A stretch of DNA of 64,000 bases from Mobula hypostoma (lineage: Eukaryota), in assembly GCF_963921235.1 (NCBI RefSeq), contig NC_086097.1, positions 96,784,001-96,848,000 of the forward strand, written 5' to 3'. How positions within the stretch are numbered: the stretch's first letter is position 1; every line of letters starts with the position of its first letter. The notes beneath the pieces were generated by a model. That model was not told where the DNA came from. It made no database searches and worked only from the letters and a program-made list of their open reading frames with translations. Below are positions 1 through 64,000 of the stretch, in pieces. Both the position numbers and the translations under genes were made by a program.

Positions 1-74
1 TCATCGTCGACGCTGTCTAGCTCCTCTTCGTCGTTGTAATAGTCGACAATGGGTGAGAGGAGAGCTGCGGACAT
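1..74 (-). pseudogene. SUDS3: SUDS3-like N-terminal coding fragment (captured host cDNA) inside a Gypsy element; continues beyond window start
   Basis: Minus strand from ATG at 74-72 reads MSAALLSPIVDYYNDEEELDSVDD, resembling the vertebrate SUDS3 N-terminus (MSAA..LL.P..EYY.E.DEELES.EDDE). CpG-rich, unlike the flanks. Only 24 codons are visible. Confidence 0.72.
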
Positions 75-1746
75 CTTCCCTGCCAAGCTGCCCTCCTTTG
101 TTGACACATCTAGTGCCTTGATGGTCTTCCAATCCAACTGGACTTTCCTGAGCCATTCACGTCCCAGCAATGGTGGTACTCCATTGTTCAGTACATAGAG
201 GTTCAGCTGCTGTGTTTTGTCTCCGTAGGTCACTGTCACTTTAATTTTGCCTTTGGGACGCACTTTCCATCCTGTGTAAGTCTTTAGCAGTAGTTTAGTT
301 TGTTTCAGAGGTATGTGAGAAAACAGTCATTTGTAATCATGTACAGAGATCACTGTTAAAGCTGAGCCTGTGTCCAACTCCGTTTTCAGTCTCACGCCCG
401 CCACTTGTGGAGTTATCCATATTACTCTTTGATCATCTGTCTCTTTCATGCTGTGAAGTTGCAGACAAGACAATTCACTTTCGTCTGAGTCGTTTTCATC
501 AGAACTGCTTTCTTTCATTTTGTGTACATTGTTGTGTTTTCCTTTCTGGGGTTTCTTGTTTCTCTGTATTTTGTCCTTTTTCTGCTGTTTACTAGCTTTG
601 CATACTCTGCCAGTGTGGCCCTGTTTGCCACAGTTTCTGCATTCTTTGTCTTTAAACCAACAATCATCAGGGTTATGTGGTATGGTCCCACAATGGTAAC
701 ATTGTTTACTAGCTTTGCATACTCTGCCAATGTGGCCCTGCTTGTCACAGTTTCTGCGTTCTCTGTCTTTAAACCATGTGACATGTTCCCACAGCAGTAA
801 CATTTCTTTCCTTCATTTCTGCTCAGTGACATTTTATTCGTAGCATATTCCAGAGATTTTTGTTGTATCTGTGAGGCACCCCATGCTGCTGTTTCCGTTG
901 ATATTACAATGTTCAGCACCTTCTCGAATGTAAGGTCTTTTTCACCCAGGAGCTTCTTCTGTGTGGTTTCACAGTGCGTGCCACACACTAACCTGTCCCT
1001 CAATGCATCCGATAGACCAGCTCCAAATTGACAATGTTCGGATAATTTGTGCAATTCAGCACAATATTAAGAAATACTTTCATTTTTGCTCTGATTCCGA
1101 TTGTGAAATATAAATTTTACAGCAATGATCAGTGGTTTGGGGTTTAAATGCTGTTGGAGAGTGTCTACTATTTGCTTGAACGTTTTGTCAGCTGGCTTTT
1201 CAGGGGTTAACAAGCTCCGTAGCAGGCCGTATGTTTTTGCTCCCATAACACTGAGTAAGTCACTGGCTTTCTTTTCATCATTACCATCATTAGCATCACA
1301 ATGTAACTCCACTCTCTCACTGTAAGTTGCCCAGTCTTCAATGCCACTATCAAATGCTGTAATGGTTCTAATCATCACAATCTTTGTTATGTTAATTTAG
1401 CCCCGTTTTCCCCTTGTTTTCTTTTTGACTCGCCTATCCTTTTTGCTAGAACCATGAGTGCACTCCATCTAGATCTGTGTGTCGCTTCTTTTTATCTTGC
1501 TTTTGGGGCAGGCAGACCCTCAGCCCTGGGGGTCAGCGCCGGCTGTGGTCTTGCCTGGACGTGCTGCAGCTCTATCTGTGTCTCTTGGTCTCCCGACATT
1601 CCCGACCCTGGCTGTGCTCCCACTTCCTTTTAGATTCGCAGCCTCGCTCTGCCTCCTTCTCTCGCTCCTTGGCTTATTCCTTGCTCTCTTTCTGCGAGTG
1701 CTGTTATCAACTAATAGACGGCGTTCCGATAAGATGTAGGTTCATT

Positions 1747-1759
1747 AACCTCGTCACCA
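1747..1759 (-). promoter_or_regulatory. Primer-binding site (tRNA-Ser(GCT)-like) of the Gypsy element
   Basis: Minus strand TGGTGACGAGGTT, 3 nt downstream of the LTR end; resembles the complement of the tRNA-Ser(GCT) 3' end (TGGCGACGAGG). Confidence 0.7.
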
Positions 1760-1762
1760 ATG

Positions 1763-1923
1763 TGTTGTGTATGTGGCCAGGTTACACAGTAATGCTGTTA
1801 GTGAAAACACCGGAGGTGGGAGCTAAGTTTCATGGTTCTTTACTGGCTGAATCCGAACTCAGCACACACATGTACAGATCAATACACGCCTAATAGTGCA
1901 TGCAACGACGTGTCCCTACAACA
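1763..1923 (-). repeat. 5' LTR (161 bp) of the Gypsy element
   Basis: Inverted termini TGTTG...CAACA adjacent to the PBS. Confidence 0.8.
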
Positions 1924-2116
1924 TAAAGTAGTCCCTTATTACACTGTAGGCCATACGGTACATCCATAATTGCCATTTTTAAAGGTGTCATATTTGCTTA
2001 AGGATGCAAAAACAATTAGCACTGGGAGAAAGATCAAGGCTAACAGTATAGTATGTGAATGTGGAGCAAGAGGGAGAGAAAATTATTTTAATGAATATTT
2101 TTTTGTTCTTTAACAG

Positions 2117-2170
2117 CAACAAAAAACAGGACAATACTGCAAGATGGTCTCCACCAGAGAACTACAAAAA
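2117..2170 (+). CDS. ZFYVE19: ZFYVE19 (ANCHR, abscission/NoCut checkpoint regulator) internal exon, post-FYVE
   Basis: taacag|...|gtaagg; encodes NKKQDNTARWSPPENYKK (human ASKWSPPQNYKK); phase 2-2. Confidence 0.93.
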
Positions 2171-2374
2171 GTAAGGGTTGCTTCCAGATTGGTGGATTGT
2201 ATTTATAACATACATTAGAGAGTGCCGATGTAATATAAAACTGCAACTTCTTTGGATTACTTTATTGCTTTAAAATTCGGATAGCTAGATCAGAATGGTA
2301 TCGATGGAAAGCTAGCAAAGATGTGGGAAATTAAGTAGACGAGTTAATCTTCATTCAGTATAAATGACTCATTG

Positions 2375-2600
2375 GATCAGTAGTTAGTGTTCCAGCAACT
2401 GGGTTCAATTCTAGCCCGTGTGTGCTGAGTTCCTCGTTGTCCCTGGGTGCTCTTGTTTCCTCCGACATTGCTATGACTTGCTGGTGGGTTAATTAACTGG
2501 TGTAGGTCGCCTGTATTGTAGGTGAGTGGCAGATAAATTAGGGGAGTTGATGAACTACGACAGAGAATAGTTTACAGGGAAATAAAGAGACAAATTAATA
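2375..2600 (+). mobile_element. Degenerate V-SINE (HE1-like)
   Basis: B-box-like gggttcaattc followed by a decayed V-domain (ctgggtgctcttgtttcctcc). Confidence 0.5.
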
Positions 2601-2977
2601 TCATGGGAATGCTTTGAGGGTTGACATTCAGTAGGCTAAATGTTTTCCCTTGTGTCACTATGAAATATGATTTGAGTAAATGAGTATGTGTAGATTAGTG
2701 ATTGGTGGTTAGAACAGATGTAGTGGGCTTAAGGTCCTCTTTTTTTGTTGTATGACTGAATGGCTTCATGGACATGGGCACTGTGACCATCTCCTAACTG
2801 CCTTTGAGCTATATCCTTGCTAAAGTTCAAGTGGAGATGATGAGGTATGGAAGCTCACTAATGTGAATAATTGAACTTTGAGTGATTAGTACATTTTCAA
2901 CACAGTACTACCATTTACCAGCTATATTTTTTACTTCTGGATGAGAAATGTCTTTACAAATTGAAATCAGACCTTGA

Positions 2978-3345
2978 CCATAAGACATAGGGGCATAATT
3001 AGGCTGTTCAGCCCATTGATTCTCCTCCGCTATTCATCATGGCTGATCCCGGATCCCACTCAACCCCATACACCTGTCTTTTTGTCATATCCTTTGAAGC
3101 CCTGACGGTCAGGAAACTATCAACTTCCGCCTTAAATATACCCACGGACTTGACCTCCACTACAGACTGTGGCGGAGCATTCCACAGATTCACTACTTTC
3201 TGGCTAATAAAAAAAATTCCTCCTTACCTCTGTTCGAAAAGGTTGCCCATCAATTTTGAGGTTATGCCCTCTGGTTCTGGATGCCCCCACCATAGGAAAC
3301 ATCCTCTCCACGTCCACCCTATCTAGTCCTTTCAACATTCTGTTA
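2978..3345 (-). mobile_element. CR1 LINE 3' fragment
   Basis: NLWNAPPQSVVE..SVGIFKAEVD ORF2 C-terminus plus CR1 3' UTR and tail. Confidence 0.8.
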
Positions 3346-4901
3346 TTCTAAATTAAAGGGTCTTGTTGATAGTAAACCAAAGAATGATAAAGAGACCTTT
3401 GTCAGTTAACAAATGGGCTGTGGAACGAAAAATGGCTTTCAAATTCAGTAAGTGTGAGGAGATGCATTTTGGACTGTAAACGAGATAGACCTGGTGATGT
3501 GGAACAGATGGACCTGGGAGTACTAGTGCAGAGTTTGTTGAAATCAGCAGCACAAGCAGTTTCTTTTGGCATGTGAGATAATTTTAAATTCCCCTCAAAC
3601 ATCTAAGCAATTATTATGATCACTGATCTTCTGTTATTTTCTGAGTCACTTTTAAACATTTTTTGCCCGTTTTTCTGTAGCATCAGAAGGGACTCCCATG
3701 TGTCCATTTCCAAAGTGATCTTTTGAAAAGTACTGTGTTCTGTGCAAATACCCTTAAAACCATCATCTGCTCGCTTGATACACTACTTTTTGAGGTTCTA
3801 CTCGCAGTTCACTTCACTTCCCCTGAAGGATACAAAAAAAAAGCAAGTAAGGGAATTGGACGCCTACTTAAAAACGGAGAAATTGAAGGGTGATTGAGAA
3901 ATATTGGAAAAGTGAGAGTGAGCCAGCCAGAGTCCAACTACAATTTTTTCTTTCTTTTCCTAATTATAATTTCCTGAATCTTCCACAATGAAATCTGCAA
4001 ACTCGTAACTTTTTGTGCTCTCAGTTCAACTTTAATCTTGGTCTTCTTCCCATTAGTATTTTTAACACTGAGGCTGGATAGGTGCTGTCATTCAGCTCTG
4101 AAAGTGACATCAAGACAGCTGTACAGTGTCTAAATTTGTCATCAATACTTCCTCTCTTTTTTTTCTGTTGGAATGCACCTGATTTTCCCTTGGTGTGCCT
4201 TCAGTGACATTGTAGAACCTCAGTAATGTGCTAGATAAGGATGAAAATATCTGTTAAAGAGTGGATGACTCTGCATGCAAACTTAAGTAATATTTAGTTT
4301 TGCCCCTTTGATTTACCACTCCCCCACTATTTTCCATTAATCCTTCAAATTTACTTTTTGTTTTAGTACGTATCCAATTCCCTTTGAAGTTTGGAGACAC
4401 AAGAGACTGCAGACGCTAAAATCTGGAGAAACAAACAATCTGCACGTGCTGATGCAGGGTTTTGACCCAAAATATCTACAATTCCTTTCCTCCCACAGAT
4501 GTCGCTCACCCCGTTCCCAGACTCCCTAGTGATGCTGTGAGGCCCTAGTTCTGATGCTCCCCTCAAACATACAAGGTTTGCTGGAACATTTATCACTTCT
4601 GCTGTGTAACCCCTTTTCTTTTAAAAAAAAGTGTGTTGCTGATTAACAACATCCAGTGATCTGGAGAATCTGCCAGTCCAGCATTGCTGAAGTTCTGCAC
4701 ATGCTTGATTAATGGAGTTCTACTGCAGTGAACAGTTTTTCTAAGATGACAGAACATGGTTTAGATGATTCAACCTAAAAAATTTTCTCTAATTCCGACT
4801 CTTTGTAACATGAGAGTTTTACAGAATGAAAGAAATGAGCAGCTGTAATAGCTAATTCCTCTAATAATCCCCGTCCAATAAAACTATCTTCTGGTCTGTA
4901 G

Positions 4902-5065
4902 GCGAGTAGCTGCTTTGGAAGCCAAACAACAAGGTCAAACTGCAGTCCAGAAAGCAGGGTGTCAGGCGCCCAGCATTGGCATGAAGTTTAAGCACTGGGA
5001 TCTTTCAAAAGAGGATCAAGCCATTGCTGAACGACTGGAGAAGCTGAAGGAAGAAACCAAACCAA
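4902..5065 (+). CDS. ZFYVE19: ZFYVE19 exon (MIM1-A-like motif)
   Basis: ctgtag|...|gttagt; RVAALEAKQ...EDQAIAERLEKLKEETKP; 164 nt, phase 2-1. Confidence 0.95.
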
Positions 5066-5120
5066 GTTAGTTCCATTGTTAATTACTGGATTACATTGTT
5101 AATAACTACATTGTTAATTA

Positions 5121-6310
5121 TTGCCTACTGACACAACCAATTGACAGACGACGCAATAGCCACTGCTCTACATACTGTCCTTGCAAATCTGGAGAAGAAG
5201 GCTGCTTATGTGAGAATGCTGTTCGTGCACTACAGTTCAACATTCAACACCGTAACTCCCTTCAGGCTCGACAGGAAGCTCAGAGACCTTGGCCTTGAGC
5301 CTGCCTTGTGCAGCTGGATCCTAGACTTCCTGTCAGATTGCCGGCAGGTGGTAAGAATAGGCGGCCTCACCTCCACCCATCTGACTGTCAACACAGGAGC
5401 CCCTCAGGGCTGTGTACTAAGCCCCCTTCTTTACTTCCTGTATACCCATGACTGTGTCGCCACCCACAGCTCTAATATGCTAATTACATTTGCCGATGAC
5501 ACTATATTGATTGGCCTAATCTCAAACAATAACAAAGTGACCTACAGGGAAGAAGTCATCCCTCTGACACAGCGGTATCAAGAAAGCAACCTCTCCCTCA
5601 ATGTCGCAAAAACAAAAAAACTGGTTGTGGAATACTGGAGGAATGGAGATGGGCTAGCCCCTATTGACATCAATGGATCTGGGGTTGAGAGGGTATACAG
5701 TTTTAAGTTCCTCAGTATCCACATCACTGAGGACCTCACATGGTCTTTACACACCAGCTGTATGGTGAAAAAGGCACAACAGCACTTCTTTCACCTCAGA
5801 CAGTTGAGAAAGTTTGGTATGGGCCCCCAAATCCTAAGAACTTTCTACAGGGGCACACAATTGAGAGCATCCTGATTGGCTGCATCACTGCCTGGTATGG
5901 GAACTGTACCTCCCTTAATCGCAGGATTCTGCAGCGAGTGGTGCGGACAGCCCTGCACATCTGCAATTGTGAACTTCCAATGAGTCAGGACATTTACAAA
6001 GACAGGTGTGAGAAAAGGGCCCAAAGGATCATTGGGGACCCGAGTCACCCCAACCACAATCTATTCCAGCAGCTAACATCCAGGAAACGGTACCGCAGCA
6101 TAAGAGCCAGGACCAGCAGGCTCCGGGACAGTTTCTTTCACCAGGCCATCAGACTGATGAACTCGTGCTGATTTGAGTGTATTTTTATGTTACATTGTTC
6201 TATTTATTATAAATTATTATAAATTACTATGATTGCACATTTGACAGAGACGTAAAGGTTTTTACTCCTCATGTATGTGAAGGATATAAGAAATACAATT
6301 CAACTCAAAT
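5121..6310 (+). mobile_element. Rex1/Babar-type LINE, 5'-truncated RT and 3' end
   Basis: ORFs 5141-5875 (GAPQGCVLSPLLY, FADD) and 5740-6171 (SRLRDSFFHQAIRLMN). Confidence 0.88.
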
Positions 6311-6819
6311 ATCTGTGACAACTTGCAACAGCAGCATTTGTTGTTCATCCCTGTTTGCACTTAAGGTTAGTCGTAAGGTGTCACCTTGAACCACAGTTGT
6401 CCCTGTGATGAAAGAAATCCTGCAGTGAGGTAAAGTGTTCCAGGATTTTGACCAAACAATAAAAAGAAGGGAAAATGTGTTCACTTGGGTGACAATAGCA
6501 AAAGGTTTTGTCTGCTCTTCGTAGAAATTTCATTGGCCAACAGGATTTTAGTTTAATACCTGCAAGCAATATAATGATCCTTGTTATAAATGGGTTTGTA
6601 AATGTTCGCACCAAGGTATTCTTATCCTGTTGATGTTGTGAGCCAATGTTTTTAACCCTTTTCAGATATTACCTCAACATGTTCTTTCTATTCTTGTGTT
6701 CCTTAAGCTATGATTTTACTCAGAACTGGAGTTGTAATCAAAAGGTACAATTTGTGGGTATACCATTTAATCCAATCTGAAGCTTCCAAACCATTGTTCA
6801 ATAATTCCAAGGTTCTGAT

Positions 6820-7110
6820 GTACAGTACCATAGCAGTTAGTGCAGTTGCTTTACAGTACTAGTAGTTACTGAGAGGGGTTCAATACTAGTGGTCTGTAAG
6901 GAATTTACACGTTCTCATGGCTGTGTGGATTTTCTCCAAGTGCTCTAGTTTCCTCCACATTCCAAAGATGTGTGGTTAGGGTTAGTGAGTTGTGGGCATG
7001 CTATGTTGGCACAAGGAATGTAGCCCCAGCACAATACTCCTTGTGATGCAGAATGGCGCATTTCGTTGTATGTTCGGATTCACATGAGAGACATAAACTG
7101 ATCTTTAATC
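6820..7110 (+). mobile_element. V-SINE (HE1-like)
   Basis: tRNA-like head (ggggttcaatac) and V-domain gaatttacacgttctc...gtgctctagtttcctccacattccaaaga. Confidence 0.65.
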
Positions 7111-7520
7111 TTTATTCTGTAATTAAAACAGTATCTATTCCCTCATCCGTGTATAAGATGCATCACCTTTTATTCATCTGAATACAGTGAAGTACTTATG
7201 AAGACAAAAAGTGTGAATGGAAGTCCATTTCAATGTTGAAAGATTCATCTCTGATATTCTGAAGCTGGGACAGCTTAATATTGATCCTCTCCAGAAAAAG
7301 TTTTTTTTCTTTTCCTGACATCAATTAGTGCAAGATTCAACAATACCAACACAGAGAAGCAAAAACAGGCAAAACTTGGACCAAGTAGATTTTTTTTTGG
7401 CGCAATCCTCAGCAGAAATGTAAAAACAAATCTGCAAATTTTAATTGAATAATCTGGATTAATCAAAGTGAGGCATTTCCTCTGTACTGTATTGTATCAA
7501 TATGTTTTTGTATATTGCAG

Positions 7521-7666
7521 AATATGTAGCCTCTCAGAAAGAGATTGAGTGTCGGCTAGCTGCATTGAAGAAGGAACCTCAGCGACCCATACCCTCCACC
7601 AGGGAAATGGAGGACAGGCTAGCCCTGTTAAAGGGCCAGACCCCACCATCACAGATCCCTAAACCT
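7521..7666 (+). CDS. ZFYVE19: ZFYVE19 exon
   Basis: ttgcag|...|gtaaga; YVASQKEIECRLAALKKEPQRPIPSTREMEDRLALLKGQTPPSQIPKP; 146 nt, phase 1-0. Confidence 0.96.
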
Positions 7667-8092
7667 GTAAGAATGTCTAACATCTTTGTACCATGCTGAA
7701 AGTATACTTACCACACTTTCATGTGACCTAAAAATTCATAGAGCCTTCAATTTGCTGCAAAAATATGAAAAGTAGCTTAGAAATTTATGATAGATTTGGC
7801 TCAATGTTGTGCACTTTTATATACTTCTGCCTGTGTCTCAACATGTGGATTTGGCACAATACAGAATATTATTTCTTGCTGGTGCATCAGTTCTTCACTA
7901 AATGGCCAAATTTAAAACTGATGCTTGACTCATTGTGTACAAGGACCAAACCTGGCCCTGCCCACTGCTGTGCTGACTGACATTAGCTGAATTTAGTGCA
8001 GTCTAGGAATTAACTTTGCAACCACCTGGTATTAGAGTCGTACTGCAAAGAAATAGGCCCTTTGGCACAACAGGTCCACACAAACTAAGATT

Positions 8093-8202
8093 CCATCAGA
8101 CATGGCAGCAGAATTAGCCATCCAACCCATCAGACATTAGGAGCAGAATTAACCATTCGGCCCATCAGACATAGGAGCAGAATTAGCTATTCAGCCCATC
8201 AG
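8093..8202. repeat. Tandem triplication (34-35 bp units) of a CR1 3'-end segment
   Basis: ccatcag recurs at 8093, 8127, 8162 and 8196; unit ccatcagacataggagcagaattagccattcggc. Confidence 0.75.
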
Positions 8203-8598
8203 TCTGCTCGGCCATTCCAGTAAAAGATGCCCCATGTGGCTGAGCCCTCGAATCCTGGCAACATGCTCATAAATCTCCTCTGCTCTCTTTCCACCGTAAC
8301 AGCATTTTTCCTTTACTGTGCTGAATGATCAGTGTTCTTGGGTGCTTGGTCATTCAAATTAATATTTTTGTTATTAAATACATAAATAGTGGCAGGAGTA
8401 GGCCATTTGGCCCATTGAGCCAGCTCTGCCATTCTGTAAGATCATGGCTGATACAACTAAATGCTTTTCCTAAAATGACCCTTCCTCGGCCTATCAAATA
8501 ACCAGCAATGAAAATAAAGCCCAACTAATCAGGAATTTGTCTGCAAAATCCCTTGCATTCAAGAAAGTTCAGTTGAATTCTCTGGCCTTTTATTTTAG

Positions 8599-8707
8599 AA
8601 TCACCCAGCTCCTGATAACAGGACAGAAACAGAACAAGTCAGTGACCTTCTCGAACAGATGTCAGAAGAGGCAGCTATAGATGCGAAATATAGCTCTGGT
8701 GTTACAA
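8599..8707 (+). CDS. ZFYVE19: ZFYVE19 exon
   Basis: ttttag|...|gtaagg; NHPAPDNRTETEQVSDLLEQMSEEAAIDAKYSSGVT; 109 nt, phase 0-1. Confidence 0.94.
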
Positions 8708-9566
8708 GTAAGGTGTTATTTTTATTTTTATTAAATATCTAAGATTCACTGTGATTGTCTGCTGCTTCTTCCCCACAAGGGGAAAAAGCATATCTGATAT
8801 TAACTTGTGTTCACTTTTTCAATGGCTGGCATTGAATAGCTTTCACCGTTAGGAAGCTCGACTGTTTTATTTTTTATCTATGTTAGGGCATGTCCTGTTG
8901 ATATATTCATTTACGCTCTCCGAAGTGTCCCCTTGGCAGAAGTAAGTGAGCAAAGCCAGAAATGAAACTTTAAAACATTTTGGGGGTTTTTTTTGCGGTT
9001 TGGTATTTAATTGAACAGGACATTTGCACATTAGGGGACATTAAGTACCCTGAGATACTATATTTGACTTTTTGGTGAAAATGTGACTGTCATGAATAAC
9101 TGGTTAAGAATTCAGAAGACACTTTTCATTAGTCAGGCCATGGCTGGAATGTGGAGCATGCTTCTATACATGAGTCATTAAAATGAATTGCTTGGGTGTG
9201 CTTCAAAAAAAAATGAAATGAGAGGCAGAGAATGCTGATACCGTTAGGTGTAGTACACTGGGAGGAGGCTCGTTCATTACCCGTCTCTGTGCTGAAAATT
9301 CACAGTAATCTCCACATTCGTCAAATCTTTATGTGCCGTATAATGGTACGCTCTCCTCAGTCCGGGAGTTAGAAGCCTGTGGGAGTTAGTGTTCTCTTTT
9401 TGGATTCTGAGGAGTGCAGTGATTCAGCACAACAGCGGGGTCCATGCCAGTGCCAGAATCTGGAACTTCTGGCAGAAACACGGTAGCTCCAGGCATTAGC
9501 ATTGACGTTGTCAGAACATTCAGCTCAATATCTCCATGGTTGGCTGTTGCAGAGCAAGCCTGAAGA

Positions 9567-12500
9567 ATGCAATAATAAAAGGGTTGTTGTGATGGGAGAT
9601 TTTAACTTTGCTAATATTGATTGGCATCTCCTTAGTGCAAGGGGTTTAGATGGGGTGGAGTTTGTTAGGTGTGTTCGGGAAGGTTTCCTGACGCAATATG
9701 TAGATAAGCCAACTAGAGGAGAGACTGTACTTGATCTGGTATTGGGAAATGAACCTGATCCGGTGTCAGATCTCTCAGTGGGAGAGCATTTTGGAGGTAG
9801 TGATCACAACTCTATCTCCTTTACCATAGCGCTGGAGAGGGATAGGAGCAGACAATTTGGGAAAATACTTAATTGGGGTAGGGGGAAATGTGGTGCTATT
9901 AGGCAGGAACTTGGGAGCATAAATTGGAAGCAGATGTTCTCAGGGAAAGGCACGGCAGAAATGTGGCAAATGTTCGGGGAATATTTGCATGGAGTTCTGC
10001 ATGGATATGTTCCACTGAGGCAGGGAAAGGATGGTAGAGTTAAAGAACCATGGTGTGCAAAGGATGTAGAAAATCTAGTTAAGAAGAAAAGAAAAACTTG
10101 CAAAAAAGGTTGCTAGGGAGGAGCTTAAGAATGAAATTAGGAGAGCCAGAAGGGGCCATGAGAAGGCCTTGGTGAGCAGGATTAAGAGAAGCCCCAAGGC
10201 ATTCTACAAGTATGTGAAGAGCAAGAGGATGTGCCATGTGAGAATAGGACCAATCAGGTGTGATAGTGGAAATGTGTGCATGGAGTCGGAGGAGGTACTT
10301 AATGAATACTTTGCTTCAGTATTCACCAGGGGAAAAAGACCTTGGCAATTGCGGGGATGACTTACAGCGGACTGAAATGCTTGAGCATATTAAAAAAGAG
10401 GATGTGCTGGAGCTTTTGAAAAGCATTAAGTTAGATAAATCACTGGGACCGGATGAGATGTACCCCAGGGTACTGTAGGAAGCAAGGGAGGAGATTGCTG
10501 AGCCTCTGGCGATGATCTTTGCATCATCAATGGGGATGGAAGAAGTACCAAAGAACTGGAGGGTTGCAAATATTGTTCCTTGTTCAAGGAAGGGAGTAGA
10601 GATAATCCAGGAAATTATAGATCAGTGAGTCTGACTTCAATGGTGGGTAAGTTGTTGGAGAAGATCCTGAGAGGCAGGATTTATGAGAATTTGGAGAGAC
10701 ATATTCTGATTAGGGATAGTTGGCATGGCTTTGTCAAGGACAGGTCATGCCTTACGAGCCTGATGGTTACTTCCTCAAAGAATTCAAAACACATTGATGA
10801 AGGTAGAGCAGCGGATATAGTGTATATGAATTTCAGTAAGGCCTTTGTTAAGGTTCCTCATGCAAGGCTCCTTCAGAAAGTAAGGAAGCATGGGATCCAA
10901 GTAGATTTTTCTTTGTGGATCCAGAATTGCCATGCCCACAGAAGGCAAAGGGTGGTTGTAGATGGTTCGTATTCTGCATGGAGGTCGGTAACCAGTGGTG
11001 TTCCGCAGGGACCTGTTATAACCATATAACATATAACAATTACAGCACGGAAACAGGCCATCTCGGCCCTTCTAGTCTGTGCTGAACTAGTCCCACCGAC
11101 CTGCACTCAGCCCATAACCCTCCATTCCCTTCCTGTCCATATATCTATCCAATTCAACTTTAAATGACATCGAACCTGCCTCAACCTCTTCTGCTGGAAG
11201 CTCATTCCACACAGCTACCACTCTCTGAGTAAAGAAGTTCCCCCCCCCCATGTTACCCCTAAACTTTTGCCCTTTAACTCTCAACTCATATCCTCTTGTT
11301 TGAATCTCCCCCATTCTCAGTGGAAAAAGCCTATCCACGTCAACTGTACCAATCCCCCTCATAATTTTAAACACCTCTATCAAGTCCCCCCTCAACCTTC
11401 TACACTCCAAAGAATAAAGACCCAACTTGTTCAACCTTTCTCTGTAATTTAGGAGATGAAACCCAGGCAACATTTTAGGTAACCTCCTCTGGACTCTCTC
11501 AATTTTATTGACATCTTTCCTATAATTCGGTGACCAGAACTGTACACAATACTCCAAATTTGGCCTCACCAATGCCTTCTACAATTTCAACATTACATCC
11601 CAACTCCTATACTCAGTGCTCTGATTAATAAAGGCCAGCATACCAAAAGCTTTCTTCACCACCCTATCCACATGAGATTCCACCTTCAGGGAACTATGCA
11701 CCATTATTCCTAGATCCCTCCGTTCTACAGCATTCTTCAATGCCCTAGCATTTACCATGTCTGTCCTATTTTGATTAGTCCTACCAAAATGTAGCACCTC
11801 ACATTTTTCAGCATTAAACTCCATCTGCCATCTTTCAGCCCACTCTTCTAACTGGCCTAAATCTCTCTGCAAGCTTTGAAAACCTACTTCATCATCCACA
11901 ATGCCACCTATCTTAGTATCATCTGCATACTTAGTAATCCAATTTACCACCCCATCATCTAGATCATTAATATATATGACAAACAACATTGGACCCAGTA
12001 CAGATCCCTGAGGCACACTGCTACACACCATCCTCCAACCTGACAAACAGTTATCCACCACTACTTTCTGGCGTCTCCCATCTAGCCACTGCTGAATCCA
12101 TTTTACTACTTCCATATTAATGCCTAACAATTGAACCTTCCTAACTAACCTTCCGTGTGGAACCTTGTCAAAGGCCTTACTGAAGTCCATATAGACAACA
12201 TCCACCGTTTTACCCTCGTCAACTTTCTTAGTAACCTCATCAAAAAATTCAATAAGATCCCTGTTCTGGGACCCCTCCTCTTTGTGATTTTTATAAATGA
12301 CCTGGATGAGGAAGTAGAAGCGTGGGTTAGTAATTTTGCTGATGACACAAAGGTTGAGGGTGTTGTGGATAGTTTGGAGGGTTGCCAGAGGTTACAGTGG
12401 GACATTGATAGGATTTAGAACTGGGCTGAGAAGTGCCAGATAATTGTGAAATGATTCATTTTGGTAGGTCAAATTTGAAGACAGAATATAATATTAATGG

Positions 12501-13210
12501 TAAGACTCTTGGCAGTGTGGAGGATCAGTGAGATCTTGGGATCCAAGTCTATTGGACACTAAAAGCTGCTGCGCAGGTTGACAGCATTGTTAAGAATGCA
12601 TATGGCGTGTGGCATTCATCAACCGTGGGACTGATTTCAAGAGCTGTGGGATAATGTGACAGCTATATAAGAATTTGGTCAGACCCCACTTGGAGTACTG
12701 TGTTTATTTCTGGTCACCTCACTACAGGAAGGATGTGGATACTATAGAGAGTGCAGAGGAGATTTACAAGGATGTTGCCTGGATTGGAGGGCGTACCTTG
12801 TGAGAATAGGTTGAGTGAACTTGGCCTTTTCTTCTTGGAGCTAAGGAGGATGAGAGGTGACCTGATAGAGGTGTACAAGGTGATGAGGGGCATTGATTGT
12901 GTGGATTGCCAGAGGCTTTTGTCAGGGCTGAAATGGCTAACGCCAGGGGCACAGTTTTAAGGTGCTAGGAAACAGGTACCGAGGGGATGTGAGAGATTTT
13001 TTCACACAGAGAGTGGTGGGTGTGTGGAACTCACTGCCGGCAGTGGTAGTGGAAGCAGATACATTCGGGTCTTTTCAGAGCCTCTTACATGGAGCTTAGA
13101 AAGATAGAGGGCTATGTACTAGGGAAATTCTAGATAGTTTCTCGAGTAGGTTACATGGTCAGTACAGCATTGTGGGCCGAAGGGCCTGTAATGTGCTGTT
13201 GATTTCTATG
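9567..13210 (+). mobile_element. CR1 LINE ORF2 (endonuclease-RT) remnant interrupted by a second CR1
   Basis: MGDFN, SDH, GNYRSVSLTS, VPQG|VLGPLLF, FADD and CR1 3' UTR; many stops and frameshifts. Confidence 0.92.
11018..12259 (-). mobile_element. Younger 5'-truncated CR1 nested in CR1, 6-bp TSD cctgtt
   Basis: Nearly open RT (11579-12205, 11087-11572, YADD); TSD at 11012-11017 and 12260-12265. Confidence 0.92.
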
Positions 13211-13580
13211 TCCCATTTGTCCAGTAGCTGAAATTGATAATTTTACAGTTAACTTGTAAGATTTTGTAACTGATTTTAAGGGGTGTTTAAGAATAATGCA
13301 TTTGATTTGATTTATTCAGGCGTTCAAGGTAAATCAAGGTGCATTTGGGATTGTGGATTTTGAAAACATCTTTAAACATTGAACAGATTTGTTTGATAAT
13401 TAGTTATTGTCTATGTAACTGGTCTTCGTGCACAAGCCCCTTTACAACATTAGGTCTTGTGTACTTCTCATTAGAAACATCTGTCTGCATCCTGAATGCC
13501 ATTTGTGGCTCTGTTGCATGTGCATAGTTTCTCATAAGCAAATTATAAGGCCACAATTATCCCCAGCTCCTCTAAATATT

Positions 13581-14577
13581 CACAGTGTGTTGGGGGAGGT
13601 CAGCAAGCCAGGCACCATCAATGGATGGGAATGAACAGTCGATGTTTTGGGTCGAGGCACTTCATCAGGACTGGAAAGGAAGGAGGAAGAAGTCAGAATA
13701 AGAAGGTGGGGGAGTGGAGGAAGTAGTACATATGGCAGGTGATAGGTGAAACTGGGAGTGGGGAGGAAGTAAAGCAAAGAGCTGGGAAGTGTTGTCTCAC
13801 TTGGCAGGGCTGTTTTGGGCCCTGAGTAGTAGTGAGGGGCAGATGTGGTACTTGTGCTTGCGAGGGTAAGTGGCAGTGCTACTCATATGGCCTCCTGTAT
13901 ATCGTGGATACCCAACGTAGGTTGGGAGACCGCTTCATCGAGCTGCTCCACTTCATCCGCCACAAAAACCAGAATTAGCTGGTGGCCACCCATTTCAATT
14001 CTCATTCCCATTCTGACATGTCAGTCCACAGCCTATTCTACTGCCATGACGAGGCCACACCTCGCTTGGAGGAGCGCCACCTTGTATTCCACCTGGGTAT
14101 CCTCCAACCTGATGACATGAACTTTGATTTTTCGAACTTCCGGTAATTGCTCCCACCTCCTCTCCTTCACCATTCCCCATTGTTGTTTCCCTCTCACACT
14201 GTCTCTCCTTCCCTGCCATTCACCTGGCTCCAGTGCTTCTCCCCCTTCCTTTCTTCTGTGGTCTTTTGTCCTCCTCTATTAGATTCCCCTTTCTCCAGTC
14301 CTTTATCTCTTTCACCAATCAACTTCCCAGCTCTTTATTTCACCCCCTTCCCCGTCGCAATTTTACCTATCACCTGCCACCTTGTACTACTTCCTCCTCT
14401 CCCCCCATCTTCTTATTCTGACTTCTTCCCCCTTCATTCCTAGACCTGATTAAGGGTCTTGGCCCGAAACATCAACTGTTTATTCCCATCCATGTATGCT
14501 GCCTGACCTGCTGAGCAACTCCAGCATATTGTGTGTATTGCCCTAGTTTTCCTGCATCTGCAGTACCTCTTGTGTCC
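13581..14577. mobile_element. Penelope-like element: inverted pLTR fragment (minus) plus GIY-YIG C-terminus and pLTR (plus)
   Basis: RRLGDRFIE..PVATHFNS..HSDMSVH..LEE..L.F.LG.LQP endonuclease remnant; decayed hammerhead motifs at 13636-13673 (-) and 14441-14478 (+). Confidence 0.8.
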
Positions 14578-14620
14578 TCAATATTACTTAACAGAGGGTG
14601 ATGTCTTGTGTTCGACACAG

Positions 14621-14824
14621 ATAATGAAATGAATGACCTGAATAAAGGAATCGATCCACAGAATTTCTACTGTCCCTCCAACAAAAACATCAATCTTGAG
14701 GAGGAGAAGAATTATCTTCTGGACCAAGCAACAGCTGAACTGAAACAGGACAACTTGCATCAGGAACATTTCTTAAAGATTACTAGGAGACTTGCCGCAC
14801 TCAAAGGAGAAGATCCAAATACGG
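14621..14824 (+). CDS. ZFYVE19: ZFYVE19 exon (MIM1-B-like motif)
   Basis: acacag|...|gtgagt; NEMNDLNKG...LEEEKNYLLDQATAELKQDN...ITRRLAALKGEDPNT; 204 nt, phase 1-1; branch-point-like tacttaac at 14585-14592. Confidence 0.93.
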
Positions 14825-14974
14825 GTGAGTGCAGGTGATTTTGGAAAGTTTCACTATGTGTTTTTAGAATTTTTTAAAAGTTTAATCTCATGGTATAGGT
14901 AATCCTTGATATTGCCCTTCTTGAATGCTGTATGCTGTCTTCCCGCTCTTGAGGTTCGTAAGGCAATGGTGTGC

Positions 14975-17200
14975 CCAGTATAGGACTTGAAAGGAAGGGG
15001 GCAGAAACCAGCATGAGATGGCAGGGGGAGGGGAAGGAGTACAAGCTGGTGGTGTTAGGTGAGACCCAGTGAGGGGGAGAGGAAGAGGTAAGATGCTGAG
15101 AATGAGAGGATAGGTGGAATTGGAAAAGGGCTGAAGAAGAAAGAATCTCAGAGGAGAGGACAGTGGACCATGGAAGAAAGGGAAGGAGGAGGGACACCAG
15201 AGAGGTGATGGACAGATGAGAAGTGGGTGAGAGGGTAACTGGAATGGAAAATGGTAAAAGAGAAGAAAGAGCAGGGAGAAATTCCTGAATGTTAGAGAAA
15301 TCAATGTTCATGCCATCATGTTGGAGGCTACCCAGACGGAATAGAAGGTGTGGCTTCTGCATCCTGAGTTTGGCCTCATCATGGCAGTAGAGGTGGCTAT
15401 GGACAGACATGTCAGAATGGGAATAGGAAGTTGAATTGAAATGGGTGGCCACCCGGAGATCTTGCATTTTGTGGCAGATAGAACAAAGGTGCTCAATGAA
15501 GCGGTCCCCTGATATACAGTAGGACACACCAGGTGCACTAGATAGATAGATATACTTTATTAATCCTGAGGGAAATTTGGTTTCGTTACAGCCGCACCAA
15601 CCAAGAATACAGCATAAATATAACAATACAAAAACTACCAACAATCAAACAACAAAATGCAAACTATGTCAGATGGAAAATAAGTCCAGGACCAGTCTAT
15701 TGGATCAGGGTGTCTGACCCTCTAAGGGAGGAGCTGCATGTTCGATGGCCACAGGCGGGAACGACCTCCTGTGCCGCTAAGTGTTGTATCACGGTGGAAT
15801 GTGGCCGAAGTCCAACAGTAAGAAGTTCGATATCCAGTCTGCAAACACGTTCCTCGATCGTAATATGCCCCGGATTGCACCATCTGTTGTTAACCAGATC
15901 AGTAAGCACCCAACTCCTTTATGCTTACCGCTCTCAGTGCACTTCCGGTCAGCCGGAACGATATTACCCACCAAACTCCTCTTTTCCATAAGTCTCTGTT
16001 GTCTCAACCCAGTCCTCTTTTCTCGACTTTGTCATCCCCCTCTGCATCCTCTGTGTGTTTTCCTCCGGATTTCAGCAGGAGTGTCCGCCGCTCTGCTCAC
16101 TAAACCAGCTGGCATTAGCTGGTTTCTGGAATACACAATGCAACCTTGCTTCTGTCCCGCATGTCGGGATGTAACCATTTCCAGCGCTAAAAAAAACCCA
16201 AATAAAACTCTCTCTACCAGCATGTTAGAGAGGGTGCAGCTTCGACGTGTTACCATGAGACAAAAAATACAAAAAATAATGTAAATTAAAAAATAAGAAG
16301 AAGAAAGCAAGAATAGATCGGAACAGCTGTACCAGGCTGCATGCACGACCGGCGCATGCGCACTATGGATCACTATGGATACAGTAGATGACCCCCGACA
16401 GGCTCACAGATGAAGTGTTGCTTCACCTGGAAGGACTGGTTGGGGCCCTGAATGGTGGTGAGGGTGAAGATGAAAGTGCAGGAGGGAGATCAGTGGGGAG
16501 GGACAGTGGATAAGGAAGTCACATAGAGCGATCCCTGCAGAAAACAGAGAGGGGAGGAGAGGAAATGATGTCTTTAATGGTAAGATCCATTTGAAGACAG
16601 CGGATGTTACGGAGAATAAATGCTGGATGTGGAGGCTCATGAGGTTGTAAATAAGGACAAGGAGAACTCAATCCCTGTTATGACGGTGGGAGGAAGGGGT
16701 GACGGCAGACGTGCGTGAAATGGTGGAGATGTAGGTGAGTGCAGCATCGACAGTGGTTGAAGGGAAACGCTATTCTTTGGAAAAAGAGGACATCTCTGAT
16801 CTTCTGGAATGGAAAGCCTCACCCTGAGAACAGAAAGAGTGGTGACAGAGGAACTGAGAAAAGGGAGTGGTATTTTACAAGTGATTGGGTGGGAGGAGGT
16901 ATATTCAAGATAACTGTGAGAGTCGTTAGGTTTGTAAAAGACACCAGTGGATTGTCTGTATCCAGAGAAGTTGAGAAATGTCAGAGGTGGGCCAACTTAA
17001 TTTGAGGGCAGGGTGGAAGTGGAGGCAAAGTTGATGATATTGTCGAGCTCAGCAGTGGTGCAGGAGGCAGCAGCAATGCAGTCATCGACATAGCAGAGGA
17101 GCGTTACCAGTGTAAGCTTGGACAATAGATTATTCCATGTCACTGATGAAAAGGCAGGCACAGCTGGGCCATTGTGAGTGCCCATGGCTACACCTTTAGT
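14975..17200 (-). mobile_element. Penelope-like retroelement remnant (RT fragment plus GIY-YIG), split by an insertion
   Basis: TKGVAMGT...YVDDCIAAASC (16997-17203) and GDRFIEHLCS...RLGSLQHDGMNIDFSN. Confidence 0.82.
15541..16360 (-). mobile_element. Internally deleted non-autonomous Rex1-type LINE derivative
   Basis: 5' end, endonuclease fragment (SGK..G...VNNRWCNPGHITIEERVC..DIELLTVGLRP) joined directly to the 3' end; (tatc)n tail; gcacta at both flanks; CpG-rich. Confidence 0.7.
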
Positions 17201-17215
17201 CATACTTTATTGATC

Positions 17216-19320
17216 CACACCTTTGGCAAGTGTTTCTGGGAATAATGCGGAAGGTGCAGGATCAGTTCATTCCAAAGAGGAAGAAAGATCCTAAGGGGAG
17301 TAAGGGGAGGCCGTGGCTGACAAGGGAAGTAATGGACAGTATAAAAATAAAAGAGAAGTATAACATAGCAAAGATGAGTGGGAAGCCAGAGGATTGGGAA
17401 ATTTTTAAAGAGCAACAGAAGGTAACTAAAAAGGCAATACGTGGAGAAAAAATGAGGTACGAAGGTTAACTAGCTAAGAATATAAAGGAGGATAGTAATA
17501 GCTTCTTTAGGTAGGTGAAAAGGAAAAAAGTAGTTGAGACCAAAATTGGGCCCTTGAAGACAGAAGCGGGTGAATTTATTATGGGGAACAAGGAAATGGC
17601 AGACGAGTTGAATGGGTACTTTGGATCTGTCTTCACTATGGAAGACACAAACAATCTCCCAGATGTAATAGTGGCCAAAGGACCTAGGGTAATGGATGAA
17701 TTGAAGGAAATTTATATTGGGCAGGAAATGGTGTTGGGTCTGAAGGCTGATAAGTCCCCGGGACCTGATGGTCTGCATCCCAGGGTACTTAAGGAGGTGG
17801 CTTTAGAAATCGTGGACGCATTGGTAATTATTTTCCAATGTTCTATAGATTCAGGATCAGTTCCTGTGGATTGGAGGGTGGCTAATGTTGTCCCTCTCTT
17901 CAAGAAGGGAGGAAGAGAGAAAACAGGGAATTATAGACCGATTAGCCTGACGTTGGTGGTGGGAAAGATGCTGGAGTCAATTATAAAAGATGAAATTACG
18001 ACACATCTGGATAGCAGTAACAGGATTGGTCCGAGTCAGCATGGATTTACGAAGGGGAAATCGTGCCTGACTAATCTTCTGGAATTTTTTGAGGATGTAA
18101 CTATGAAAATGGACAAGGGAGAGCCAGTGGATGTAGTGTACCTAGACTTTCAGAAAGCCTTTGATAAAGTCCTACATAGGAGATTTAGTGGGCAAAATTA
18201 GGGCACATGGTATTGGGGGCAGAGTACTGACATGGATTGAAAATTAGCTGGCTGACAGAAAACAAAGAGTAGCGATTAACGGGACCCTTTCAGAATCGCA
18301 GGCGGTGACCAGTGGGGTACCACAGGGTTCAGTGCTGGGACCGCAGCTGTTTACAATATATATTAATGATTTAGATGAGGGAATTAAAAGTGACATTAGC
18401 AAATTTGCCTATGACACAAAGCTGGGTGGCAGTGTGAAATGTGAGGAGGATGTTATGAGAATGCAGGCTGACTTGGACAGGCTGGGTGAGTGGGCAGATG
18501 AGTTTAATGTGGATAAATGTGAGATTATCCACTTTGGTGGTAAGAACAGGAAGGCAGATTATTATCTAAATGGAGTCAATTTAGGAAAAGGGGAAGTACA
18601 ACGAGATCTAGGTGTTCTTGTACATCAGTCACTGAAAGCAAGCATGCAAGTACAGCAGACAGTGAAGAAAGCTAATGGCGTGCTGGCCTTCATAACAAGG
18701 GAAATTGAGTATAAGAGCAAAGAGGTCCTTCTGCAGCTGTACAGGGCCCTGGTGAGACCATACCTGGAGTACTGTGTGCAGTTTTGGTCTCCAAATTTGA
18801 GGAAGGACATTCTTGCTATTGAGGGAATGCAGCGTAGGTTACAAGGTCAATTCCCGGGATGGCGGGACTGTCATATGTCGAAAGATTGGAGCAACTGGGC
18901 TTGTGTACTCTGGAATTTAGAAGGCTGAGAGGGGATCTTATTGAAACATATAAGATTATTAAGGGATTGGACACGCTGGAGGCAGGAAGCATGTTCCTGC
19001 TGATGGGTGATTCCAGAACCAGAGGCCACACTTTAAGAATAAGGGGTAGGCCATTTAGAATGGAGTTGAGGAAAAACTTTTTCACCCAGAGAGTGGTGGA
19101 TGTATGGAATGCTCTGCCCCAGAAGGCTGTGGAGGCCAAGTCTCTGGATGCTTTCAAGAAAGAGATGGATAGTGCTCTTAAAGATAGCCGAATCAAAGGT
19201 TATGGGGATAAGGCAGGAACTGGATACTGATTGTGGATGATCAGCCATGATCACAGTGAATGGCGGTGCTGGCTCGAAGGGCCGAATGGCCTACTCCTGC
19301 ACCTATTGTCTATTGTCTAT
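17216..19320 (+). mobile_element. CR1 LINE, 5'-truncated ORF2 with few lesions
   Basis: KSPGPDGLHPRVLKE, NYRPISLT, GVPQGSVLGP, (ctattgt)n tail. Confidence 0.94.
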
Positions 19321-19464
19321 ATAGTGTGGAGAAAGTAGGAGGAGCCAAAAAAGTAGCCTAACAAACTCTTGTACTAGGCCCTCAAAATTGTGAGAATGTC
19401 ATGGGCCTTCCTTTTACAAAGGCTGTTATCGGGCAACTTTTCACTGACTTGGACAGACGACAAT

Positions 19465-19890
19465 TAACTCAGAGCCATTATTGTAATACCAATAGTCATA
19501 CCATAACACAGAATAGTTGCCACCATCCATCTGAGTGTAATAATTGTGATATTGATCCCTTACTTTCTTCATCTCTTTGGAAGCTTCTCAGATGTGATTT
19601 TGCCAACCTACTTATATTTTCTGATTCGCCAGGTACAGCAACCCAGGTGCCTCTTTTTCTGACAGAATAAAATCCAAAGCCATTCTGTTCTGTAATGCTA
19701 CTGCACGAACAGCCACCAGTTGTGCTGACAACTTGGTAGATGCTTGTTGGGTTTGATCAAAGGCACATGTGGTTTCCTTTGTTATTTTCTCCAAAGCCAA
19801 TGCCATATTAATTAGTTCCCAGGATAACCTTGCAATCCCGTATCCTGGAAAGTCAATCGTCCAGAATCTCTTGACCTCTGTTATAGACTT
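19465..19890 (-). mobile_element. Endogenous retrovirus env transmembrane-subunit remnant
   Basis: Fusion-peptide-like FPGYGIARL, heptad repeat, immunosuppressive domain VALQNRMALDFILSEK, frameshifted GT..GCCT..ESENISRLA, then a hydrophobic TM segment. Confidence 0.88.
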
Positions 19891-21836
19891 CTGTGCCAGC
19901 AGACCAGAGGGTGGTGAGGTTGTGACAACCAATTGTCGCATGTGAGCCATCAGTATATAGAATTAAATCTTTGGGAGAGTAATACCAAAAGGATACAGTT
20001 GGTCTTCATGTTCTTGAATTAAGACTGCTATCTTGTGTTTCTTGTTAACGTGTATTCTTCATGCCAGATGTTGGAGTCCTTGGAGACCCAGAGTCTCCCA
20101 GGTAACTACATCTGTGTGAAGTGCATCTGGCTGCAACTCTTTGAAGACCATGTCAGGGATCTGGAGCAGTAGTTGCATGATGTTTGGTTTGCACGAGAGA
20201 ATGAGGAGATAATTGATCAGAGTTACAGGGAAGTAGTCACCTTGGAATTGCAGGAGGTGACTACTAGGTGACTGTCAGGAGAAATGGAAATGTGAATAAG
20301 CAGTTAGCGCAGATCTCCCCTGTGGCCATTCCCCTCAATAATAGGTATACAGTTTTGGGTACTGTTGTGGGGGATGACCTCCCAGGGGAATACCACGGAG
20401 ATCGGGTTACTGGCACTGAGCATTGGTCTGTGGTACAGAGGGGAAAAAGGGAGAAGAAGGGACTGGTAGAGCTAGGGGAGTCGGTAGCCAGGGGAACAGA
20501 CAGGAGGTTCTGTGTGCATAAATGGGAAACCCGGATGGTGTATTGCGTCCCAGGTGCTAGGGTCAGGGACGTCTCGGATCGTGTCCACAACATTTTGTGG
20601 GGGTGGGGGGGGGGAAGTAGCCAGATGTCTTGGTACATATTGGTATCAATGACATAGGAAAGAAAAACAAAGAGGTCCTGAAAGGAGAATTTCGAGAGCT
20701 AGGTAGAAAGCTGAGAAATAGGGCTTCCAGAGTAGTAATTTCTGGATTGTTGCCTGTGACACACACCAGTGACGGTAGAAACAAGATGATTGCCAATTTA
20801 ATGTGTGGCCGAGAAGCCAGTGCAGGGGGCGGGGCTTCAGAGTCTTGGATCATTGGAATCTCTTCTGGGGAAGGTATGACCTGTTCAGAAGTTTCGGGTT
20901 ACACCTGAACTCGAGAGGGAACCAATATTCCTTCGGGCAGGTTTGTTAGAGCTGTTGGGGAGGGCTTAAACATCAAATGGGCAGGGGGATGGGAACCAGA
21001 GTGAAGGGACTCAGGATAGGATGGATGGTTAAAAAGCAAAGATGGCATGCAGTCAGACCGTCAGGAAGGGCAGGCAGATGATAGGACAAATTTGCAACCA
21101 GCAGGATGATTATCAGTGCATTAGGGATGCAGAATCAAAAAGGGTAGCAAATACAGCGCTCAAAGTGTTACATCTCAGTGCATGGAGTATAAGAAATAAG
21201 GTGGAGGATCTTGTTGCACTTTACAGATTGTCAGGTATGATGTTGTGGCCATCACTGAATCGTGGCTGAAGGATGGTTGTAGCTGGGAGCTGAATGTCCA
21301 AGGTTACACGTTGTATCGGAGGGATAGGAAGGAAGGCAGAGGGTTGGTGTGGACCTGCTGGTAAAAAATGGCATCAAATCAGCAGAAAGATGTGACATAG
21401 GTTTGGAAGATGTTGAATCATTGTGGGTTTAGTTTCGAAACTGCATGGGTAAAAGGACCCTGATGGCAGTTATATACAGGTCTCCCAACAGTAGCTGGGA
21501 TGTGAACCACAGATTACAACGGGAAATGGTAAAGGGCGAATCAAAAGGGCAATGATATGATAGTCATGGGAGATTTCAACATGCAGGTTGGTTGGGAAAA
21601 CCAGGTTGGAAATGGATCTCAAGAGAGTGAGTTTGATGAATGCCCACACCATGGCTTTTTAGAGTAGTTTGTCATTGAGCCTACTAGGGGATCAGCTATA
21701 CTGGATGGGTGTTATGTAATGCACCAGAGATGATTAGGGAGCTTAAGGTAATAGAACCCTTAGGAGACAGTGATCACAATGTGATTGAGTTCAACTTGAA
21801 ATTTGATAGGAAGAAAGTAAAGTCTAATGTAGAGGT

Positions 21837-21991
21837 GCACACAAACACGAGGAAATCTGCAGGATATCTTTTACTATCTCTTCTTTCAGTTGGTCCTGAC
21901 GAAGGGTCTTGGCCTGAAACGTCGACTGTACCTCTTCCTATAGATGCTGCCTGGCCTGCTGAGTTCACCAGCAATTTTTATGTGTGTTGCT
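21837..21991 (+). mobile_element. 155-bp Penelope-derived insertion with hammerhead motif, inverted head and 14-bp TSD
   Basis: TSD tctaatgtag(a/t)ggt at 21823-21836 and 21992-22005; the first ~28 bp are an inverted piece of the pLTR tail. Confidence 0.8.
21891..21928 (+). ncRNA. Minimal type I hammerhead ribozyme motif (Penelope-associated)
   Basis: tggtc-CTGACGA-a-gggt-cttg-gcct-GAAA-cGTC-gactg: stem I, conserved core, stem II, GUC cleavage triplet, palindromic ACGT in place of stem III. Confidence 0.72.
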
Positions 21992-22467
21992 TCTAATGTA
22001 GTGGTATTTCAGTGGAGTAAAGGAAATTATAGTGGTATGAGAGAGGAGTTGGCTAAAGTGAATTGGAAGGAGATACTGACAGGATTGACAGCACAACAGC
22101 AATGGTGTGAGTTTCTGGGGAAAATGAGGAAGGTGCAGGATAGATGTATTCCGAAAACAAAGTAATACTCAAAAATGGCAAAATAGTATAACTGTGGCTG
22201 ACAAGGGAAATCAAAGCTAATGTAAAAGCAAAAGGGAGGCCATACAACAAAGCAAAAACTAGTGGGAAGGCCGAGGATTGGGAAGCTTTTAAAACCTTAG
22301 AGCAACTAGAATCATTAGGAAGAAAAAGATGAAATATGAAAACAGGCTAGCAAACAATATCAAAGTAGATGGTAAAAGCTTTTTCAAATATGTAAGAGAT
22401 CAGAGTGTGTATAGGACTGCTAGAAAATATGGCCTGAGAAATAATAATGAGGGCCAAGGAGATGGCA

Positions 22468-22509
22468 TCATCATTATCATCATCAGGTGCCATGCTCAGT
22501 TTGAGCTTT
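22468..22509 (-). mobile_element. 42-bp RTE 3'-end insertion, 7-bp TSD gatggca
   Basis: Reverse complement matches the RTE 3' end near 31920-31955; (atg)n tail; TSD at 22461-22467 and 22510-22516. Confidence 0.8.
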
Positions 22510-23324
22510 GATGGCAGATAAACTAAATGAGTATTTTGCATCAGTCTTCACTGTGGAAGACACTAGCTGTGTGCCAGATGTTGAAGGGTGTGAGGGAAGA
22601 GAAGTGAGTGCTGTTATTATTACAAGGGAGAAGATGCTGAAAAAGCTGAAAGACCTAAGGGTACATAAGTCACCCGGACCAGATGAACTTCACCTTAGGA
22701 TTCTGAAAGAGGTAGATTGTGTAAGCATTACTAATGATCTTTCAGAAATCATTGGAGCCAGAGGACTGGAAAATTGCAAATGTCACTCCACTCTTTAAGA
22801 AACGAGGCAAGCAGCAGAAAGGAAATTGTAGACCTGTTTGCCTGACCTCAGAGGCTGGGAAGATGTTGGAGTACTTGGTGACACAGGACATGATAAGACA
22901 AAATCAGCATGATTTCCTTAAGGGAAAACCTTGCCTGATAACCCTTTTGGAATTTTTTGAGGAGATTACACGTCGGGTAAATAAAGGAGATGCAGTGGAT
23001 GTTGTATATTTGGAGTTTCAGAAGGCCTTCGACAAGGTGCCACACATGAGGCTGCTTACCAAATTAAGGGCCCATGGCTTCCCAGGAAAGTTATTCGCAT
23101 GGTTAGAGCATTGTCTGATTGGTAGGAGGCAGTGAGTGGGAATAAAGGATCCTTTTCTGTTTGGCTGCCAGTGACTAAATGTGTTCCGCAGGGATTGGTG
23201 TTAGGGCCACTTCTTTTTATGCTGTATATCAATGATTTAGAAGATGGAATAGATGGGTTTGTTGCCAAGTTTGCTGATGATATGAAGATTGGTGGAGGGG
23301 CAGGTGGTATTGAGGAAACAGGTA

Positions 23325-23830
23325 GACCTTATTTGCCCATTAACTTTCAATTGCTAACACATTTTACGAAGCTTATTTTTAATTGTTCCATTCATTCTTT
23401 CTACTCAGCGTGTAGAGTACAATGAGGGTAGTAGCTACAATGGACATGGTGGTCAATCTGTAAGGCCTTACTTGTTTCTTTTATTACCTTCGCAGTAAAG
23501 AGGGTACAGTTGTTGCTAGACAATTTCCAAGGGATCCCAAACCTTGGGATGATTTCCTTCGATAAACATTTAGCTACTGTAACTGTATCACTCTTTTTAC
23601 AAGGAAATACTTCAACTCACCATGGAAGGAAAGAACATCAATAATGACCAATAAACATTTATATCCTTCACATGAAAGTAATACTGTAAAATCCATCTGT
23701 AAATGCACACACGATTTATCAGGGGGTGGTGTTTGAGATCCTTCCACCTTTATCTGTTTTCCTGGATTTTGTAAAATGCATATCATACATTGTTCACAAA
23801 CTTGATTTACAGTTTGTGATGAACCAGGGG
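23325..23830 (-). mobile_element. Endogenous retrovirus integrase remnant (class I-like)
   Basis: CEQCMICILQNPGK..LQMDF..GYKCLLVIID..TVAKCLSKEIIPRFGIP..ERMNGTIKNKL with frameshifts. Confidence 0.88.
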
Positions 23831-23899
23831 CAAACTATGTTTGATTTATATGATCTATCCAGTGAGTACAGACCCAGAGCAATCCAACATTCCTCGTAT

Positions 23900-25100
23900 G
23901 ATAATCCATGACCACCATCTTCTTCTGATTTTGGGTCATCTTCATGAGAGGATAAACCTCCCTCTCCTTGCAGAAAGATTAATAGAAATAATAGGACATC
24001 GCTGGCTCCCTCTTGGGCTTTCTGACACTGTATTATTGCCCATATTTCAATAAGTGATATGCCAACCTCCATTCATGTTGACAGGTACAGCAGGCAGTGA
24101 AGAAAGCTAATGGCATGTTGACCTTCATAACAAGGGGAGTTGAGTATAGGAGAAAACAAATCCTTCTGCAGTTGTACAGGGCCCTGGTGCGACCACACCT
24201 GGAGTATTGTGTGCAGTTTTGGTCTCCAAATTTGAGGAAGGACATTCTTGCTATTGAGGGAGTGCAGCGTAGGTTCACAAAGTTAATTCCCGGGATATGT
24301 TGAAAGATTGGAGCGACTGAGCTTGTATACACTGGAATTTAGAAGGATGAGAGGGGATCTGATTGAAACATATAAGATTATTAAGAGATTGGGCACGCTA
24401 GAGGCAGGAAACATGTTCCCGATGTTGGGGGAGTCCAGAACCAAAGGCCACAGTTTAAGAATAAGGGGTAGGCCATTTAAAACAGAGTTGAGGAAAAACT
24501 TTTTCACCCAGAGAGTTATGGATCTGTGGTATGCTGTGCCTCAGAAGGCAGTGGAGGCCAACTCTCTGGATGCTTTCAAGAAAGAGATAGAGCTCTTAAG
24601 GATAGTGGAGTCAAGGGACATGGGGAGAAGGCAGGAACAGGGTACTGATTGTGGATGATCAGCCATGATCACAGTGAATGGTGGTACTGGCTCGAAGGGC
24701 CAAATGGCCTACTCCTGCACCTATTGTCTATTGTCTATTCCCAACCAACACTTTTACTGGGAGATCAGGCCAAAGTTACTTGGATTAAAAAAATTCTGTT
24801 CAATGGTATCTTCGTGATACAAACTGACCTTCTCTTTATTTGACTTTTCGGTTTTATTTATTTCAGATTTCCAATTTAGTATCTTATCAGTAGAAAAGTT
24901 AACTATCATTCAGCCGCCTGAAGTAAATGGCTGAAATTCGGGGCATTAGAATCCAGCCTTCTCTTTTACTTAAAAGTAGGCAAAGACTCTTCATTGTTCC
25001 TGGGAGACAGTCTATTGGTGTGGCAGTACTATTTTCTTGACTGCTTTACCAGCAGTTCCTTTGGGAAAGAAAGATGATGTGGATATGTCTCCCAGTATTG
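23900..25100 (-). mobile_element. Probable ERV gag remnants (23900-24075 and 24740-25100) split by a CR1
   Basis: WAIIQCQKAQEG..FLQ.EGGL resembles a capsid major-homology region; position upstream of integrase on the same strand; very degenerate. Confidence 0.45.
24075..24738 (+). mobile_element. CR1 3' fragment (same family as 17216-19320)
   Basis: [18 protein letters not shown]2 C-terminus, near-identical 3' UTR and ctattgt tail. Confidence 0.92.
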
Positions 25101-26037
25101 TTCTGTACATTCGGTTTTTATATTTTCTCTGTGAATGGGCAGGATTCCTCCAGTTGCTCTGGTTTCCTCCCACAACTTAAAAATTTGCAAACATGAGAAA
25201 ATCTGAAGAGCTGGGAAATCGATTGATGACAGAGATAAAGGGCTGGAGAAGGGAGAATCTGATAGGAGAGGACAGAAGGCTATGGAAGAAAGGAAAGGGG
25301 AAGGTGATGGGCAGGTAAGGAGACTTGGTGAGAGAGGGAAACTGGAGTGGTGAATGAGGGGACAATTACTGGAAGTTCAAGAAATCAAAGATTTGCAGGT
25401 TATGTTAATTGGATTCTGTAAATTACCTCATGTATGTAGATAGAATCTGGTGGGGAGGGGCAAAGTTTGCAGGGAACATGGGGAGAAGAGAATGGGATTA
25501 GTATGTAAATAGCATAAAATTACGCTTGATAATTGGTGTGGGCTAAAATGTATGTTTCTGTGTTGTATGACTCTACAATTACAGATTTTAGGAGTGTTAA
25601 TTTTTGACATAAGCAATTGCCAGAGTAGATCAGATCCTTTGCAATGATCTAATTGAGCTTGTCCATGAATTAATCTAATAAACGCTGACTCTTCCAGCAT
25701 TAGCAATAGTATTACCTCCAGAAGCTGTGGCACAGTTTGCCAATGTCAGGGTTCCAGATATCCTTTATGTAGAATATGAATAGTGAGGAGTGAATTCCAA
25801 CTATAATGGGTTACATTAGAATGATTTAATTGCTTGCTCAGAAGCCATGATAAAGTGTGTATCACAAGAATTGGTTAGTCCTGAAATGGGTGACCTGTAT
25901 TCTGATCCAAAAGGTTAGTGGCTATACTACCACCAATGTGAATATTCGCAATTACATGAGGTTATTGTTGAGAGTGACTGAAACTAATAGGTTGAACCGT
26001 TGAAGCAATATAAACTTTCTATTTTTGGGGCTTGCAG

Positions 26038-26120
26038 TACCAGTGGATGACTGGAAATATACTGGGGTGGAAAGTGATGAAGAAAATGAAGAAATGTTGA
26101 CCCAGCGAATTTTGAAACAG
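26038..26120 (+). CDS. ZFYVE19: ZFYVE19 exon
   Basis: ttgcag|...|gtttga; VPVDDWKYTGVESDEENEEMLTQRILKQ (human DSDDDEDEETAIQRVLQQ); 83 nt, phase 1-0. Confidence 0.92.
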
Positions 26121-26499
26121 GTTTGATTGTTAGCTTTTTTTTTTAAACACAAGGTAGGCATAATTTTTTATATAAATTCAAGGTAATTAGACTGGAGGAC
26201 CATGGAATGCAAAATTGATTTTTTAATCCTCTGTTTTACTCTTTTTTTTAATCTACGTCATTGATGACCCATTCTTCTCAATTCCTATTAGCTCCTGGAA
26301 AATAAAGGGAGTAATTTCCTGATATATCCCATCACAAAATAATTTGTTTCTGAAGAAATCTCTCAAAATATCACAAAAGTTGCTAAGACCTGAGAAAGAA
26401 AACCAACCCTTGTTTTGTGCTGACAGATGTTGAGATGTTCACATTTGGGCTTCATTTAAGAATGACTGACAGGCCAATTTGTAACATGTAGTAATTTCA

Positions 26500-26880
26500 G
26501 AGTCTTGCCTCTTGTAATGCTCACCCAGATTCGTGAGGGTTCAAACCCTACTCCAATACGAGAACACATAATGTAATTCAGAAATGAGAGAGCATGTGGT
26601 CTCATTCAGATAAGTTAATAAACTGGAGCCCTGCAGACACGAAGGCATCCATGGCACAATGGAAGAACAGAGAAGTTCTTCTGGACTCTGTGGTTAACAT
26701 TTGTCCCTCATTCAATTCCAAAAAGAAGCAGATCTTCTGGTCACTTACCTTGTTAATTGTTTGGGGGATTTTGCTGTTTACAGATTTAAATGAAATGTTT
26801 CTTAACTCACAATGGTGATGATGTTCCAACCACACTTGTGCAGTTTTTTCAAATGACTTAAGGGGCTATATGAATTAAGT
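26500..26880 (+). mobile_element. Ancient Deu-domain SINE (SacSINE1/AmnSINE1-like)
   Basis: B-box gggttcaaacc and Deu-like core ccatggcacaatggaagaacagagaagttct...tccctca...tggtca...tgtttgggggattttgctgt. Confidence 0.6.
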
Positions 26881-27205
26881 TATGCTTTGTTAGAATTGAG
26901 ATGGAGAAGTGTAAATATATTGGTATAAATTTTGAAAACACTCTCGTTTCCTAATCCCTTAGAAGCCTGTGTCCCATCTCCAACCTCCCTGAAGCCTCTC
27001 ACCTTTCATGCAGTACTGATTTGGATTAAATTAGCATCAGCAAATTTGTAGTTGCTCTTGCTCAGTTTCTGCTTGAAACCTTTGAACAGCAAAATCACAA
27101 CTAGTTCAGAAATGTAATAATATGAGGATAGGAACAATAGTCTAAATGTTGGTAAACTGTCAGCAGTGGTAAAATATATTCTCATTTCATTATCTATACA
27201 TGCAG

Positions 27206-27298
27206 GTAAATGAAGAAATTGCCCTAGATCAAAGAAGTGGCTACAACATTCCTGTAGAGCAACCTAAGACAGTGCAGCCAATTCCTGTTGGGAGAAAG
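27206..27298 (+). CDS. ZFYVE19: ZFYVE19 exon
   Basis: atgcag|...|gtactg; VNEEIALDQRSGYNIPVEQPKTVQPIPVGRK (human EEASLDEASGFNIP); 93 nt, phase 0-0. Confidence 0.92.
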
Positions 27299-27795
27299 GT
27301 ACTGTCTGCAATTGGAAATCAAACTAAACATCTTGTGTGGCGAATAAGCATTTAGATGTTGCCAGGATTCACAATGCTCACCTGGCTGTAGTTTTAATTA
27401 TGTACTGCAACAGTATTTGATTCTCTATCTCCCCTTATTGATCTTCTTTCTCAACTCTTTCGCCGTTTTCTTTAGAGACAAATTAATCCAACAACTGTCT
27501 CATTCCTTAAAAGAGAGCCTTGACTCTGTAGGAGCATACTTATTTATTTATATCAGAAGTTTATTGGTTTATAAACACACTCAAGACACATTGAGGTAAA
27601 GGTGGTATTGAAGGAAGATTATACTTTCAAAAAGGAATGTGCCTGTACCTTTCTCCTCTCTTCCTTGGAAGTGCAGCTTGCAACCCGTTGTAAGCTTTTG
27701 ATCGTCTTTTCTTGGGGGTAGTTTTAATGTACAACTTTATTAACTTTTTTTTTTCAAATTATTGACTAAAAGCAAATTTCTAATTGTATCTCCAG

Positions 27796-27938
27796 CAACG
27801 ACATGTTTCGCCCAGTCCAGCTATGACTGAGACACCAGACAGTGATGATGAGCTGCCTTGGTGTTCCATCTGCAATAATGATGCTGTCCTCCGTTGCCAT
27901 GACTGTGATGGGGACCTCTACTGTCACAGATGCTTTAG
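27796..27938 (+). CDS. ZFYVE19: ZFYVE19 exon, C-terminal B-box-type zinc finger
   Basis: ctccag|...|gtaagt; [32 protein letters not shown]; 143 nt, phase 0-2. Confidence 0.97.
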
Positions 27939-28181
27939 GTAAGTGCAGCTGGTAACTGCATGCTTTGAGGTCCAGTTGCTGAAAGCAGCTCAGAAGAATA
28001 AATGATTTGCGGCACTTTTACTCAAACTCTTTGTAACTGCGAATATTTTATGGTAATAAATAGTTCATGCTTTAACAGGTTTAAGAATTTTCAGGGGTCG
28101 GAATGATCCTAAACTTTCCACAGATGAACATGTCATTCAACTTTCATAATCTGTGCATGATACTTTACACCAATGTACATA

Positions 28182-28993
28182 CAGTAGATTCTGGTTAATT
28201 GGGTCATCGGTTAATCTAGACTGCCACTTATTTGGGACAACTCTTAAAGAACAAAAACAAAATTGAGAAAATAGCTAAATTTCTTTCATTTATTTGGGAC
28301 ACTATGTTGCTTAATTGGGATAGGAAATTGCTTCCAAACAGTTTCTAACTAGTGTCAGTCGTGTGCTTTTGCATGCAAACGGTTTTTAAATGTGTCATTT
28401 CTCTGTGTTTGTGTTCAAAAAGCAGTGACGTTTCTTACTGATAGTTGGCAAGAAATAAGTGGTAAGACAATTCAAAACTGTTTCGCTCACTGCAATTTCA
28501 AGCATTGAGGCTTGGAGATGCTAGAAATGGCCAGGAATGAAAATGAAATGATTTCACTACTTCAGCAAGTTAGAAACTACGAAGAATTTGAATGTATCGA
28601 CAATCATCTTTAATATTACAATGAAAATTAAGTTTTGGTGTATACAATCATCAAAAACATTGTATGAAGGCAGTTTATTGTCTGCACTCGGTGTCTGTGC
28701 TGGTTTTGTTCATTTACAGTCAATCAAAGAGTATAGCGGCGTATGCTGGATAAATTTTCCCCTTTTGATAACTATTAGGAACTAATACGGTTTTATAGTA
28801 CTGTAGTGGTATTGGTAGTGGTCTAATTTGTTTTGTTTTCCATTTATATACATAGTTTGGTACTCAGTTAAATGGTAGTTTGTCGTTTTTTTGCCTTTTT
28901 AACTATTTCCATGAATCTTCGGCTAATTGGAGCAGACTTGTTAATTGGGCCAAAACGTATGTCTGCTATGTCCCAATTAACCAGACTCCATCG
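28182..28993. mobile_element. Tigger/pogo-like non-autonomous DNA transposon, copy 1
   Basis: TIR cagtagattctggttaattggg ... cccaattaaccagactccatcg; TA on both flanks. Confidence 0.8.
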
Positions 28994-29339
28994 TATTGAT
29001 ATTATTATTGAGTCATGGATCCAGACAACATGGAAACAGGTCCTTAGCCCACCAAGTCTATGCTATCAACCACCTTTAACATTCATCCTGCAAAATCCTG
29101 TTTTTTCTTCTCTCTCTCCACATTCTCAACAACTCCTTCAAGATTTCATCACTCACCAGGAGGATTTTAGAAGTTACTTAATATGGGTCATAATCCAATG
29201 GAATTAATAAAGTAAAATAATTAATCATTTAAGGCTGCCTACATGAAAATATAGTATGACAACCAACTCAGTTTTAGAAAAGAAATCTGCTGTAATCTGC
29301 TCTTTGATTTTTCTAAGAAAATAACATTCCAAGTTATTA

Positions 29340-30595
29340 CCATCCCATGGATTTGTCAAAGGCAGATCGTGCCTTACGAGCCTGATTGAAGTTTTTGAGG
29401 ACGTGACTAAACACATTGATGAAGGTAGAGCTGTAGATGTAGTGTATATAGATTTCAGCAAGGCATTTGATAAGATACTGCATGCACAGCTTATTGAGAA
29501 AGTAAGGAGGCCTGGGATCCAAGGGGACATTGCTTTGTGGATCCATAATTGGCTTGCACACAAAAGGCAAAGTGTGGTTGTAGACAGGTCATATTTTGCA
29601 TGGAGATCAGTGACCAGTGGTGTGCTTCAGGGATCCCTTCTCCATGATTTTTATAAATGACCTGGATGAGGAAGTGGAGGGATAAGTTAGTAAGTTTGCT
29701 GATGACACAAAGGTTAGGGGTGTTGTGGATAGTGTGGAGGGCTGTCAGAGGTTACAGCAGGGACATTAATAGGATGCAAAACTGGGCTGAGAAGTGGCAG
29801 ATGGAGTTCAACCCAGATAAGTGTGAGGTCGTTCATTTTGGTAGGTCAAATATGGCAGAATATAGTATTAACAGTAAGGCTCTTGGCAGTGTGAAGAATC
29901 AGAGGGATCTTGGGGTCCGGGTCCATAGGACACTCAAAGCTGTTACGCAGGTTGACTCTGTGGTTAAGAAGGCATACGGTGTATTGGCCTTTATCAGTCG
30001 TGGGATTGAGTTCAAGAGCTGAGAGGTATCGTTACATAAAAGACCCTGGTCAGACTCCACTTGGAGTACTGTGTTCAGTTCTGGTCACCTCACTGCAGGA
30101 AGGATGTGGAAACTATAGAAAGGGTGCAGAGGAGATTTACAAGGATGTTGCCTGGATTGGGGAGCATGCCTTATGGGAATAGGTTGAGTGAACTTGGCTC
30201 TTTCTCCTTGGAGTGAAGGAGGATGAGAGGTGACCTGATAGAGGTGTATAAGATGATGAGAGACATTGATCGTGTGAATAGTCAGAGGCTTTTTCCCAGG
30301 GCTGAAATGGCTAACATGAGAGGTCACAGTTTTAAGGTGCTTGGAAGTAGGTACAGAGGAAATGTCAGGGGTAAGTTTTTACGCTGAGAGTGGTGAGTGC
30401 GTGGAATGGGCTGCCGGCGACAATGGTGGTTGAGGCGGATACAATAGGGTCTTTTGAGAGAATCCTGGACAGCTACATGGAGCTTAGAAAAATAGAGGGC
30501 TATGGGTAACCCGAGGTAATTTCTGAAGTAAGTACATGTTTGATACAACATTGTGGGCCGAAGGGCCTGTGTTGTGCTGTGGGTTTTCTATGTTC
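29340..30595 (+). mobile_element. CR1 LINE 5'-truncated RT and 3' end
   Basis: AVDVVYIDFSKAFDK, FADD, QMEFNPDKCEV, CR1 tail. Confidence 0.92.
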
Positions 30596-30910
30596 CAAGC
30601 GCTTGCTGGAAAAGCCAAAGATGTAACTTGCCTGATTTTTCAGAAAACACTGGATCTCAGAATTTTAGAGCAAAATTTACCAAAACTTTAGAAGTTGGCT
30701 TAGAATGGGGTGGGGCAAGTATAGAACTTATTCTCAGTGGATTGTTTTTTGGTTGGAGTGACTGGCTTAATGAGTATCCAGCCATCATGCAATTTTAATG
30801 CTTCTGCTGCAGCTTGTACATGGGAGGGGGGAGGAGGGCTATGGGGGCCTGATGTTTGGGGTTTTGTGGATGTCTGTGGAAAGTAGGAATTTCAGGTTGT
30901 ATGCTGTATA

Positions 30911-31957
30911 AAACAATTGATAAAGTGAAGCACAATAAGTTATTTGAAATATTACAGGAAACTGTAGATCTAGATTCGAAAGACCTCCGCCTAATCAGAA
31001 ATCTGTACTGGGAATAAACTGCCGCTGTAGGAATAGATGGAGAAGTGAGTCAGTTTATGAAAATCAAGAGAGGTGTTAGACAAGGGTGTGTTTTCTCCAC
31101 TGATTTATTTATTGTATACAGTGAAACAATATTACAAAAAATAATAGACATCTTGGGAATCAAAGTTGGTGGTGAAAACATTAATAATTTCAGACATGCG
31201 GATGACACTGTGTTAATTGCAAGTATGGAGGAAGAACTACAAAACTTAATTGATATAGTTATTGAAGAAAGTGCAAAAATGGGTCTAGCTATCAACTGCA
31301 AAAAGAATGTATGGTGATATCCAAAAAAGAAGAGAATCCTATTTGCAGGCTGAGAATAAACAGGGAAGACAAAATAGGTACAGAACTTTTGCTACTTAGG
31401 AAGCTGGGTGACATCAGATGGCAGGTGCGACATGGACATCAAAAGAAGAATAGGGATGGCAAAAGATACCTTTATGAGAATGAAGAGTATACTGACCAAC
31501 ACTAAACTAGGCATGACAACCCGCCTCAGAGTACTGAAATGTTATGTTTATCCAGTTATGTTATATGGATCAGAATGTTGGACAATAAAGGAAACGAATT
31601 GAAGCAGTAGAGATGTGGTTTTTGAGGAGGATGCAAAGAATATCATGGACAAAACAAATATCTAACAAGGATGTCATGAGCAGAGCAAGCACAAAAAGAG
31701 AAATAATGTATGAGATCATGAAAAGGCAATGTAACTTCATTGGACATGTAATTAGGAAAGAGGAGTTAGAATGCACGGTAATTATGGGAAAGGTTGAAGG
31801 GAAGAAAGCAAGAGGAAGACAAAGACATGATGATGGAGACAGCAGCTAAAGAACTGGAAAAGAATACCAATGAATTGATCCACTTGACCTGAAACAGGAG
31901 TGTGTGAGCCATGGCAGCCAAAGCTTAAACTGGGCACAGCCCCTGATGATGATGGTA
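30911..31957 (+). mobile_element. RTE-clade LINE 3' part, TSD ctgtata
   Basis: IKRGVRQGCVFS, HADDTVLIA, LYGSECWT, GHVIRK; (gat)n tail; TSD at 30904-30910 and 31958-31964. Confidence 0.9.
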
Positions 31958-32249
31958 CTGTATACATTCTCTGATATTAAATAGAACCATCTGAATCAAC
32001 CATTTCTAATCAGTTCAAAATGAGCTTAGTTCAGAATTGCAGATGAGGCTTAATTATGGAATGGTTAGTTCTGATGGAGCAACTACGAAATAACCTGATC
32101 ACATTTTAAGCTATTAAGAACTTCAAAGCTGAAATTGAGCCCATAACATTAATTACTGTGTGCAAGCGGTGAATTGGGGATCAGGCCAATGAATATTAAA
32201 AGCATAGGAATACCAGAGATGGTGAAAACAACATTATGGGGTAGTACAT

Positions 32250-32590
32250 CAACACAGTTATTAGAGCAGCTGCCTCACAGTACCAGACACCTAGGTTCAT
32301 TGCTGATTTTAGATGCTGTACTCTTGGGAGTGTGCACATTCTTCCTGTGACTGCATGGATCTCTACCAGGGAGTGCCAGTTTCCTCGCACATCTCAAGGT
32401 ATGGGGGTTTAGTAGCTTAATTGGCAACTATAAACTGATCCTACGGTGCAGCTGAGTGGTAGAGTTGATGAGAAAGTGGAGAGAATAAATGACAAAGGAT
32501 TAATATGGAGTTAGTATAAATACTGTACATGGTTGATGGTTGGCATGGTCTGAGATCAAAATGCTTGTTTTCCAAGATGTATCTCGGTGT
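32250..32590 (+). mobile_element. V-SINE (HE1-like), degenerate
   Basis: gctgcctcacagtaccagacacctaggttca head and V-domain gagtgtgcacattcttcctgtgactgcatgga...gtttcctcgcacat. Confidence 0.65.
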
Positions 32591-33404
32591 CACTGACTAT
32601 GTGATAGAGTGATAACCGTTTTGTCACGATTTCACCCAAAATTACCCTTAACATGAAGACTATTTTGAATCATGTTGTGCTTAGGTTACTTGAATAATTA
32701 AATTTGCCTTGCAATTGTGACTTTTTATTGTTTTTGTTTATCTATTCAAGGGAGTTTAAGAGTTACTTCTGTAGATACAGAGCTGTTACTAATTCATAGT
32801 TTAATACATTTAATGCATTCACCAGGTGATAGTCCAAATTGTTCATTGCTTTAAAGCAATTACTAACTACATTTTGTTTTACTGTGGGCTTATCTGGACC
32901 TTAAGTATGTTTTAAAAAAAACAAAAAAAGACCATGCAAAATTATAATAGCTAAAATTTACTGGCAAAAGGTGTGGTTATGAAGATAAACATTTTGTGGT
33001 GACAACAGTAGAAAGTTTTCACTCGAAGGCACTGTGTGTGGTCTGCACTTCATTCTTTAACTATGTTCAGACATTAGGAGTTTGCAAAGCAAATTTGCAA
33101 AGAATCTGATTTCTACAAAGCAATGCAAATTTACAGCCTGATTTGATGTTGAGTCGGGAGTTCCAGCATATAGACACAGTGCTTATGAAGGAACAGTGAT
33201 ATATGTCAAAGTTGGCATGTTTTCATCTGAACAAAAATGGTACAGGAAATTTAGTAAAAAGAATTCAAATTATCAAGAGAGACAATAGAATGGATCAAAA
33301 CAAACTGGTGTCATTTAATGAAGGGTATAGAATGAAATGGCAAATGCTGTAGATTAATAGATTTAGAGTAGAAAGAAGAAAACTGTTCTCCATAGCTTTG
33401 TATT

Positions 33405-33611
33405 GAGCCGGCTGCTGGTGTAATGGCAGCCGCACTGGAATTTGAGGCGAGTAGTCCTGGGTTTGAATCCGACTGGCTCCTTGCATGCTCTCTATCTGTG
33501 CTGTGTTGAGCATCGAGCTAGTAACTCGGCCTCATAAAAAGCAGACAAAAATGCTAAAGAAATGGCAAGATTGCTGCCCGATGCGCCACAAGGCAGAGAA
33601 AGGAACAACAA
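33405..33611 (+). mobile_element. tRNA-derived SINE with (aac)n tail
   Basis: A-box tggtgtaatgg, B-box gtttgaatcc, acceptor-like stem gagccgg/ctggctc; imperfect TSD ttg(t/c)att. Confidence 0.75.
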
Positions 33612-33878
33612 TTGCATTGTAAGGTTGCAGCAAGTATTAGGATGCTACTTTCTTAAGACAGGTTGGGTAGATGATAGAGAGGGGGCATAAAAGGATATAG
33701 GATGAGAACTACTCATCATTTGGAGGCTGAACAGACTGGTTTCATGTTGTAATTTGCATCCCATTCTTTACAACTTCACTCATATTTTAACGGCTGTATT
33801 GAAATTGAAGTGCTATACTCCACAGACTTTGAAAGATAACTGGGTTGTGCATTTTGAGTAGTCTTTAGTATGTTAATA

Positions 33879-34612
33879 CAGAGGATTCCGGTTAATTGGG
33901 CCACTGGTTAATCGGGGCAGCTGTTTATTTGAGACCACATGCCACTTAATTGGGCCAGGAGACTATTGCCGAATAGTTTCTAACTAGCATCAGTCGTGTG
34001 CACTTGCGTGGATGTTAGACACTACACGTGCTTACAGCAATCAGTTGGTGTCAGTTGCGTGTGTTTGTGTTTTTAAAAAAAAACAGTGATTTTTGTCTCT
34101 GATAGTTGGTGAGAAATAAGCAGAAAGACCATTAGGAACTGGTTTGCTCAATACGGTTCAAGCATTTACATTTAGAAATGCCAGAAACAGCTGCGAGTAA
34201 AAATGAATAGATTCTACTACTTCAGCAACTTGTGAAGAATTTGAAGGTGTCTTTTTGAATGTTAAAATGAAAAGAAAGATTTGCAATTGTCTGAAGGATT
34301 GTCCATTATCTGTACTCAGTGTCTGTCCTGATTTTGTTCATTTACAGTCAATCAAAAGAACATGGCAGATGAATTCCTCCATTGATAACTATTAGGAAAT
34401 AATACAGAATTTTGTAGTACTGTAGTGGTATTGGGAGTGCCTAAATTTGTTCTGTGATTTACTTAAATACATTATTTGTTACTCAGTTAAACAGTAGTTT
34501 GTCTTTTTTATACCTTTTAACTATTTCCATGAAACTTTGGCTTATTGGGGCAGCCACTTAATTGGGCCAAAATTTACTGGTTCCAGTGTGTCCGAATAAA
34601 GGGAATCGTCTG
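33879..34612. mobile_element. Tigger/pogo-like non-autonomous DNA transposon, copy 2
   Basis: Collinear with 28182-28993; TIR cagaggattccggttaattggg; TA flanks. Confidence 0.8.
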
Positions 34613-34724
34613 TATAAGGCACCCTATCATCTAAAACAGATTGTTTTCACACCTTTGTCGATCTTGCCTCGGCTTTAAAAACAATAAATGTCTAAAGAAT
34701 TCTTTCTTTAATTTGCCCCCATAG

Positions 34725-34797
34725 GGAAGGACATGACAAGTTTGAGCGGAAAGAACACAGAACATCCAAGTACAGTCAACCAATGAAGAAGAAATAA
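34725..34797 (+). CDS. ZFYVE19: ZFYVE19 terminal coding exon
   Basis: ccatag|G GAA GGA CAT...; (R)EGHDKFERKEHRTSKYSQPMKKK* (human REGHDAFELKEHQTS); tandem stop TAATAA. Confidence 0.95.
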
Positions 34798-35109
34798 TAA
34801 GGGATCCACACACACAGCCTTTCACAATCTGACACTAAGGAAATTGGTCATGACATCAGCAATTCCACAGAACTCTTATCTAATTAACAAGTGCTATAGG
34901 AAAAGCTATATTGATTCTCATTCATGCAAAGACTTTCTGTTATTACAAGGCTGTTCAGTGTTGTAACAGCAGCTCCTATGCATTATAAGGTGTGGTCACT
35001 ACATTATCCACCGCAGGGAGCACCTGCTTTAAAAACTTTGCATATTAAGGGATTAGAGAAGTTGCATTTTCAAACACTACAAGTTAACTTTGAATTTGTC
35101 TAACACAGA

Positions 35110-35115
35110 AATAAA
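35110..35115 (+). terminator. Candidate ZFYVE19 polyadenylation signal
   Basis: First AATAAA about 310 nt after the stop, followed by T-rich sequence. Confidence 0.6.
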
Positions 35116-35223
35116 AAGTCTATAAAATGGGATGTAAATTATTATTTCCTCTAATTTCATATTTAATTGGATGTTTATTCTGAATTATTATTTATCTCAC
35201 TTGTGTTAAGATTTTTACTGCTA

Positions 35224-35998
35224 TGCTGTCGGTATTTCATTTCAGCAGTTCTGTAGGAGCAGTTTGTTCTGCTTTCAGACTGTTTTGGTTTGAGCTGAGA
35301 TAAGGAGCTCTGCTGTTCATCTTCGGAATGTGCTGTCAGCCAGTCAGGATGGTGGAATTGGGAGAATGTTGTAGAGAACGCTGAGCAGAAGTTTTTGTGA
35401 GGGACACTGGTGTGGGTTGAGGTCTTTGTTGGCGGGAGTTGGGAGCAGACAAGAGGGAGGATGGCTGAGGAATCTGTTCATGTTGCACAAGGTGCTTTGT
35501 GCAGACAAATGCTTCAAACAGGAAGGACCAATACTCCTGTGGGAGAGCCCGTTTGTTTGACATGGATTTCGAGTGACATTCGGAAGATGCATTGTGTACA
35601 TTGAAAACAATGGCTTCTGGAAGATTTCAGCTCCACCATGCATTTATGACTGTTTAAATACAATGGGCCCCTTTTGTGTTTTTTCAAAATTTCCTTTAAT
35701 AGCTGGTTGCTTACGTTAACATTCTTAAATATGCTTCTTTATAAATCTATGCAGTGTATGATCTGTTATTTCTTGCCGATGGGCAATTGCCAGGCCAGTA
35801 AATTACACAACATTCACACAATCCGGGATTTGGGTGAGTGAGACATCTCAACCTCACGGATTTGGCGGGACCAAAGTCGTATATACCCTTGACGTACGAA
35901 GTCCAAGGAAGGTGGGTTTCTCACCGCAGAGTCCAGTGGCTGTTAACGAGGGGCTAACGAGTCGCATTTCCAGAGACACCCAGTAAAAAGGGATTTCA
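35224..35998. repeat. Putative solo LTR
   Basis: About 775-bp non-coding block with higher GC/CpG than its flanks, bounded by TG...CA; no clean TSD found. Confidence 0.4.
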
Positions 35999-37599
35999 AT
36001 TGTATCATCCATTGAAACAGATTATAATGTATTTCCAAACAAACTGTAACAATATCCTGATATTGATAAGTGATTAGGGTGTTTTTTTCCTGAAGCTATG
36101 ATCCTTTTTTTTAAATCATCACAGCATCCTAGGGATCTCTGTGTCCGTCAGTTCTCAGCTTCTGTCAGCATCAATGTCATCACCAACTATCAAGGTAAGC
36201 AAGAAGATGCCTCTCCGATTTCCTTGATGCCTGGCTTGTGAGGATGTGTTTGAGTCCCAGGCGATGTCTCCTTCCCGCAGTTGTGGCAAAAATCAGCAGT
36301 GTGATCACCCCAGTCTTGATCCTATCACTTGGATGAACTTCTGTCCTCTCATTGAATATTTTGTGAAACTGGAGATGTTCTTTGAATGCTGATTGTTCAG
36401 GTCCAAACCCATGATATGTTTTGTCACTGCTCATGGCAAACTTGTGATACTGTTGAGTAAAGAATGTTCCCAGTAAAACCACATATTAAAGAAAAACACC
36501 CCTAACTACTATTTCAAGACATTTCTAAATTAAATGTAGCTTCTCTATTAAGTATTAGATGATAATGGAATGTTGTTTCTGTCTTGGCATCTGCTGTATT
36601 CAATTTATTTCTTTTGCTAAACATAATTTAGTCTTGAAATTTTGCTCCATGTTTTCATTAATTATTTTAAGAGTCATGGTTGTCCCTGTCAAGATCAATA
36701 TTTATTACCCACTGCTTATTGTGAGAAGGTGGCGGTGAGTCATCTGGAACTGCAACAGTCTTTCTGGTGAAGATGCTTTCATAGTGCTGAGGGGATTCCA
36801 GGATTTAGACCCTAGCAACAGCGGCAGAAGGGTCATACACTTCCATGTTAGGATGGTGTGAGACTTGGAGGAGAATGTGCAGAGATAGTGTTCTCATGCC
36901 TCTTGACTGTGGTGGGGAGTTTGTGAGGTTCTAATAGAACTGCCAAAGCAGTACATATTGTATATGGTACATCTTGTGCAGTGGTGGCAGGATATCTGAA
37001 ATGAGTTGTTGGCCTTGATGCTTTCAAACTTGCTTAATGTAGTTGGAACAGCACCAATCCAGATGGATTGAGAGTATCCCATCACAACCTGCTTTGTGCC
37101 TTATAGTTATCGGAAAGGCTTTGACCTGCTCCTGTTTTCACAGAGTTTGTGATTAGTCCTAGTAAGTTTCTAGTCAGTGATGTTCCTGGGTTATTTACAC
37201 TGAGTCAGGGTAATGGTAATGCCATTAAAACTGGAAGTTTAAGGGACGAGCCTCTCTGCCAGCACACTATTTTTGTGCAATAAGCGTCTCTCTAACTTGA
37301 AACTCTCATGCACAAAAATGCTGTGCTTTCCCCCATCTACCAACTTTCTCCATTGTCCTTTAGAGTTTTCTATTTCATGGTTGAATGGTCTAGAGTTATG
37401 CTGTTGCATAAAACTATAGGATTTGTTTGCTTACCAGTGAGTTATTTGATTAAGTTCTGTCCAACCTATTTTACAAGAGCAACTGATTCCTCCACATGTA
37501 GTCACTACTAGTACCTCAGATGCATCATTTAACTAGTCACAGGAACATCTCATCTGAACCTTCTGGGCCTTCTGGTCTTCTCAAAAAACAGAAAAGTGT

Positions 37600-37990
37600 G
37601 TCTGTAGCTTGTATACTTTTCTGTTCCTTGGCATTGGTGTTTCCATAACAGGCCATGATGCAACCAGTTAGGATACTTTCCACTGTGCATCTATAAAGTT
37701 TGTCCAAGTTTAAGATAACATGCCAAATCTATGTAAAGTTCTAAGAAATTAGAGGCACTATCATGCCGCCTTTGTGATGACACTTTAGTGCTGGTCCCAG
37801 GCCACATCCTCTGATATGAACGGACTGGTGGACCTCCAGCTTCCTCCGATGGTCAATTATCAGCTTTTTGTTTTGCTGACATTGAGTGAGAGGAGGTTGT
37901 TTGGGCACCATTCAACCACACTTTCAATCTTCCTCCTACATGGTGATTCATCACTACCTTTGATTTGGGCAACAACTGTGGTGCCATCTC
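37600..37990 (-). mobile_element. Old Rex1-type RT fragment
   Basis: DGTTVVAQIKGSDES...NNLLSLNVSKTK on the minus strand. Confidence 0.6.
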
Positions 37991-40619
37991 AGGACTAGCT
38001 TTACCTGGGACCAAAGCAGGATGATGCAAGAAGTTGGTGGTCCAGTGGAAATGAGTTTAGCATACTTTATTTCAGTGAACATGTCAGTATGTTTTTGAAA
38101 TGCATGGTAGTTACTGGTGCTCTTAGTGATTGCCTAAAAATGACATATATCTCAGTTTGTCATCCACTACCTCCAGATTATGAGTCCAGAATGTAATTAT
38201 GAAATAGAAATTCTGCTCAAGTATAAAACCAGAACTGAATCCAACCACTGTTAACCCGAACCAAGCCTGAGCCAGGGGCATTATGATATGTTCCCACATA
38301 CTATATCAACTGCTCTGATGCTATTGGCCATAGAATCACAACTGCATAAACACACAAGATATACTGACTGTACCCAGGCTTGCTGTCATGGAAAAAAACA
38401 TTTCAAAGCTCTGAAGTACTGTACTAGTCCAATCCGATCTGTCTACATACACGACCTATTCCAACTCCAATGCATAAAGTCAAGTTACGTTGGTCTAGAA
38501 CATGGCCCTACCATGAATTCCTAACATGGGATAGGTCAAGAACTATGAGGAGTAATTTTCTTCCTTCTAATCAGCTCATAGAATCATACGGTTATATGGC
38601 CAATGCCAACTAAGGGGCATCCATCCATATTATTGCCATCTTCCAGCACTTGGTCCATTACCCTGCCATGCTCAGCTAAAGACTTACAAAATGTTATCAC
38701 TGACCCTGCTTCCACCACTCTTTCAGGCAGTGCATACCAGTATACTCAAACCCACTGCGTGAAAAAGGATCCCCCTCATATGCGCCCCCCCCATGTATCT
38801 CTTTTCCTTCACTCTAAACCTATGCCGTCTAGTTTTATCTATCTCTAATATGGGAAAATGTTTCCTCAAGTCTATGCTATCTATATCCCTCATATTTTCA
38901 TATTTTCCCTCACACCTAGATTATGTACCCCTAATCTCTACTGCTCCTGAGAAAACAGACCCGGTCTCACTTCATAAGTGAAACGCACAACATGCTGGTG
39001 AATCTTTCAGCATCATCTCCAGTGATAATCAGTGCTAATCACAGCTCTAATCAAATATTTCGGCACACATTCCCAGAACTGGTGCTTATTTTTTGATGTA
39101 ATTCAGTTTAAGCTTGTTTACGAGCCTACAAATTTTATGATGACACCAACTATTTCAACATCTTTGATTTTTTCATTAGTTTGCAAATTTTGTGGGAGGT
39201 ACAGCTGCATGGTTTTTGGGAGGAGGAACTACTTTTAAGGTAGTTAATTAAATTGATTTCCCTCCTCCCTCTCCCCCTGCCCCACCAAATGTCTGAATTT
39301 TGGTTTGGGTGATCCAGTTGAAAATTTTACTCAAAACAAGTAGTTAACCCAAGTTATTTTTAACTATTGCTGCTCACTGACCTGCAGTGAACCAGGACAG
39401 TCAGGTTGTAACTTGATGGATGAATATGTAATAAGCAAACAAAAGCAAACAGGTGATCTCCTTTACAAAGCACCTAGTCATCTTCCTGTGAACAGCATCT
39501 CTCTGTTGGTATGTTATGGAAAAAGCTATTGAAAAATCAATAGAGCAACAATGCTCTAACTTTCTATGGTTTCTAAGGTCAGTGGGACTAGGCGGAAAAT
39601 GGTTTGGCACAGCCAAGAAGGGCCAAAAGGCCTGTTTCTGTGCTGTAGTTTTTTCTATGGTTTCTAGATAAAATGACCCTTCTTGGGAAGCAGAGACTAA
39701 TTTTAAGTTATTCCTATTCTGGCATAATTGCACATTATTGTACAAAATCTGAAACATGAACAGATTCTCATGAAGGAAAAGTTCTAAGTGTCATATCGTA
39801 ACAAAATAGGAGAAGGCATTAAAACAAGATGTGACAAAGCCAAATTATTCAAACAGTTCTGCCTTAACAGGTTTTTGCCTGCATGTTTAAACTGTCATTT
39901 TTGAATGATTGAACTTTGAGGAATTAAAACATACAAGTCGAAACTTACCCTGATCTCAATTCTGAGGGATGACTGGTGGAGTGTTGGAATTTCTTATTGC
40001 CCAAGATTTTAATGAACCAATTGCAGAAGCTTGTTTCACAAAAGGCATGCCATGTTTGTGTTATACATTTCCAGACTACAGCGTACTAGCTATTAAGATG
40101 CTGTACTTAAATCACATCTGAAGTACAACAATCAAAGGTGAATTCTGAAAACAGAAAATTGAAGGCTGATGGGATTAGTGAAAGTTGTCAAAGGGCACTG
40201 ATGGAGAAAATACGTTGGAGAGTAACACAGAGCCATTTGCTTATTTCTGTGCCTGATGACTGAGTTGGGAGAATCACGCCATCTTTGCTTTTTCTCAAGT
40301 GGATTATAAGCTGAGATTTACTGACAAAACACAGTCTTGGAATGGTAAGTGTACTTTTTAAAGAGGTTGATAATCGTTTAGCATAATGATGTAGGAATTT
40401 TCCTTGGGAAAATATGAGCATGTTGTTTAAATACAAGAGATGCTATTCTACTTTATATTGCCCTCCATTTGCATTAAAGGTTATTTGATTATTTAAAAAA
40501 AACTTTCTCAAGACTATTTAATAGTTGGGCTATCTCAGGCTTCTCCCTACCAGTCTTGTGACAAATTCAAAGTTTCATTGATGTAATTACTATTAATTGG
40601 ACTGATAGTGTGATTGTGG

Positions 40620-42520
40620 CTGATTTATTATCCCTCTCAACCCTATTTTTCTGCCTTCTCACCATAACCTTTGATACCCTGAATAATCAAGAACCTTTCA
40701 ACCTCTGCGTTAAATATACTCAATGACTTTGACTCCACATCCGTCATGAATTCCACAAAGTCACCACCCTGTGGCTAAAGAAATTACTTCTCATCTCTGT
40801 TCTGAGTGGACATCGCTCTATTCCGAGGCTGTGAGCCCTCTGGTCCTAGGCTCTCCCATTATAGGAAATAGCCTTTCCACATCCACTCTCTCTAGGCCTT
40901 TCAAGATTGGGTAGGTTTCAAGATCTCCCCCCCCCCCACCGCCCCCATTCTTCCAAGCTCCAGTCAGTACAGGCCCAGAGCCATCAAACACTCCTCAAAT
41001 GTTAACCCTTACACTCCTGGGATCATTCTTGTGAACCTCCTCTGGACTCCCTCCAGTGCCTGCACATCCTTTCTTAGATAAGAGGTCAAAACTGCTCTCA
41101 GTACTCCAAGTGCTGTCTGACTAATGCCTTATAAAGCCTCAGCATTACAACCATGCTTTTATATTCTAGTCTAAACAAAACGAATGCTAACATTGCCTTT
41201 GCCTTCCTTACTTTTGCAACCTTGTGCCTTCTTTTAGTCCACCTGATTTCCTTCCTAAGAAGGAGTGTTCCTTTGTATTTCTTATAATGCTCAAGTATCT
41301 CATTTGTTCCTTCCTGCCTGTACCTGCTAAACACCTCCTTCTTCTTAACTAGGGTCTCAAGAACCAAGGTTCCCTAAACCTGTTATCCTTGCCTTTTATT
41401 CTTGACAGGAACATACAAGCTCTGCACTCTCAAATTTCCCTCTTGAAGGCCTCCCACTTACCAAATGCATCTTTGCCAGAAAAAAAACTTGTCCCAATTC
41501 TCACTTTCCAATCCTTTCTGATGCCATCAAAATTGGTCTTGCTCCGATTTTGAATCTCAACGCGAGGACCAGATCTATACTTCTCCATAATTATCTTGGA
41601 ACTAATGGCGCTATGATCTATAGATGCAAAGTGTTCCCCTACACACGTGTCTGTCACCTGCCCTGTCTCATTCCCTAACTGGGGTTCTAGTATAACACTC
41701 TCTCTATTGGGGACCTGTTACATATTGATTAAGGAAACTTTTCTGAACACATTGACAAACTCTATCCCATCCAGCCCTTTAACGGTATAGGAGTTCCAGT
41801 CAATATGTGGAAAGTTTTTAAAAACAACCTTATGTTTCTGGCAACGCACACAAAATGCTGGGGGATCTCAGCATGACAGGAACTCAGAAGCCCGAAATGC
41901 TGTGTGGACTCTTTTCAATAGATGCCGCCCTGTTGCTGAGTTCCTCCAGCATTTTGTGTGTGTTGCTTGGATTTCCAGCATCTACAGATTTTCTCTTGTT
42001 TATGTTTCTTGCAACCGTCTGCGGTCTCTACAAATTTGATCTTTTAAATACCGCTGACTATTGGGTGGTATGTAATATATTTCCATTAATATTATCATCC
42101 CTTTCTTATTCCTCAGTTCCACCCATATAGAATCAGTAGGTGAGCTCTCCAGTCTGACCTGGCTGAGCACCGCCATGAAATCTTTTCCTGACTAGTAATG
42201 TCATCCCTCCCTCCATCTTTAATCTCTCCCACATTATCACGTCTAAAACAACAGAACACCGGAACATTGAATTGCCAGTCCTGCCCCTAAAGACTACAAC
42301 ATAATTCCATGTGCTGATCAATGCCCTAAGCTTGTCCGCCTTTCCTAAAATACTCGTTGCATTGAAATATGCATAACTCAGGACAAAAGTCTCACCATGC
42401 TCAACATTTCAAATCCTGACATTGTATGTAGGCTAACAACATCTCTCCCCACAATCACTCCACCATCTGTCCTAGCACTCTGGTTCCCATTCCCCTACAA
42501 CTCTAATTTAAACCCCCTCT
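40620..42520 (-). mobile_element. Joined CR1 fragments (3' end and EN region)
   Basis: LYKALVRQHLEY, SIDHSAIS, EN motifs on the minus strand. Confidence 0.8.
41846..41999 (+). mobile_element. Short Penelope-tail insertion with inverted head and 16-bp TSD
   Basis: TSD ttatgtttct(g/t)gcaac at 41830-41845 and 42000-42015; 41841-41873 is an inverted repeat of 41934-41966. Confidence 0.75.
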
Positions 42521-43329
42521 TGGGGCATATGAACTTCAATTTCTCGAACATCCGGTAATTGCCTCCACACCTCTCCTTCACCATTCCCCATTCCCATTTT
42601 TTTTCCTCAATTTATCTTATTATCTGCCCATCACCTGGCCCTGGTGCTCCTCCCCCCTCCCCTTTCTTCCATCGTCTTCTACCCTCTCCTATTAGACTTG
42701 CCCTTCTCCAGCCCTCTATTTCTTTCACCAATCAAGAAACACTGACTGTTTATGCTTTCCATAGATGTTCTTGGCCTGCTGAGTCCCTCCAGTATTACTG
42801 ATTCACTCACAATGGCTGCTCCCACAATGACCACTCCGCTTAATCCTAACGTTTTATTTGCCCTTGCCAATATCTAATTACGTATAATCCAACGCCTCCT
42901 AGCGACGTGTGGCGTGCAGAATGTCTCGACTCTCCACGCTCGTTTCTTTTGAAGCCTGACACCCGCTATGCAAAATCAATCATCCCTTAGCGATGTGTGG
43001 CGTGCAGAATCACACTCAAGATCTTTTCAGGGATTCCAAACCTAGGAATAAATTCTCCTAATAAGAGTTTAGCGACTGTTATAGCATTATTTCTACCAGC
43101 CGGATGAACTTCTATCCAGCAAGAAAACATATAAGTAAATAATTATAACCCATACATGTGGGTAATTGCATGAAGTTCATTTGGAGATGCACAGATGTCT
43201 CTAGGTGAGTGCCAGACAGTGGCGTCTTCAGGATTGTCTGGCAAATCATTTACTACTCTCTACAATCCTGATGCATAACACTCATTTTCGATTACTATAT
43301 ACCCGTCACCCTTTACAGACCTGCACATA

Positions 43330-43765
43330 GTGTGCTATTCATTTTGAATCTTGACTTAATCTTGTCCCTGTATTGTTGTTTCGCAGTCTTGATAGCTATG
43401 CACAGATTGTAGCTGCAATTCTTGAGCTGCTGATTGTTGGCAGTGTAAGCTATGTGAAACGCGGTAAGTGCTGCTTGCACGTAACTATTGATCCAGGGTT
43501 TCTGGTTCAGGAAACTGACTTACTGACTTCTGAGGGACAACATCGTCGATGCACTTCCAGAAATGAAATCCGAGACATCCTGATCATGGAAGACATTCCA
43601 GTCGATGTCATCGAGGCGGTCCTGCAGCATGGAGTGGACGGTTTTAACTATGGCCGCCTTTTATTTCAGCTTCTGCCTGTATGTCAGCAAAAGCGGGATT
43701 GAAGAGTGATCTGATTTTGCAAAAGCTGGGCAAAGGAGAACTTTGTAAGCATTGCGGAAGGGAGT
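43330..43765 (-). mobile_element. Rex1-type LINE EN/linker fragment
   Basis: FAKSDHSSIPLLLTYRQKLK...DIDWNVF...KCIDDVVP on the minus strand. Confidence 0.65.
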
Positions 43766-43943
43766 GTAGTGACACCATGGGCTCTTGTCTTGCTAAGCAG
43801 TCTCACTTGTGGCACCTTGTCAAAGGCCTTCTGAAAATCCAAGTACACAACATCCACTGATTCTCCTTTGTCAATCCTGCTTATTATTTCTTCAAGAAAC
43901 TCCAACTGATTTGTCAGGCAAGATTTTCCCTCATGGAAACATG

Positions 43944-44801
43944 CAGGAACAGGCCACTTGGCCCACAATGTTGCAGATATGGGCAGACAAATGGCAGGTG
44001 GAGTTTAACCCAGATAAATGTGAGGTGTTTCACCTTGGCAGGGCAAATACAAGGAGACAGTACACTGTTCAGGGCAACATCGTTAAGTGTTGCTGAGCAG
44101 AGAGATCTTGGGATCCAAGTTCATAGCTCTTTGAAAGTAGCTACACAGGTCGATAGGGTGGTTAAGAAGGCTTATGGAGTGCTTGCTTTTATTAGTCAAG
44201 GTATTGAGTTCAAAAGTCAAGAGGTTATGTTGCAATTTTATGAAAGTCTAGTTAGGCCACATCTGGAGTATTGCGTACAGTTCTGGTCACCCCACTATAG
44301 GAAAGATGTTGGGGTATTGGAGAGGGTGCAGAAGATGTTTACCAGGACGCTGCTTTCCTGAGAGGCTGGATAAACTTACATTGTTTTCTCTGGAGCACCA
44401 GAGGCTGAGGGGAGATCTGATCGAGGTTTGTAAGATTATGGTAGGCATTGATAGAGTGGAGAGAGAGTATCTGTTTCCCAGAGCTGAAGAGTCCAATACC
44501 AGAGGGCACACATTGAAGGTGAGAGGGGGTGGGTTCAAGTGGGTATGAGGGGTAAGGCTTTTACTCAGAGTTGTGAGTGCCTGGAATGCGCTGCCTGGTA
44601 TGGTGGTAGAAGCAAATACATTAGAGGCTTTTAAGAGATGTTTGGATAGGCACATGGATGTAAGGAAGATGGAAGGGTATGGACATACTGTAGGTGGTAG
44701 GGTTTAGTGTTTGGGTGTTCTTGATTGGATTTTTAGCTGGTTTGGCACAACATTGTGGGCCAAATGGCCTGTTCCTGTTGATGTACTCTTCTGTGTTCTA
44801 T
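43944..44801 (+). mobile_element. CR1 3' fragment nested in CR1, headed by an inverted copy of its own 3' UTR
   Basis: ORF2 C-terminus [15 protein letters not shown]; 43944-43973 is the reverse complement of 44748-44777 (29/30). Confidence 0.85.
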
Positions 44802-47196
44802 GAAACCATGTTGAGTTTGGCCTATTTTATCATGTCTCCATGTACCCCAAACCACATCCTTAACAGTCAACTCCAACATCTTCCCAACCTCTGAGTTCAG
44901 ACTAACTGGTTTATAATTTCCTTCTTTCTATCTCTCTCCCATCTTGAAGAGTGGAGTGACATTTGCGATTTTTCAGTCCCCCAGAACCATGCCAGAACCT
45001 ATTGATTCTTGAAAAATCATTAATAATGACTCCACAATCTCTTTAACCACCTCTTTTAGAACCCTGCCTTGTAGACTACCCGGTCCAGGTGACTTATCTA
45101 ACTTCAGACCACTGGGTTTCCCAAACACCTTCTCCCTAGTAATGGCAACTTGATACAGTTCTGCCCCCTGATGTTTCTGAACCTTTGGCACACTACCAGT
45201 GTCTTCCACTGTGAAAACTGATGCAAAATACTTATGTCATCCACCATTACTACCTCCCTCACATCGTTTTCCAGCAGTCCGATATCTATTCTCTATTACA
45301 TTTTATATATCTGAAGAACCTTTTTGTATCCTCTTTAATTTTTCCTTCCTTATGACTTTTTAAAATTGTCTTCTGTTGGGTTTTACAAACATTCCAATCC
45401 TCTAACTTCCCTCTAATTTTTGCTCTATTGTATGCCTTCTCTCTTGCTTTTACATTGGCTTTGACTTCTCTTCTTTTTTGGGATGTGTCTATCCTGCATC
45501 TTCCGTATCACTCTCAGAAATTCCAGCCATTGTTGCTCTGCTGTCATCCCTGCTAGTGTTATCTTCTAATCAAATTTGGCCAGCTCCTCTCTCATGCCTC
45601 TGTGATTCCTTTTACTCCTTTGATGCATCTCACTTCAGCTTCTCCTTCTCAAATTGCAGGGTGAATTCTGTCATAGTATGATCACTGGCCCTTAAATGCT
45701 CGTTTACCTTAAGCTCTCTAGTCAATTCCAGTTCACTGCACAACACCCAATCCAGAATAGCTAATCCCCCGGTGGGCTCAACCATGAGCTGCTCTAAAAA
45801 GCCATCCCGAAGGTACTCTACAAATTCCCCCATTTGGGGTCCAGCATCAACCCGATGTTCCCAGTCTACCTGCATATTGAAATCCCCCATGGCTATTGTA
45901 ACATTGCCCTTTTGGCATGCATTTTCTATCTCCTGTTGTCATTTGTAGGCCACATCCTTACCACTGTTTGGAGGTCTGTATATTAACTCCCATCAGGGCC
46001 TTTTTATTCTTCCAGATCCTTAGCTCTACCACAATTCTACACCTTCCGATCCTATTTCACCCCTTCTAATGATTTGATTTCATTTTTTACTAACAGAGCA
46101 ATGCTGCCCCCTGCCTTCCTGCCTGTCCTTTTGATACAATGTAAATTCCTGGATGTTAAGTTCCCAGCTATAATCTTCTTTCAGCCACAATTCAGTGATG
46201 CCCACAACGTCATACCTGCCAATCTGTAACTGTGCTACAAGTTCATTTACCTTATTCTGTATACTGCACACAATCAAATATAGCACCTGTATTCACCTTT
46301 TTTGATTTTGCAACTCATCCCAATGACTACAATTTTACCCTATCATCAGCCTGTCCTTGTTGGCAGTCTCACTACACATTGATTCTATTTGTAAACCAAC
46401 TACCCCATCCTTAGCCCTATCACTCCAGTTTCCATCCCCCTGCCAAATTAGTTTAAACCTTCCCGAACAGCTCCAGCAAACCTGCCCACAAGGATATTGG
46501 TGTAACCCATTTATTTTGTATAGGTCGTACCTTCGCTAGAAGAGATCCCAATGATCCTGAAATCTGAAGTCCTGCCCCTTTCACCATTTTCTCAGCCACT
46601 TATTCATCTATCATATCATCCTGTTCTTACCCTCACTGGTGCACAGTACAGGCAACAATCCAGAGATTACAGCTCTGGAGGTCCTGCTTTTCAGCTTTCT
46701 ACCTATCTCCCTAAAATCTTTCTAAAATCTCTCTTCAGGAACTCCACATCCTTCCAATCTATGTCATTGGTGCCAACATGTACCAAGACTTCTGGCTGTT
46801 AACCTCCCCATTTAGAATGCCGTGGACTTGATCCGAGACATCCCTGACCCTGGCTCCTGAGAGGCAACATATCATCCAAGTGTCTCCATCGCGTCCACAG
46901 AATCTCATCTGTATTGCGCTAACAATGGAATCTCCTATCACCACTGTAGTCCTCTTTAGCGCTCTTCTTACCTGAGCCACAGTGCCAGAGATCTGGTCCC
47001 TGTGGCACAGCCCTGGTAGGTTGCTCCCCCCTACAGTATCCAAAGTGGTATTCTTATTATTGAGAGGAGTAGCCACAGGGTACTCTGTACTGGCTGCCAT
47101 TTCCCTTCCTTCTCCTGACAGTTACTCACTTCCCTGTCTCCTACCTCCTTGTAACTCATTTCCATCATATCCTCATTCTCCTGTATGAGCTGAAGG

Positions 47197-48312
47197 TGTC
47201 ATGGGGGGGGGCACATTGATGGTGGGCCCAAATGCAAGACACAGACACTGAAGTACTAGGAACAGGACTCTGTGTCAAGAAAGCAAGAGAAGTGGGGAAG
47301 AAAGGACGCTGGATATTGACACAGGACCTGGATGATACTAGGATGCAGGGCCTGGGCTAGGTCATAGACAAGTAACACGGAACCCAGACAAGGAACTAGG
47401 AACAAGGAGCCTGGACTAGGGACACAGGACTCCAGAACTAGAACCTGGACAAGGACCCGAAACCTGGGTCTTGGCTCGGAACCGGAGTCTGTGTTTAGCC
47501 CAGAACAAGACGTGGCTACAGGACTGGATGTGAGACTCCTAGACAGGATGAGGGAACTCTATCACAGGGCTGGGTGAGGTACTCTTGGGCTGAACAAGAC
47601 ACATGGACAGAACGAAAACACAAAGACTTGACTTGGTCTTGGGAGACAGGAACCTCGGAGCCTTGGGCTTGGGAGACAAGAACATGGAACACAGAGCCGG
47701 GACCCCTCCTTGGGAGCAGGACATAGGGCCGGGACTTGTACACAGCACACAGAGCCAGGACTCCCTCCTTGGGAACAGGACCAAGGGCCGATGTTCTTTC
47801 TATACACAGTACACTGAACACGAAGAGACAGTTCTCCACTCAGGGTAGTGGAAAATGGCCGGACCTACCCGACAGAGGCGAGGACACAGAGATAGTTCCC
47901 AACTCAAGGTAGCGGCAAACAGCCGGACCTACCCAGCAAAGGCGAGGACACAGAGACAATTCCAAACAATGGCAGACTGTTCCTTACCTTGACACAGCAA
48001 GGCCCCGGTCTTGCTCTGGTGGTTGAACCTGACGGCATTACAGGCAGGGACACAGGCGAAGGTTGCAGGCGAGGCTTCAGGCGAAGGTTGCCTGCGGAAG
48101 ATTCAGGCGAGCGTTGCAGGTGGAAATGGGAAGGGAAGGGAACGGTCCAGCAAACTGTTTGCAGAGGTATTCATGTGCCAGACCGAAATGAGAATCAGGT
48201 GCCTCAAATAAAGCGCCCAACAGAACAAGAGAGAAAACAGAAAAACCTGGAACAAGGATTGATGGACCCGACCATGAACCAGAATGCAGACTTCGCGGAC
48301 CGGACCATGACA
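47197..48312. mobile_element. Solo LTR (1116 bp) with perfect 5-bp TSD gaagg
   Basis: TGTCATG...CATGACA termini; TSD at 47192-47196 and 48313-48317; internal short direct repeats; interrupts CR1 ORF1. Confidence 0.9.
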
Positions 48313-48574
48313 GAAGGTCATCGAGCTGCAGCTCCCATTCCTTAATACTTTCTCTGAGGAACTGCAGCTCAGTGCACCTGGTGCAGATGTGATTGTCTGA
48401 AAGGCTTGGGGTCTCCAAGAATTCCCACGTCTCACACACAGGACAAAACACAGCTCTTGGTGCCATTCCCACTGCACGAACTGTGCCCTAACAGAAGAGG
48501 AATGACAAATAAAGAGGAAGAAGCAACTTACCAGATACTTGTCTCACCCAAGCCTGATCTTGCCAAAGATCATC

Positions 48575-49610
48575 TTTGCTTTAGTTTTCTAATCCTCTCA
48601 AAATGAATGCTAACATTGCATTTGCTTTTCTTGCCAAGACTCAACCTGCAAGTTAGCCTTTGCGGATCTTGCACTAGGACTCTCAAGTTTCTTTGAATCT
48701 CTGATTTCTGAATTTTCTCCCCATTTCAAAAACAGGCTATGCCTTTATTATTTCTGCTGAAGTGTATGAGCATACACTTCCCAACACTATATTCCATCTG
48801 CCACTTTGCCCATTCTCTGAATATGCCTAAGCTCTTCTGCAGGCTCTTTAAATAACCTCCACATGTCAGATGTGGACTTGCCCCAAAACAGTTGTTCCCA
48901 ATTGACTCTCTCCAGTTCCTGTCTAATGTTGTCATAATTTGCCCCACAAAGTCCATACTTGTCTACAGTTATCTTAAAACATGAGAAGTTGTGATCATTA
49001 TTCCCTAACTGCTCATCATCTGGAAGGTTGGTCACCTGGCCAGGCTCATTATGCAACTCCAGGTCCAGTACAGCCCCTCCTCTTGTGTGAACTATCTACA
49101 TGTTGATTTGAGAAACCCTGCTGGATGCACCTAACATACTCTGTCGCATCTAAATCTCTAGCACTCAGAAGTCACAGTATATATTCGGGAATTTGGAGCG
49201 CTGTGTGACAACAATCTTATTGTTTTTACGGCTTTCCTTAGTCTGACTGCATATCTGTTGCTCAATGTCCCTGTGGCTACTGAGGGGTGGGGTGGTACAA
49301 TCCCATCAGAGTAATTGCACCCTTTCTGCTTTTGAGTTCAGCCCATACACAGTAGGCTCAGTGGATGAGCTCTCCATAGTGCAGCTGTGATATTGTTCTT
49401 GACTGTAAAGCAACTCTCCCCCACCCTTTACCTCCTTCTCTATCTTTTCTAAAACATTGAAACCCTAGGACAGTAAGCATTAATTCTCGTCCCTCTCTAA
49501 ATCAAGTCTCTGTAATGGCCACCACATCATAGTTCCATGTACTGATCCATGCTCCAAGTTTGTCACACTCACCCTGAAAATCCTCTAGCCTTAAAATACA
49601 CACTTCAAAC
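48575..49610 (-). mobile_element. CR1 fragments (RT C-terminal and EN pieces)
   Basis: EWAKWQMEYSVGKC; NEPGQV..LGNNDHN. Confidence 0.75.
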
Positions 49611-50274
49611 TCACACTATGTGTCCCATCACATATATTACTTTACTCCTGCCTGTTTTACTGGCCCATTCTCTCTCCTCTCCATCCCTCCACTTTTTAAT
49701 TTCCCAAACTCACAATACTTTTAGAAATATATATTGTTTTGGAATTTCTGGCTAGCTTAGTCTCAAACTCTCCCTTTTCCTTTCATACTAATACTAATCC
49801 TAAGTCTTTCTATTCTATCCAGTTCATGCAATAATGTGCATTTTTATTAAGCCTGATACTAGTTTTTAATTCTTGTACGGCACAAGAATGGAATTTTCTT
49901 CTCTCATTCAATCTTTTCTGTTCTGTGAATTCGAAAAATCCCTTTTGACAACTGCCATCATGTTACAACTGACACACCCCATAATGTTACGTCAATCGAC
50001 TTTGTCCAGTTTATACCTCATGACTCATAGTAATTCATTTAAATTTAAACAACTAGACTTATTCTTCTGTTCCTCAGACTGGGTGTAAAAATCAATCATA
50101 TCATGGTTGCTGCTACCTCGTATGGAAAGAAAGAAAGAGTGAAAAAAATAACAGGCCTTTTCACCCCTTCTGAGTCTCCTGTAAAGTACCCATTTCCACA
50201 CCATATTCTCATCAATTACTGTCCAGATTCCACACTCATTTCCACATGAAGGGTAATGCACAGCAGCTGGTTAA

Positions 50275-50428
50275 CCTCCCACCCTCCAACGGCAACAGGA
50301 GCCATACTTGGTCACAAGGAGAACGTGCAGACTTCATTCAGACAGCACTGAAGGTCAGGATTAAACCCAGCTCGCTGGAGCTGCCGGGAGGCATTTGTAC
50401 TGACTGTGCCACCGTGCTGCCGCCTTAA
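50275..50428 (-). mobile_element. V-SINE head fragment
   Basis: Minus strand ggcggcagcacggtggcacagtc...gggtttaatcctgacc...tctgcacgttctccttgtgacc. Confidence 0.6.
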
Positions 50429-50734
50429 AGTTGAAAGAGCATTAAGAGCGAAGAAAACGCATGTCAGCTGGTATATTGTATACATTTCTCTGACATAAAA
50501 CGTACCTTTTGAAACCTTTGAATTAATCCTGCCTCATTACACAATACCAGATCTGTTTTCCGTTTGGTTCCAATTCAACAAATCTATCTCAAAAACCGTC
50601 CCACAAAATCTTCATCCAGTTACCTTCACCAATCTTATTTTCTGTTAAATATATGAAGGTTAAAGACTCTCATGATCATCATATGATCATTCCATTTGAT
50701 GCCTTCTACAACAGTTTGATTTTTTTCTATCAAA

Positions 50735-50955
50735 GTATCTTCTGCACACCACTGTTGTTACACACCTTTAATTGAGTTACTGTCGCCTTCCTGTCAGCTT
50801 GAACCAGTTTGGCCATTCTCCCCTGACTTCTCTCGTTAGCAGGCTATTTTCAGCCCAGAACTGCAGCTCACTGGATGTTTTTGTTTCATGCACCGTTCTC
50901 TGTAAACTCTGGAGATTATTGTGCGTGGAAGTCCCAGGAGATCAGCAGTGTCTGT
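50735..50955 (-). mobile_element. Tc1-like transposon fragment
   Basis: gagttactgtcgccttcctgtcagcttgaaccagtttggccattctc...ctgcagctcactggatg resembles widespread fish Tc1 non-autonomous elements. Confidence 0.65.
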
Positions 50956-50959
50956 ATTG

Positions 50960-51410
50960 GAACCTGACAAGTAAGGAAGGTGAAAATGGGAATCAGTAGC
51001 AAAGAGGTGAAGGGCAAAATGGAATCACTTGAGGCAGGAGAATGAGAGGGGGGAAGGTGTATGGAATGAGAGGGGAGTGGGATGAAAATGGGTGGTGGGG
51101 GGCCAGAGAGGGATCTGATCAGAAGGGGAGACGGTGGGGAGGAAACACAGGAGAGAAGGGGAGGATGGTAGATGGATCAGAAAAGAGAGAGGGGGTGGGG
51201 ACCCCAGAAGGTGCAAGCTGGGAAAAGTTCATGGACTGTCGATTACCGAGGCAGAATATGAGGTGTTGCTTTTCTTGTGCTGGCCTCACTCTGGCAGTGG
51301 AGAAGACTGGGGTTGTGTGGGAATGGGAAGGAGGGCTGGGGTAGAATGCATCTGGGAGCTGAGGATGGCCACTGCGAACAGAGCACAGATGCTCAGCAAA
51401 TCAGTCAGCC
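50960..51410 (-). mobile_element. Degenerate Penelope-like GIY-YIG/pLTR fragment
   Basis: Purine-rich pLTR and remnant homologous to 14975-15530. Confidence 0.6.
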
Positions 51411-51654
51411 AGTATGAGGTTAAGTCTTGCCGACTAATTTGGTCATCTTATACCAGACTACCGATAACAGAAAATTCAATTGAAATCCCAATGATAACAT
51501 CAACCATTAAAATAGCCTGATTCAAGTAATGTGACACCCGCCACTAAAACCAAGAAGCTTCCAGAACGATACAGAGGCAACTGTAACCACTGAAAAAATC
51601 TCTGAACAATTGCATCTACAGAAGTCATACTATGAAAATACAAGCAAGCATAAC

Positions 51655-51898
51655 TGTTATGTTTTGTAACTGTAAACCATTAAGCTAATTCAAAGGAAGA
51701 CACAGGAGTCTAAAATGCATATTTAACTTTGAGTTTCATTTAAGCGAGGCACTGCACGAATCACGTGGTAACGTGATGATGTATGCATACACGTATTTGT
51801 ACATATACCTCATTATGAATTATTTAAACAAACAAGAACACTTAATCATCCAATATATAAGAATACTAAAATATTATTGAAATATTAAATGCACAGCA
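51655..51898 (-). repeat. 3' LTR (244 bp) of the Gypsy element
   Basis: TG...CA termini; immediately preceded on the minus strand by polypurine tract AGGGGGGAG. Confidence 0.8.
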
Positions 51899-52239
51899 CT
51901 CCCCCCTGCTTAGGTATATAGTCAAACTCCATAGAGAATGTACCTCAATTATAAACACTGTATACTATTATGCAACTGCTATATACAGACATCCACAGCA
52001 TAGCAAATTTTAAATTGTCACATTCAGGTATATAAATTTAATTGCTGTGGAAGATTTCTTACTCTTCTGGGATAACATCTTTCCTGACAAGGGGGTCACT
52101 CTACTTGGCAGGAGAGACTTGTGGCTGTGAAACAATCTGGTTCTGGGGCCTCCTCCATGGAGGTTGTCGGAGTTGACTCTGAGACTGTAGGAAGTGGTTC
52201 TGATAGCTCTGGACACCTTTCTCCTCCCTTACTCTCTCC

Positions 52240-52853
52240 GGACCTACTTCAATCCTCCTTTTTTTTCTTTCTCCCATTCCTTTTCTGTTTCCCATTCACA
52301 TTCTTTCTCTCCATCTCATACCCCCCCCCCTTTATTTCTTCTTCTAGTTTGTGCATCTTGATCTTGGGAAGATACATTTAGTTCACTGGAGTATTCTCAT
52401 GAATGCTTCTATTGCTCCATTTATGATCTGATTTTTCCTGCTGCTTTCCTCATCCACAACATCATCGAATGAATCCTCTGTTTTTGTATCTACATTGACT
52501 CCTTTTTTTGGCATTCCATTCATCCAGCTGGTTTTTGTCTTTGCATCTACTTTTACAAGCAGCTTTTTGTCTCCCAGTTGAACTTCATCCAATAACCTTA
52601 ATGCACACAGGGTAAATTCTGTTCTTTATACTCACAAAATTCAATTGCTTGCAACTTTTCTGAGACTCCTTGAACTCTCTTCCAGCTGCAAACCAAACCA
52701 CATTTCATGTGTAACTGCCTAGTTGACATATCAGAGGCTTTCTCAGATATGTTACCTACAGCTTTCATCATTTTTGTGCTTCCTCTGAGCAATATAGTCC
52801 TTTCTTTGTCCCGTCTGCTTTCCAAACAGAAACAAAGAGGTTGGCACCAATGC
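52240..52853 (-). pseudogene. RBM25: Intron-less RBM25 fragment (RRM and start of RE-rich region), frameshifted retrocopy inside Gypsy
   Basis: ALVPT..GKQTGQRKD..NDESC/VGNISEKASDMSTRQLHMKCGLVCSWKRVQGVSEKLQAIEFCEYKE/EFTLCALRLLDEVQLGDKKLLVKVDAKTK/QLDEW..NQIINGAIE../EYSSELN is collinear with vertebrate RBM25. Confidence 0.93.
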
Positions 52854-53469
52854 CTATTTGTCTTCTGTTGGGCAACAGTTCATGGTGCTTGGCATGGAGA
52901 CTATTGTGGCTTCATCCAGTACCTTACTTAATTCACTTTCAGTTGACTTTATTGTAGGGGATGTGGCATGAACATATTGAATGGATCTCCAATCAAGTTG
53001 CAGTTGTCTCAGCCAATCATGCTCCACAATGTTGGTCCTTCTGTTTTTACCACGTACAAGCTCAATGTGGCTTGCTGGCTGTTTTATTTCATAGTTATGA
53101 ATGTCATTCCCACAGGAGATATCTTTTCTCCAGTATGTTTTTAATTGAATATCTTCAGACTTCAGTTTGGTATCTTTGAAATGACATTCAAACTATTTTG
53201 TGGAATGACTAAAACAGCTGAGCCTGTGTGCAAGGAACACAAGATCTGTGTTGCTTGGATTCCAGCACCTGCAGATTTTCTCTTGTTTGTGAGTCAGTGT
53301 CCAATTTTAATTAACTTGCTGTTCACTTCTGGTGTAAGCGATATTGCTTGCCTATTACTAATTTTCAAACAGTAAATCTCAAGGCCACACAGTCCTGTGT
53401 CACTGCATCCTTACCAGTTTTTTTTCATCAGTAGCATGCAGATTAGTGCTGGTTTTGAAACTACAATAT

Positions 53470-53937
53470 GAGATTTACAAGGATGTTGTCTGGGTTGGAG
53501 AGCATGCCTTATGAGAATAAGTTGAGTGAACTCGGCCTTTTCTCCTGAGAGCGATGGAGGACGAGAACTAACCTGTTAGAGGTGTATATGATGGTGAGAG
53601 GCATTGACCACGTGGATAGTCAGAGGCTTTTTCCCAGAACTGAAATGGCTAACATGAGAGGGCACAGTTTTAAGGTGCTTGGAAGTAGGTACAGATGAGA
53701 TGTGAGGGGTAAGTTTTTTTTTACACAGAGTAGTGAGTGCGTGGAATGGGTTGCCGGTGACGGTAGTGGAGGCAGATACAATAGGGTCTTTTAAGAGACT
53801 CCCGGATCGGTACATGGAGCTTAGAAAAATAGAGGTTTCTGGGTAACCCTCGGTAATTTCTAAAGTAAGTACATGTTCAGCACAGCATTGTGGGCTGAAG
53901 GGCCTGTATTGTGTTGTAGATTTTCTATGTTTCTATG
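53470..53937 (+). mobile_element. CR1 3' fragment nested in Gypsy gag
   Basis: Same 3' end as 30130-30595; (ttctatg)n tail. Confidence 0.88.
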
Positions 53938-54249
53938 ACTTATTATCTTTTTCTTCTTCCTGTGCAGACCATTGACTTTTGTCTGCCTGACGTGCTCTTT
54001 GTATATGAACTATTTTGTTGCATTCCTTGCAAGTTTTGCTTTAAATCTGCATTGGTTTGGTGTATGTGAGCCCCTGCTACAATGGTAACACAGTTTGTTC
54101 AGCCAGGCAGGTTTCTGTTTAGACACTGCAATTTTGTTCACACTCACTTTTATTCTTGACTGCAACTCAATTTTATCTCTTTATGTAGTTTCCATTGAAA
54201 CATCAATTTCAACTGCTCTCTTAAATGCAAGTTGTGCTTCAGTTAGGAG

Positions 54250-56173
54250 CATAGTTCCCTCTAAGCTGTGCGCGTGCACACACACACATTTTTCAACCAG
54301 CGCACAAAGGAAATTAATGTGCGCACAAGAGGTTAGTTACCTAAAATAATGTGGTAGTTAATAATTATACTTATTGAAAATAATCTTTTACATAACTATT
54401 TCTGTTAACTGGTTTGTCGGTTTTTCAAATACCACAATGCATGTCACTAATGAACGTAACCTCACCTATCCTGTTCCGGTTTGTACAGCTGTATCACGGC
54501 GGCAGCCATGTTTGGCAGACAGTGTTCATATCATAAAGTTTACAAAGATCTGTTTCAAATCCTTTCGATAGCTTACTAAGTTTTTATTGGAAAAAATATT
54601 GATTCACTATGTCAAATTCAAAAGAAGCAAAGGGCGTGAAGTGCAAAAGAACTGCAAATTTGTTTGAAGTTGAATGGCTTAACAAAATAGTAGAAACTGT
54701 TACACTGGAAGCTCATGAGGTCATGAATGTTCAGCTACGAGAAATATTTATGTATGATTCAGAAACTGGAGTTATCTGTTTGTATTGTCGTGATGAGAAA
54801 GTTGCTGGAGAATTTGCTAGTGGAAAGAAATGGGTTGATATTTGGAAGTTTGACTTTTTGAAGCATCATTTGGCAAGTAAGTCGCATTTGGATAGTGTGC
54901 AAAAGCTCAGGCAACAGAACCCATCATTACGCATTACCCATTATAGGAGAACATGTTACAATTGAGTGCAAATGGGCGAGAGCAAAAATGATCAAACCCA
55001 GAGGAGATCAAAATTGAGGTACAAGAATGGTCAGCTTTTGATTTCTCCGCAATTGCAGATTGTGACTTCACATTTGGCAATAAACAAGTTTATGCCTTAT
55101 GTCTAAAATATCATGATTTTCTAGCTGAAAATATTGTAATAGTTAGACAGTTCCATGATTTCAAATTTTCCGTGCAAGAAAAAATTAAATCCAAACCGAT
55201 TTCAAGCTTTGCTCAAATGGTGGCATTTGTACTTCAAAATGAATAGTTTTGCAACCTTGCACAGTTGATGGACATTGGGGGAACCTTTCTTGCGTCTAGT
55301 GCGGACTGCGATTGAGGTTTTAGCTTAATGAATCAACTCAAAAACAAGCTGAGAAACCATTTAGGTGAATGCCATTCGGACATGTTAATGAGAATCAAAA
55401 GCTATCAATGGGATAGAAGTTCTATGAGTCGAGATAGAGTTTACAAAGAATGAGTAGATGCCAAAGACAGGAGAGAGAAAAAAATAACTGAGTGACTTAA
55501 ATATGATAAAAATTAAATATCTCCAACCTGATGGCATGAAAATGGATTTCTCTAACTTCTGCTAATGCCCCTCCTCCCCTTATCCCATTTCTTATTTATT
55601 TATTTATTTATTTATTATTCCCCCCCCCTTTTTTTTCTCTCTCTCTCTGTCCTTCTCACAATCACTTCTTGCCTGCTCTCCATCTTCCTCTGGGCTCCCC
55701 TCCCACTTTCTTTCTCCCTAGGCTTCCCGTCCCATGATCCTCCCCCTTCTCCAGCTCTGTATCCCCTTTGCCAATCAACTTTCCAGCTCTTGGCTCCATC
55801 CCTCCCCCTCCTGTCTTCTCCTATCATTTCGGATCTCCCCCTCCCCCTCCCCCTCCCCATCCCACTTTCAAATCTCTTACTATCTCTTCTTTCAGTTAGT
55901 CCTGACGAAGGGTCTCAGCCCAAAATGTCGACTGTACCTCTTCTTATAGATGCTGCCTAGCCTCCTATGTTCACCAGCATTTTGTGTGAGTGTGACTTAA
56001 GTATGTATGTTATTTTGTTGTTATTCTGTGCAGTTTTATATCAGACTATTTGTAAACCTACATAAACTGTCCCATGTGTGCATTCAGTGCGCACATCTTT
56101 TGTCACAGGAAAAAAATTTGCACAACCTAAGATTTTTGCGCACACTGACTACTAAAAATTAGAGGGAACATTG
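54250..56173 (+). mobile_element. hAT DNA transposon (internally deleted), 15-bp TIR, 8-bp TSD gttaggag
   Basis: TIRs catagttccctctaa / ttagagggaacattg; TSD at 54242-54249 and 56174-56181; N-terminal zinc finger (ICLYCR..LKHHLASKSH, 54609-54965) and dimerisation motif ASSADC..GFSLMNQLKNKLRN near 55290-55400. Confidence 0.92.
55501..55991 (+). mobile_element. Penelope-like 3' fragment nested in hAT, with decayed hammerhead motif (55897-55934)
   Basis: SLQPDGM.MDFSNF-like end, pyrimidine-rich pLTR, tagtcCTGACGAagggtctcagcccAAAAtgtcgactg; flanked by gtgacttaa duplication. Confidence 0.8.
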
Positions 56174-56429
56174 GTTAGGAGCCATTTTTGATTGCTTTCC
56201 TTTAAGATTCCACAAACTAAATGATATCTTAGCATATAATTAAGCCTAATACCGAATTAATAATGCTCAATCTCTTCAATTCAGCCACATTTGCCAAAAA
56301 GGACTCCTCTTCATTTTGATTCTGTTTCTGAAACCTAAAGCATTCTGCGCAGGATCAACAGTGGCTTTGATTCAAAGCAAACAGTATGTCTTTATACCCA
56401 ATGCACCTAGCAAAATCGGTACTCATTTC

Positions 56430-59068
56430 AGACCATAAAATACAAGAGCAGAATAAGGCCATGTGACACATTGAGCCTGCTCCACCATTTCACAACTGAT
56501 AATCCAGTTTTCCTTTCGACTCCAATCTCCTACCTTCTCCCGGTATCCCTTCATATCCTGACCAATCAAGAATCAATCAACAACTGCCTTAACACTTGGT
56601 CTCCACAAAGAATTCCACAGATTCACCAGTCTCTGGCAAAAGAAATTCCTCCTCATCTCTGTTCCAAAAGGATGCCCCTCTATTCTGAGACTGTCCTCTG
56701 GTCTTAGACTTCCCATCATAGGAAACATCCTCTCCACATCCACACTATCAAGGCCTTTCACCATTCCATGGGCTTCAATGAGGTCACACCTCATCCTTTT
56801 GAATTCCAGTGAATACAGGCCCACTGCCATCAAATGCTCTTCATATGACAAACCATTCAAACCTGGAATTATTTTCATGAACATCCTTTGAACTCTCCAG
56901 TTTTAGTGAATGCTTCTAAGATAAGGGGCCCAAACTTGCTCACAATACTCCAAGTGAGGCCTTACCAGTGCTTTATAAAGTCCCAACATTACGTTCTTGC
57001 TTTTTATATTCTAGTCTTCTTGAAATAAGTGCTAACAATGCATTTGTCTTCCTTACCACAGACTCAACATGCAAAATAACCTTTCAGGAATCCTGCACAA
57101 GGACTCCCAAGTCTCTTTGTGCCTCAGATTTTGGTATTTTCTCTCCACTTAGAAAACAGCCAACGCTTTCATTCCTACAACTAAAGTGCACGAACATACG
57201 CTTCCAGACTCTGTATTCCATCTGCCACTTCTTTGTCCATTCTCCTAATCTGTCTAGGTCTTTCTGTAGCCCCTCTACTTCCTCAAATCTACCTCCCTTT
57301 ATATCATCTGCAAACTTTGCAACAAAGCCATCAATTCTATCATCCAAATCATTGACAAATAACTTATAAAGAAGTGGTCCTTTCACAGACCCCTGTTGAA
57401 CACCACAAGTCACTGGCAGCCAAACAGAAAAGGCTCCCTTTATTCGCTCTCTTTGCCTCCTGCCAATCAGCCACTGCCTTATCCATGCAAGAATCTTTCC
57501 TGTAATTCCATGGGCTCATAGCTTGTCAAGAAGCCTCATACGTGGCACCTTGTCAAAGGCCTTCTAAAAATCCAAGTTCACAACATAAACCAATTCTCGT
57601 TTGTCTAACCAGCTTGTTATTTCTTTAAAGAATTGCAAAATATTTGTCAAGAAGGATTTGGCTTTGAGGAAACCTTGCTGACTATGGCCTATTTTATCAT
57701 GGGCCTCCAAGTACCCCGAGACCTCATCCTTAACAATCGACTCCAACATCTTCCTAACCACTGAGGTCAGACTGACTGGACTATAATTTCCTTTCATCTG
57801 CCTCTCTCCTTTCTTGAAGAATGGAGTGACATTTGCAATTTTCAAGTCTTCTGGGACCATTTCAAAATCTAGTGATCCTTGAAAGATCATTAATAATGCC
57901 TCTACAATCTCTTCAGCCACCTCTATCAGAACTTTGGGGTGCACACCATCTGGTCCAGGTGACTGATCTACCTCAAGTCCTTTCAGTTTCTCAGGAACCT
58001 TCACACACTTTATGACCTCTGACACCTGGACCTTCCATCATACTACTAGTGTCTTCCACAGTGGAAGACTGATGCAAAATACTTAGTCAGATCGTTCACC
58101 ATTTCATTGTCTCCCATTATGATTCCCCTGCATTGTGTTCCAGTGGTCTGATATCCACTCTCACCTCTCTTTTACACTTTATGTATCTGAAGAAACTTTG
58201 CTATCCTATTTAATATTATTGGCTAGCTTACTTTAGTATTCCACCTTTACTTTCTTAATGACTTTTTTAGTTGCCTTCTGGTGGTTTTTAAAAGCTTTCC
58301 AATCCTCTAAATTCCCACTAATTTTTGCTCTATTATATGCCCTCTCTTGTTTTTTTTTATGTTGGCTTTGACTTCTCTTGTCAGCCACGGTTGTGTCATC
58401 TTCCCTTTAGAATACTTCTTTCTCTTTGGGATGTATATATCCTGTGCCTTCTGCATTGCTTCCAGAAATCCCAAACATTGCTGCTCTGCCATCATCTGTC
58501 AGTGCTTTCAATTTAGGCCAGCTCCTCTCTCATGCCTCTGTAATTCATTTTATTTTACTATAATACTGATACATCTGACTTTAGCTTCTCCATCTCAAAA
58601 TTCAGAGAGATTTCTGTCATATTATGATTACCTTAAACTTTCTAATGAATTCCGGTTCAGAGCACAACACCCAATCCAGAATAGCTGATCCACTAGTGGG
58701 CTCAACCATGAGCTGCTCTGAAAAACCATCTCATAGGCACTCTAGAAACTCCCCCTCCTGGAATCCAGCACCAACCTGATGTTCCCAATCTACCTGCATA
58801 TTGAAATCCCTGTGACTATTGTAACATTGCCTTCTTGACATGCATTTCTTCTTTCCTGTTGTAGCTTGTAGAGCACATCCTTACTACAGTTTGGGGGTCT
58901 GTATACAACTCCTATCATGGTCGCTTTAACTTTGCAGTTGCTCAGCACTATCCACAATGATTCAACACTTTCTGACTCTGTGTCACCTCTTTCTAATAAT
59001 TTGATTTCATGTTTTTACTAACAAAGCAATGCCACCCCCTACCTTCCTGCCTGCCCTTTTGATACAAT
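56430..59068 (-). mobile_element. CR1 LINE ORF2 remnant
   Basis: SPGPDGVHPKVL, GNYSPVSLTS, FADD, ORF2 C-terminus and tail. Confidence 0.9.
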
Positions 59069-59474
59069 AGCTGAGCAGATGTAAAGAAAGGAAAAAAAAC
59101 TCGAGCTTTTCTTTTGTTTTGTCTGACTGAAGCCATGAAGAGCTAAAACCTCAAGATCACCACTCTGACTCTGTCCACTTAGACAATGTCCACTGCGACG
59201 ATGGCTGCTGTTCTCACCCTGCGCTTTAATTTGCTCTTGCTAATCAGTCCCAAACGCTGCCTTCCCTCTAGATAAAACTCTTTTTTTCCTGTAGTGACCT
59301 GCTGCTGCCTTTTTTACTTGGGTGGTAGACCTGATTGAAATCCCCTTGTAATGTATGGATCTATTTCTTCTTGAGCAATGACTCTCCTCAGCACCGTGAA
59401 TAAACTGTTGTTTACACAGGTGTATTGATCTGTTGTCAATGTGTGCGTGTTGATCTGTTGTCTACAAATGCACC

Positions 59475-61165
59475 TTAGTTGCCAGAGAGCTTGACATTGC
59501 AGCCCTGAGTGAGACTCGTCTTGCCAACGAAGGTCAGCTGACTGAAACTGGAGGTGGATACACTTTTTTCTGAAGTGATTGTGGCAGCAATGAGCGTCGT
59601 GATGCTGGAGTTGGATTCGCTGTCAGGAGTCACCTTGTTCGGAAACTTGCTAGTCTCCCCGAGGGTGTGAACGACCGGCTCATGACACTACAGCTTCTGC
59701 TACAGAACAGAAGTCAAGCCACCCTGATCAGCACCTATGCCCCCACAATGACCAACCCGGACGAGACAAAAGACAGGTTCAATGAAGAACTAGACGCTCT
59801 ACTATTAGTAGTGAGCAGCACCGACAAGCTGATCTTGCTCGGCAACTTCAATGCATGAGTAGGGTGCGATTCTGCAGCCTGGCAGGGAGTTGTTGGGAGT
59901 CATGGAGTGGGCAAATGTAACAGTAACGGCCCACTCTTACTAAAGACCTGTGCAGCACACGACCTGCTCATCACCAACACAACTTTCCGCTTGCCTACCC
60001 GTAGGAAGACCTCCTGGATGCACCCCCGCTCTAAGAATTGGCATCTTATCAACTATGTCATTGTCAGGAGAAAAGACAGGCAGGATGTCAGAGTGACCAA
60101 GGCCATGTGTGGCGCTGACTGCTGGACGGATCACAGGCTCGCTGTCTCCAAAATGAAGCTCCACATCAGACCCAAGAGGCGACCACAAGGAAGCAAGGCA
60201 ATGAAAAGGATTAATGTGGCCAGGCTGAAGAACCCCAGCATTGCTTCAGCACTGGTTGAAGATTTAGAAACCAAGCTTTCTGACCCACACCTTGCAGGCA
60301 GCGCTGTGGACGACTGGGATCGCTTCAGGGATGCTGTCCATTCATCTACACTAAAGATGCTAGGGCTCTCTACCCACAAGCAGCATGACTGGTTCGATGA
60401 GAATGATGAGGAGATACAGGGTCTACTTGTTGAAAAGCACCGCCTTCATCATGCCCATCAGAATGACACATCATCAGCTGCCAAGAAAAACGCCTTTACC
60501 AGTGCTCACAGGATAGTTCAGAATAAACTGTGTAAGATGCAAGATGCCTGGCTGAGTGCCAAGGCAGATGAAATACAGGGATACGCTGACGGAAACGATT
60601 CTATAAAGCCCTCAACACTCTCTATCGACCTCAATCTCTCGGGAGCTCCCCCCTCCTGAGTATAGATGGTACAACTCTCATTACAGAGAAGGTTCCGATC
60701 CTGCAGAGATGGGCTGAACTCTTTGAAACCGTTCTCAACTGACCATCATCTATTGACGATGAGGTGATAGACAGGATTCCCCAGGTTGACATCAACAGTA
60801 CCATGGATGACCCACCGGTAGTAGCCGAAGTCTCGAAAGCTGTCAGCCAGCTATCCAGTGGCAAAGCCCCAGGGGCAGACGCCATACCCGCAGAGATCTG
60901 CAAAGCCGGTGGTCCTGTACTTATACAGAAGCTCACCGAGTTGTTCCAGTCTTTTTGGAAGCAAGGATCTATTCCTCAGGAACTTAAAGATGCATCCATC
61001 GTACACCTCTACAAGAGGAAGGGCAATCGACAAGTATGCGACCACCACCGAGGAATCTCGCTGCTCTCCATCACAGGAAAAACCCTTGCAAGAGTCCTGC
61101 TAAATCGTCTGGTCACTCATCTGGATCTGGGCCTGCTGTCAGAGTCACAGTGTGGCTTTCGCAAA
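59475..61165 (+). mobile_element. RTE/BovB-like LINE: endonuclease and RT N-terminus
   Basis: [58 protein letters not shown]. Confidence 0.92.
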
Positions 61166-61442
61166 GCGCCTCTTTCGCCTCAGATGGTTGAAGAAATTTG
61201 GAATGAGTCCCCAAATCCTAAGGACTTTCTACAGGGGCACAATGACTGGCTGCCTCACTGCCTGGTTGGGAACTGTATTCCTCTCAATCGCAGGACTCTG
61301 CAGAGTGGTGCGGACAGCCCAGCGCATCTGTAGATGTGAACTTCCCACTATTCAGGACATTTACAAAGACAGGAGTGTATAAGTTGCCCGAAGGATCATT
61401 GGGGACCCAAGTCATCCCAACCACAAACTGTTCCAGCTGCAG
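61166..61442 (+). mobile_element. Rex1-type 3' fragment (same family as 5121-6310)
   Basis: KKFGMSPQILRTFYRG...ELPTIQDIYKDR. Confidence 0.8.
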
Positions 61443-61964
61443 GAAATGGCACAGTCGATGGGCCAAATGGCTTAATTCTGCTCCTATATCTTAAGATCTT
61501 ATCTTGGAGAACAATATCAATGTTAAACTAGAAGAAAAATATCAATTGTGCAGCCCAATTGAACAATATCTTTTTCAAGTGATCACAATTTCAAGTTTGT
61601 CGAACACCCAATGTGTAATGAAAAACAATCATGCAAGTAGTAACCACAAGTGTTTCTGAGCTGAAGCCCGCAAGAGAGTCCCATAGTGCAGCACAGAGCC
61701 GAGTAAATGTGTGGAGCAGCGACCTGAACCGGCCCCACCTTGCCTCGGACCACGACACCCTGACCTTGTCAGTCTGACCCAGCACTTAACTCTCTGACTG
61801 AACATCAGGTTCTGCTGCTTCTAGCAGCAATCTGAACCAGCCGGTACCTTAACCTACCTCTTGCAGCAGTGGGAACTGAGCCCAGGTCACCTGTGCTACA
61901 AAGCATTGTGTTGACCACTATGTCACCGTTGCCAGCCTGAGATCAGAAGGTGACTCCATCTGAG

Positions 61965-63430
61965 CATAATGACTACAGACCAATTGCCCTCACATCTTAT
62001 TTGATGTAAGTGCTGGAGAGGCCAGTTCTGACTGACCCTGGATCACGGGTGAGATCTTCATTGGACCTTCCACAGTTTGCCTACTAACCTTGTGTGGGAG
62101 TGGATGATGCCATCATCTACCTGTTGCAAAGAGCTCACTCACACCTGGATGATGTTGGTGGCACTGTGAAAATCATGTTTTTTGATTTCTCTAGTGCCTT
62201 CAAAACAACCCAGCCACTTCTTCAAAAGGTTCAAAGGTAGATTTAATGTCAGAAAGATGTATACAATGTGCATCCTGAAATGCTTTTTCTTCGCAACCAT
62301 CCACGAAAACGGAGAAGTGCCCCAAAGAATGAATGACAGTTAAATGTTAAAACCCCAAAGTCCCCCCCAGCTCCCTCCCTCCCATGTGTAAGTGGCAGCA
62401 AGCAACAATCTCCCCTCCCCCCCCACTGACAAAACTAAAATGCACCCGCTACCAGCACTCAAGCGCGAGCAAAGCAATAGCAAAGACATAGGCCTCTGAA
62501 TCTGTGCCGAAATCTTAGGCTGAGACTTTAGCATGCCGAATAGCAGCCGATTGTGGAACCCCGAGAGTGGGTCCCATTCCTGCAAAGAACTGTAGTCAGC
62601 GTGTAACTCCAGGCCAGGTTCTTCTAACAAACCCTGAAAGGGAAAAATAGAGATATTAAAGATGGAAATAGGTCTGAGCAAGAAGCTGCAAAGGATGGGC
62701 ATAGACAAATCCACTATCTTCTGGATTACTGACTACCTGACAAATAGACCCCAGTCTTCAGTCTGAGATGGTGATGAGTGGCACTGGAGCACCACAAGGG
62801 ACTGTCTTGTCTCTGTTTCTGTTCACACTGGACACCACAGACATTCAGTACAAATCTGAGTCCTGTCACGTGCAGACGTTCTCTGATGACTCTGTGGTGG
62901 TTGGGTGTATCAGAGATGGGCCCGAGTCAGAGTATGGAGGACTGGTGGACAAGTTTGTGGAGTGGTGCGGGAGGAATCTCCGGCTCCTGAATGTGGCCAA
63001 AACCAGGGAGATGGTGATTGATTTTAGGAGGAAGAGGAATGTGATGATGAGTCCTGTAATGTATACATTCTGGGAGAAGAAGTTATGGAGGTGGAGGAGT
63101 ATAAATACTTGTCAACAACAGACTTGACTGGAAATCCAACACCAAGCCTGTTTACGAGCAGAGGATAAGCAGATTCTATCTTCTAAGAAAGCTGAAATCC
63201 CTCAATATGTGTGGCAGGATGTTGGAGATCTTTTACAAGTCTGTTGTAGCGAGTGCAGTCTTCCTGTTATGGGAGCAGCATTGGTGCTGGTGATGCAAAA
63301 AGACTAAATAAACTCATCAAAAAGGCTGCATCCTTCCTTGGCTCCAACCTAGACTCTTGAGTTAGTGGTGGAGAGGACGTCACTAAACAAACATCAGTTT
63401 TGGAAAATCAGGCACATCTTCTCCATAACC
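61965..63430 (+). mobile_element. Rex1/Babar LINE RT remnant, interrupted at about 62222-62670 by another short element
   Basis: DYRPIALTS, GVDDAIIYLL, MFFDFSSAF, GAPQGTVLS, FSDDS. Confidence 0.85.
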
Positions 63431-63487
63431 TGCACATTGGTATATTATTATTAATTATTCATGATTATTATACTATTTATTTTTAAA

Positions 63488-64000
63488 TGTAATGGCTTCT
63501 TTGTAATGTTTCACTGCTAAGGCTAATGTAATGGCTTCTCTGTAATGTTAATTGTGATAATGGTTTCTCTGTAGCAGAAATGTTTAGGTTATGGCTGGGA
63601 TATAATTATGCATGTTAGCCAATCAGGATTCTGTTGCCCTTTCTGGAAGCTATTGGTTTTGTGGGCTTTTGCCAGAAGTCGCGAGAGGGATGAAGAGAGA
63701 AGACGCGTATGGAGAGGAGTGGTACGCTGCCCGACAGGGTGGACTCTGAGTGGGAGTCTGGAGGTTGGCGACACTCGGAGATCGAATGGTGGAAAGAAGA
63801 TCTTGCTGAGTGAGCTCCAACAATTGTGCACAGACTGTTTAATAAGATTGGCACCCTTTTTCTATTTTATTTTGTTTCTCTACTAACCACATAGTCAAAG
63901 TAAGAGTTATAAAGCTTAATCGTTTAATCGCATATTGTGTACTGTTTGTTATTTCAGGGTACTGATATGAAAGAGGGGACACATCGTGCAGCATCCACCC
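63488..64000. repeat. Probable LTR, runs off the window end
   Basis: Begins TGTAATGG with short tandem aatggcttct repeats, CCAAT-like motif, non-coding. Confidence 0.5.

What the first reader, a model, noticed from the sequence alone, without database searches (positions are those of the whole stretch)
1..56428. Candidate system: Gypsy LTR elements that recurrently swap their RT for host mRNA, in frame behind gag-protease
Seen: two Gypsy elements with unrelated LTRs (75-1923 and 51655-56428) both leave retrotransposon sequence shortly after the post-protease QLDW motif. Each enters host-gene coding sequence in the same orientation and in the protease reading frame: SUDS3-like after 18 codons and RBM25 after 45 codons. 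Known: LTR elements and retroviruses can transduce cellular mRNA by template switching during reverse transcription (acutely transforming retroviruses; LTR-mediated retroposition in animals). Inference: two independent events in 64 kb at the same breakpoint region suggest a capture hotspot at the PR/RT boundary and a genome-wide population of non-autonomous gag-PR-cargo elements. Their protease could even release the cargo protein. Two cases cannot establish frame bias (1 in 9 by chance).
Basis: partly seen in the sequence, partly recalled or inferred. Interest (0 to 1): 0.9.

Follow-up and report, generated by a model that had tools for sequence, protein, structure and literature searches.

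The report
Retrotransposon families carrying captured host genes
Two dead jumping genes in this cartilaginous-fish DNA each replaced their copying enzymes with a spliced copy of a host gene, fused in frame behind their capsid and protease genes, and then multiplied many times; one picked up its cargo through RNA splicing, as cancer-causing retroviruses do.

Summary
On the minus strand, window 1962-1 and 56423-51655 are copies of two unrelated-LTR Ty3/Gypsy families of the form LTR-gag-protease-host cDNA-LTR.

- **Multi-copy.** All 40 of 40 scored genome matches span each junction.
- **Whole-element insertion.** SUDS3 elements inserted as units: 10 of 11 complete copies have perfect 5-bp target duplications.
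- **In frame.** Both fusions are in frame at family level.

The proposed reverse-transcriptase hotspot is not supported.
- The junctions lie 14 and 29 codons after QLDW, 16 codons apart in homologous coordinates.
- The RBM25 cargo starts exactly at the first base of an internal 48-nt cassette exon of the parent gene, behind its splice acceptor. This points to splicing of a read-through transcript, as in retroviral oncogene capture.
- One SUDS3 3' junction has 5-nt microhomology.
- A third family, Copia-type, carries myosin rod sequence behind gag-protease, also in frame. Retention of gag-protease therefore looks selected, not mechanistic.

The SUDS3 parent gene was not found, so that 5' junction is unexplained. 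Evidence for selection on cargo is weak (SUDS3) or absent (RBM25). This scan had already noted all three families on other DNA of this genome. Verdict: a new variant of a known kind.

The parts
1963..1967 (-). Element 1 target-site duplication ATGGA; the second copy lies outside the window, after the 3' LTR.
   Evidence: 10 of 11 complete family copies have perfect 5-bp duplications
1763..1962 (-). Element 1 5' LTR (TGTACC...ACAACA). It is 88% identical to its 3' LTR, which lies 1.2-1.45 kb beyond the window's left end.
1744..1759 (-). Putative primer-binding site TGGTGACGAGGTTAAT.
   Evidence: Read from the sequence. The PBS role is inferred from position only.
520..1396 (-). Element 1 gag, broken by stops and frameshifts, with repeated CCHC knuckles.
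129..430 (-). Element 1 protease (DTG at 374-366, QLDW at 140-129).
87..128 (-). Last 14 retrotransposon codons (KTIKALDVSTKEGS) of the protease-RT linker. Homology to autonomous copies ends at 87.
   Evidence: loose ends at the same base
1..86 (-). Start of the SUDS3 cDNA cargo: 12 nt of 5'UTR, ATG at 74-72, then 24 codons. It continues off the window through the whole CDS.
56174..56423 (-). Element 2 gag fragment. The element is 5'-truncated here and has no 5' LTR.
54250..56173 (.). Nested DNA-transposon-like insertion with inverted ends (CAnnGTTCCCTCTAA) and an 8-bp duplication CTCCTAAC (56181-56174 and 54249-54242).
   Evidence: Read. The gap is in the homology. Its ORFs gave no Pfam hit.
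53936..54249 (-). Element 2 gag C-terminal part with a CCHC knuckle.
53467..53935 (.). Second nested repeat. It is 85-88% identical to window 30132-30594.
52902..53466 (-). Element 2 protease and linker (QLDW at 53000-52989). The retrotransposon part ends at 52902, 29 codons after QLDW.
52335..52901 (-). RBM25 cDNA cargo, short form. It comprises the 48-nt cassette exon followed by four further exons, fully spliced, ending in the lysine-rich stretch.
51896..52334 (-). Retained 3' internal part of the retrotransposon (end of pol, purine-rich tract).
51655..51895 (-). Element 2 3' LTR (TGTGCA...ATAACA).

Best explanation
These are decayed copies of two separate families of non-autonomous Ty3/Gypsy retrotransposons. 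In each family, RT, RNase H and integrase were replaced once by a spliced host cDNA (SUDS3 or RBM25). Retained were the LTRs, the primer site, gag, protease, the last codons of pol and the purine tract.

Each chimera then multiplied, presumably using the enzymes of autonomous relatives (inferred).

- **RBM25 capture.** The 5' junction was made by RNA splicing. I infer that an element sat in sense orientation in the RBM25 intron upstream of a 48-nt cassette exon. A transcript from its LTR was spliced from a GT at a conserved valine codon in the protease-RT linker onto that exon's acceptor and through the downstream exons. The 3' end of the element was regained by a non-homologous template switch during reverse transcription. 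This is the read-through/splice route known for acutely transforming retroviruses.
- **SUDS3 capture.** At least one 3' junction was made by a microhomology-guided template switch. How the 5' junction arose, 12 nt before the ATG, is open.
- **Why cargo sits behind protease.** Only chimeras that keep gag-protease and one long reading frame spread. This is selection or survivorship (inferred), not a reverse-transcriptase hotspot.
For: Multi-copy with fixed junctions
- 40 of 40 scored places span the SUDS3 junction at 92-94% identity (1559 unscored first-look candidates).
- 40 of 40 places span the RBM25 junction at 76-81% (5684 candidates).
- 19 of 19 fetched SUDS3 copies align to the window's element on both sides of the junction, from gag or protease into the SUDS3 cargo; several lack an end or a stretch.

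Inserted as units
- 10 of 11 complete copies have perfect 5-bp duplications; one has 4 of 5. LTR pairs are 88-93% identical.

Autonomous relatives of family 1
- They carry the same LTR, gag and protease (85-92% DNA identity) and run on into RT. Homology to the chimera stops at one base in 2 of 2.
- Contigs of other runs break at the same base and continue with the autonomous sequence.

RBM25 parent gene
- It lies at C1 ~99.79-99.84 Mb and has introns.
- Cargo exon joins match its exon ends. The cargo starts at the first base of the cassette exon in 5 of 6 copies examined and one base later in the sixth. That exon is preceded by TTTTCAG and followed by GTAACC.
- In 5 of 5 relatives (P0002, P0003, P0025, P0026, L054) the retrotransposon residue after the junction is the valine of the VFE/VFK/VFM motif. 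Valine codons begin with GT.

SUDS3 3' junctions
- Type A has a CAGAC overlap between cargo and pol end.
- Type B keeps ~210 nt more 3'UTR and resumes ~10 nt further on in pol.
- Types A and B hardly differ elsewhere.

Single reading frame
- After removal of minority-insertion columns, one frame stays open through gag, protease and cargo in both families.
- 12 of 20 SUDS3 copies still have one ORF across the junction.

Third family
- It is Copia-type: relatives P0382 and P0427 have rve before RVT_2.
- Myosin tail follows ~20-25 codons behind the protease SGHY motif, in the same frame in 2 of 2 copies that show the motif.
Against: - No autonomous relative of family 2 was found in this genome. 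The GT donor is therefore inferred from protein relatives only, and as a splice donor it would be weak.
- The cassette exon itself begins GTCT, so a few bases of overlap cannot be excluded.
- No remnant of the element is left in the RBM25 intron.
- In family 1 the autonomous sequence continues AAGGCT after the junction, with no GT. Splicing does not explain that junction.
- The SUDS3 parent gene was not found.
- Selection for gag-protease retention is an inference from three families. By chance, three in frame is 1 in 27.
- Helper dependence was not tested.
Confidence: 0.72

Rival explanations
1. During reverse transcription the enzyme tends to leave the element's RNA at the protease/RT boundary and copy co-packaged host mRNA, so captures recur at a mechanistic hotspot.
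For: - Both Gypsy junctions lie in the ~30-codon protease-RT linker.
- Microhomology-guided switching is documented for animal LTR elements (PMC5131818, passages read).
- It fits the SUDS3 type A 3' junction.
- The family 1 5' junction has no splice signal.
Against: - The junctions are 16 codons apart in homologous coordinates.
- The RBM25 junction coincides with a splice acceptor of an internal exon. For a random break in a roughly 3-kb mRNA with about 20 exons (round figures from general knowledge, not measured here), I estimate the chance of that at roughly 1%.
- A Copia-type family, with integrase rather than RT after protease, shows the same layout.
Confidence: 0.15
2. The cargo is a working accessory gene. 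The in-frame Gag-protease-cargo protein was made and cut, and the host protein (for example the Sin3-HDAC subunit SUDS3) helped the element spread, so the cargo was kept by selection.
For: - One ORF ran through gag, protease and cargo in both families.
- Among the SUDS3 copies, variants shared by two or more copies are enriched at third codon positions: 38, 25, 46 at positions 1, 2, 3 (p 0.03). Singletons are flat at 105, 111, 95. The gag-protease region gives a similar pattern (53, 40, 73; p 0.003).
Against: - The SUDS3 signal vanishes at a threshold of three copies (23, 13, 19) and is p 0.06 without CpG sites.
- RBM25 cargo shows no bias (third-position share 0.25-0.32). It was shortened by a ~320-nt deletion in a subfamily that spread.
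- The three cargoes share no function.
- Recombination with parent mRNA could mimic the signal.
Confidence: 0.12
3. Ordinary LINE-made processed pseudogenes that happened to land inside dead Gypsy elements.
For: None found. LINE fragments are common in the window.
Against: - The same junctions recur in every scored copy.
- No poly(A) was seen where cargo 3' ends were mapped: both SUDS3 junction types and the RBM25 long form, shown in one copy.
- Target duplications flank the LTRs, not the cDNA.
- Pol is replaced, not interrupted.
Confidence: 0.01

Closest known systems
LTR-mediated retrocopies of animals (Tan et al. 2016, Genome Res, PMC5131818; abstract and passages read)
   Same: - A host cDNA replaces part of the internal region of an LTR element and both LTRs are kept.
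- There is microsimilarity at a junction (CAGAC here).
- No poly(A) was seen at the mapped cargo 3' ends.
- Chimeras can retrotranspose again as pseudo-LTR elements.
   Different: - In that work the chimeras are single loci, or sit at a few insertion sites, and arise by double template switching.
- Here the chimeras reached at least hundreds of copies.
- One 5' junction lies exactly on a splice acceptor.
- The layout gag-protease-cargo in one frame recurs in three families.
Oncogene capture by acutely transforming retroviruses. The read-through-plus-splicing route and helper dependence are from PMC4276931 (passages read). The Swain and Coffin 1992 model and gag-onc fusion proteins are recalled.
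   Same: - Insertion upstream of or inside a host gene in sense orientation.
- A fusion transcript that uses a viral donor and a host acceptor.
- Loss of pol.
- An in-frame gag-cargo fusion.
- The 3' end regained by recombination during reverse transcription.
- Spread through a helper.
   Different: - These are germline retrotransposons without env, not infectious viruses.
- The cargo shows no sign of a growth advantage.
- The product is a large genomic repeat family.
Maize Bs1 and other plant LTR elements with transduced gene pieces (PMC7264820, abstract and passages read; Elrouby and Bureau 2010 not held)
   Same: An LTR retrotransposon that carries host gene sequence in sense orientation.
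   Different: [quoted passage not shown] Here the copies run to hundreds or more, in an animal.
Retrocopy census of 244 vertebrate genomes (bioRxiv 10.64898/2026.06.26.734816; passages read; supplements closed)
   Same: It lists SUDS3 among the five top retrocopy parent genes of cartilaginous fishes.
   Different: - It ties retrocopy numbers to non-LTR elements and to selective filtering.
- The word Gypsy does not occur in its text.
- The present data suggest that, if such genomes hold this family, the SUDS3 count reflects one LTR-borne capture that was amplified.

Membership tests
Ty3/Gypsy (Metaviridae) LTR retrotransposon, non-autonomous derivative | Two LTRs ending TG...CA, flanked by a short target duplication | tested here: met
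   Family 1: LTR runs TGTACC...ACAACA, and 10 of 11 copies have a perfect 5-bp duplication. Family 2: LTR pairs are 66-78% identical, and duplications are not readable.
Ty3/Gypsy (Metaviridae) LTR retrotransposon, non-autonomous derivative | gag with CCHC knuckle and an aspartic protease, homologous to Gypsy polyproteins ordered protease-RT-RNase H-integrase | tested here: met
   P0001 is 60-66% identical to polyproteins with RVT_1, RNase H and rve. Family 2 is ~35% identical to P0003 over aa 7-417. Autonomous copies of family 1 are in this genome.
Ty3/Gypsy (Metaviridae) LTR retrotransposon, non-autonomous derivative | Own RT and integrase | tested here: not met
   Replaced by cargo; only the last codons of pol remain. 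Hence non-autonomous.
LTR-mediated retrocopy (Tan et al. 2016) | Intronless host cDNA inside a discontinuous LTR element, without a poly(A) tail or L1-type duplications | tested here: met
LTR-mediated retrocopy (Tan et al. 2016) | Microsimilarity at both switch points (double template switch) | tested here: inconclusive
   Met at the SUDS3 type A 3' junction (5 nt). The RBM25 5' junction is at a splice acceptor instead. The SUDS3 5' junction cannot be judged without the parent gene.
Retrovirus-type transduction by read-through and splicing | 5' junction joins an element donor to a host exon acceptor | tested here: met
   Acceptor side shown for RBM25. Donor side inferred only, from a conserved valine codon in 5 of 5 relatives. 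Not met for SUDS3, where no GT is present.
Retrovirus-type transduction by read-through and splicing | Defective genome spread by a helper | not testable with these tools
   Autonomous relatives of family 1 exist. Trans-mobilisation was not tested.
LINE-mediated processed pseudogene | Poly(A) tail and target duplication flanking the cDNA itself | tested here: not met

The most novel reading that the evidence does not exclude
In this lineage LTR retrotransposons behave as a germline counterpart of acutely transforming retroviruses, on a genomic scale. Gag-protease-host protein fusions arise repeatedly through splice capture from read-through transcripts. Only in-frame fusions spread. At least the SUDS3 cargo, a Sin3-HDAC co-repressor subunit, was expressed from the element, released by its protease and helped it escape silencing while it amplified.
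Probability: 0.1. Interest if true: 0.85.

Novelty: new variant of a known kind. Interest (0 to 1): 0.6.

Why it matters
- **Capture route.** The RBM25 junction is nucleotide-level evidence that a retrotransposon can pick up a host gene by the read-through/splice route. In the papers I read, that route is described for retroviruses, and animal LTR retrocopies are ascribed to template switching. I ran no search aimed at earlier reports of splice capture by retrotransposons.
- **Rule for spread.** The same layout in two Gypsy families and one Copia family suggests a requirement for gag-protease and an unbroken reading frame. A genome-wide census could test this.
- **Practical caution.** Counts of 'retrocopies' and 'gene-like' models such as SUDS3, RBM25-like and myosin-like in cartilaginous-fish genomes can be inflated by transposon cargo. 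Such counts should not be read as LINE activity or as selective retention.

Tried and rejected
- **RNA evidence.** No RNA holder was listed for the element. The four runs laid are contigs of guessed kind, so nothing is claimed about expression.
- **SUDS3 parent gene, not found.**
  - A 30-letter loose end proved to be type B cargo: 117 matches. The one match with an intact CpG was another element copy.
  - A junction pattern that excludes the element's bases gave one match, again an element copy.
- **RBM25 parent via Pfam PWI.** This found two other genes, SRRM1-like and PRPF3-like by my recall. The parent was then found with the C-terminal part of P0351.
- **PDB search with an RBM25 piece.** No match.
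- **Autonomous relative of family 2.**
  - The best hits of P0025 in the genome are family 1-type.
  - Two candidates fetched were only 58-60% identical to family 2 at DNA level.
- **Remnant of the source element in the RBM25 intron.** None.
- **Reading frame across the RBM25 3' junction.** Two frames are equally free of stops, so it is unresolved.
- **Target duplications of family 2.** The ends are too decayed.
- **Other cargo families via public proteins.** One ORF, P0127, joins gag and the start of protease to C2H2 zinc fingers, but its organism is unknown and its junction lies before DTG.
- **SLU7**, a top retrocopy parent in the preprint. Only the single intron-bearing gene is here: 5 of 5 matches at one locus.
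- **A/B subfamily fixed differences.** Too few to use.


Full report
**What is in the window.**

The window is G000:C1:96784001-96848000 of a 3.48-Gb assembly. Earlier notes of this scan call it a ray-like cartilaginous fish.

Element 1 (minus strand):
- 5' LTR at 1962-1763, gag with CCHC knuckles, protease (DTG at 374-366) and QLDW at 140-129.
- The ORF at 326-3 runs from protease into MSAALLSPIVDYYNDEEELDSVDD and off the window.
- The adjoining genome sequence continues through an intronless, full-length SUDS3 reading frame (one stop, frameshifts), ending RRRSAA*.
- Then come a piece of 3'UTR, the last codons of pol, a purine tract, a 3' LTR (88% identical to the 5' LTR) and a second copy of the 5-bp duplication ATGGA.

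Element 2 (minus strand, 56423-51655):
- It lacks its 5' end and holds two nested insertions.
- It has a gag remnant, protease (QLDW at 53000-52989), an RBM25 cDNA piece, a retrotransposon tail and a 3' LTR.

RBM25 and SUDS3 identities rest on named database hits, Pfam Sds3 and PDB SDS3.

The two LTRs are unrelated and the elements share no DNA similarity. Their gag-protease proteins are 27-48% identical.

**Both chimeras are repeat families.**

SUDS3 family:
- A 400-nt query across the protease-SUDS3 junction gave 40 of 40 scored places spanning it at 92-94% identity. A further 1559 first-look candidates were not scored.
- All 19 further copies that I fetched align to the window's element on both sides of the junction, from gag or protease into the SUDS3 cargo; several lack an end or a stretch.
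- Of the 11 copies (10 of these and the window's own) in which both LTR ends could be placed, 10 have perfect 5-bp target duplications and one has 4 of 5. LTR pairs are 88-93% identical.
- So whole chimeras were integrated, long ago. No poly(A) was seen at the mapped cargo 3' ends, so they are not LINE-made pseudogenes.

RBM25 family:
- An 821-nt query across the junction gave 40 of 40 places spanning it at 76-81% identity (5684 candidates).
- This family is older: LTR pairs are 66-78% identical.
- A stretch of RBM25 beyond the window copy's cargo end gave 150 scored matches of 501 candidates. One of them is the parent gene's exon.
- The original cargo was therefore longer. The window's subfamily is a deletion derivative that lost about 320 nt between two purine-rich stretches. 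The retrotransposon tail starts at the same place in both forms.

**Where the element ends and the cargo begins.**

Family 1:
- Its gag-protease is 60-66% identical to single-ORF 'K02A2.6-like' Gypsy polyproteins.
- The genome holds autonomous-type copies with the same LTR, gag and protease (85-92% DNA identity) that run on into RT and integrase.
- In 2 of 2 such copies, homology to the chimera stops at the same base, between window 87 and 86.
  - The autonomous element continues ...GGCAGC|AAGGCTACA (KEGS|KATSERLSQIL...).
  - The chimera continues ...GGCAGC|TCGGCGGGGAAG ATG.
- Contigs from public runs break at that same base and continue with the autonomous sequence.
- The junction is thus 14 codons after QLDW, with 12 nt of SUDS3 5'UTR. 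There is no GT on the element side.

Family 2:
- The closest polyprotein, P0025, reads QLDWRCIKNLQFSQPVIKSTEMKLNKLLEQAAP|VFEDC.
- The window copy reads QLDWRSIQYVHATSPTIKSTESELSKVLDEATI|VSMPSTMN.
- The junction is 29 codons after QLDW.
- In homologous coordinates the two junctions are 16 codons apart. Both lie in the protease-RT linker, but not at one site.

**The RBM25 junction is a splice junction.**
- I located the parent gene with a C-terminal part of a gar RBM25 that the cargo lacks (C1 ~99.79-99.80 Mb, minus strand). I then fetched 30 kb upstream.
- The cargo aligns to it exon by exon, with joins at the exon ends.
- Its first 48 nt are an internal cassette exon: ...TGTCTCCCTCCCCCTTTTCAG|GTCTCCATGCTG...GGCAAACAG|GTAACC. 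It is read V S M L Y T M N R C P T E G K Q, in frame with RBM25.
- The same peptide begins the 'RBM25-like isoform X1' of a sevengill shark (P0242).
- In 5 of 6 copies examined the cargo begins at the first base of this exon, and in the sixth one base later.
- In 14 of 20 copies the protein match to P0242 begins at its residue 1.
- A break in mature mRNA has no reason to fall on an internal exon's first base. I put the chance at about 1%, assuming roughly 20 exons in a roughly 3-kb mRNA (round figures from general knowledge, not measured here).
- On the element side, the next residue in 5 of 5 relatives is the valine of a conserved VFE-type motif. Its codon must start with GT.
- Best reading: an element lay in sense orientation in the intron upstream. 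Its transcript was spliced from that GT to the cassette exon and on through RBM25. The 3' part of the element was regained by recombination during reverse transcription. Read-through with splicing, and helper dependence, are the known route of retroviral oncogene capture (PMC4276931, passages).
- Caveats:
  - No autonomous family-2 copy was found to show the GT.
  - Such a donor would be weak.
  - The exon itself starts GTCT, so a short overlap is possible.
  - No element remnant remains in the intron.

**The 3' junctions.**
- Family 1 has two 3' junction types with one shared 5' junction.
  - Type A: 9 of 20 copies by motif, plus 2 with a mutated motif; the window's copy is type A.
  - Type B: 5 of 20 copies. 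Four copies could not be typed.
- Type A joins the SUDS3 3'UTR, 113 nt after the stop, to the end of pol through a shared CAGAC. This is the microsimilarity signature of template switching (PMC5131818).
- Type B keeps about 210 nt more 3'UTR and resumes about 10 nt further on in pol.
- Neither type can come from the other by deletion. They hardly differ elsewhere. So the 3' end was formed twice, early, on one chimeric lineage.
- Both families keep only the last codons of pol together with the purine tract.

**Frame and selection.**
- After removing columns present in a minority of copies, one frame stays nearly free of stops from gag through protease and cargo in both families. For family 1, for example, that frame has 0-15 stops per ~900-1000 codons, against 7-139 in the other frames.
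- The host ATG (family 1) and the first exon base (family 2) fall on codon position 1.
- As a test of selection I compared codon positions of variants shared by two or more copies with those of singletons.

| Region | Shared variants, positions 1 / 2 / 3 | p | Singletons, positions 1 / 2 / 3 |
|---|---|---|---|
| Family 1 gag-protease | 53 / 40 / 73 | 0.003 | 145 / 135 / 128 |
| Family 1 SUDS3 | 38 / 25 / 46 | 0.03 | 105 / 111 / 95 |

- The SUDS3 signal is weak. It is p 0.06 without CpG sites and gone at a threshold of three copies.
- RBM25 cargo shows none: the third-position share is 0.25-0.32.
- I read the cargoes as passengers, with SUDS3 left open.

**A third family.**
- Intronless myosin-tail copies were found. 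One fetched copy (L060) has two ~150-nt direct repeats (80% identical) about 2.9 kb apart, LTR-like. The same copy has a gag-like ORF and a protease whose relatives are 1400-1500-aa polyproteins with integrase before RVT_2, that is, Copia-type.
- Myosin tail follows about 20-25 codons behind the protease SGHY motif, in the same frame, in 2 of 2 copies that show the motif.
- So cargo directly behind gag-protease, in frame, recurs in two superfamilies with different gene orders. A protease/RT-specific mechanism cannot explain that. It fits selection for chimeras that still make their own Gag and protease and keep one long frame (inference).
- Three in-frame cases have a chance of 1 in 27. The way they were noticed may favour in-frame cases.

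**Context in print.**
- Tan et al. 2016 describe animal LTR-borne retrocopies as single or few-site chimeras made by double template switching.
- A plant review states that transduced ORFs occur in one or a few copies (PMC7264820).
- A 2026 preprint lists SUDS3 among the top retrocopy parents of cartilaginous fishes. It ties retrocopy numbers to non-LTR elements, and 'Gypsy' does not occur in its text.
- My search for SUDS3 with retrotransposon and LTR found four papers, none describing this element.
- SLU7, another gene on the preprint's list, is single-copy here.

**Verdict.**
- The idea of a genome-wide population of gag-protease-cargo elements is right.
- The hotspot mechanism is not supported. 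For RBM25 it is replaced by splice capture.
- The SUDS3 5' junction remains unexplained because the parent gene was not found.
- The scan had already noted each family on other DNA of this genome.
- New here: the nucleotide-level junctions, the splice-acceptor result, the two SUDS3 3' junctions, the family-level frame result and the comparison across three families.

Noticed in passing
window 54250-56173: A 1.9-kb insertion inside element 2 with inverted ends (CAnnGTTCCCTCTAA) and an 8-bp duplication CTCCTAAC, which suggests a hAT-type DNA transposon. Its two plus-strand ORFs (54603-54965 and 54992-55246) gave no Pfam hit.
   Followed up: partly
G000:C1 ~99832586-99832633 (parent RBM25 gene, loci L051-L053): A 48-nt in-frame cassette exon of RBM25 (VSMLYTMNRCPTEGKQ). 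Its peptide is identical over 14 residues to the start of a sevengill-shark 'RBM25-like isoform X1', so it is conserved across a ray and a shark. The 220-aa shark model ends in what looks like intron read-through after the same exon where the short cargo ends.
   Followed up: partly
window 5132-5875 (+): A LINE reverse-transcriptase ORF (RVT_1) whose C-terminal 40 residues match the Pfam ALKBH8_N domain (E 7.5e-10).
   Followed up: no
protein P0127 (public Logan assembly, organism not known): A 498-aa ORF that joins a gag 55% identical to family 1, and the first residues of protease (before DTG), to an acidic stretch and C2H2 zinc fingers. This is possibly another cargo-bearing relative, with a junction inside protease.
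   Followed up: partly
window 18647-19320 and 24082-24738: Two ~670-nt stretches 5.4 kb apart that are 89-91% identical (repeat families D2, D3 and D11). They lie in a region of strong positive GC skew (16-34 kb).
   Followed up: no
L009 (element 1), runs X1, X9, X11: Contigs of three runs labelled as three different organisms bridge the protease-SUDS3 junction with 31 or more letters on both sides. The chimera is therefore not confined to the assembled individual. The listed bridging contig of a fourth run has only 25 letters on one side.
   Followed up: partly
L009 around 3664 (outside the window): The window's SUDS3 copy lacks 24 nt (eight codons, KENLIAEL-like) that high-depth contigs of two runs carry. 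This is a private deletion of this copy.
   Followed up: no

Follow-up and report, generated by a model that had tools for sequence, protein, structure and literature searches.

A decayed Gypsy element whose pol is replaced by a spliced SUDS3 coding sequence in a ZFYVE19 intron of Mobula hypostoma, one of hundreds of related chimeric copies

The closest described systems are LTR elements that carry host mRNAs. The retrocopies described in the text of Tan et al. (2016; PMC5131818) resemble the locus reported here in that spliced mRNA takes the place of part of the internal ORF, the switch points show microsimilarity of about 6 bp, and both LTRs are retained; multi-gene chimeras and secondary retroposition as a non-autonomous element are shared as well. 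Most of those cases involve partial cDNAs found at a single site or a few, whereas the SUDS3 family described here comprises the whole coding sequence, about 350 copies by estimate, two more mRNAs, and recombination with a partner family. Maize Bs1, as summarized in the same paper (PMC5131818), is also an LTR element with pieces of three host genes, common switch points, and partial retention of the reading frame; however, it is a plant element with 1-5 copies per genome that has been argued to be a functional hybrid, while the SUDS3 family consists of hundreds of decayed copies whose cargo appears unconstrained. The vertebrate LTR elements CrocERV29, with KIT-ligand, and CrocERV31, with nectin3, likewise carry a whole host mRNA with common in-frame indels, but are presented in the source consulted (PMC4299795) as ERV4 retroviruses of 6-9 copies that retain pol and whose cargo is under purifying selection, in contrast to a Gypsy family that has lost pol and whose cargo appears neutral. 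The mechanism is known from the cases set out by Tan et al. (2016; PMC5131818), and its scale in a vertebrate is unusual; the family stands apart by this scale, by the serial exchange of cargo, and by signs that it recombined with a helper in a vertebrate. The openly accessible papers searched contain no description of it, and a term search of the main text of a manta/devil-ray genome preprint returned no mention of SUDS3, Sin3, or retrocopy.

The window, which is the whole 64,000-nucleotide stretch of M. hypostoma DNA that was analysed, holds on its minus strand (1-1962) the 5' half of a Gypsy element of non-autonomous type; the remainder lies past the window edge, and the complete element is 3.4 kb long (G000:C1:96782550-96785962). 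Its parts are arranged in the order LTR, gag, protease, the whole spliced SUDS3 coding sequence at the site where RT-RNaseH-integrase would stand, polypurine tract, and 3' LTR. The 5' LTR (1763..1962, minus strand, 200 bp, TG...CA), which had been recognized as an LTR in the original prediction but placed at 1763-1923, differs from the 3' LTR (G000:C1:96782550-96782773, outside the window, with the polypurine tract just before it) by a K2P distance of 0.121. The element is bounded by a 5-bp target-site duplication, with its 5' copy at 1963..1967 (minus strand) and its second copy after the 3' LTR at G000:C1:96782545-96782549, outside the window. Directly after the 5' LTR lies a PBS-like TGG motif (1749..1759, minus strand), presumably of tRNA-Ser identity, followed by a decayed gag (520..1375, minus strand) with CCHC zinc knuckles, a 117-nt internal repeat, one stop, and one frameshift, in which Pfam detects zf-CCHC (E 3e-4) and, weakly, DUF7083. 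The aspartic protease (126..416, minus strand, DTG at 374-366) is interrupted by a stop at 329-327; its split halves gave zero Pfam or PDB matches, and a PDB search with the protease of one sibling returned nothing significant, but the same stretch in four sibling copies matches gag-asp_proteas (PF13975/PF00077) with E down to 2e-8, which bears out the proposed Gypsy protease before the SUDS3 ATG.

The SUDS3 sequence is joined in frame behind this protease, and the minus-strand frame is open from 326 to 1, with the stop at 329-327 as its only interruption, as had been described. The join lies at a 7-nt microhomology common to partner pol and the host SUDS3 5' UTR (87..93, minus strand), followed by 12 nt of host 5' UTR in frame (75..86, minus strand) and SUDS3 codons 1-25 (1..74, minus strand, ATG at 74-72). 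The capture was originally thought to begin at the ATG itself, but host sequence begins 12 nt earlier. From the ATG onward, the encoded protein has a Pfam match to Sds3 (E 4e-6) and is 96% identical to ray (Mobula) SUDS3. Beyond the window edge, the intron-less SUDS3 sequence continues as anticipated, with the rest of the 12-exon coding sequence and about 110 nt of 3' UTR, to G000:C1:96783040, where a second microhomology leads back into an integrase tail, and then into the polypurine tract and second LTR. The RT, RNase H, and integrase core are absent from the window's copy and present in a partner family; together with the paired TG...CA LTRs, the short target-site duplication, PBS, polypurine tract, CCHC gag, and aspartic protease (the last recognized through siblings), this makes the element a non-autonomous derivative of a Ty3/Gypsy LTR retrotransposon. 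As predicted, a captured full-length spliced SUDS3 cDNA lies antisense in a ZFYVE19 intron, between a FYVE exon (L011:2996-3118, plus strand, about 5 kb before the window; PF01363, E 2.5e-5) and a ZFYVE19/ANCHR-like B-box exon (27826..27939, plus strand; PF22586, E 6e-12).

The source of the cargo is the host SUDS3 gene on C78, which was found with an exon-plus-donor motif and comprises 12 exons over 59 kb encoding 319 residues. All 12 exons are held in the element and 11 of 11 introns are gone, including an AT-AC intron, indicating that the cargo was a mature mRNA. Host intron 7 (G000:C78:8395737-8398853, L090) has the AT-AC ends of the minor-spliceosome type and is cleanly removed in the element. 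The SUDS3 of the window's copy is 95.2% identical to the host gene over 920 nt, the family median being 94.1%.

The partner family was recovered with a motif from the common 3' end, which has 110 exact matches in the genome; in the first 30 of these, the motif is preceded by the integrase tail in 18 and by the SUDS3 3' UTR in 12. All 18 pol-type loci share their LTR with the SUDS3 type, and most share gag and protease as well. In the one pol-type copy tested, the order is PR-RT-RNaseH-IN and the best solved match is Ty3 Gag-Pol; every pol-bearing copy examined is decayed (18/18). The pol-bearing Gypsy family (L098-L115, L143, L144) would account by proportion (18/30 of 110) for about 66 of the exact 3'-motif matches. 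At the 5' junction, which lies 12 nt before the SUDS3 ATG and thereby places SUDS3 in frame, the 7 nt common to partner pol and SUDS3 5' UTR are found without mismatch in 9 of the 14 pol-type copies. The microhomology at the 3' junction extends over 5 nt in 18/18 and over 7 nt in 5/18 pol-type copies, three letters having been fixed by the search motif. Between these points the cDNA takes the place of about 2.8 kb of pol without interrupting it, and neither a poly(A) tail nor a duplication flanking the cDNA was present at the junctions examined. Judged from sequence, this pattern is the two-template-switch signature described in the text of Tan et al. (2016; PMC5131818), and several features of an LTR-mediated retrocopy are found together: loss of 11 of 11 introns, cDNA replacing part of the internal ORF, microsimilarity at the switch points, and secondary retroposition with common switch points.

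The original interpretation treated the locus on its own and missed its hundreds of siblings, which together with it form a single mobile chimeric family with additional cargos. A search with the 330-bp junction region gave 1480 candidates, and all 40 matches scored span the junction at 92-100% identity. A 20-mer from the protease end has 150 exact matches, and a 20-mer across the exon 3/4 junction, carried by 42 of 77 copies, has 193, while controls gave 0 for each; assuming that the two patterns match independently, about 350 copies are estimated in the genome. The identical join is present in all 30 of a first set and in 38 of a further 40 loci picked by the protease (68/70 in total, a figure that is not a family ratio, as the protease-end pattern favours SUDS3-type copies), and loci picked by the exon 3/4 junction only lie inside the element with the identical join in 20 of 20 cases. 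SUDS3 exon 6 carries a gap of 18-29 nt in all 79 copies covered there (of 97), exactly 24 nt in 60 of them. One shared junction and one shared exon 6 gap point to one founding capture. Each copy sits in separate flanking sequence, and several carry a private 5-bp target-site duplication at the LTR ends. Proteins annotated as 'SDS3-like' in Hypanus sabinus and in two species of Mobula have the same 8-residue deletion, which is absent from the SUDS3 proteins of Pristis and Mobula; as at least two of the three species with the deletion differ from the window's species, an origin of the family before the stingray-mobulid split is likely, judged from annotated proteins. In these three ray species, public annotation counts decayed copies among protein-coding genes under the name 'SDS3-like', which inflates gene-family counts. 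At one further locus (L266:3913-4754, element orientation), gag-protease pieces come directly after the 3' LTR, as would fit a second element in tandem or nested arrangement.

Neither the window's copy nor the family appears young. LTR-LTR K2P has a median of 0.108 (0.053-0.153) in the 25 of 48 chimeric elements with a pair; the pol-type elements, of which 11 of 18 yielded a pair, have a median of 0.097, a value that includes one false pair. By this measure, the chimeric family and its pol-bearing partner are of the same age. Such LTR divergence, we assume, corresponds to tens of millions of years at slow elasmobranch rates. The stop at 329-327 had been attributed to CpG decay, which the siblings support, with the stop in 35 of 75 covered copies and two non-stop CpG states in 36. 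The stop is present in 6 of 16 pol-type copies as well; its candidacy as a lineage-founding change is unsupported, since pol-type copies have it and other CpG columns are equally skewed either way. Retention of many CpGs in the first 74 bp was also correctly noted (7 of 9) and had been taken as a sign of youth, but the window's copy represents the maximum among 62 siblings (mean 3.7), and as a hand binomial calculation gives about 2 copies expected among 62 to retain as many, CpG retention is no sign of youth.

Selection was assessed from variants among 77 copies. Singletons are neutral in both gag-protease and SUDS3 (omega about 1.2). Gag-protease variants at frequencies of at least 10% comprise 25 nonsynonymous and 23 synonymous changes (omega about 0.44), and singletons differ from variants in at least four copies (Fisher p 2e-6). 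For SUDS3, the variants at 10% or above number 8 nonsynonymous to 1 synonymous, omega is about 0.8 for variants in at least four copies, and the same Fisher comparison gives p 0.046 for the whole coding sequence and 0.16 for codons 1-220; no signal of purifying selection on the SUDS3 coding sequence is seen among the 77 copies, with low power on internal branches owing to a star-like phylogeny and a top class of 9 variants. Shared stops in SUDS3 are not depleted, and the lineage-marking SUDS3 changes away from the junctions, at codons 94, 100, 114, and 170, are all nonsynonymous.

Of the common gag-protease variants, 33 of 46 also segregate in pol-type copies, and in a gag-protease tree of 80 rows (67 SUDS3-type and 13 pol-type, each with at least 850 aligned bases, from 77 and 20) the two types interleave, with a single clade rejected at p-AU 1.2e-4 under a model that ignores recombination and with unsettled bootstrap values. 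A single capture combined with interleaved gag-protease sequences would imply repeated recombination with partner RNA, as expected with co-packaging, and the constraint on gag-protease looks to have been imported through this recombination. One near-fixed gag-protease difference between SUDS3-type and pol-type copies lies inside the search pattern and was discarded as an ascertainment artefact.

Sub-lineages of the family carry two further host cargos. Automatic classing of 97 copies yielded 48 with SUDS3 only (22 with a longer UTR and 26 short or cut off), 28 with antisense RNF213 attached through two junctions, 9 with YBX, in which RNF213 comes next where the locus extends far enough, and 12 that could not be assigned. 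The YBX piece (CSD, E 3e-20) derives from a gene on C75, seven of whose exons it holds in spliced form; it enters through an 11-nt microhomology with SUDS3 and continues the SUDS3 reading frame in a natural copy, and a 10-nt microhomology marks the YBX-RNF213 junction. The RNF213 piece matches solved RNF213 with E 2e-31 and comprises exons of a C68 gene, spliced and in reversed orientation; that this third cargo might be part of YBX was ruled out by its mapping to RNF213 on C68. A GT-AG-bounded stretch of about 125 nt occurs in the antisense RNF213 cargo of L146, L152, L154, and L137 and is cleanly absent in L141, L123, and L126; judging from its boundaries, it is likely a cryptic intron spliced from the element's own RNA. 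In L123, L126, L141, L250, and L253, the RNF213 piece is inserted in SUDS3 and bordered on each side by a repeat of about 10 nt of SUDS3 sequence, after which SUDS3 resumes through its 3' UTR.

Taken with high confidence from these sequence comparisons, the window's element is a dead member of a non-autonomous Gypsy family in which spliced SUDS3 mRNA replaces the pol core, likely through two template switches, and which was likely multiplied by a pol-bearing partner with SUDS3 as a passenger. Host SUDS3 mRNA was probably co-packaged in the partner's particle, where reverse transcriptase would have switched at the microhomology to SUDS3 mRNA and back in one founding event. The resulting chimera, retaining every cis signal, would then have been copied in trans over the long term by the partner's enzymes to about 350 copies, and chimeric RNAs would have kept being co-packaged and recombined with partner RNA. 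YBX and RNF213 were probably acquired by the same route in sub-lineages, and the copies would decay neutrally after insertion. Packaging, template switching, and mobilization in trans are all inferred from the copies themselves.

Several other readings have been considered. A Gag-protease-SUDS3 polyprotein might be cut so that freed SUDS3 acts as a Sin3-HDAC decoy that aids the spread of the family. Four lineage-founding events retain the reading frame, namely the join at the 5' end, the deletion of 24 nt, a 57-nt deletion in a sub-lineage, and the join between SUDS3 and YBX (naively 1 in 81, calculated post hoc), which is more than a pure passenger needs and might be owed to RNA stability or to a decoy protein. 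RNF213-type lineages retain SUDS3 to about residue 226-233, past the Pfam Sds3 stretch at 54-166, and the commonest codon is never a stop at any SUDS3 column. The variant spectrum described above, the undepleted shared stops, and the nonsynonymous lineage-marking codons, however, weigh against a protein under selection; moreover, every covered copy lacks 8 residues of the Sds3 domain, the YBX lineage spread despite a SUDS3 cut at about residue 125, and recombination with the partner accounts for the gag-protease constraint. The decoy is accordingly judged improbable, and the fuller proposal, that a Gypsy element stole a Sin3-HDAC subunit as an anti-silencing decoy and later tried the RNA chaperone YBX in frame, is improbable to the same degree.

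The locus had originally been read as a young, possibly functional SUDS3 retrogene, which would be unique to this ZFYVE19 intron. The full-length coding sequence, its similarity to the host gene, and the CpGs retained at its start would fit such an origin, but the window's SUDS3 carries two stops and two frameshifts, gag and protease are broken too, and the variant spectrum is neutral; no intact ORF, as a functional retrogene would have, exists at this locus. As these breaks refute protein coding, the LTR divergence contradicts youth, the identity to the host lies near the family median, and siblings number in the hundreds, this reading is very improbable. A LINE-made SUDS3 processed pseudogene that landed inside a Gypsy element, with the locus then copied as DNA, is given next to no weight: the link between vertebrate retrocopy numbers and non-LTR elements drawn in the text of a recent preprint (bioRxiv 10.64898/2026.06.26.734816) would favour it, but the cDNA replaces pol rather than interrupting it, has microhomology at both ends with no poly(A) or duplication around it, and sits in copies that have separate flanks and, in several cases, their own target-site duplications.

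The preferred reading, capture by template switching and mobilization by a partner, bears on that preprint, which lists SUDS3 as one of the five most retrocopied genes in cartilaginous fishes, attributes retrocopy counts to LINE activity and selective filtering, and, in its text, names no LTR carrier (bioRxiv 10.64898/2026.06.26.734816). The SUDS3 retrocopies counted there are likely these same copies, and enzymes borrowed from intact relatives would explain SUDS3 as an apparently prolific source of pseudogenes in cartilaginous fishes; hitch-hiking on one element thus offers a testable alternative to LINE activity plus selection. For SLU7 and SDF2L1, also named there as top retrocopy parents in cartilaginous fishes, Pfam-domain searches of the genome showed no expansion in the domain, with 5 Slu7 family matches at one exon-split locus (G000:C21:67.57 Mb) and 18 matches to the MIR family (SDF2L1-type), nearly all in exon-like clusters. 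LTR-mediated gene capture would here extend over an entire family in the germ line of a vertebrate, from one capture to about 350 copies with serial re-captures, and the microhomologies preserved at each capture provide a natural record of packaged host mRNAs and template switching.

Among the 32 pieces listed from contigs of 4 runs, the protease-SUDS3 join is bridged, with at least 31 letters on each side, in two runs: X11 (record 14), guessed to be RNA, and X24 (records 21 and 22), of unknown kind. Record 14 of X11 also contains the host-type 24 nt, could combine host mRNA with element copies in a mosaic, and is not taken as a sign of expression. Elsewhere in the window, positions 5100-6000 resemble what we take to be a decayed LINE reverse-transcriptase fragment, and similar pieces interrupt many sibling copies.

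Follow-up and report, generated by a model that had tools for sequence, protein, structure and literature searches.

Spliced RBM25 mRNA sequence in place of RT, RNase H and integrase in a probably non-autonomous Gypsy family of Mobula hypostoma

Results

Structure of the chimeric copy

The 64-kb stretch of Mobula hypostoma DNA analysed here (the window) contains a decayed Gypsy copy in which spliced RBM25 sequence stands in place of reverse transcriptase (RT), RNase H and integrase. We think it quite probable that this copy belongs to a non-autonomous Gypsy family that arose by a single capture, through two microhomology-guided template switches, and was then copied in trans, with RBM25 probably carried as a passenger. 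The family has a spliced cargo with joints at both ends, an in-frame gag-protease-RBM25 fusion at the family level, LTRs, three deletion subfamilies and at least 709 copies, and it is decayed today. The original prediction, made from the window copy, overlooked this amplified non-autonomous family and its deletion subfamilies.

The window copy runs along the minus strand from a protease tail through RBM25-like sequence to the C-terminal tail of integrase, a polypurine tract and an LTR; reading that strand directly and aligning it to the host gene bore out the predicted order of the first three elements. The RBM25 segment is real but had been taken for about 600 bp ending at 52240, and it is in fact 694 bp long (52911-52218, minus strand). 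Upstream of it, a decayed 5' part of gag (56174-56429, minus strand) aligns to sister copies and to residues 43-108 of the carp Gypsy protein P0121, and gag continues through its zinc-knuckle region at 53936-54250 (minus strand, by sister alignment; zf-CCHC reached E 0.001 in sister L008, below the cut-off). Collinearity of gag is interrupted by a later insertion of ~1.9 kb (54252-56173) whose ends, read directly, are inverted and which has an 8-bp target duplication; we take it to be hAT-like, and its 120-aa open frame had no Pfam match. A further later insertion (53467-53935, plus strand), absent from the sister copies, is the 3' end of a dispersed repeat (window repeat family D1/D11) and presumably a CR1-like LINE. 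The gag-protease spacer, the protease and the protease-RT linker occupy 52912-53466 (minus strand, by sister alignment); the window copy has a short insertion at ~53290-53234 within this segment, and an RVP domain is present in sister L003. On the other side of the RBM25 insert, and likewise on the minus strand, lie the integrase C-terminal tail with the 3' untranslated part (51911-52217, from sequence reading and sister comparison), the polypurine tract (51899-51910, at the same position in sister L075) and a 244-bp 3' LTR with TG...CA ends (51655-51898). No 5' LTR of this copy and no tRNA genes were found within the window. Another Gypsy gag-protease remnant lies at ~90-1246 of the window on the minus strand, with 61% and 38% identity to segments of P0121.

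Host gene and captured exons

The host RBM25 gene was located with an RBM25 C-terminal protein query at 99.84-99.81 Mb of G000:C1, on the same contig as the window and ~3 Mb from it. A PWI family search was abandoned as a route to the gene, having matched only non-RBM25 exons, which we assume to be SRRM1-like. A second PWI-domain exon (L023, C2:244677884-244678039) resembles one on C76 and is possibly a paralog or a fragment.

Nine relevant host exons have AG/GT borders, and all introns are GT-AG. Against these, the window copy contains the last 10 nt of exon 3 and exons B (48 nt), C, D, E and F, which cover the pre-RRM region, the RRM and the segment that follows (52332-52910, minus strand), mapped as ex3 52910-52902, B 52901-52854, C 52853-52706, D 52705-52648, E 52647-52491 and F 52490-52332. 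There follow, at 52227-52331 on the minus strand, a remnant of exon H in two pieces and the start of exon I, with the H/I junction at 52238/52237 and exon G deleted. Six host exon junctions are crossed (ex3/B, B/C, C/D, D/E, E/F and H/I), and introns of 5.8, 3.4, 1.7, 2.8, 4.8 and 1.1 kb are missing. The segment had been described as intron-free, and the alignment, which spans eight exons with zero intron sequence, agrees; the collinearity with RBM25 claimed alongside holds through exon F but not for the RE-rich piece, where exon G and most of exon H are deleted. Identity to the host RBM25 core is 84.9% over 576 aligned bases. The tryptophan codon at 52991, the TAG at 52856-52854 and the alanine codon at 52853 do share one frame, as had been stated, and the TAG corresponds to the host CAG that ends exon B. 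A 1-nt loss at host position ~638 shifts the frame of the RE-rich piece; the copy is decayed, as proposed, but this loss is not private to it, since 21 of 39 medium and 32 of 51 short copies (subfamilies described below) have it too.

Sister copies have open frames that match RBM25 proteins (E down to 1e-80) and RRM_1, and the closest named protein to these frames is sevengill shark RBM25. Exon B (L031, G000:C1:99832586-99832633) carries two in-frame Met codons; it is present in shark proteins and absent from the bony-fish, frog and bird proteins compared, and the sevengill shark isoforms open with it, their annotated start lying there. Because exon B occurs in shark isoforms and a protein assembled in a public database (P0247) runs ex3-B-C, the donor was a real spliced isoform. 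The captured stretch in full corresponds to host positions 41-1112, or ~1.07 kb of spliced RBM25 mRNA.

Amplification and age

The original prediction had suggested looking for sister copies, and the same insert was found in many hundreds. With the insert as query, all 40 scored candidates besides itself matched, at 74-82% identity; among 19 sister loci examined, the tail was present in every one and the protease side in 18. A 22-mer over the D/E junction found 709 sites at no more than one mismatch (control 0), which, scaled by the match rates in sampled copies, gives estimates of 1,630, 2,260 or 2,970 copies. The hybrid thus occupies at least 700 genomic places, and probably about 2,000. A second estimate, from a protease-tail pattern, was discarded as unusable, with only 3 of 156 sampled copies matching it. 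One locus, L004 (C96:22421461-22425165), has a tandem duplication of the protease tail and RBM25 core, and its second unit is closely like L007 on the same contig.

The 22-mer list also supplied 87 non-redundant copies (90 fetched, three duplicates dropped). Gypsy sequence flanks the insert on at least one side in 84 of these and on both in 53; by class, 39 are short, 18 long, 14 medium and 16 unclassed. A protease-tail motif has 290 exact sites; of the first 100, counted by eye, 29 led into RBM25, 68 into RT and three were unclear, so that chimeras make up about 29% of the family members that keep the protease tail. Two LTRs were found in 23 of 156 copies (many loci being too short), with a median K2P of 0.22, and a 5-bp target duplication agreed at 4-5 of 5 positions in 5 of 15 scored copies. 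Many dispersed copies lacking RT and integrase, target duplications and the presence of a helper together mark this as a non-autonomous family.

Copies diverge from the commonest letter of each column by 9-10% outside CpG. Shark substitution rates are slow, and on such rates we infer an age of roughly 100 million years or more. The copies have host-lineage residues that are missing in the sevengill shark and keep one ancestral residue that has changed in the host, which points to a capture that was likely later than the split from the sevengill shark. The 5' joint is spanned by contigs from two other organisms (X8 records 31 and 32; X13 record 15), and a short-type joint occurs in X1, X5 and X8; that these contigs represent RNA is our guess. 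The family is unreported in the literature searched, with Repbase/Dfam and most subscription journals lying outside that search.

Parent element, joints and origin

With a carp Gypsy RT segment as query, the search yielded 150 scored matches; of the loci fetched, 27 of 30 align to the gag-protease of the chimera, and near-full pol is present in 5 of 20 further fetched loci (L216, L221, L222, L229 and L232). The domain order of P0121 is collinear with these near-full relatives and gives the parent order protease-RT-RNaseH-integrase; we presume that the parent belongs to a Mag-like clade. Comparison with the parent Gypsy, which the original prediction had also proposed, places ~2.4-2.7 kb of RT-RNaseH-integrase between the joint sites in RT-bearing L216, L221 and L222, and gives microhomologies of 7 and 9 nt. 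The internal ORFs are replaced, not interrupted, by the RBM25 cargo.

At the 5' joint (52905-52911, minus strand) the parent linker and the end of exon 3 are exactly alike over 7 nt (TGCCACA) and at 10 of 12 positions overall, in the same codon phase, so that the joint is in frame. A 9-nt microhomology first assigned here was cut to 7, as position 8 differs in most RT-bearing copies. At the 3' joint (52218-52226, minus strand) 9 nt, GAGAAGAAA, are common to exon I and the integrase tail, with one change in the window copy. With random breakpoints the chance of such joints is P 6e-4 for at least 7 nt and P 7e-5 for at least 9 nt. The 5' breakpoint falls at host position 41-50 in 62 of the 87 pattern-sampled copies. 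Splice-mediated 5' capture was ruled out because the joint falls 10 nt within exon 3 and not at an exon edge. The microhomology at both ends, judged against RT-bearing relatives, and the replacement of the pol core support the predicted double template switch onto a co-packaged RBM25 mRNA.

A different route would have a LINE make an RBM25 processed pseudogene within a Gypsy copy, deletions then removing pol, poly(A) and the target duplication. The window is rich in LINE-like repeats and the copy has taken other later insertions, as this route would have it, but it requires two deletions, each ending within the cDNA at microhomology. Inspection confirmed that the insert has neither a poly(A) tail nor a target duplication, and the segment is neither a single exon nor intron-bearing nor an insertion flanked by such marks. 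All of the longest copies stop after 28 nt of exon I, a long way from the end of the mRNA, and RT-start sequence lies near only 1 of the 87 sampled copies. We regard this route as very improbable, and a processed-pseudogene origin as largely refuted.

Capture in the manner of retroviral oncogenes would involve insertion upstream of the gene, a DNA deletion fusing the 5' half of the element to exon 3, a spliced read-through RNA and one switch restoring the 3' end. It predicts an identical final structure, and with the joint 10 nt ahead of it the exon 3 donor would be preserved. Upstream of the first mapped RBM25 exon there are indeed two solo LTRs of the family, at distances of 36 and 66 kb (G000:C1:99876650-99876890 and 99906433-99906636), but they face opposite to the strand of the gene, and the introns around exon 3 contain no LTR, gag or protease remnant. 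A DNA break would moreover be expected more often in kilobase introns than in a 50-nt exon, and the similarity at the 5' joint matches the size given for RT switches in the joint data of Tan et al. 2016 (PMC5131818). We consider this course of events quite unlikely, and prefer two switches during reverse transcription. The first joint likely formed in that process; the comparison is with the host gene as it is today, and its RE-rich exons may have altered after the capture.

The same Gypsy family has a second deletion type, in which the integrase zinc-finger region is joined to the same A/G-rich tail site as the RBM25 cargo (L049, L050, L051, L056 and L063; also L217, L224, L230 and L231). The shared use of this site suggests a switching hotspot.

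Subfamilies and recombination

At least three deletion subfamilies, long, medium and short, can be distinguished. Long copies retain exon G and host-like alleles; medium copies, which include the window copy, and short copies have the loss at ~638 and are missing more of the RE-rich end. Across 112 copies, the tail is joined from the end of exon F in 48, from exon I in 22 and from exon H in 13, with no tail in 26 and three other or unassigned; the similar site that closes exon E is used by none of the 112. In medium and short copies the gag-protease alleles form mosaics, and these alleles are seldom found in long or RT-bearing copies. Shared variants are scarcest in the cargo and grow denser with distance from it (shared-variant density 0.9% in cargo, 2.4% in tail, 3.8% in protease, 6.7% in gag and 10.9% in LTR), and among 471 alleles only six weakly linked pairs of minor cargo alleles were found. 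Repeated recombination with helper elements, by which one cargo moved between helper backgrounds, may account for this pattern.

Was the cargo functional?

The same origin could have had a further consequence: the in-frame Gag-protease-RBM25(RRM) fusion might have aided packaging or copying of its own RNA and so driven amplification. At the family level, an open frame runs from the ATG of gag into the cargo (over 433 codon columns, a stop is the commonest codon at just a single CpG-prone site beyond the ATG), and the first 200 cargo codons contain no shared frameshift. The RRM is kept in 26 of 29 loci picked by the 5' joint alone (two break right after the joint), exon G in none of them, and six high-frequency shared amino-acid changes all fall outside the RRM (P about 0.05, by hand). 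Against the host, silent differences number 19 where 12.5 are expected per lineage (P 0.05); the same comparison gives four replacing differences, three variable between subfamilies and one derived in the host. Among gag alleles enriched in chimeras of the medium and short classes, 17 are silent and 11 replacing, against a neutral fraction of 0.21 (P 6e-6).

These same derived gag alleles, however, also occur on RT-bearing L059, L213, L214 and L229, and the cargo is nearly without shared variants, silent ones included. Because the cargo lacks matching silent variants, the silent excess in gag is better read as import from selected helpers, and gag selection within the chimera itself was downgraded after the comparison with the cargo. 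The shared cargo changes are almost all replacing, and private ones look neutral (silent fraction 0.24-0.25). The 3' losses lie at A/G-rich repeats like the tail site and represent few founder events, and all but 18 of 156 copies have a private core frameshift. Of 5,555 candidates 150 were scored, and none was intact; the best has 80% identity over the full length, and most have stops. Purifying selection of the kind expected of a domesticated retrogene or a Bs1-like chimeric gene was not found. A role of the fusion in its own packaging or copying therefore seems doubtful to us, and it is likewise improbable that the retrotransposon exapted a host splicing factor's RNA-binding domain and owes to it ~30% of the family, some 2,000 copies. 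Most likely the RBM25 piece is a passenger.

Discussion

On the preferred account, an RBM25 mRNA would have been co-packaged with Gypsy RNA, and two microhomology-guided switches during reverse transcription, likely in one event, would have put ~1.07 kb of spliced RBM25 in place of ~2.5 kb of RT, RNase H and integrase. The chimera was likely copied in trans by RT-bearing relatives; its gag and LTR may have been exchanged through recurrent recombination with helper RNAs, and the cargo may have been trimmed from long to medium to short by later switching or deletion at A/G-rich repeats.

Gene captures by animal LTR elements are known mainly as young, low-copy cases, and here one capture became a major repeat family. 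That family records the aftermath of capture: a cargo lost in steps, flanks exchanged with helpers and, among the copies best preserved, no domestication seen. An ancient isoform of RBM25 mRNA survives in these copies, which could serve to date the capture in sharks and rays; in these genomes they will also mislead gene annotation and read mapping for RBM25. Should the RRM fusion have helped the element after all, it would be a rare case of transposon use of a host domain.

Defective oncogene-transducing retroviruses carry host mRNA in place of internal genes and need a helper. As in these and in the HERV-K capture of FAM8A1 (cited in PMC5131818), host mRNA here stands for internal genes and a helper is needed; unlike them, the carrier is an env-less Gypsy element, amplified in the germline to many hundreds of copies. 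Maize Bs1, as outlined in PMC13317346, is an LTR element with three captured host genes that forms a transcribed and translated chimeric gene; both elements carry host segments, whereas ours draws on a single donor, and of its copies scored none is intact. Mouse IAP 1-delta-1 has an in-frame gag-pol fusion, has lost pol, and has a cis effect demonstrated by experiment, according to the account in PMC6466679. Our family resembles it in being non-autonomous, in its in-frame fusion ORF after pol loss and in its high copy success; it differs in that gag is fused to a host gene and that the fusion here is seen as an open family-level frame.

The closest parallel is with the LTR-mediated retrocopies of Tan et al. 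2016 (PMC5131818); the mechanism is already known from that work, and what is unusual is the scale. Their retrocopies are partial spliced mRNAs replacing part of an internal ORF, with microsimilarity at both joints (median 6 bp) and an insert free of poly(A) and of target duplication; the account also proposes secondary copying as a non-autonomous element for two fly cases and describes a preferred switch-back site in one Gypsy family. The RBM25 chimera shares with them the spliced cargo, the replaced ORFs, the microsimilar joints, the insert without poly(A) or target duplication and the two LTRs around the element. The cases described there are young, with 18 sites of insertion across nine retrocopies, in a species set that, as described, includes no cartilaginous fish; the RBM25 chimera, in contrast, is old (~10% decay per copy), is present in at least 709 copies, and has deletion subfamilies and signs of recombination with helpers.
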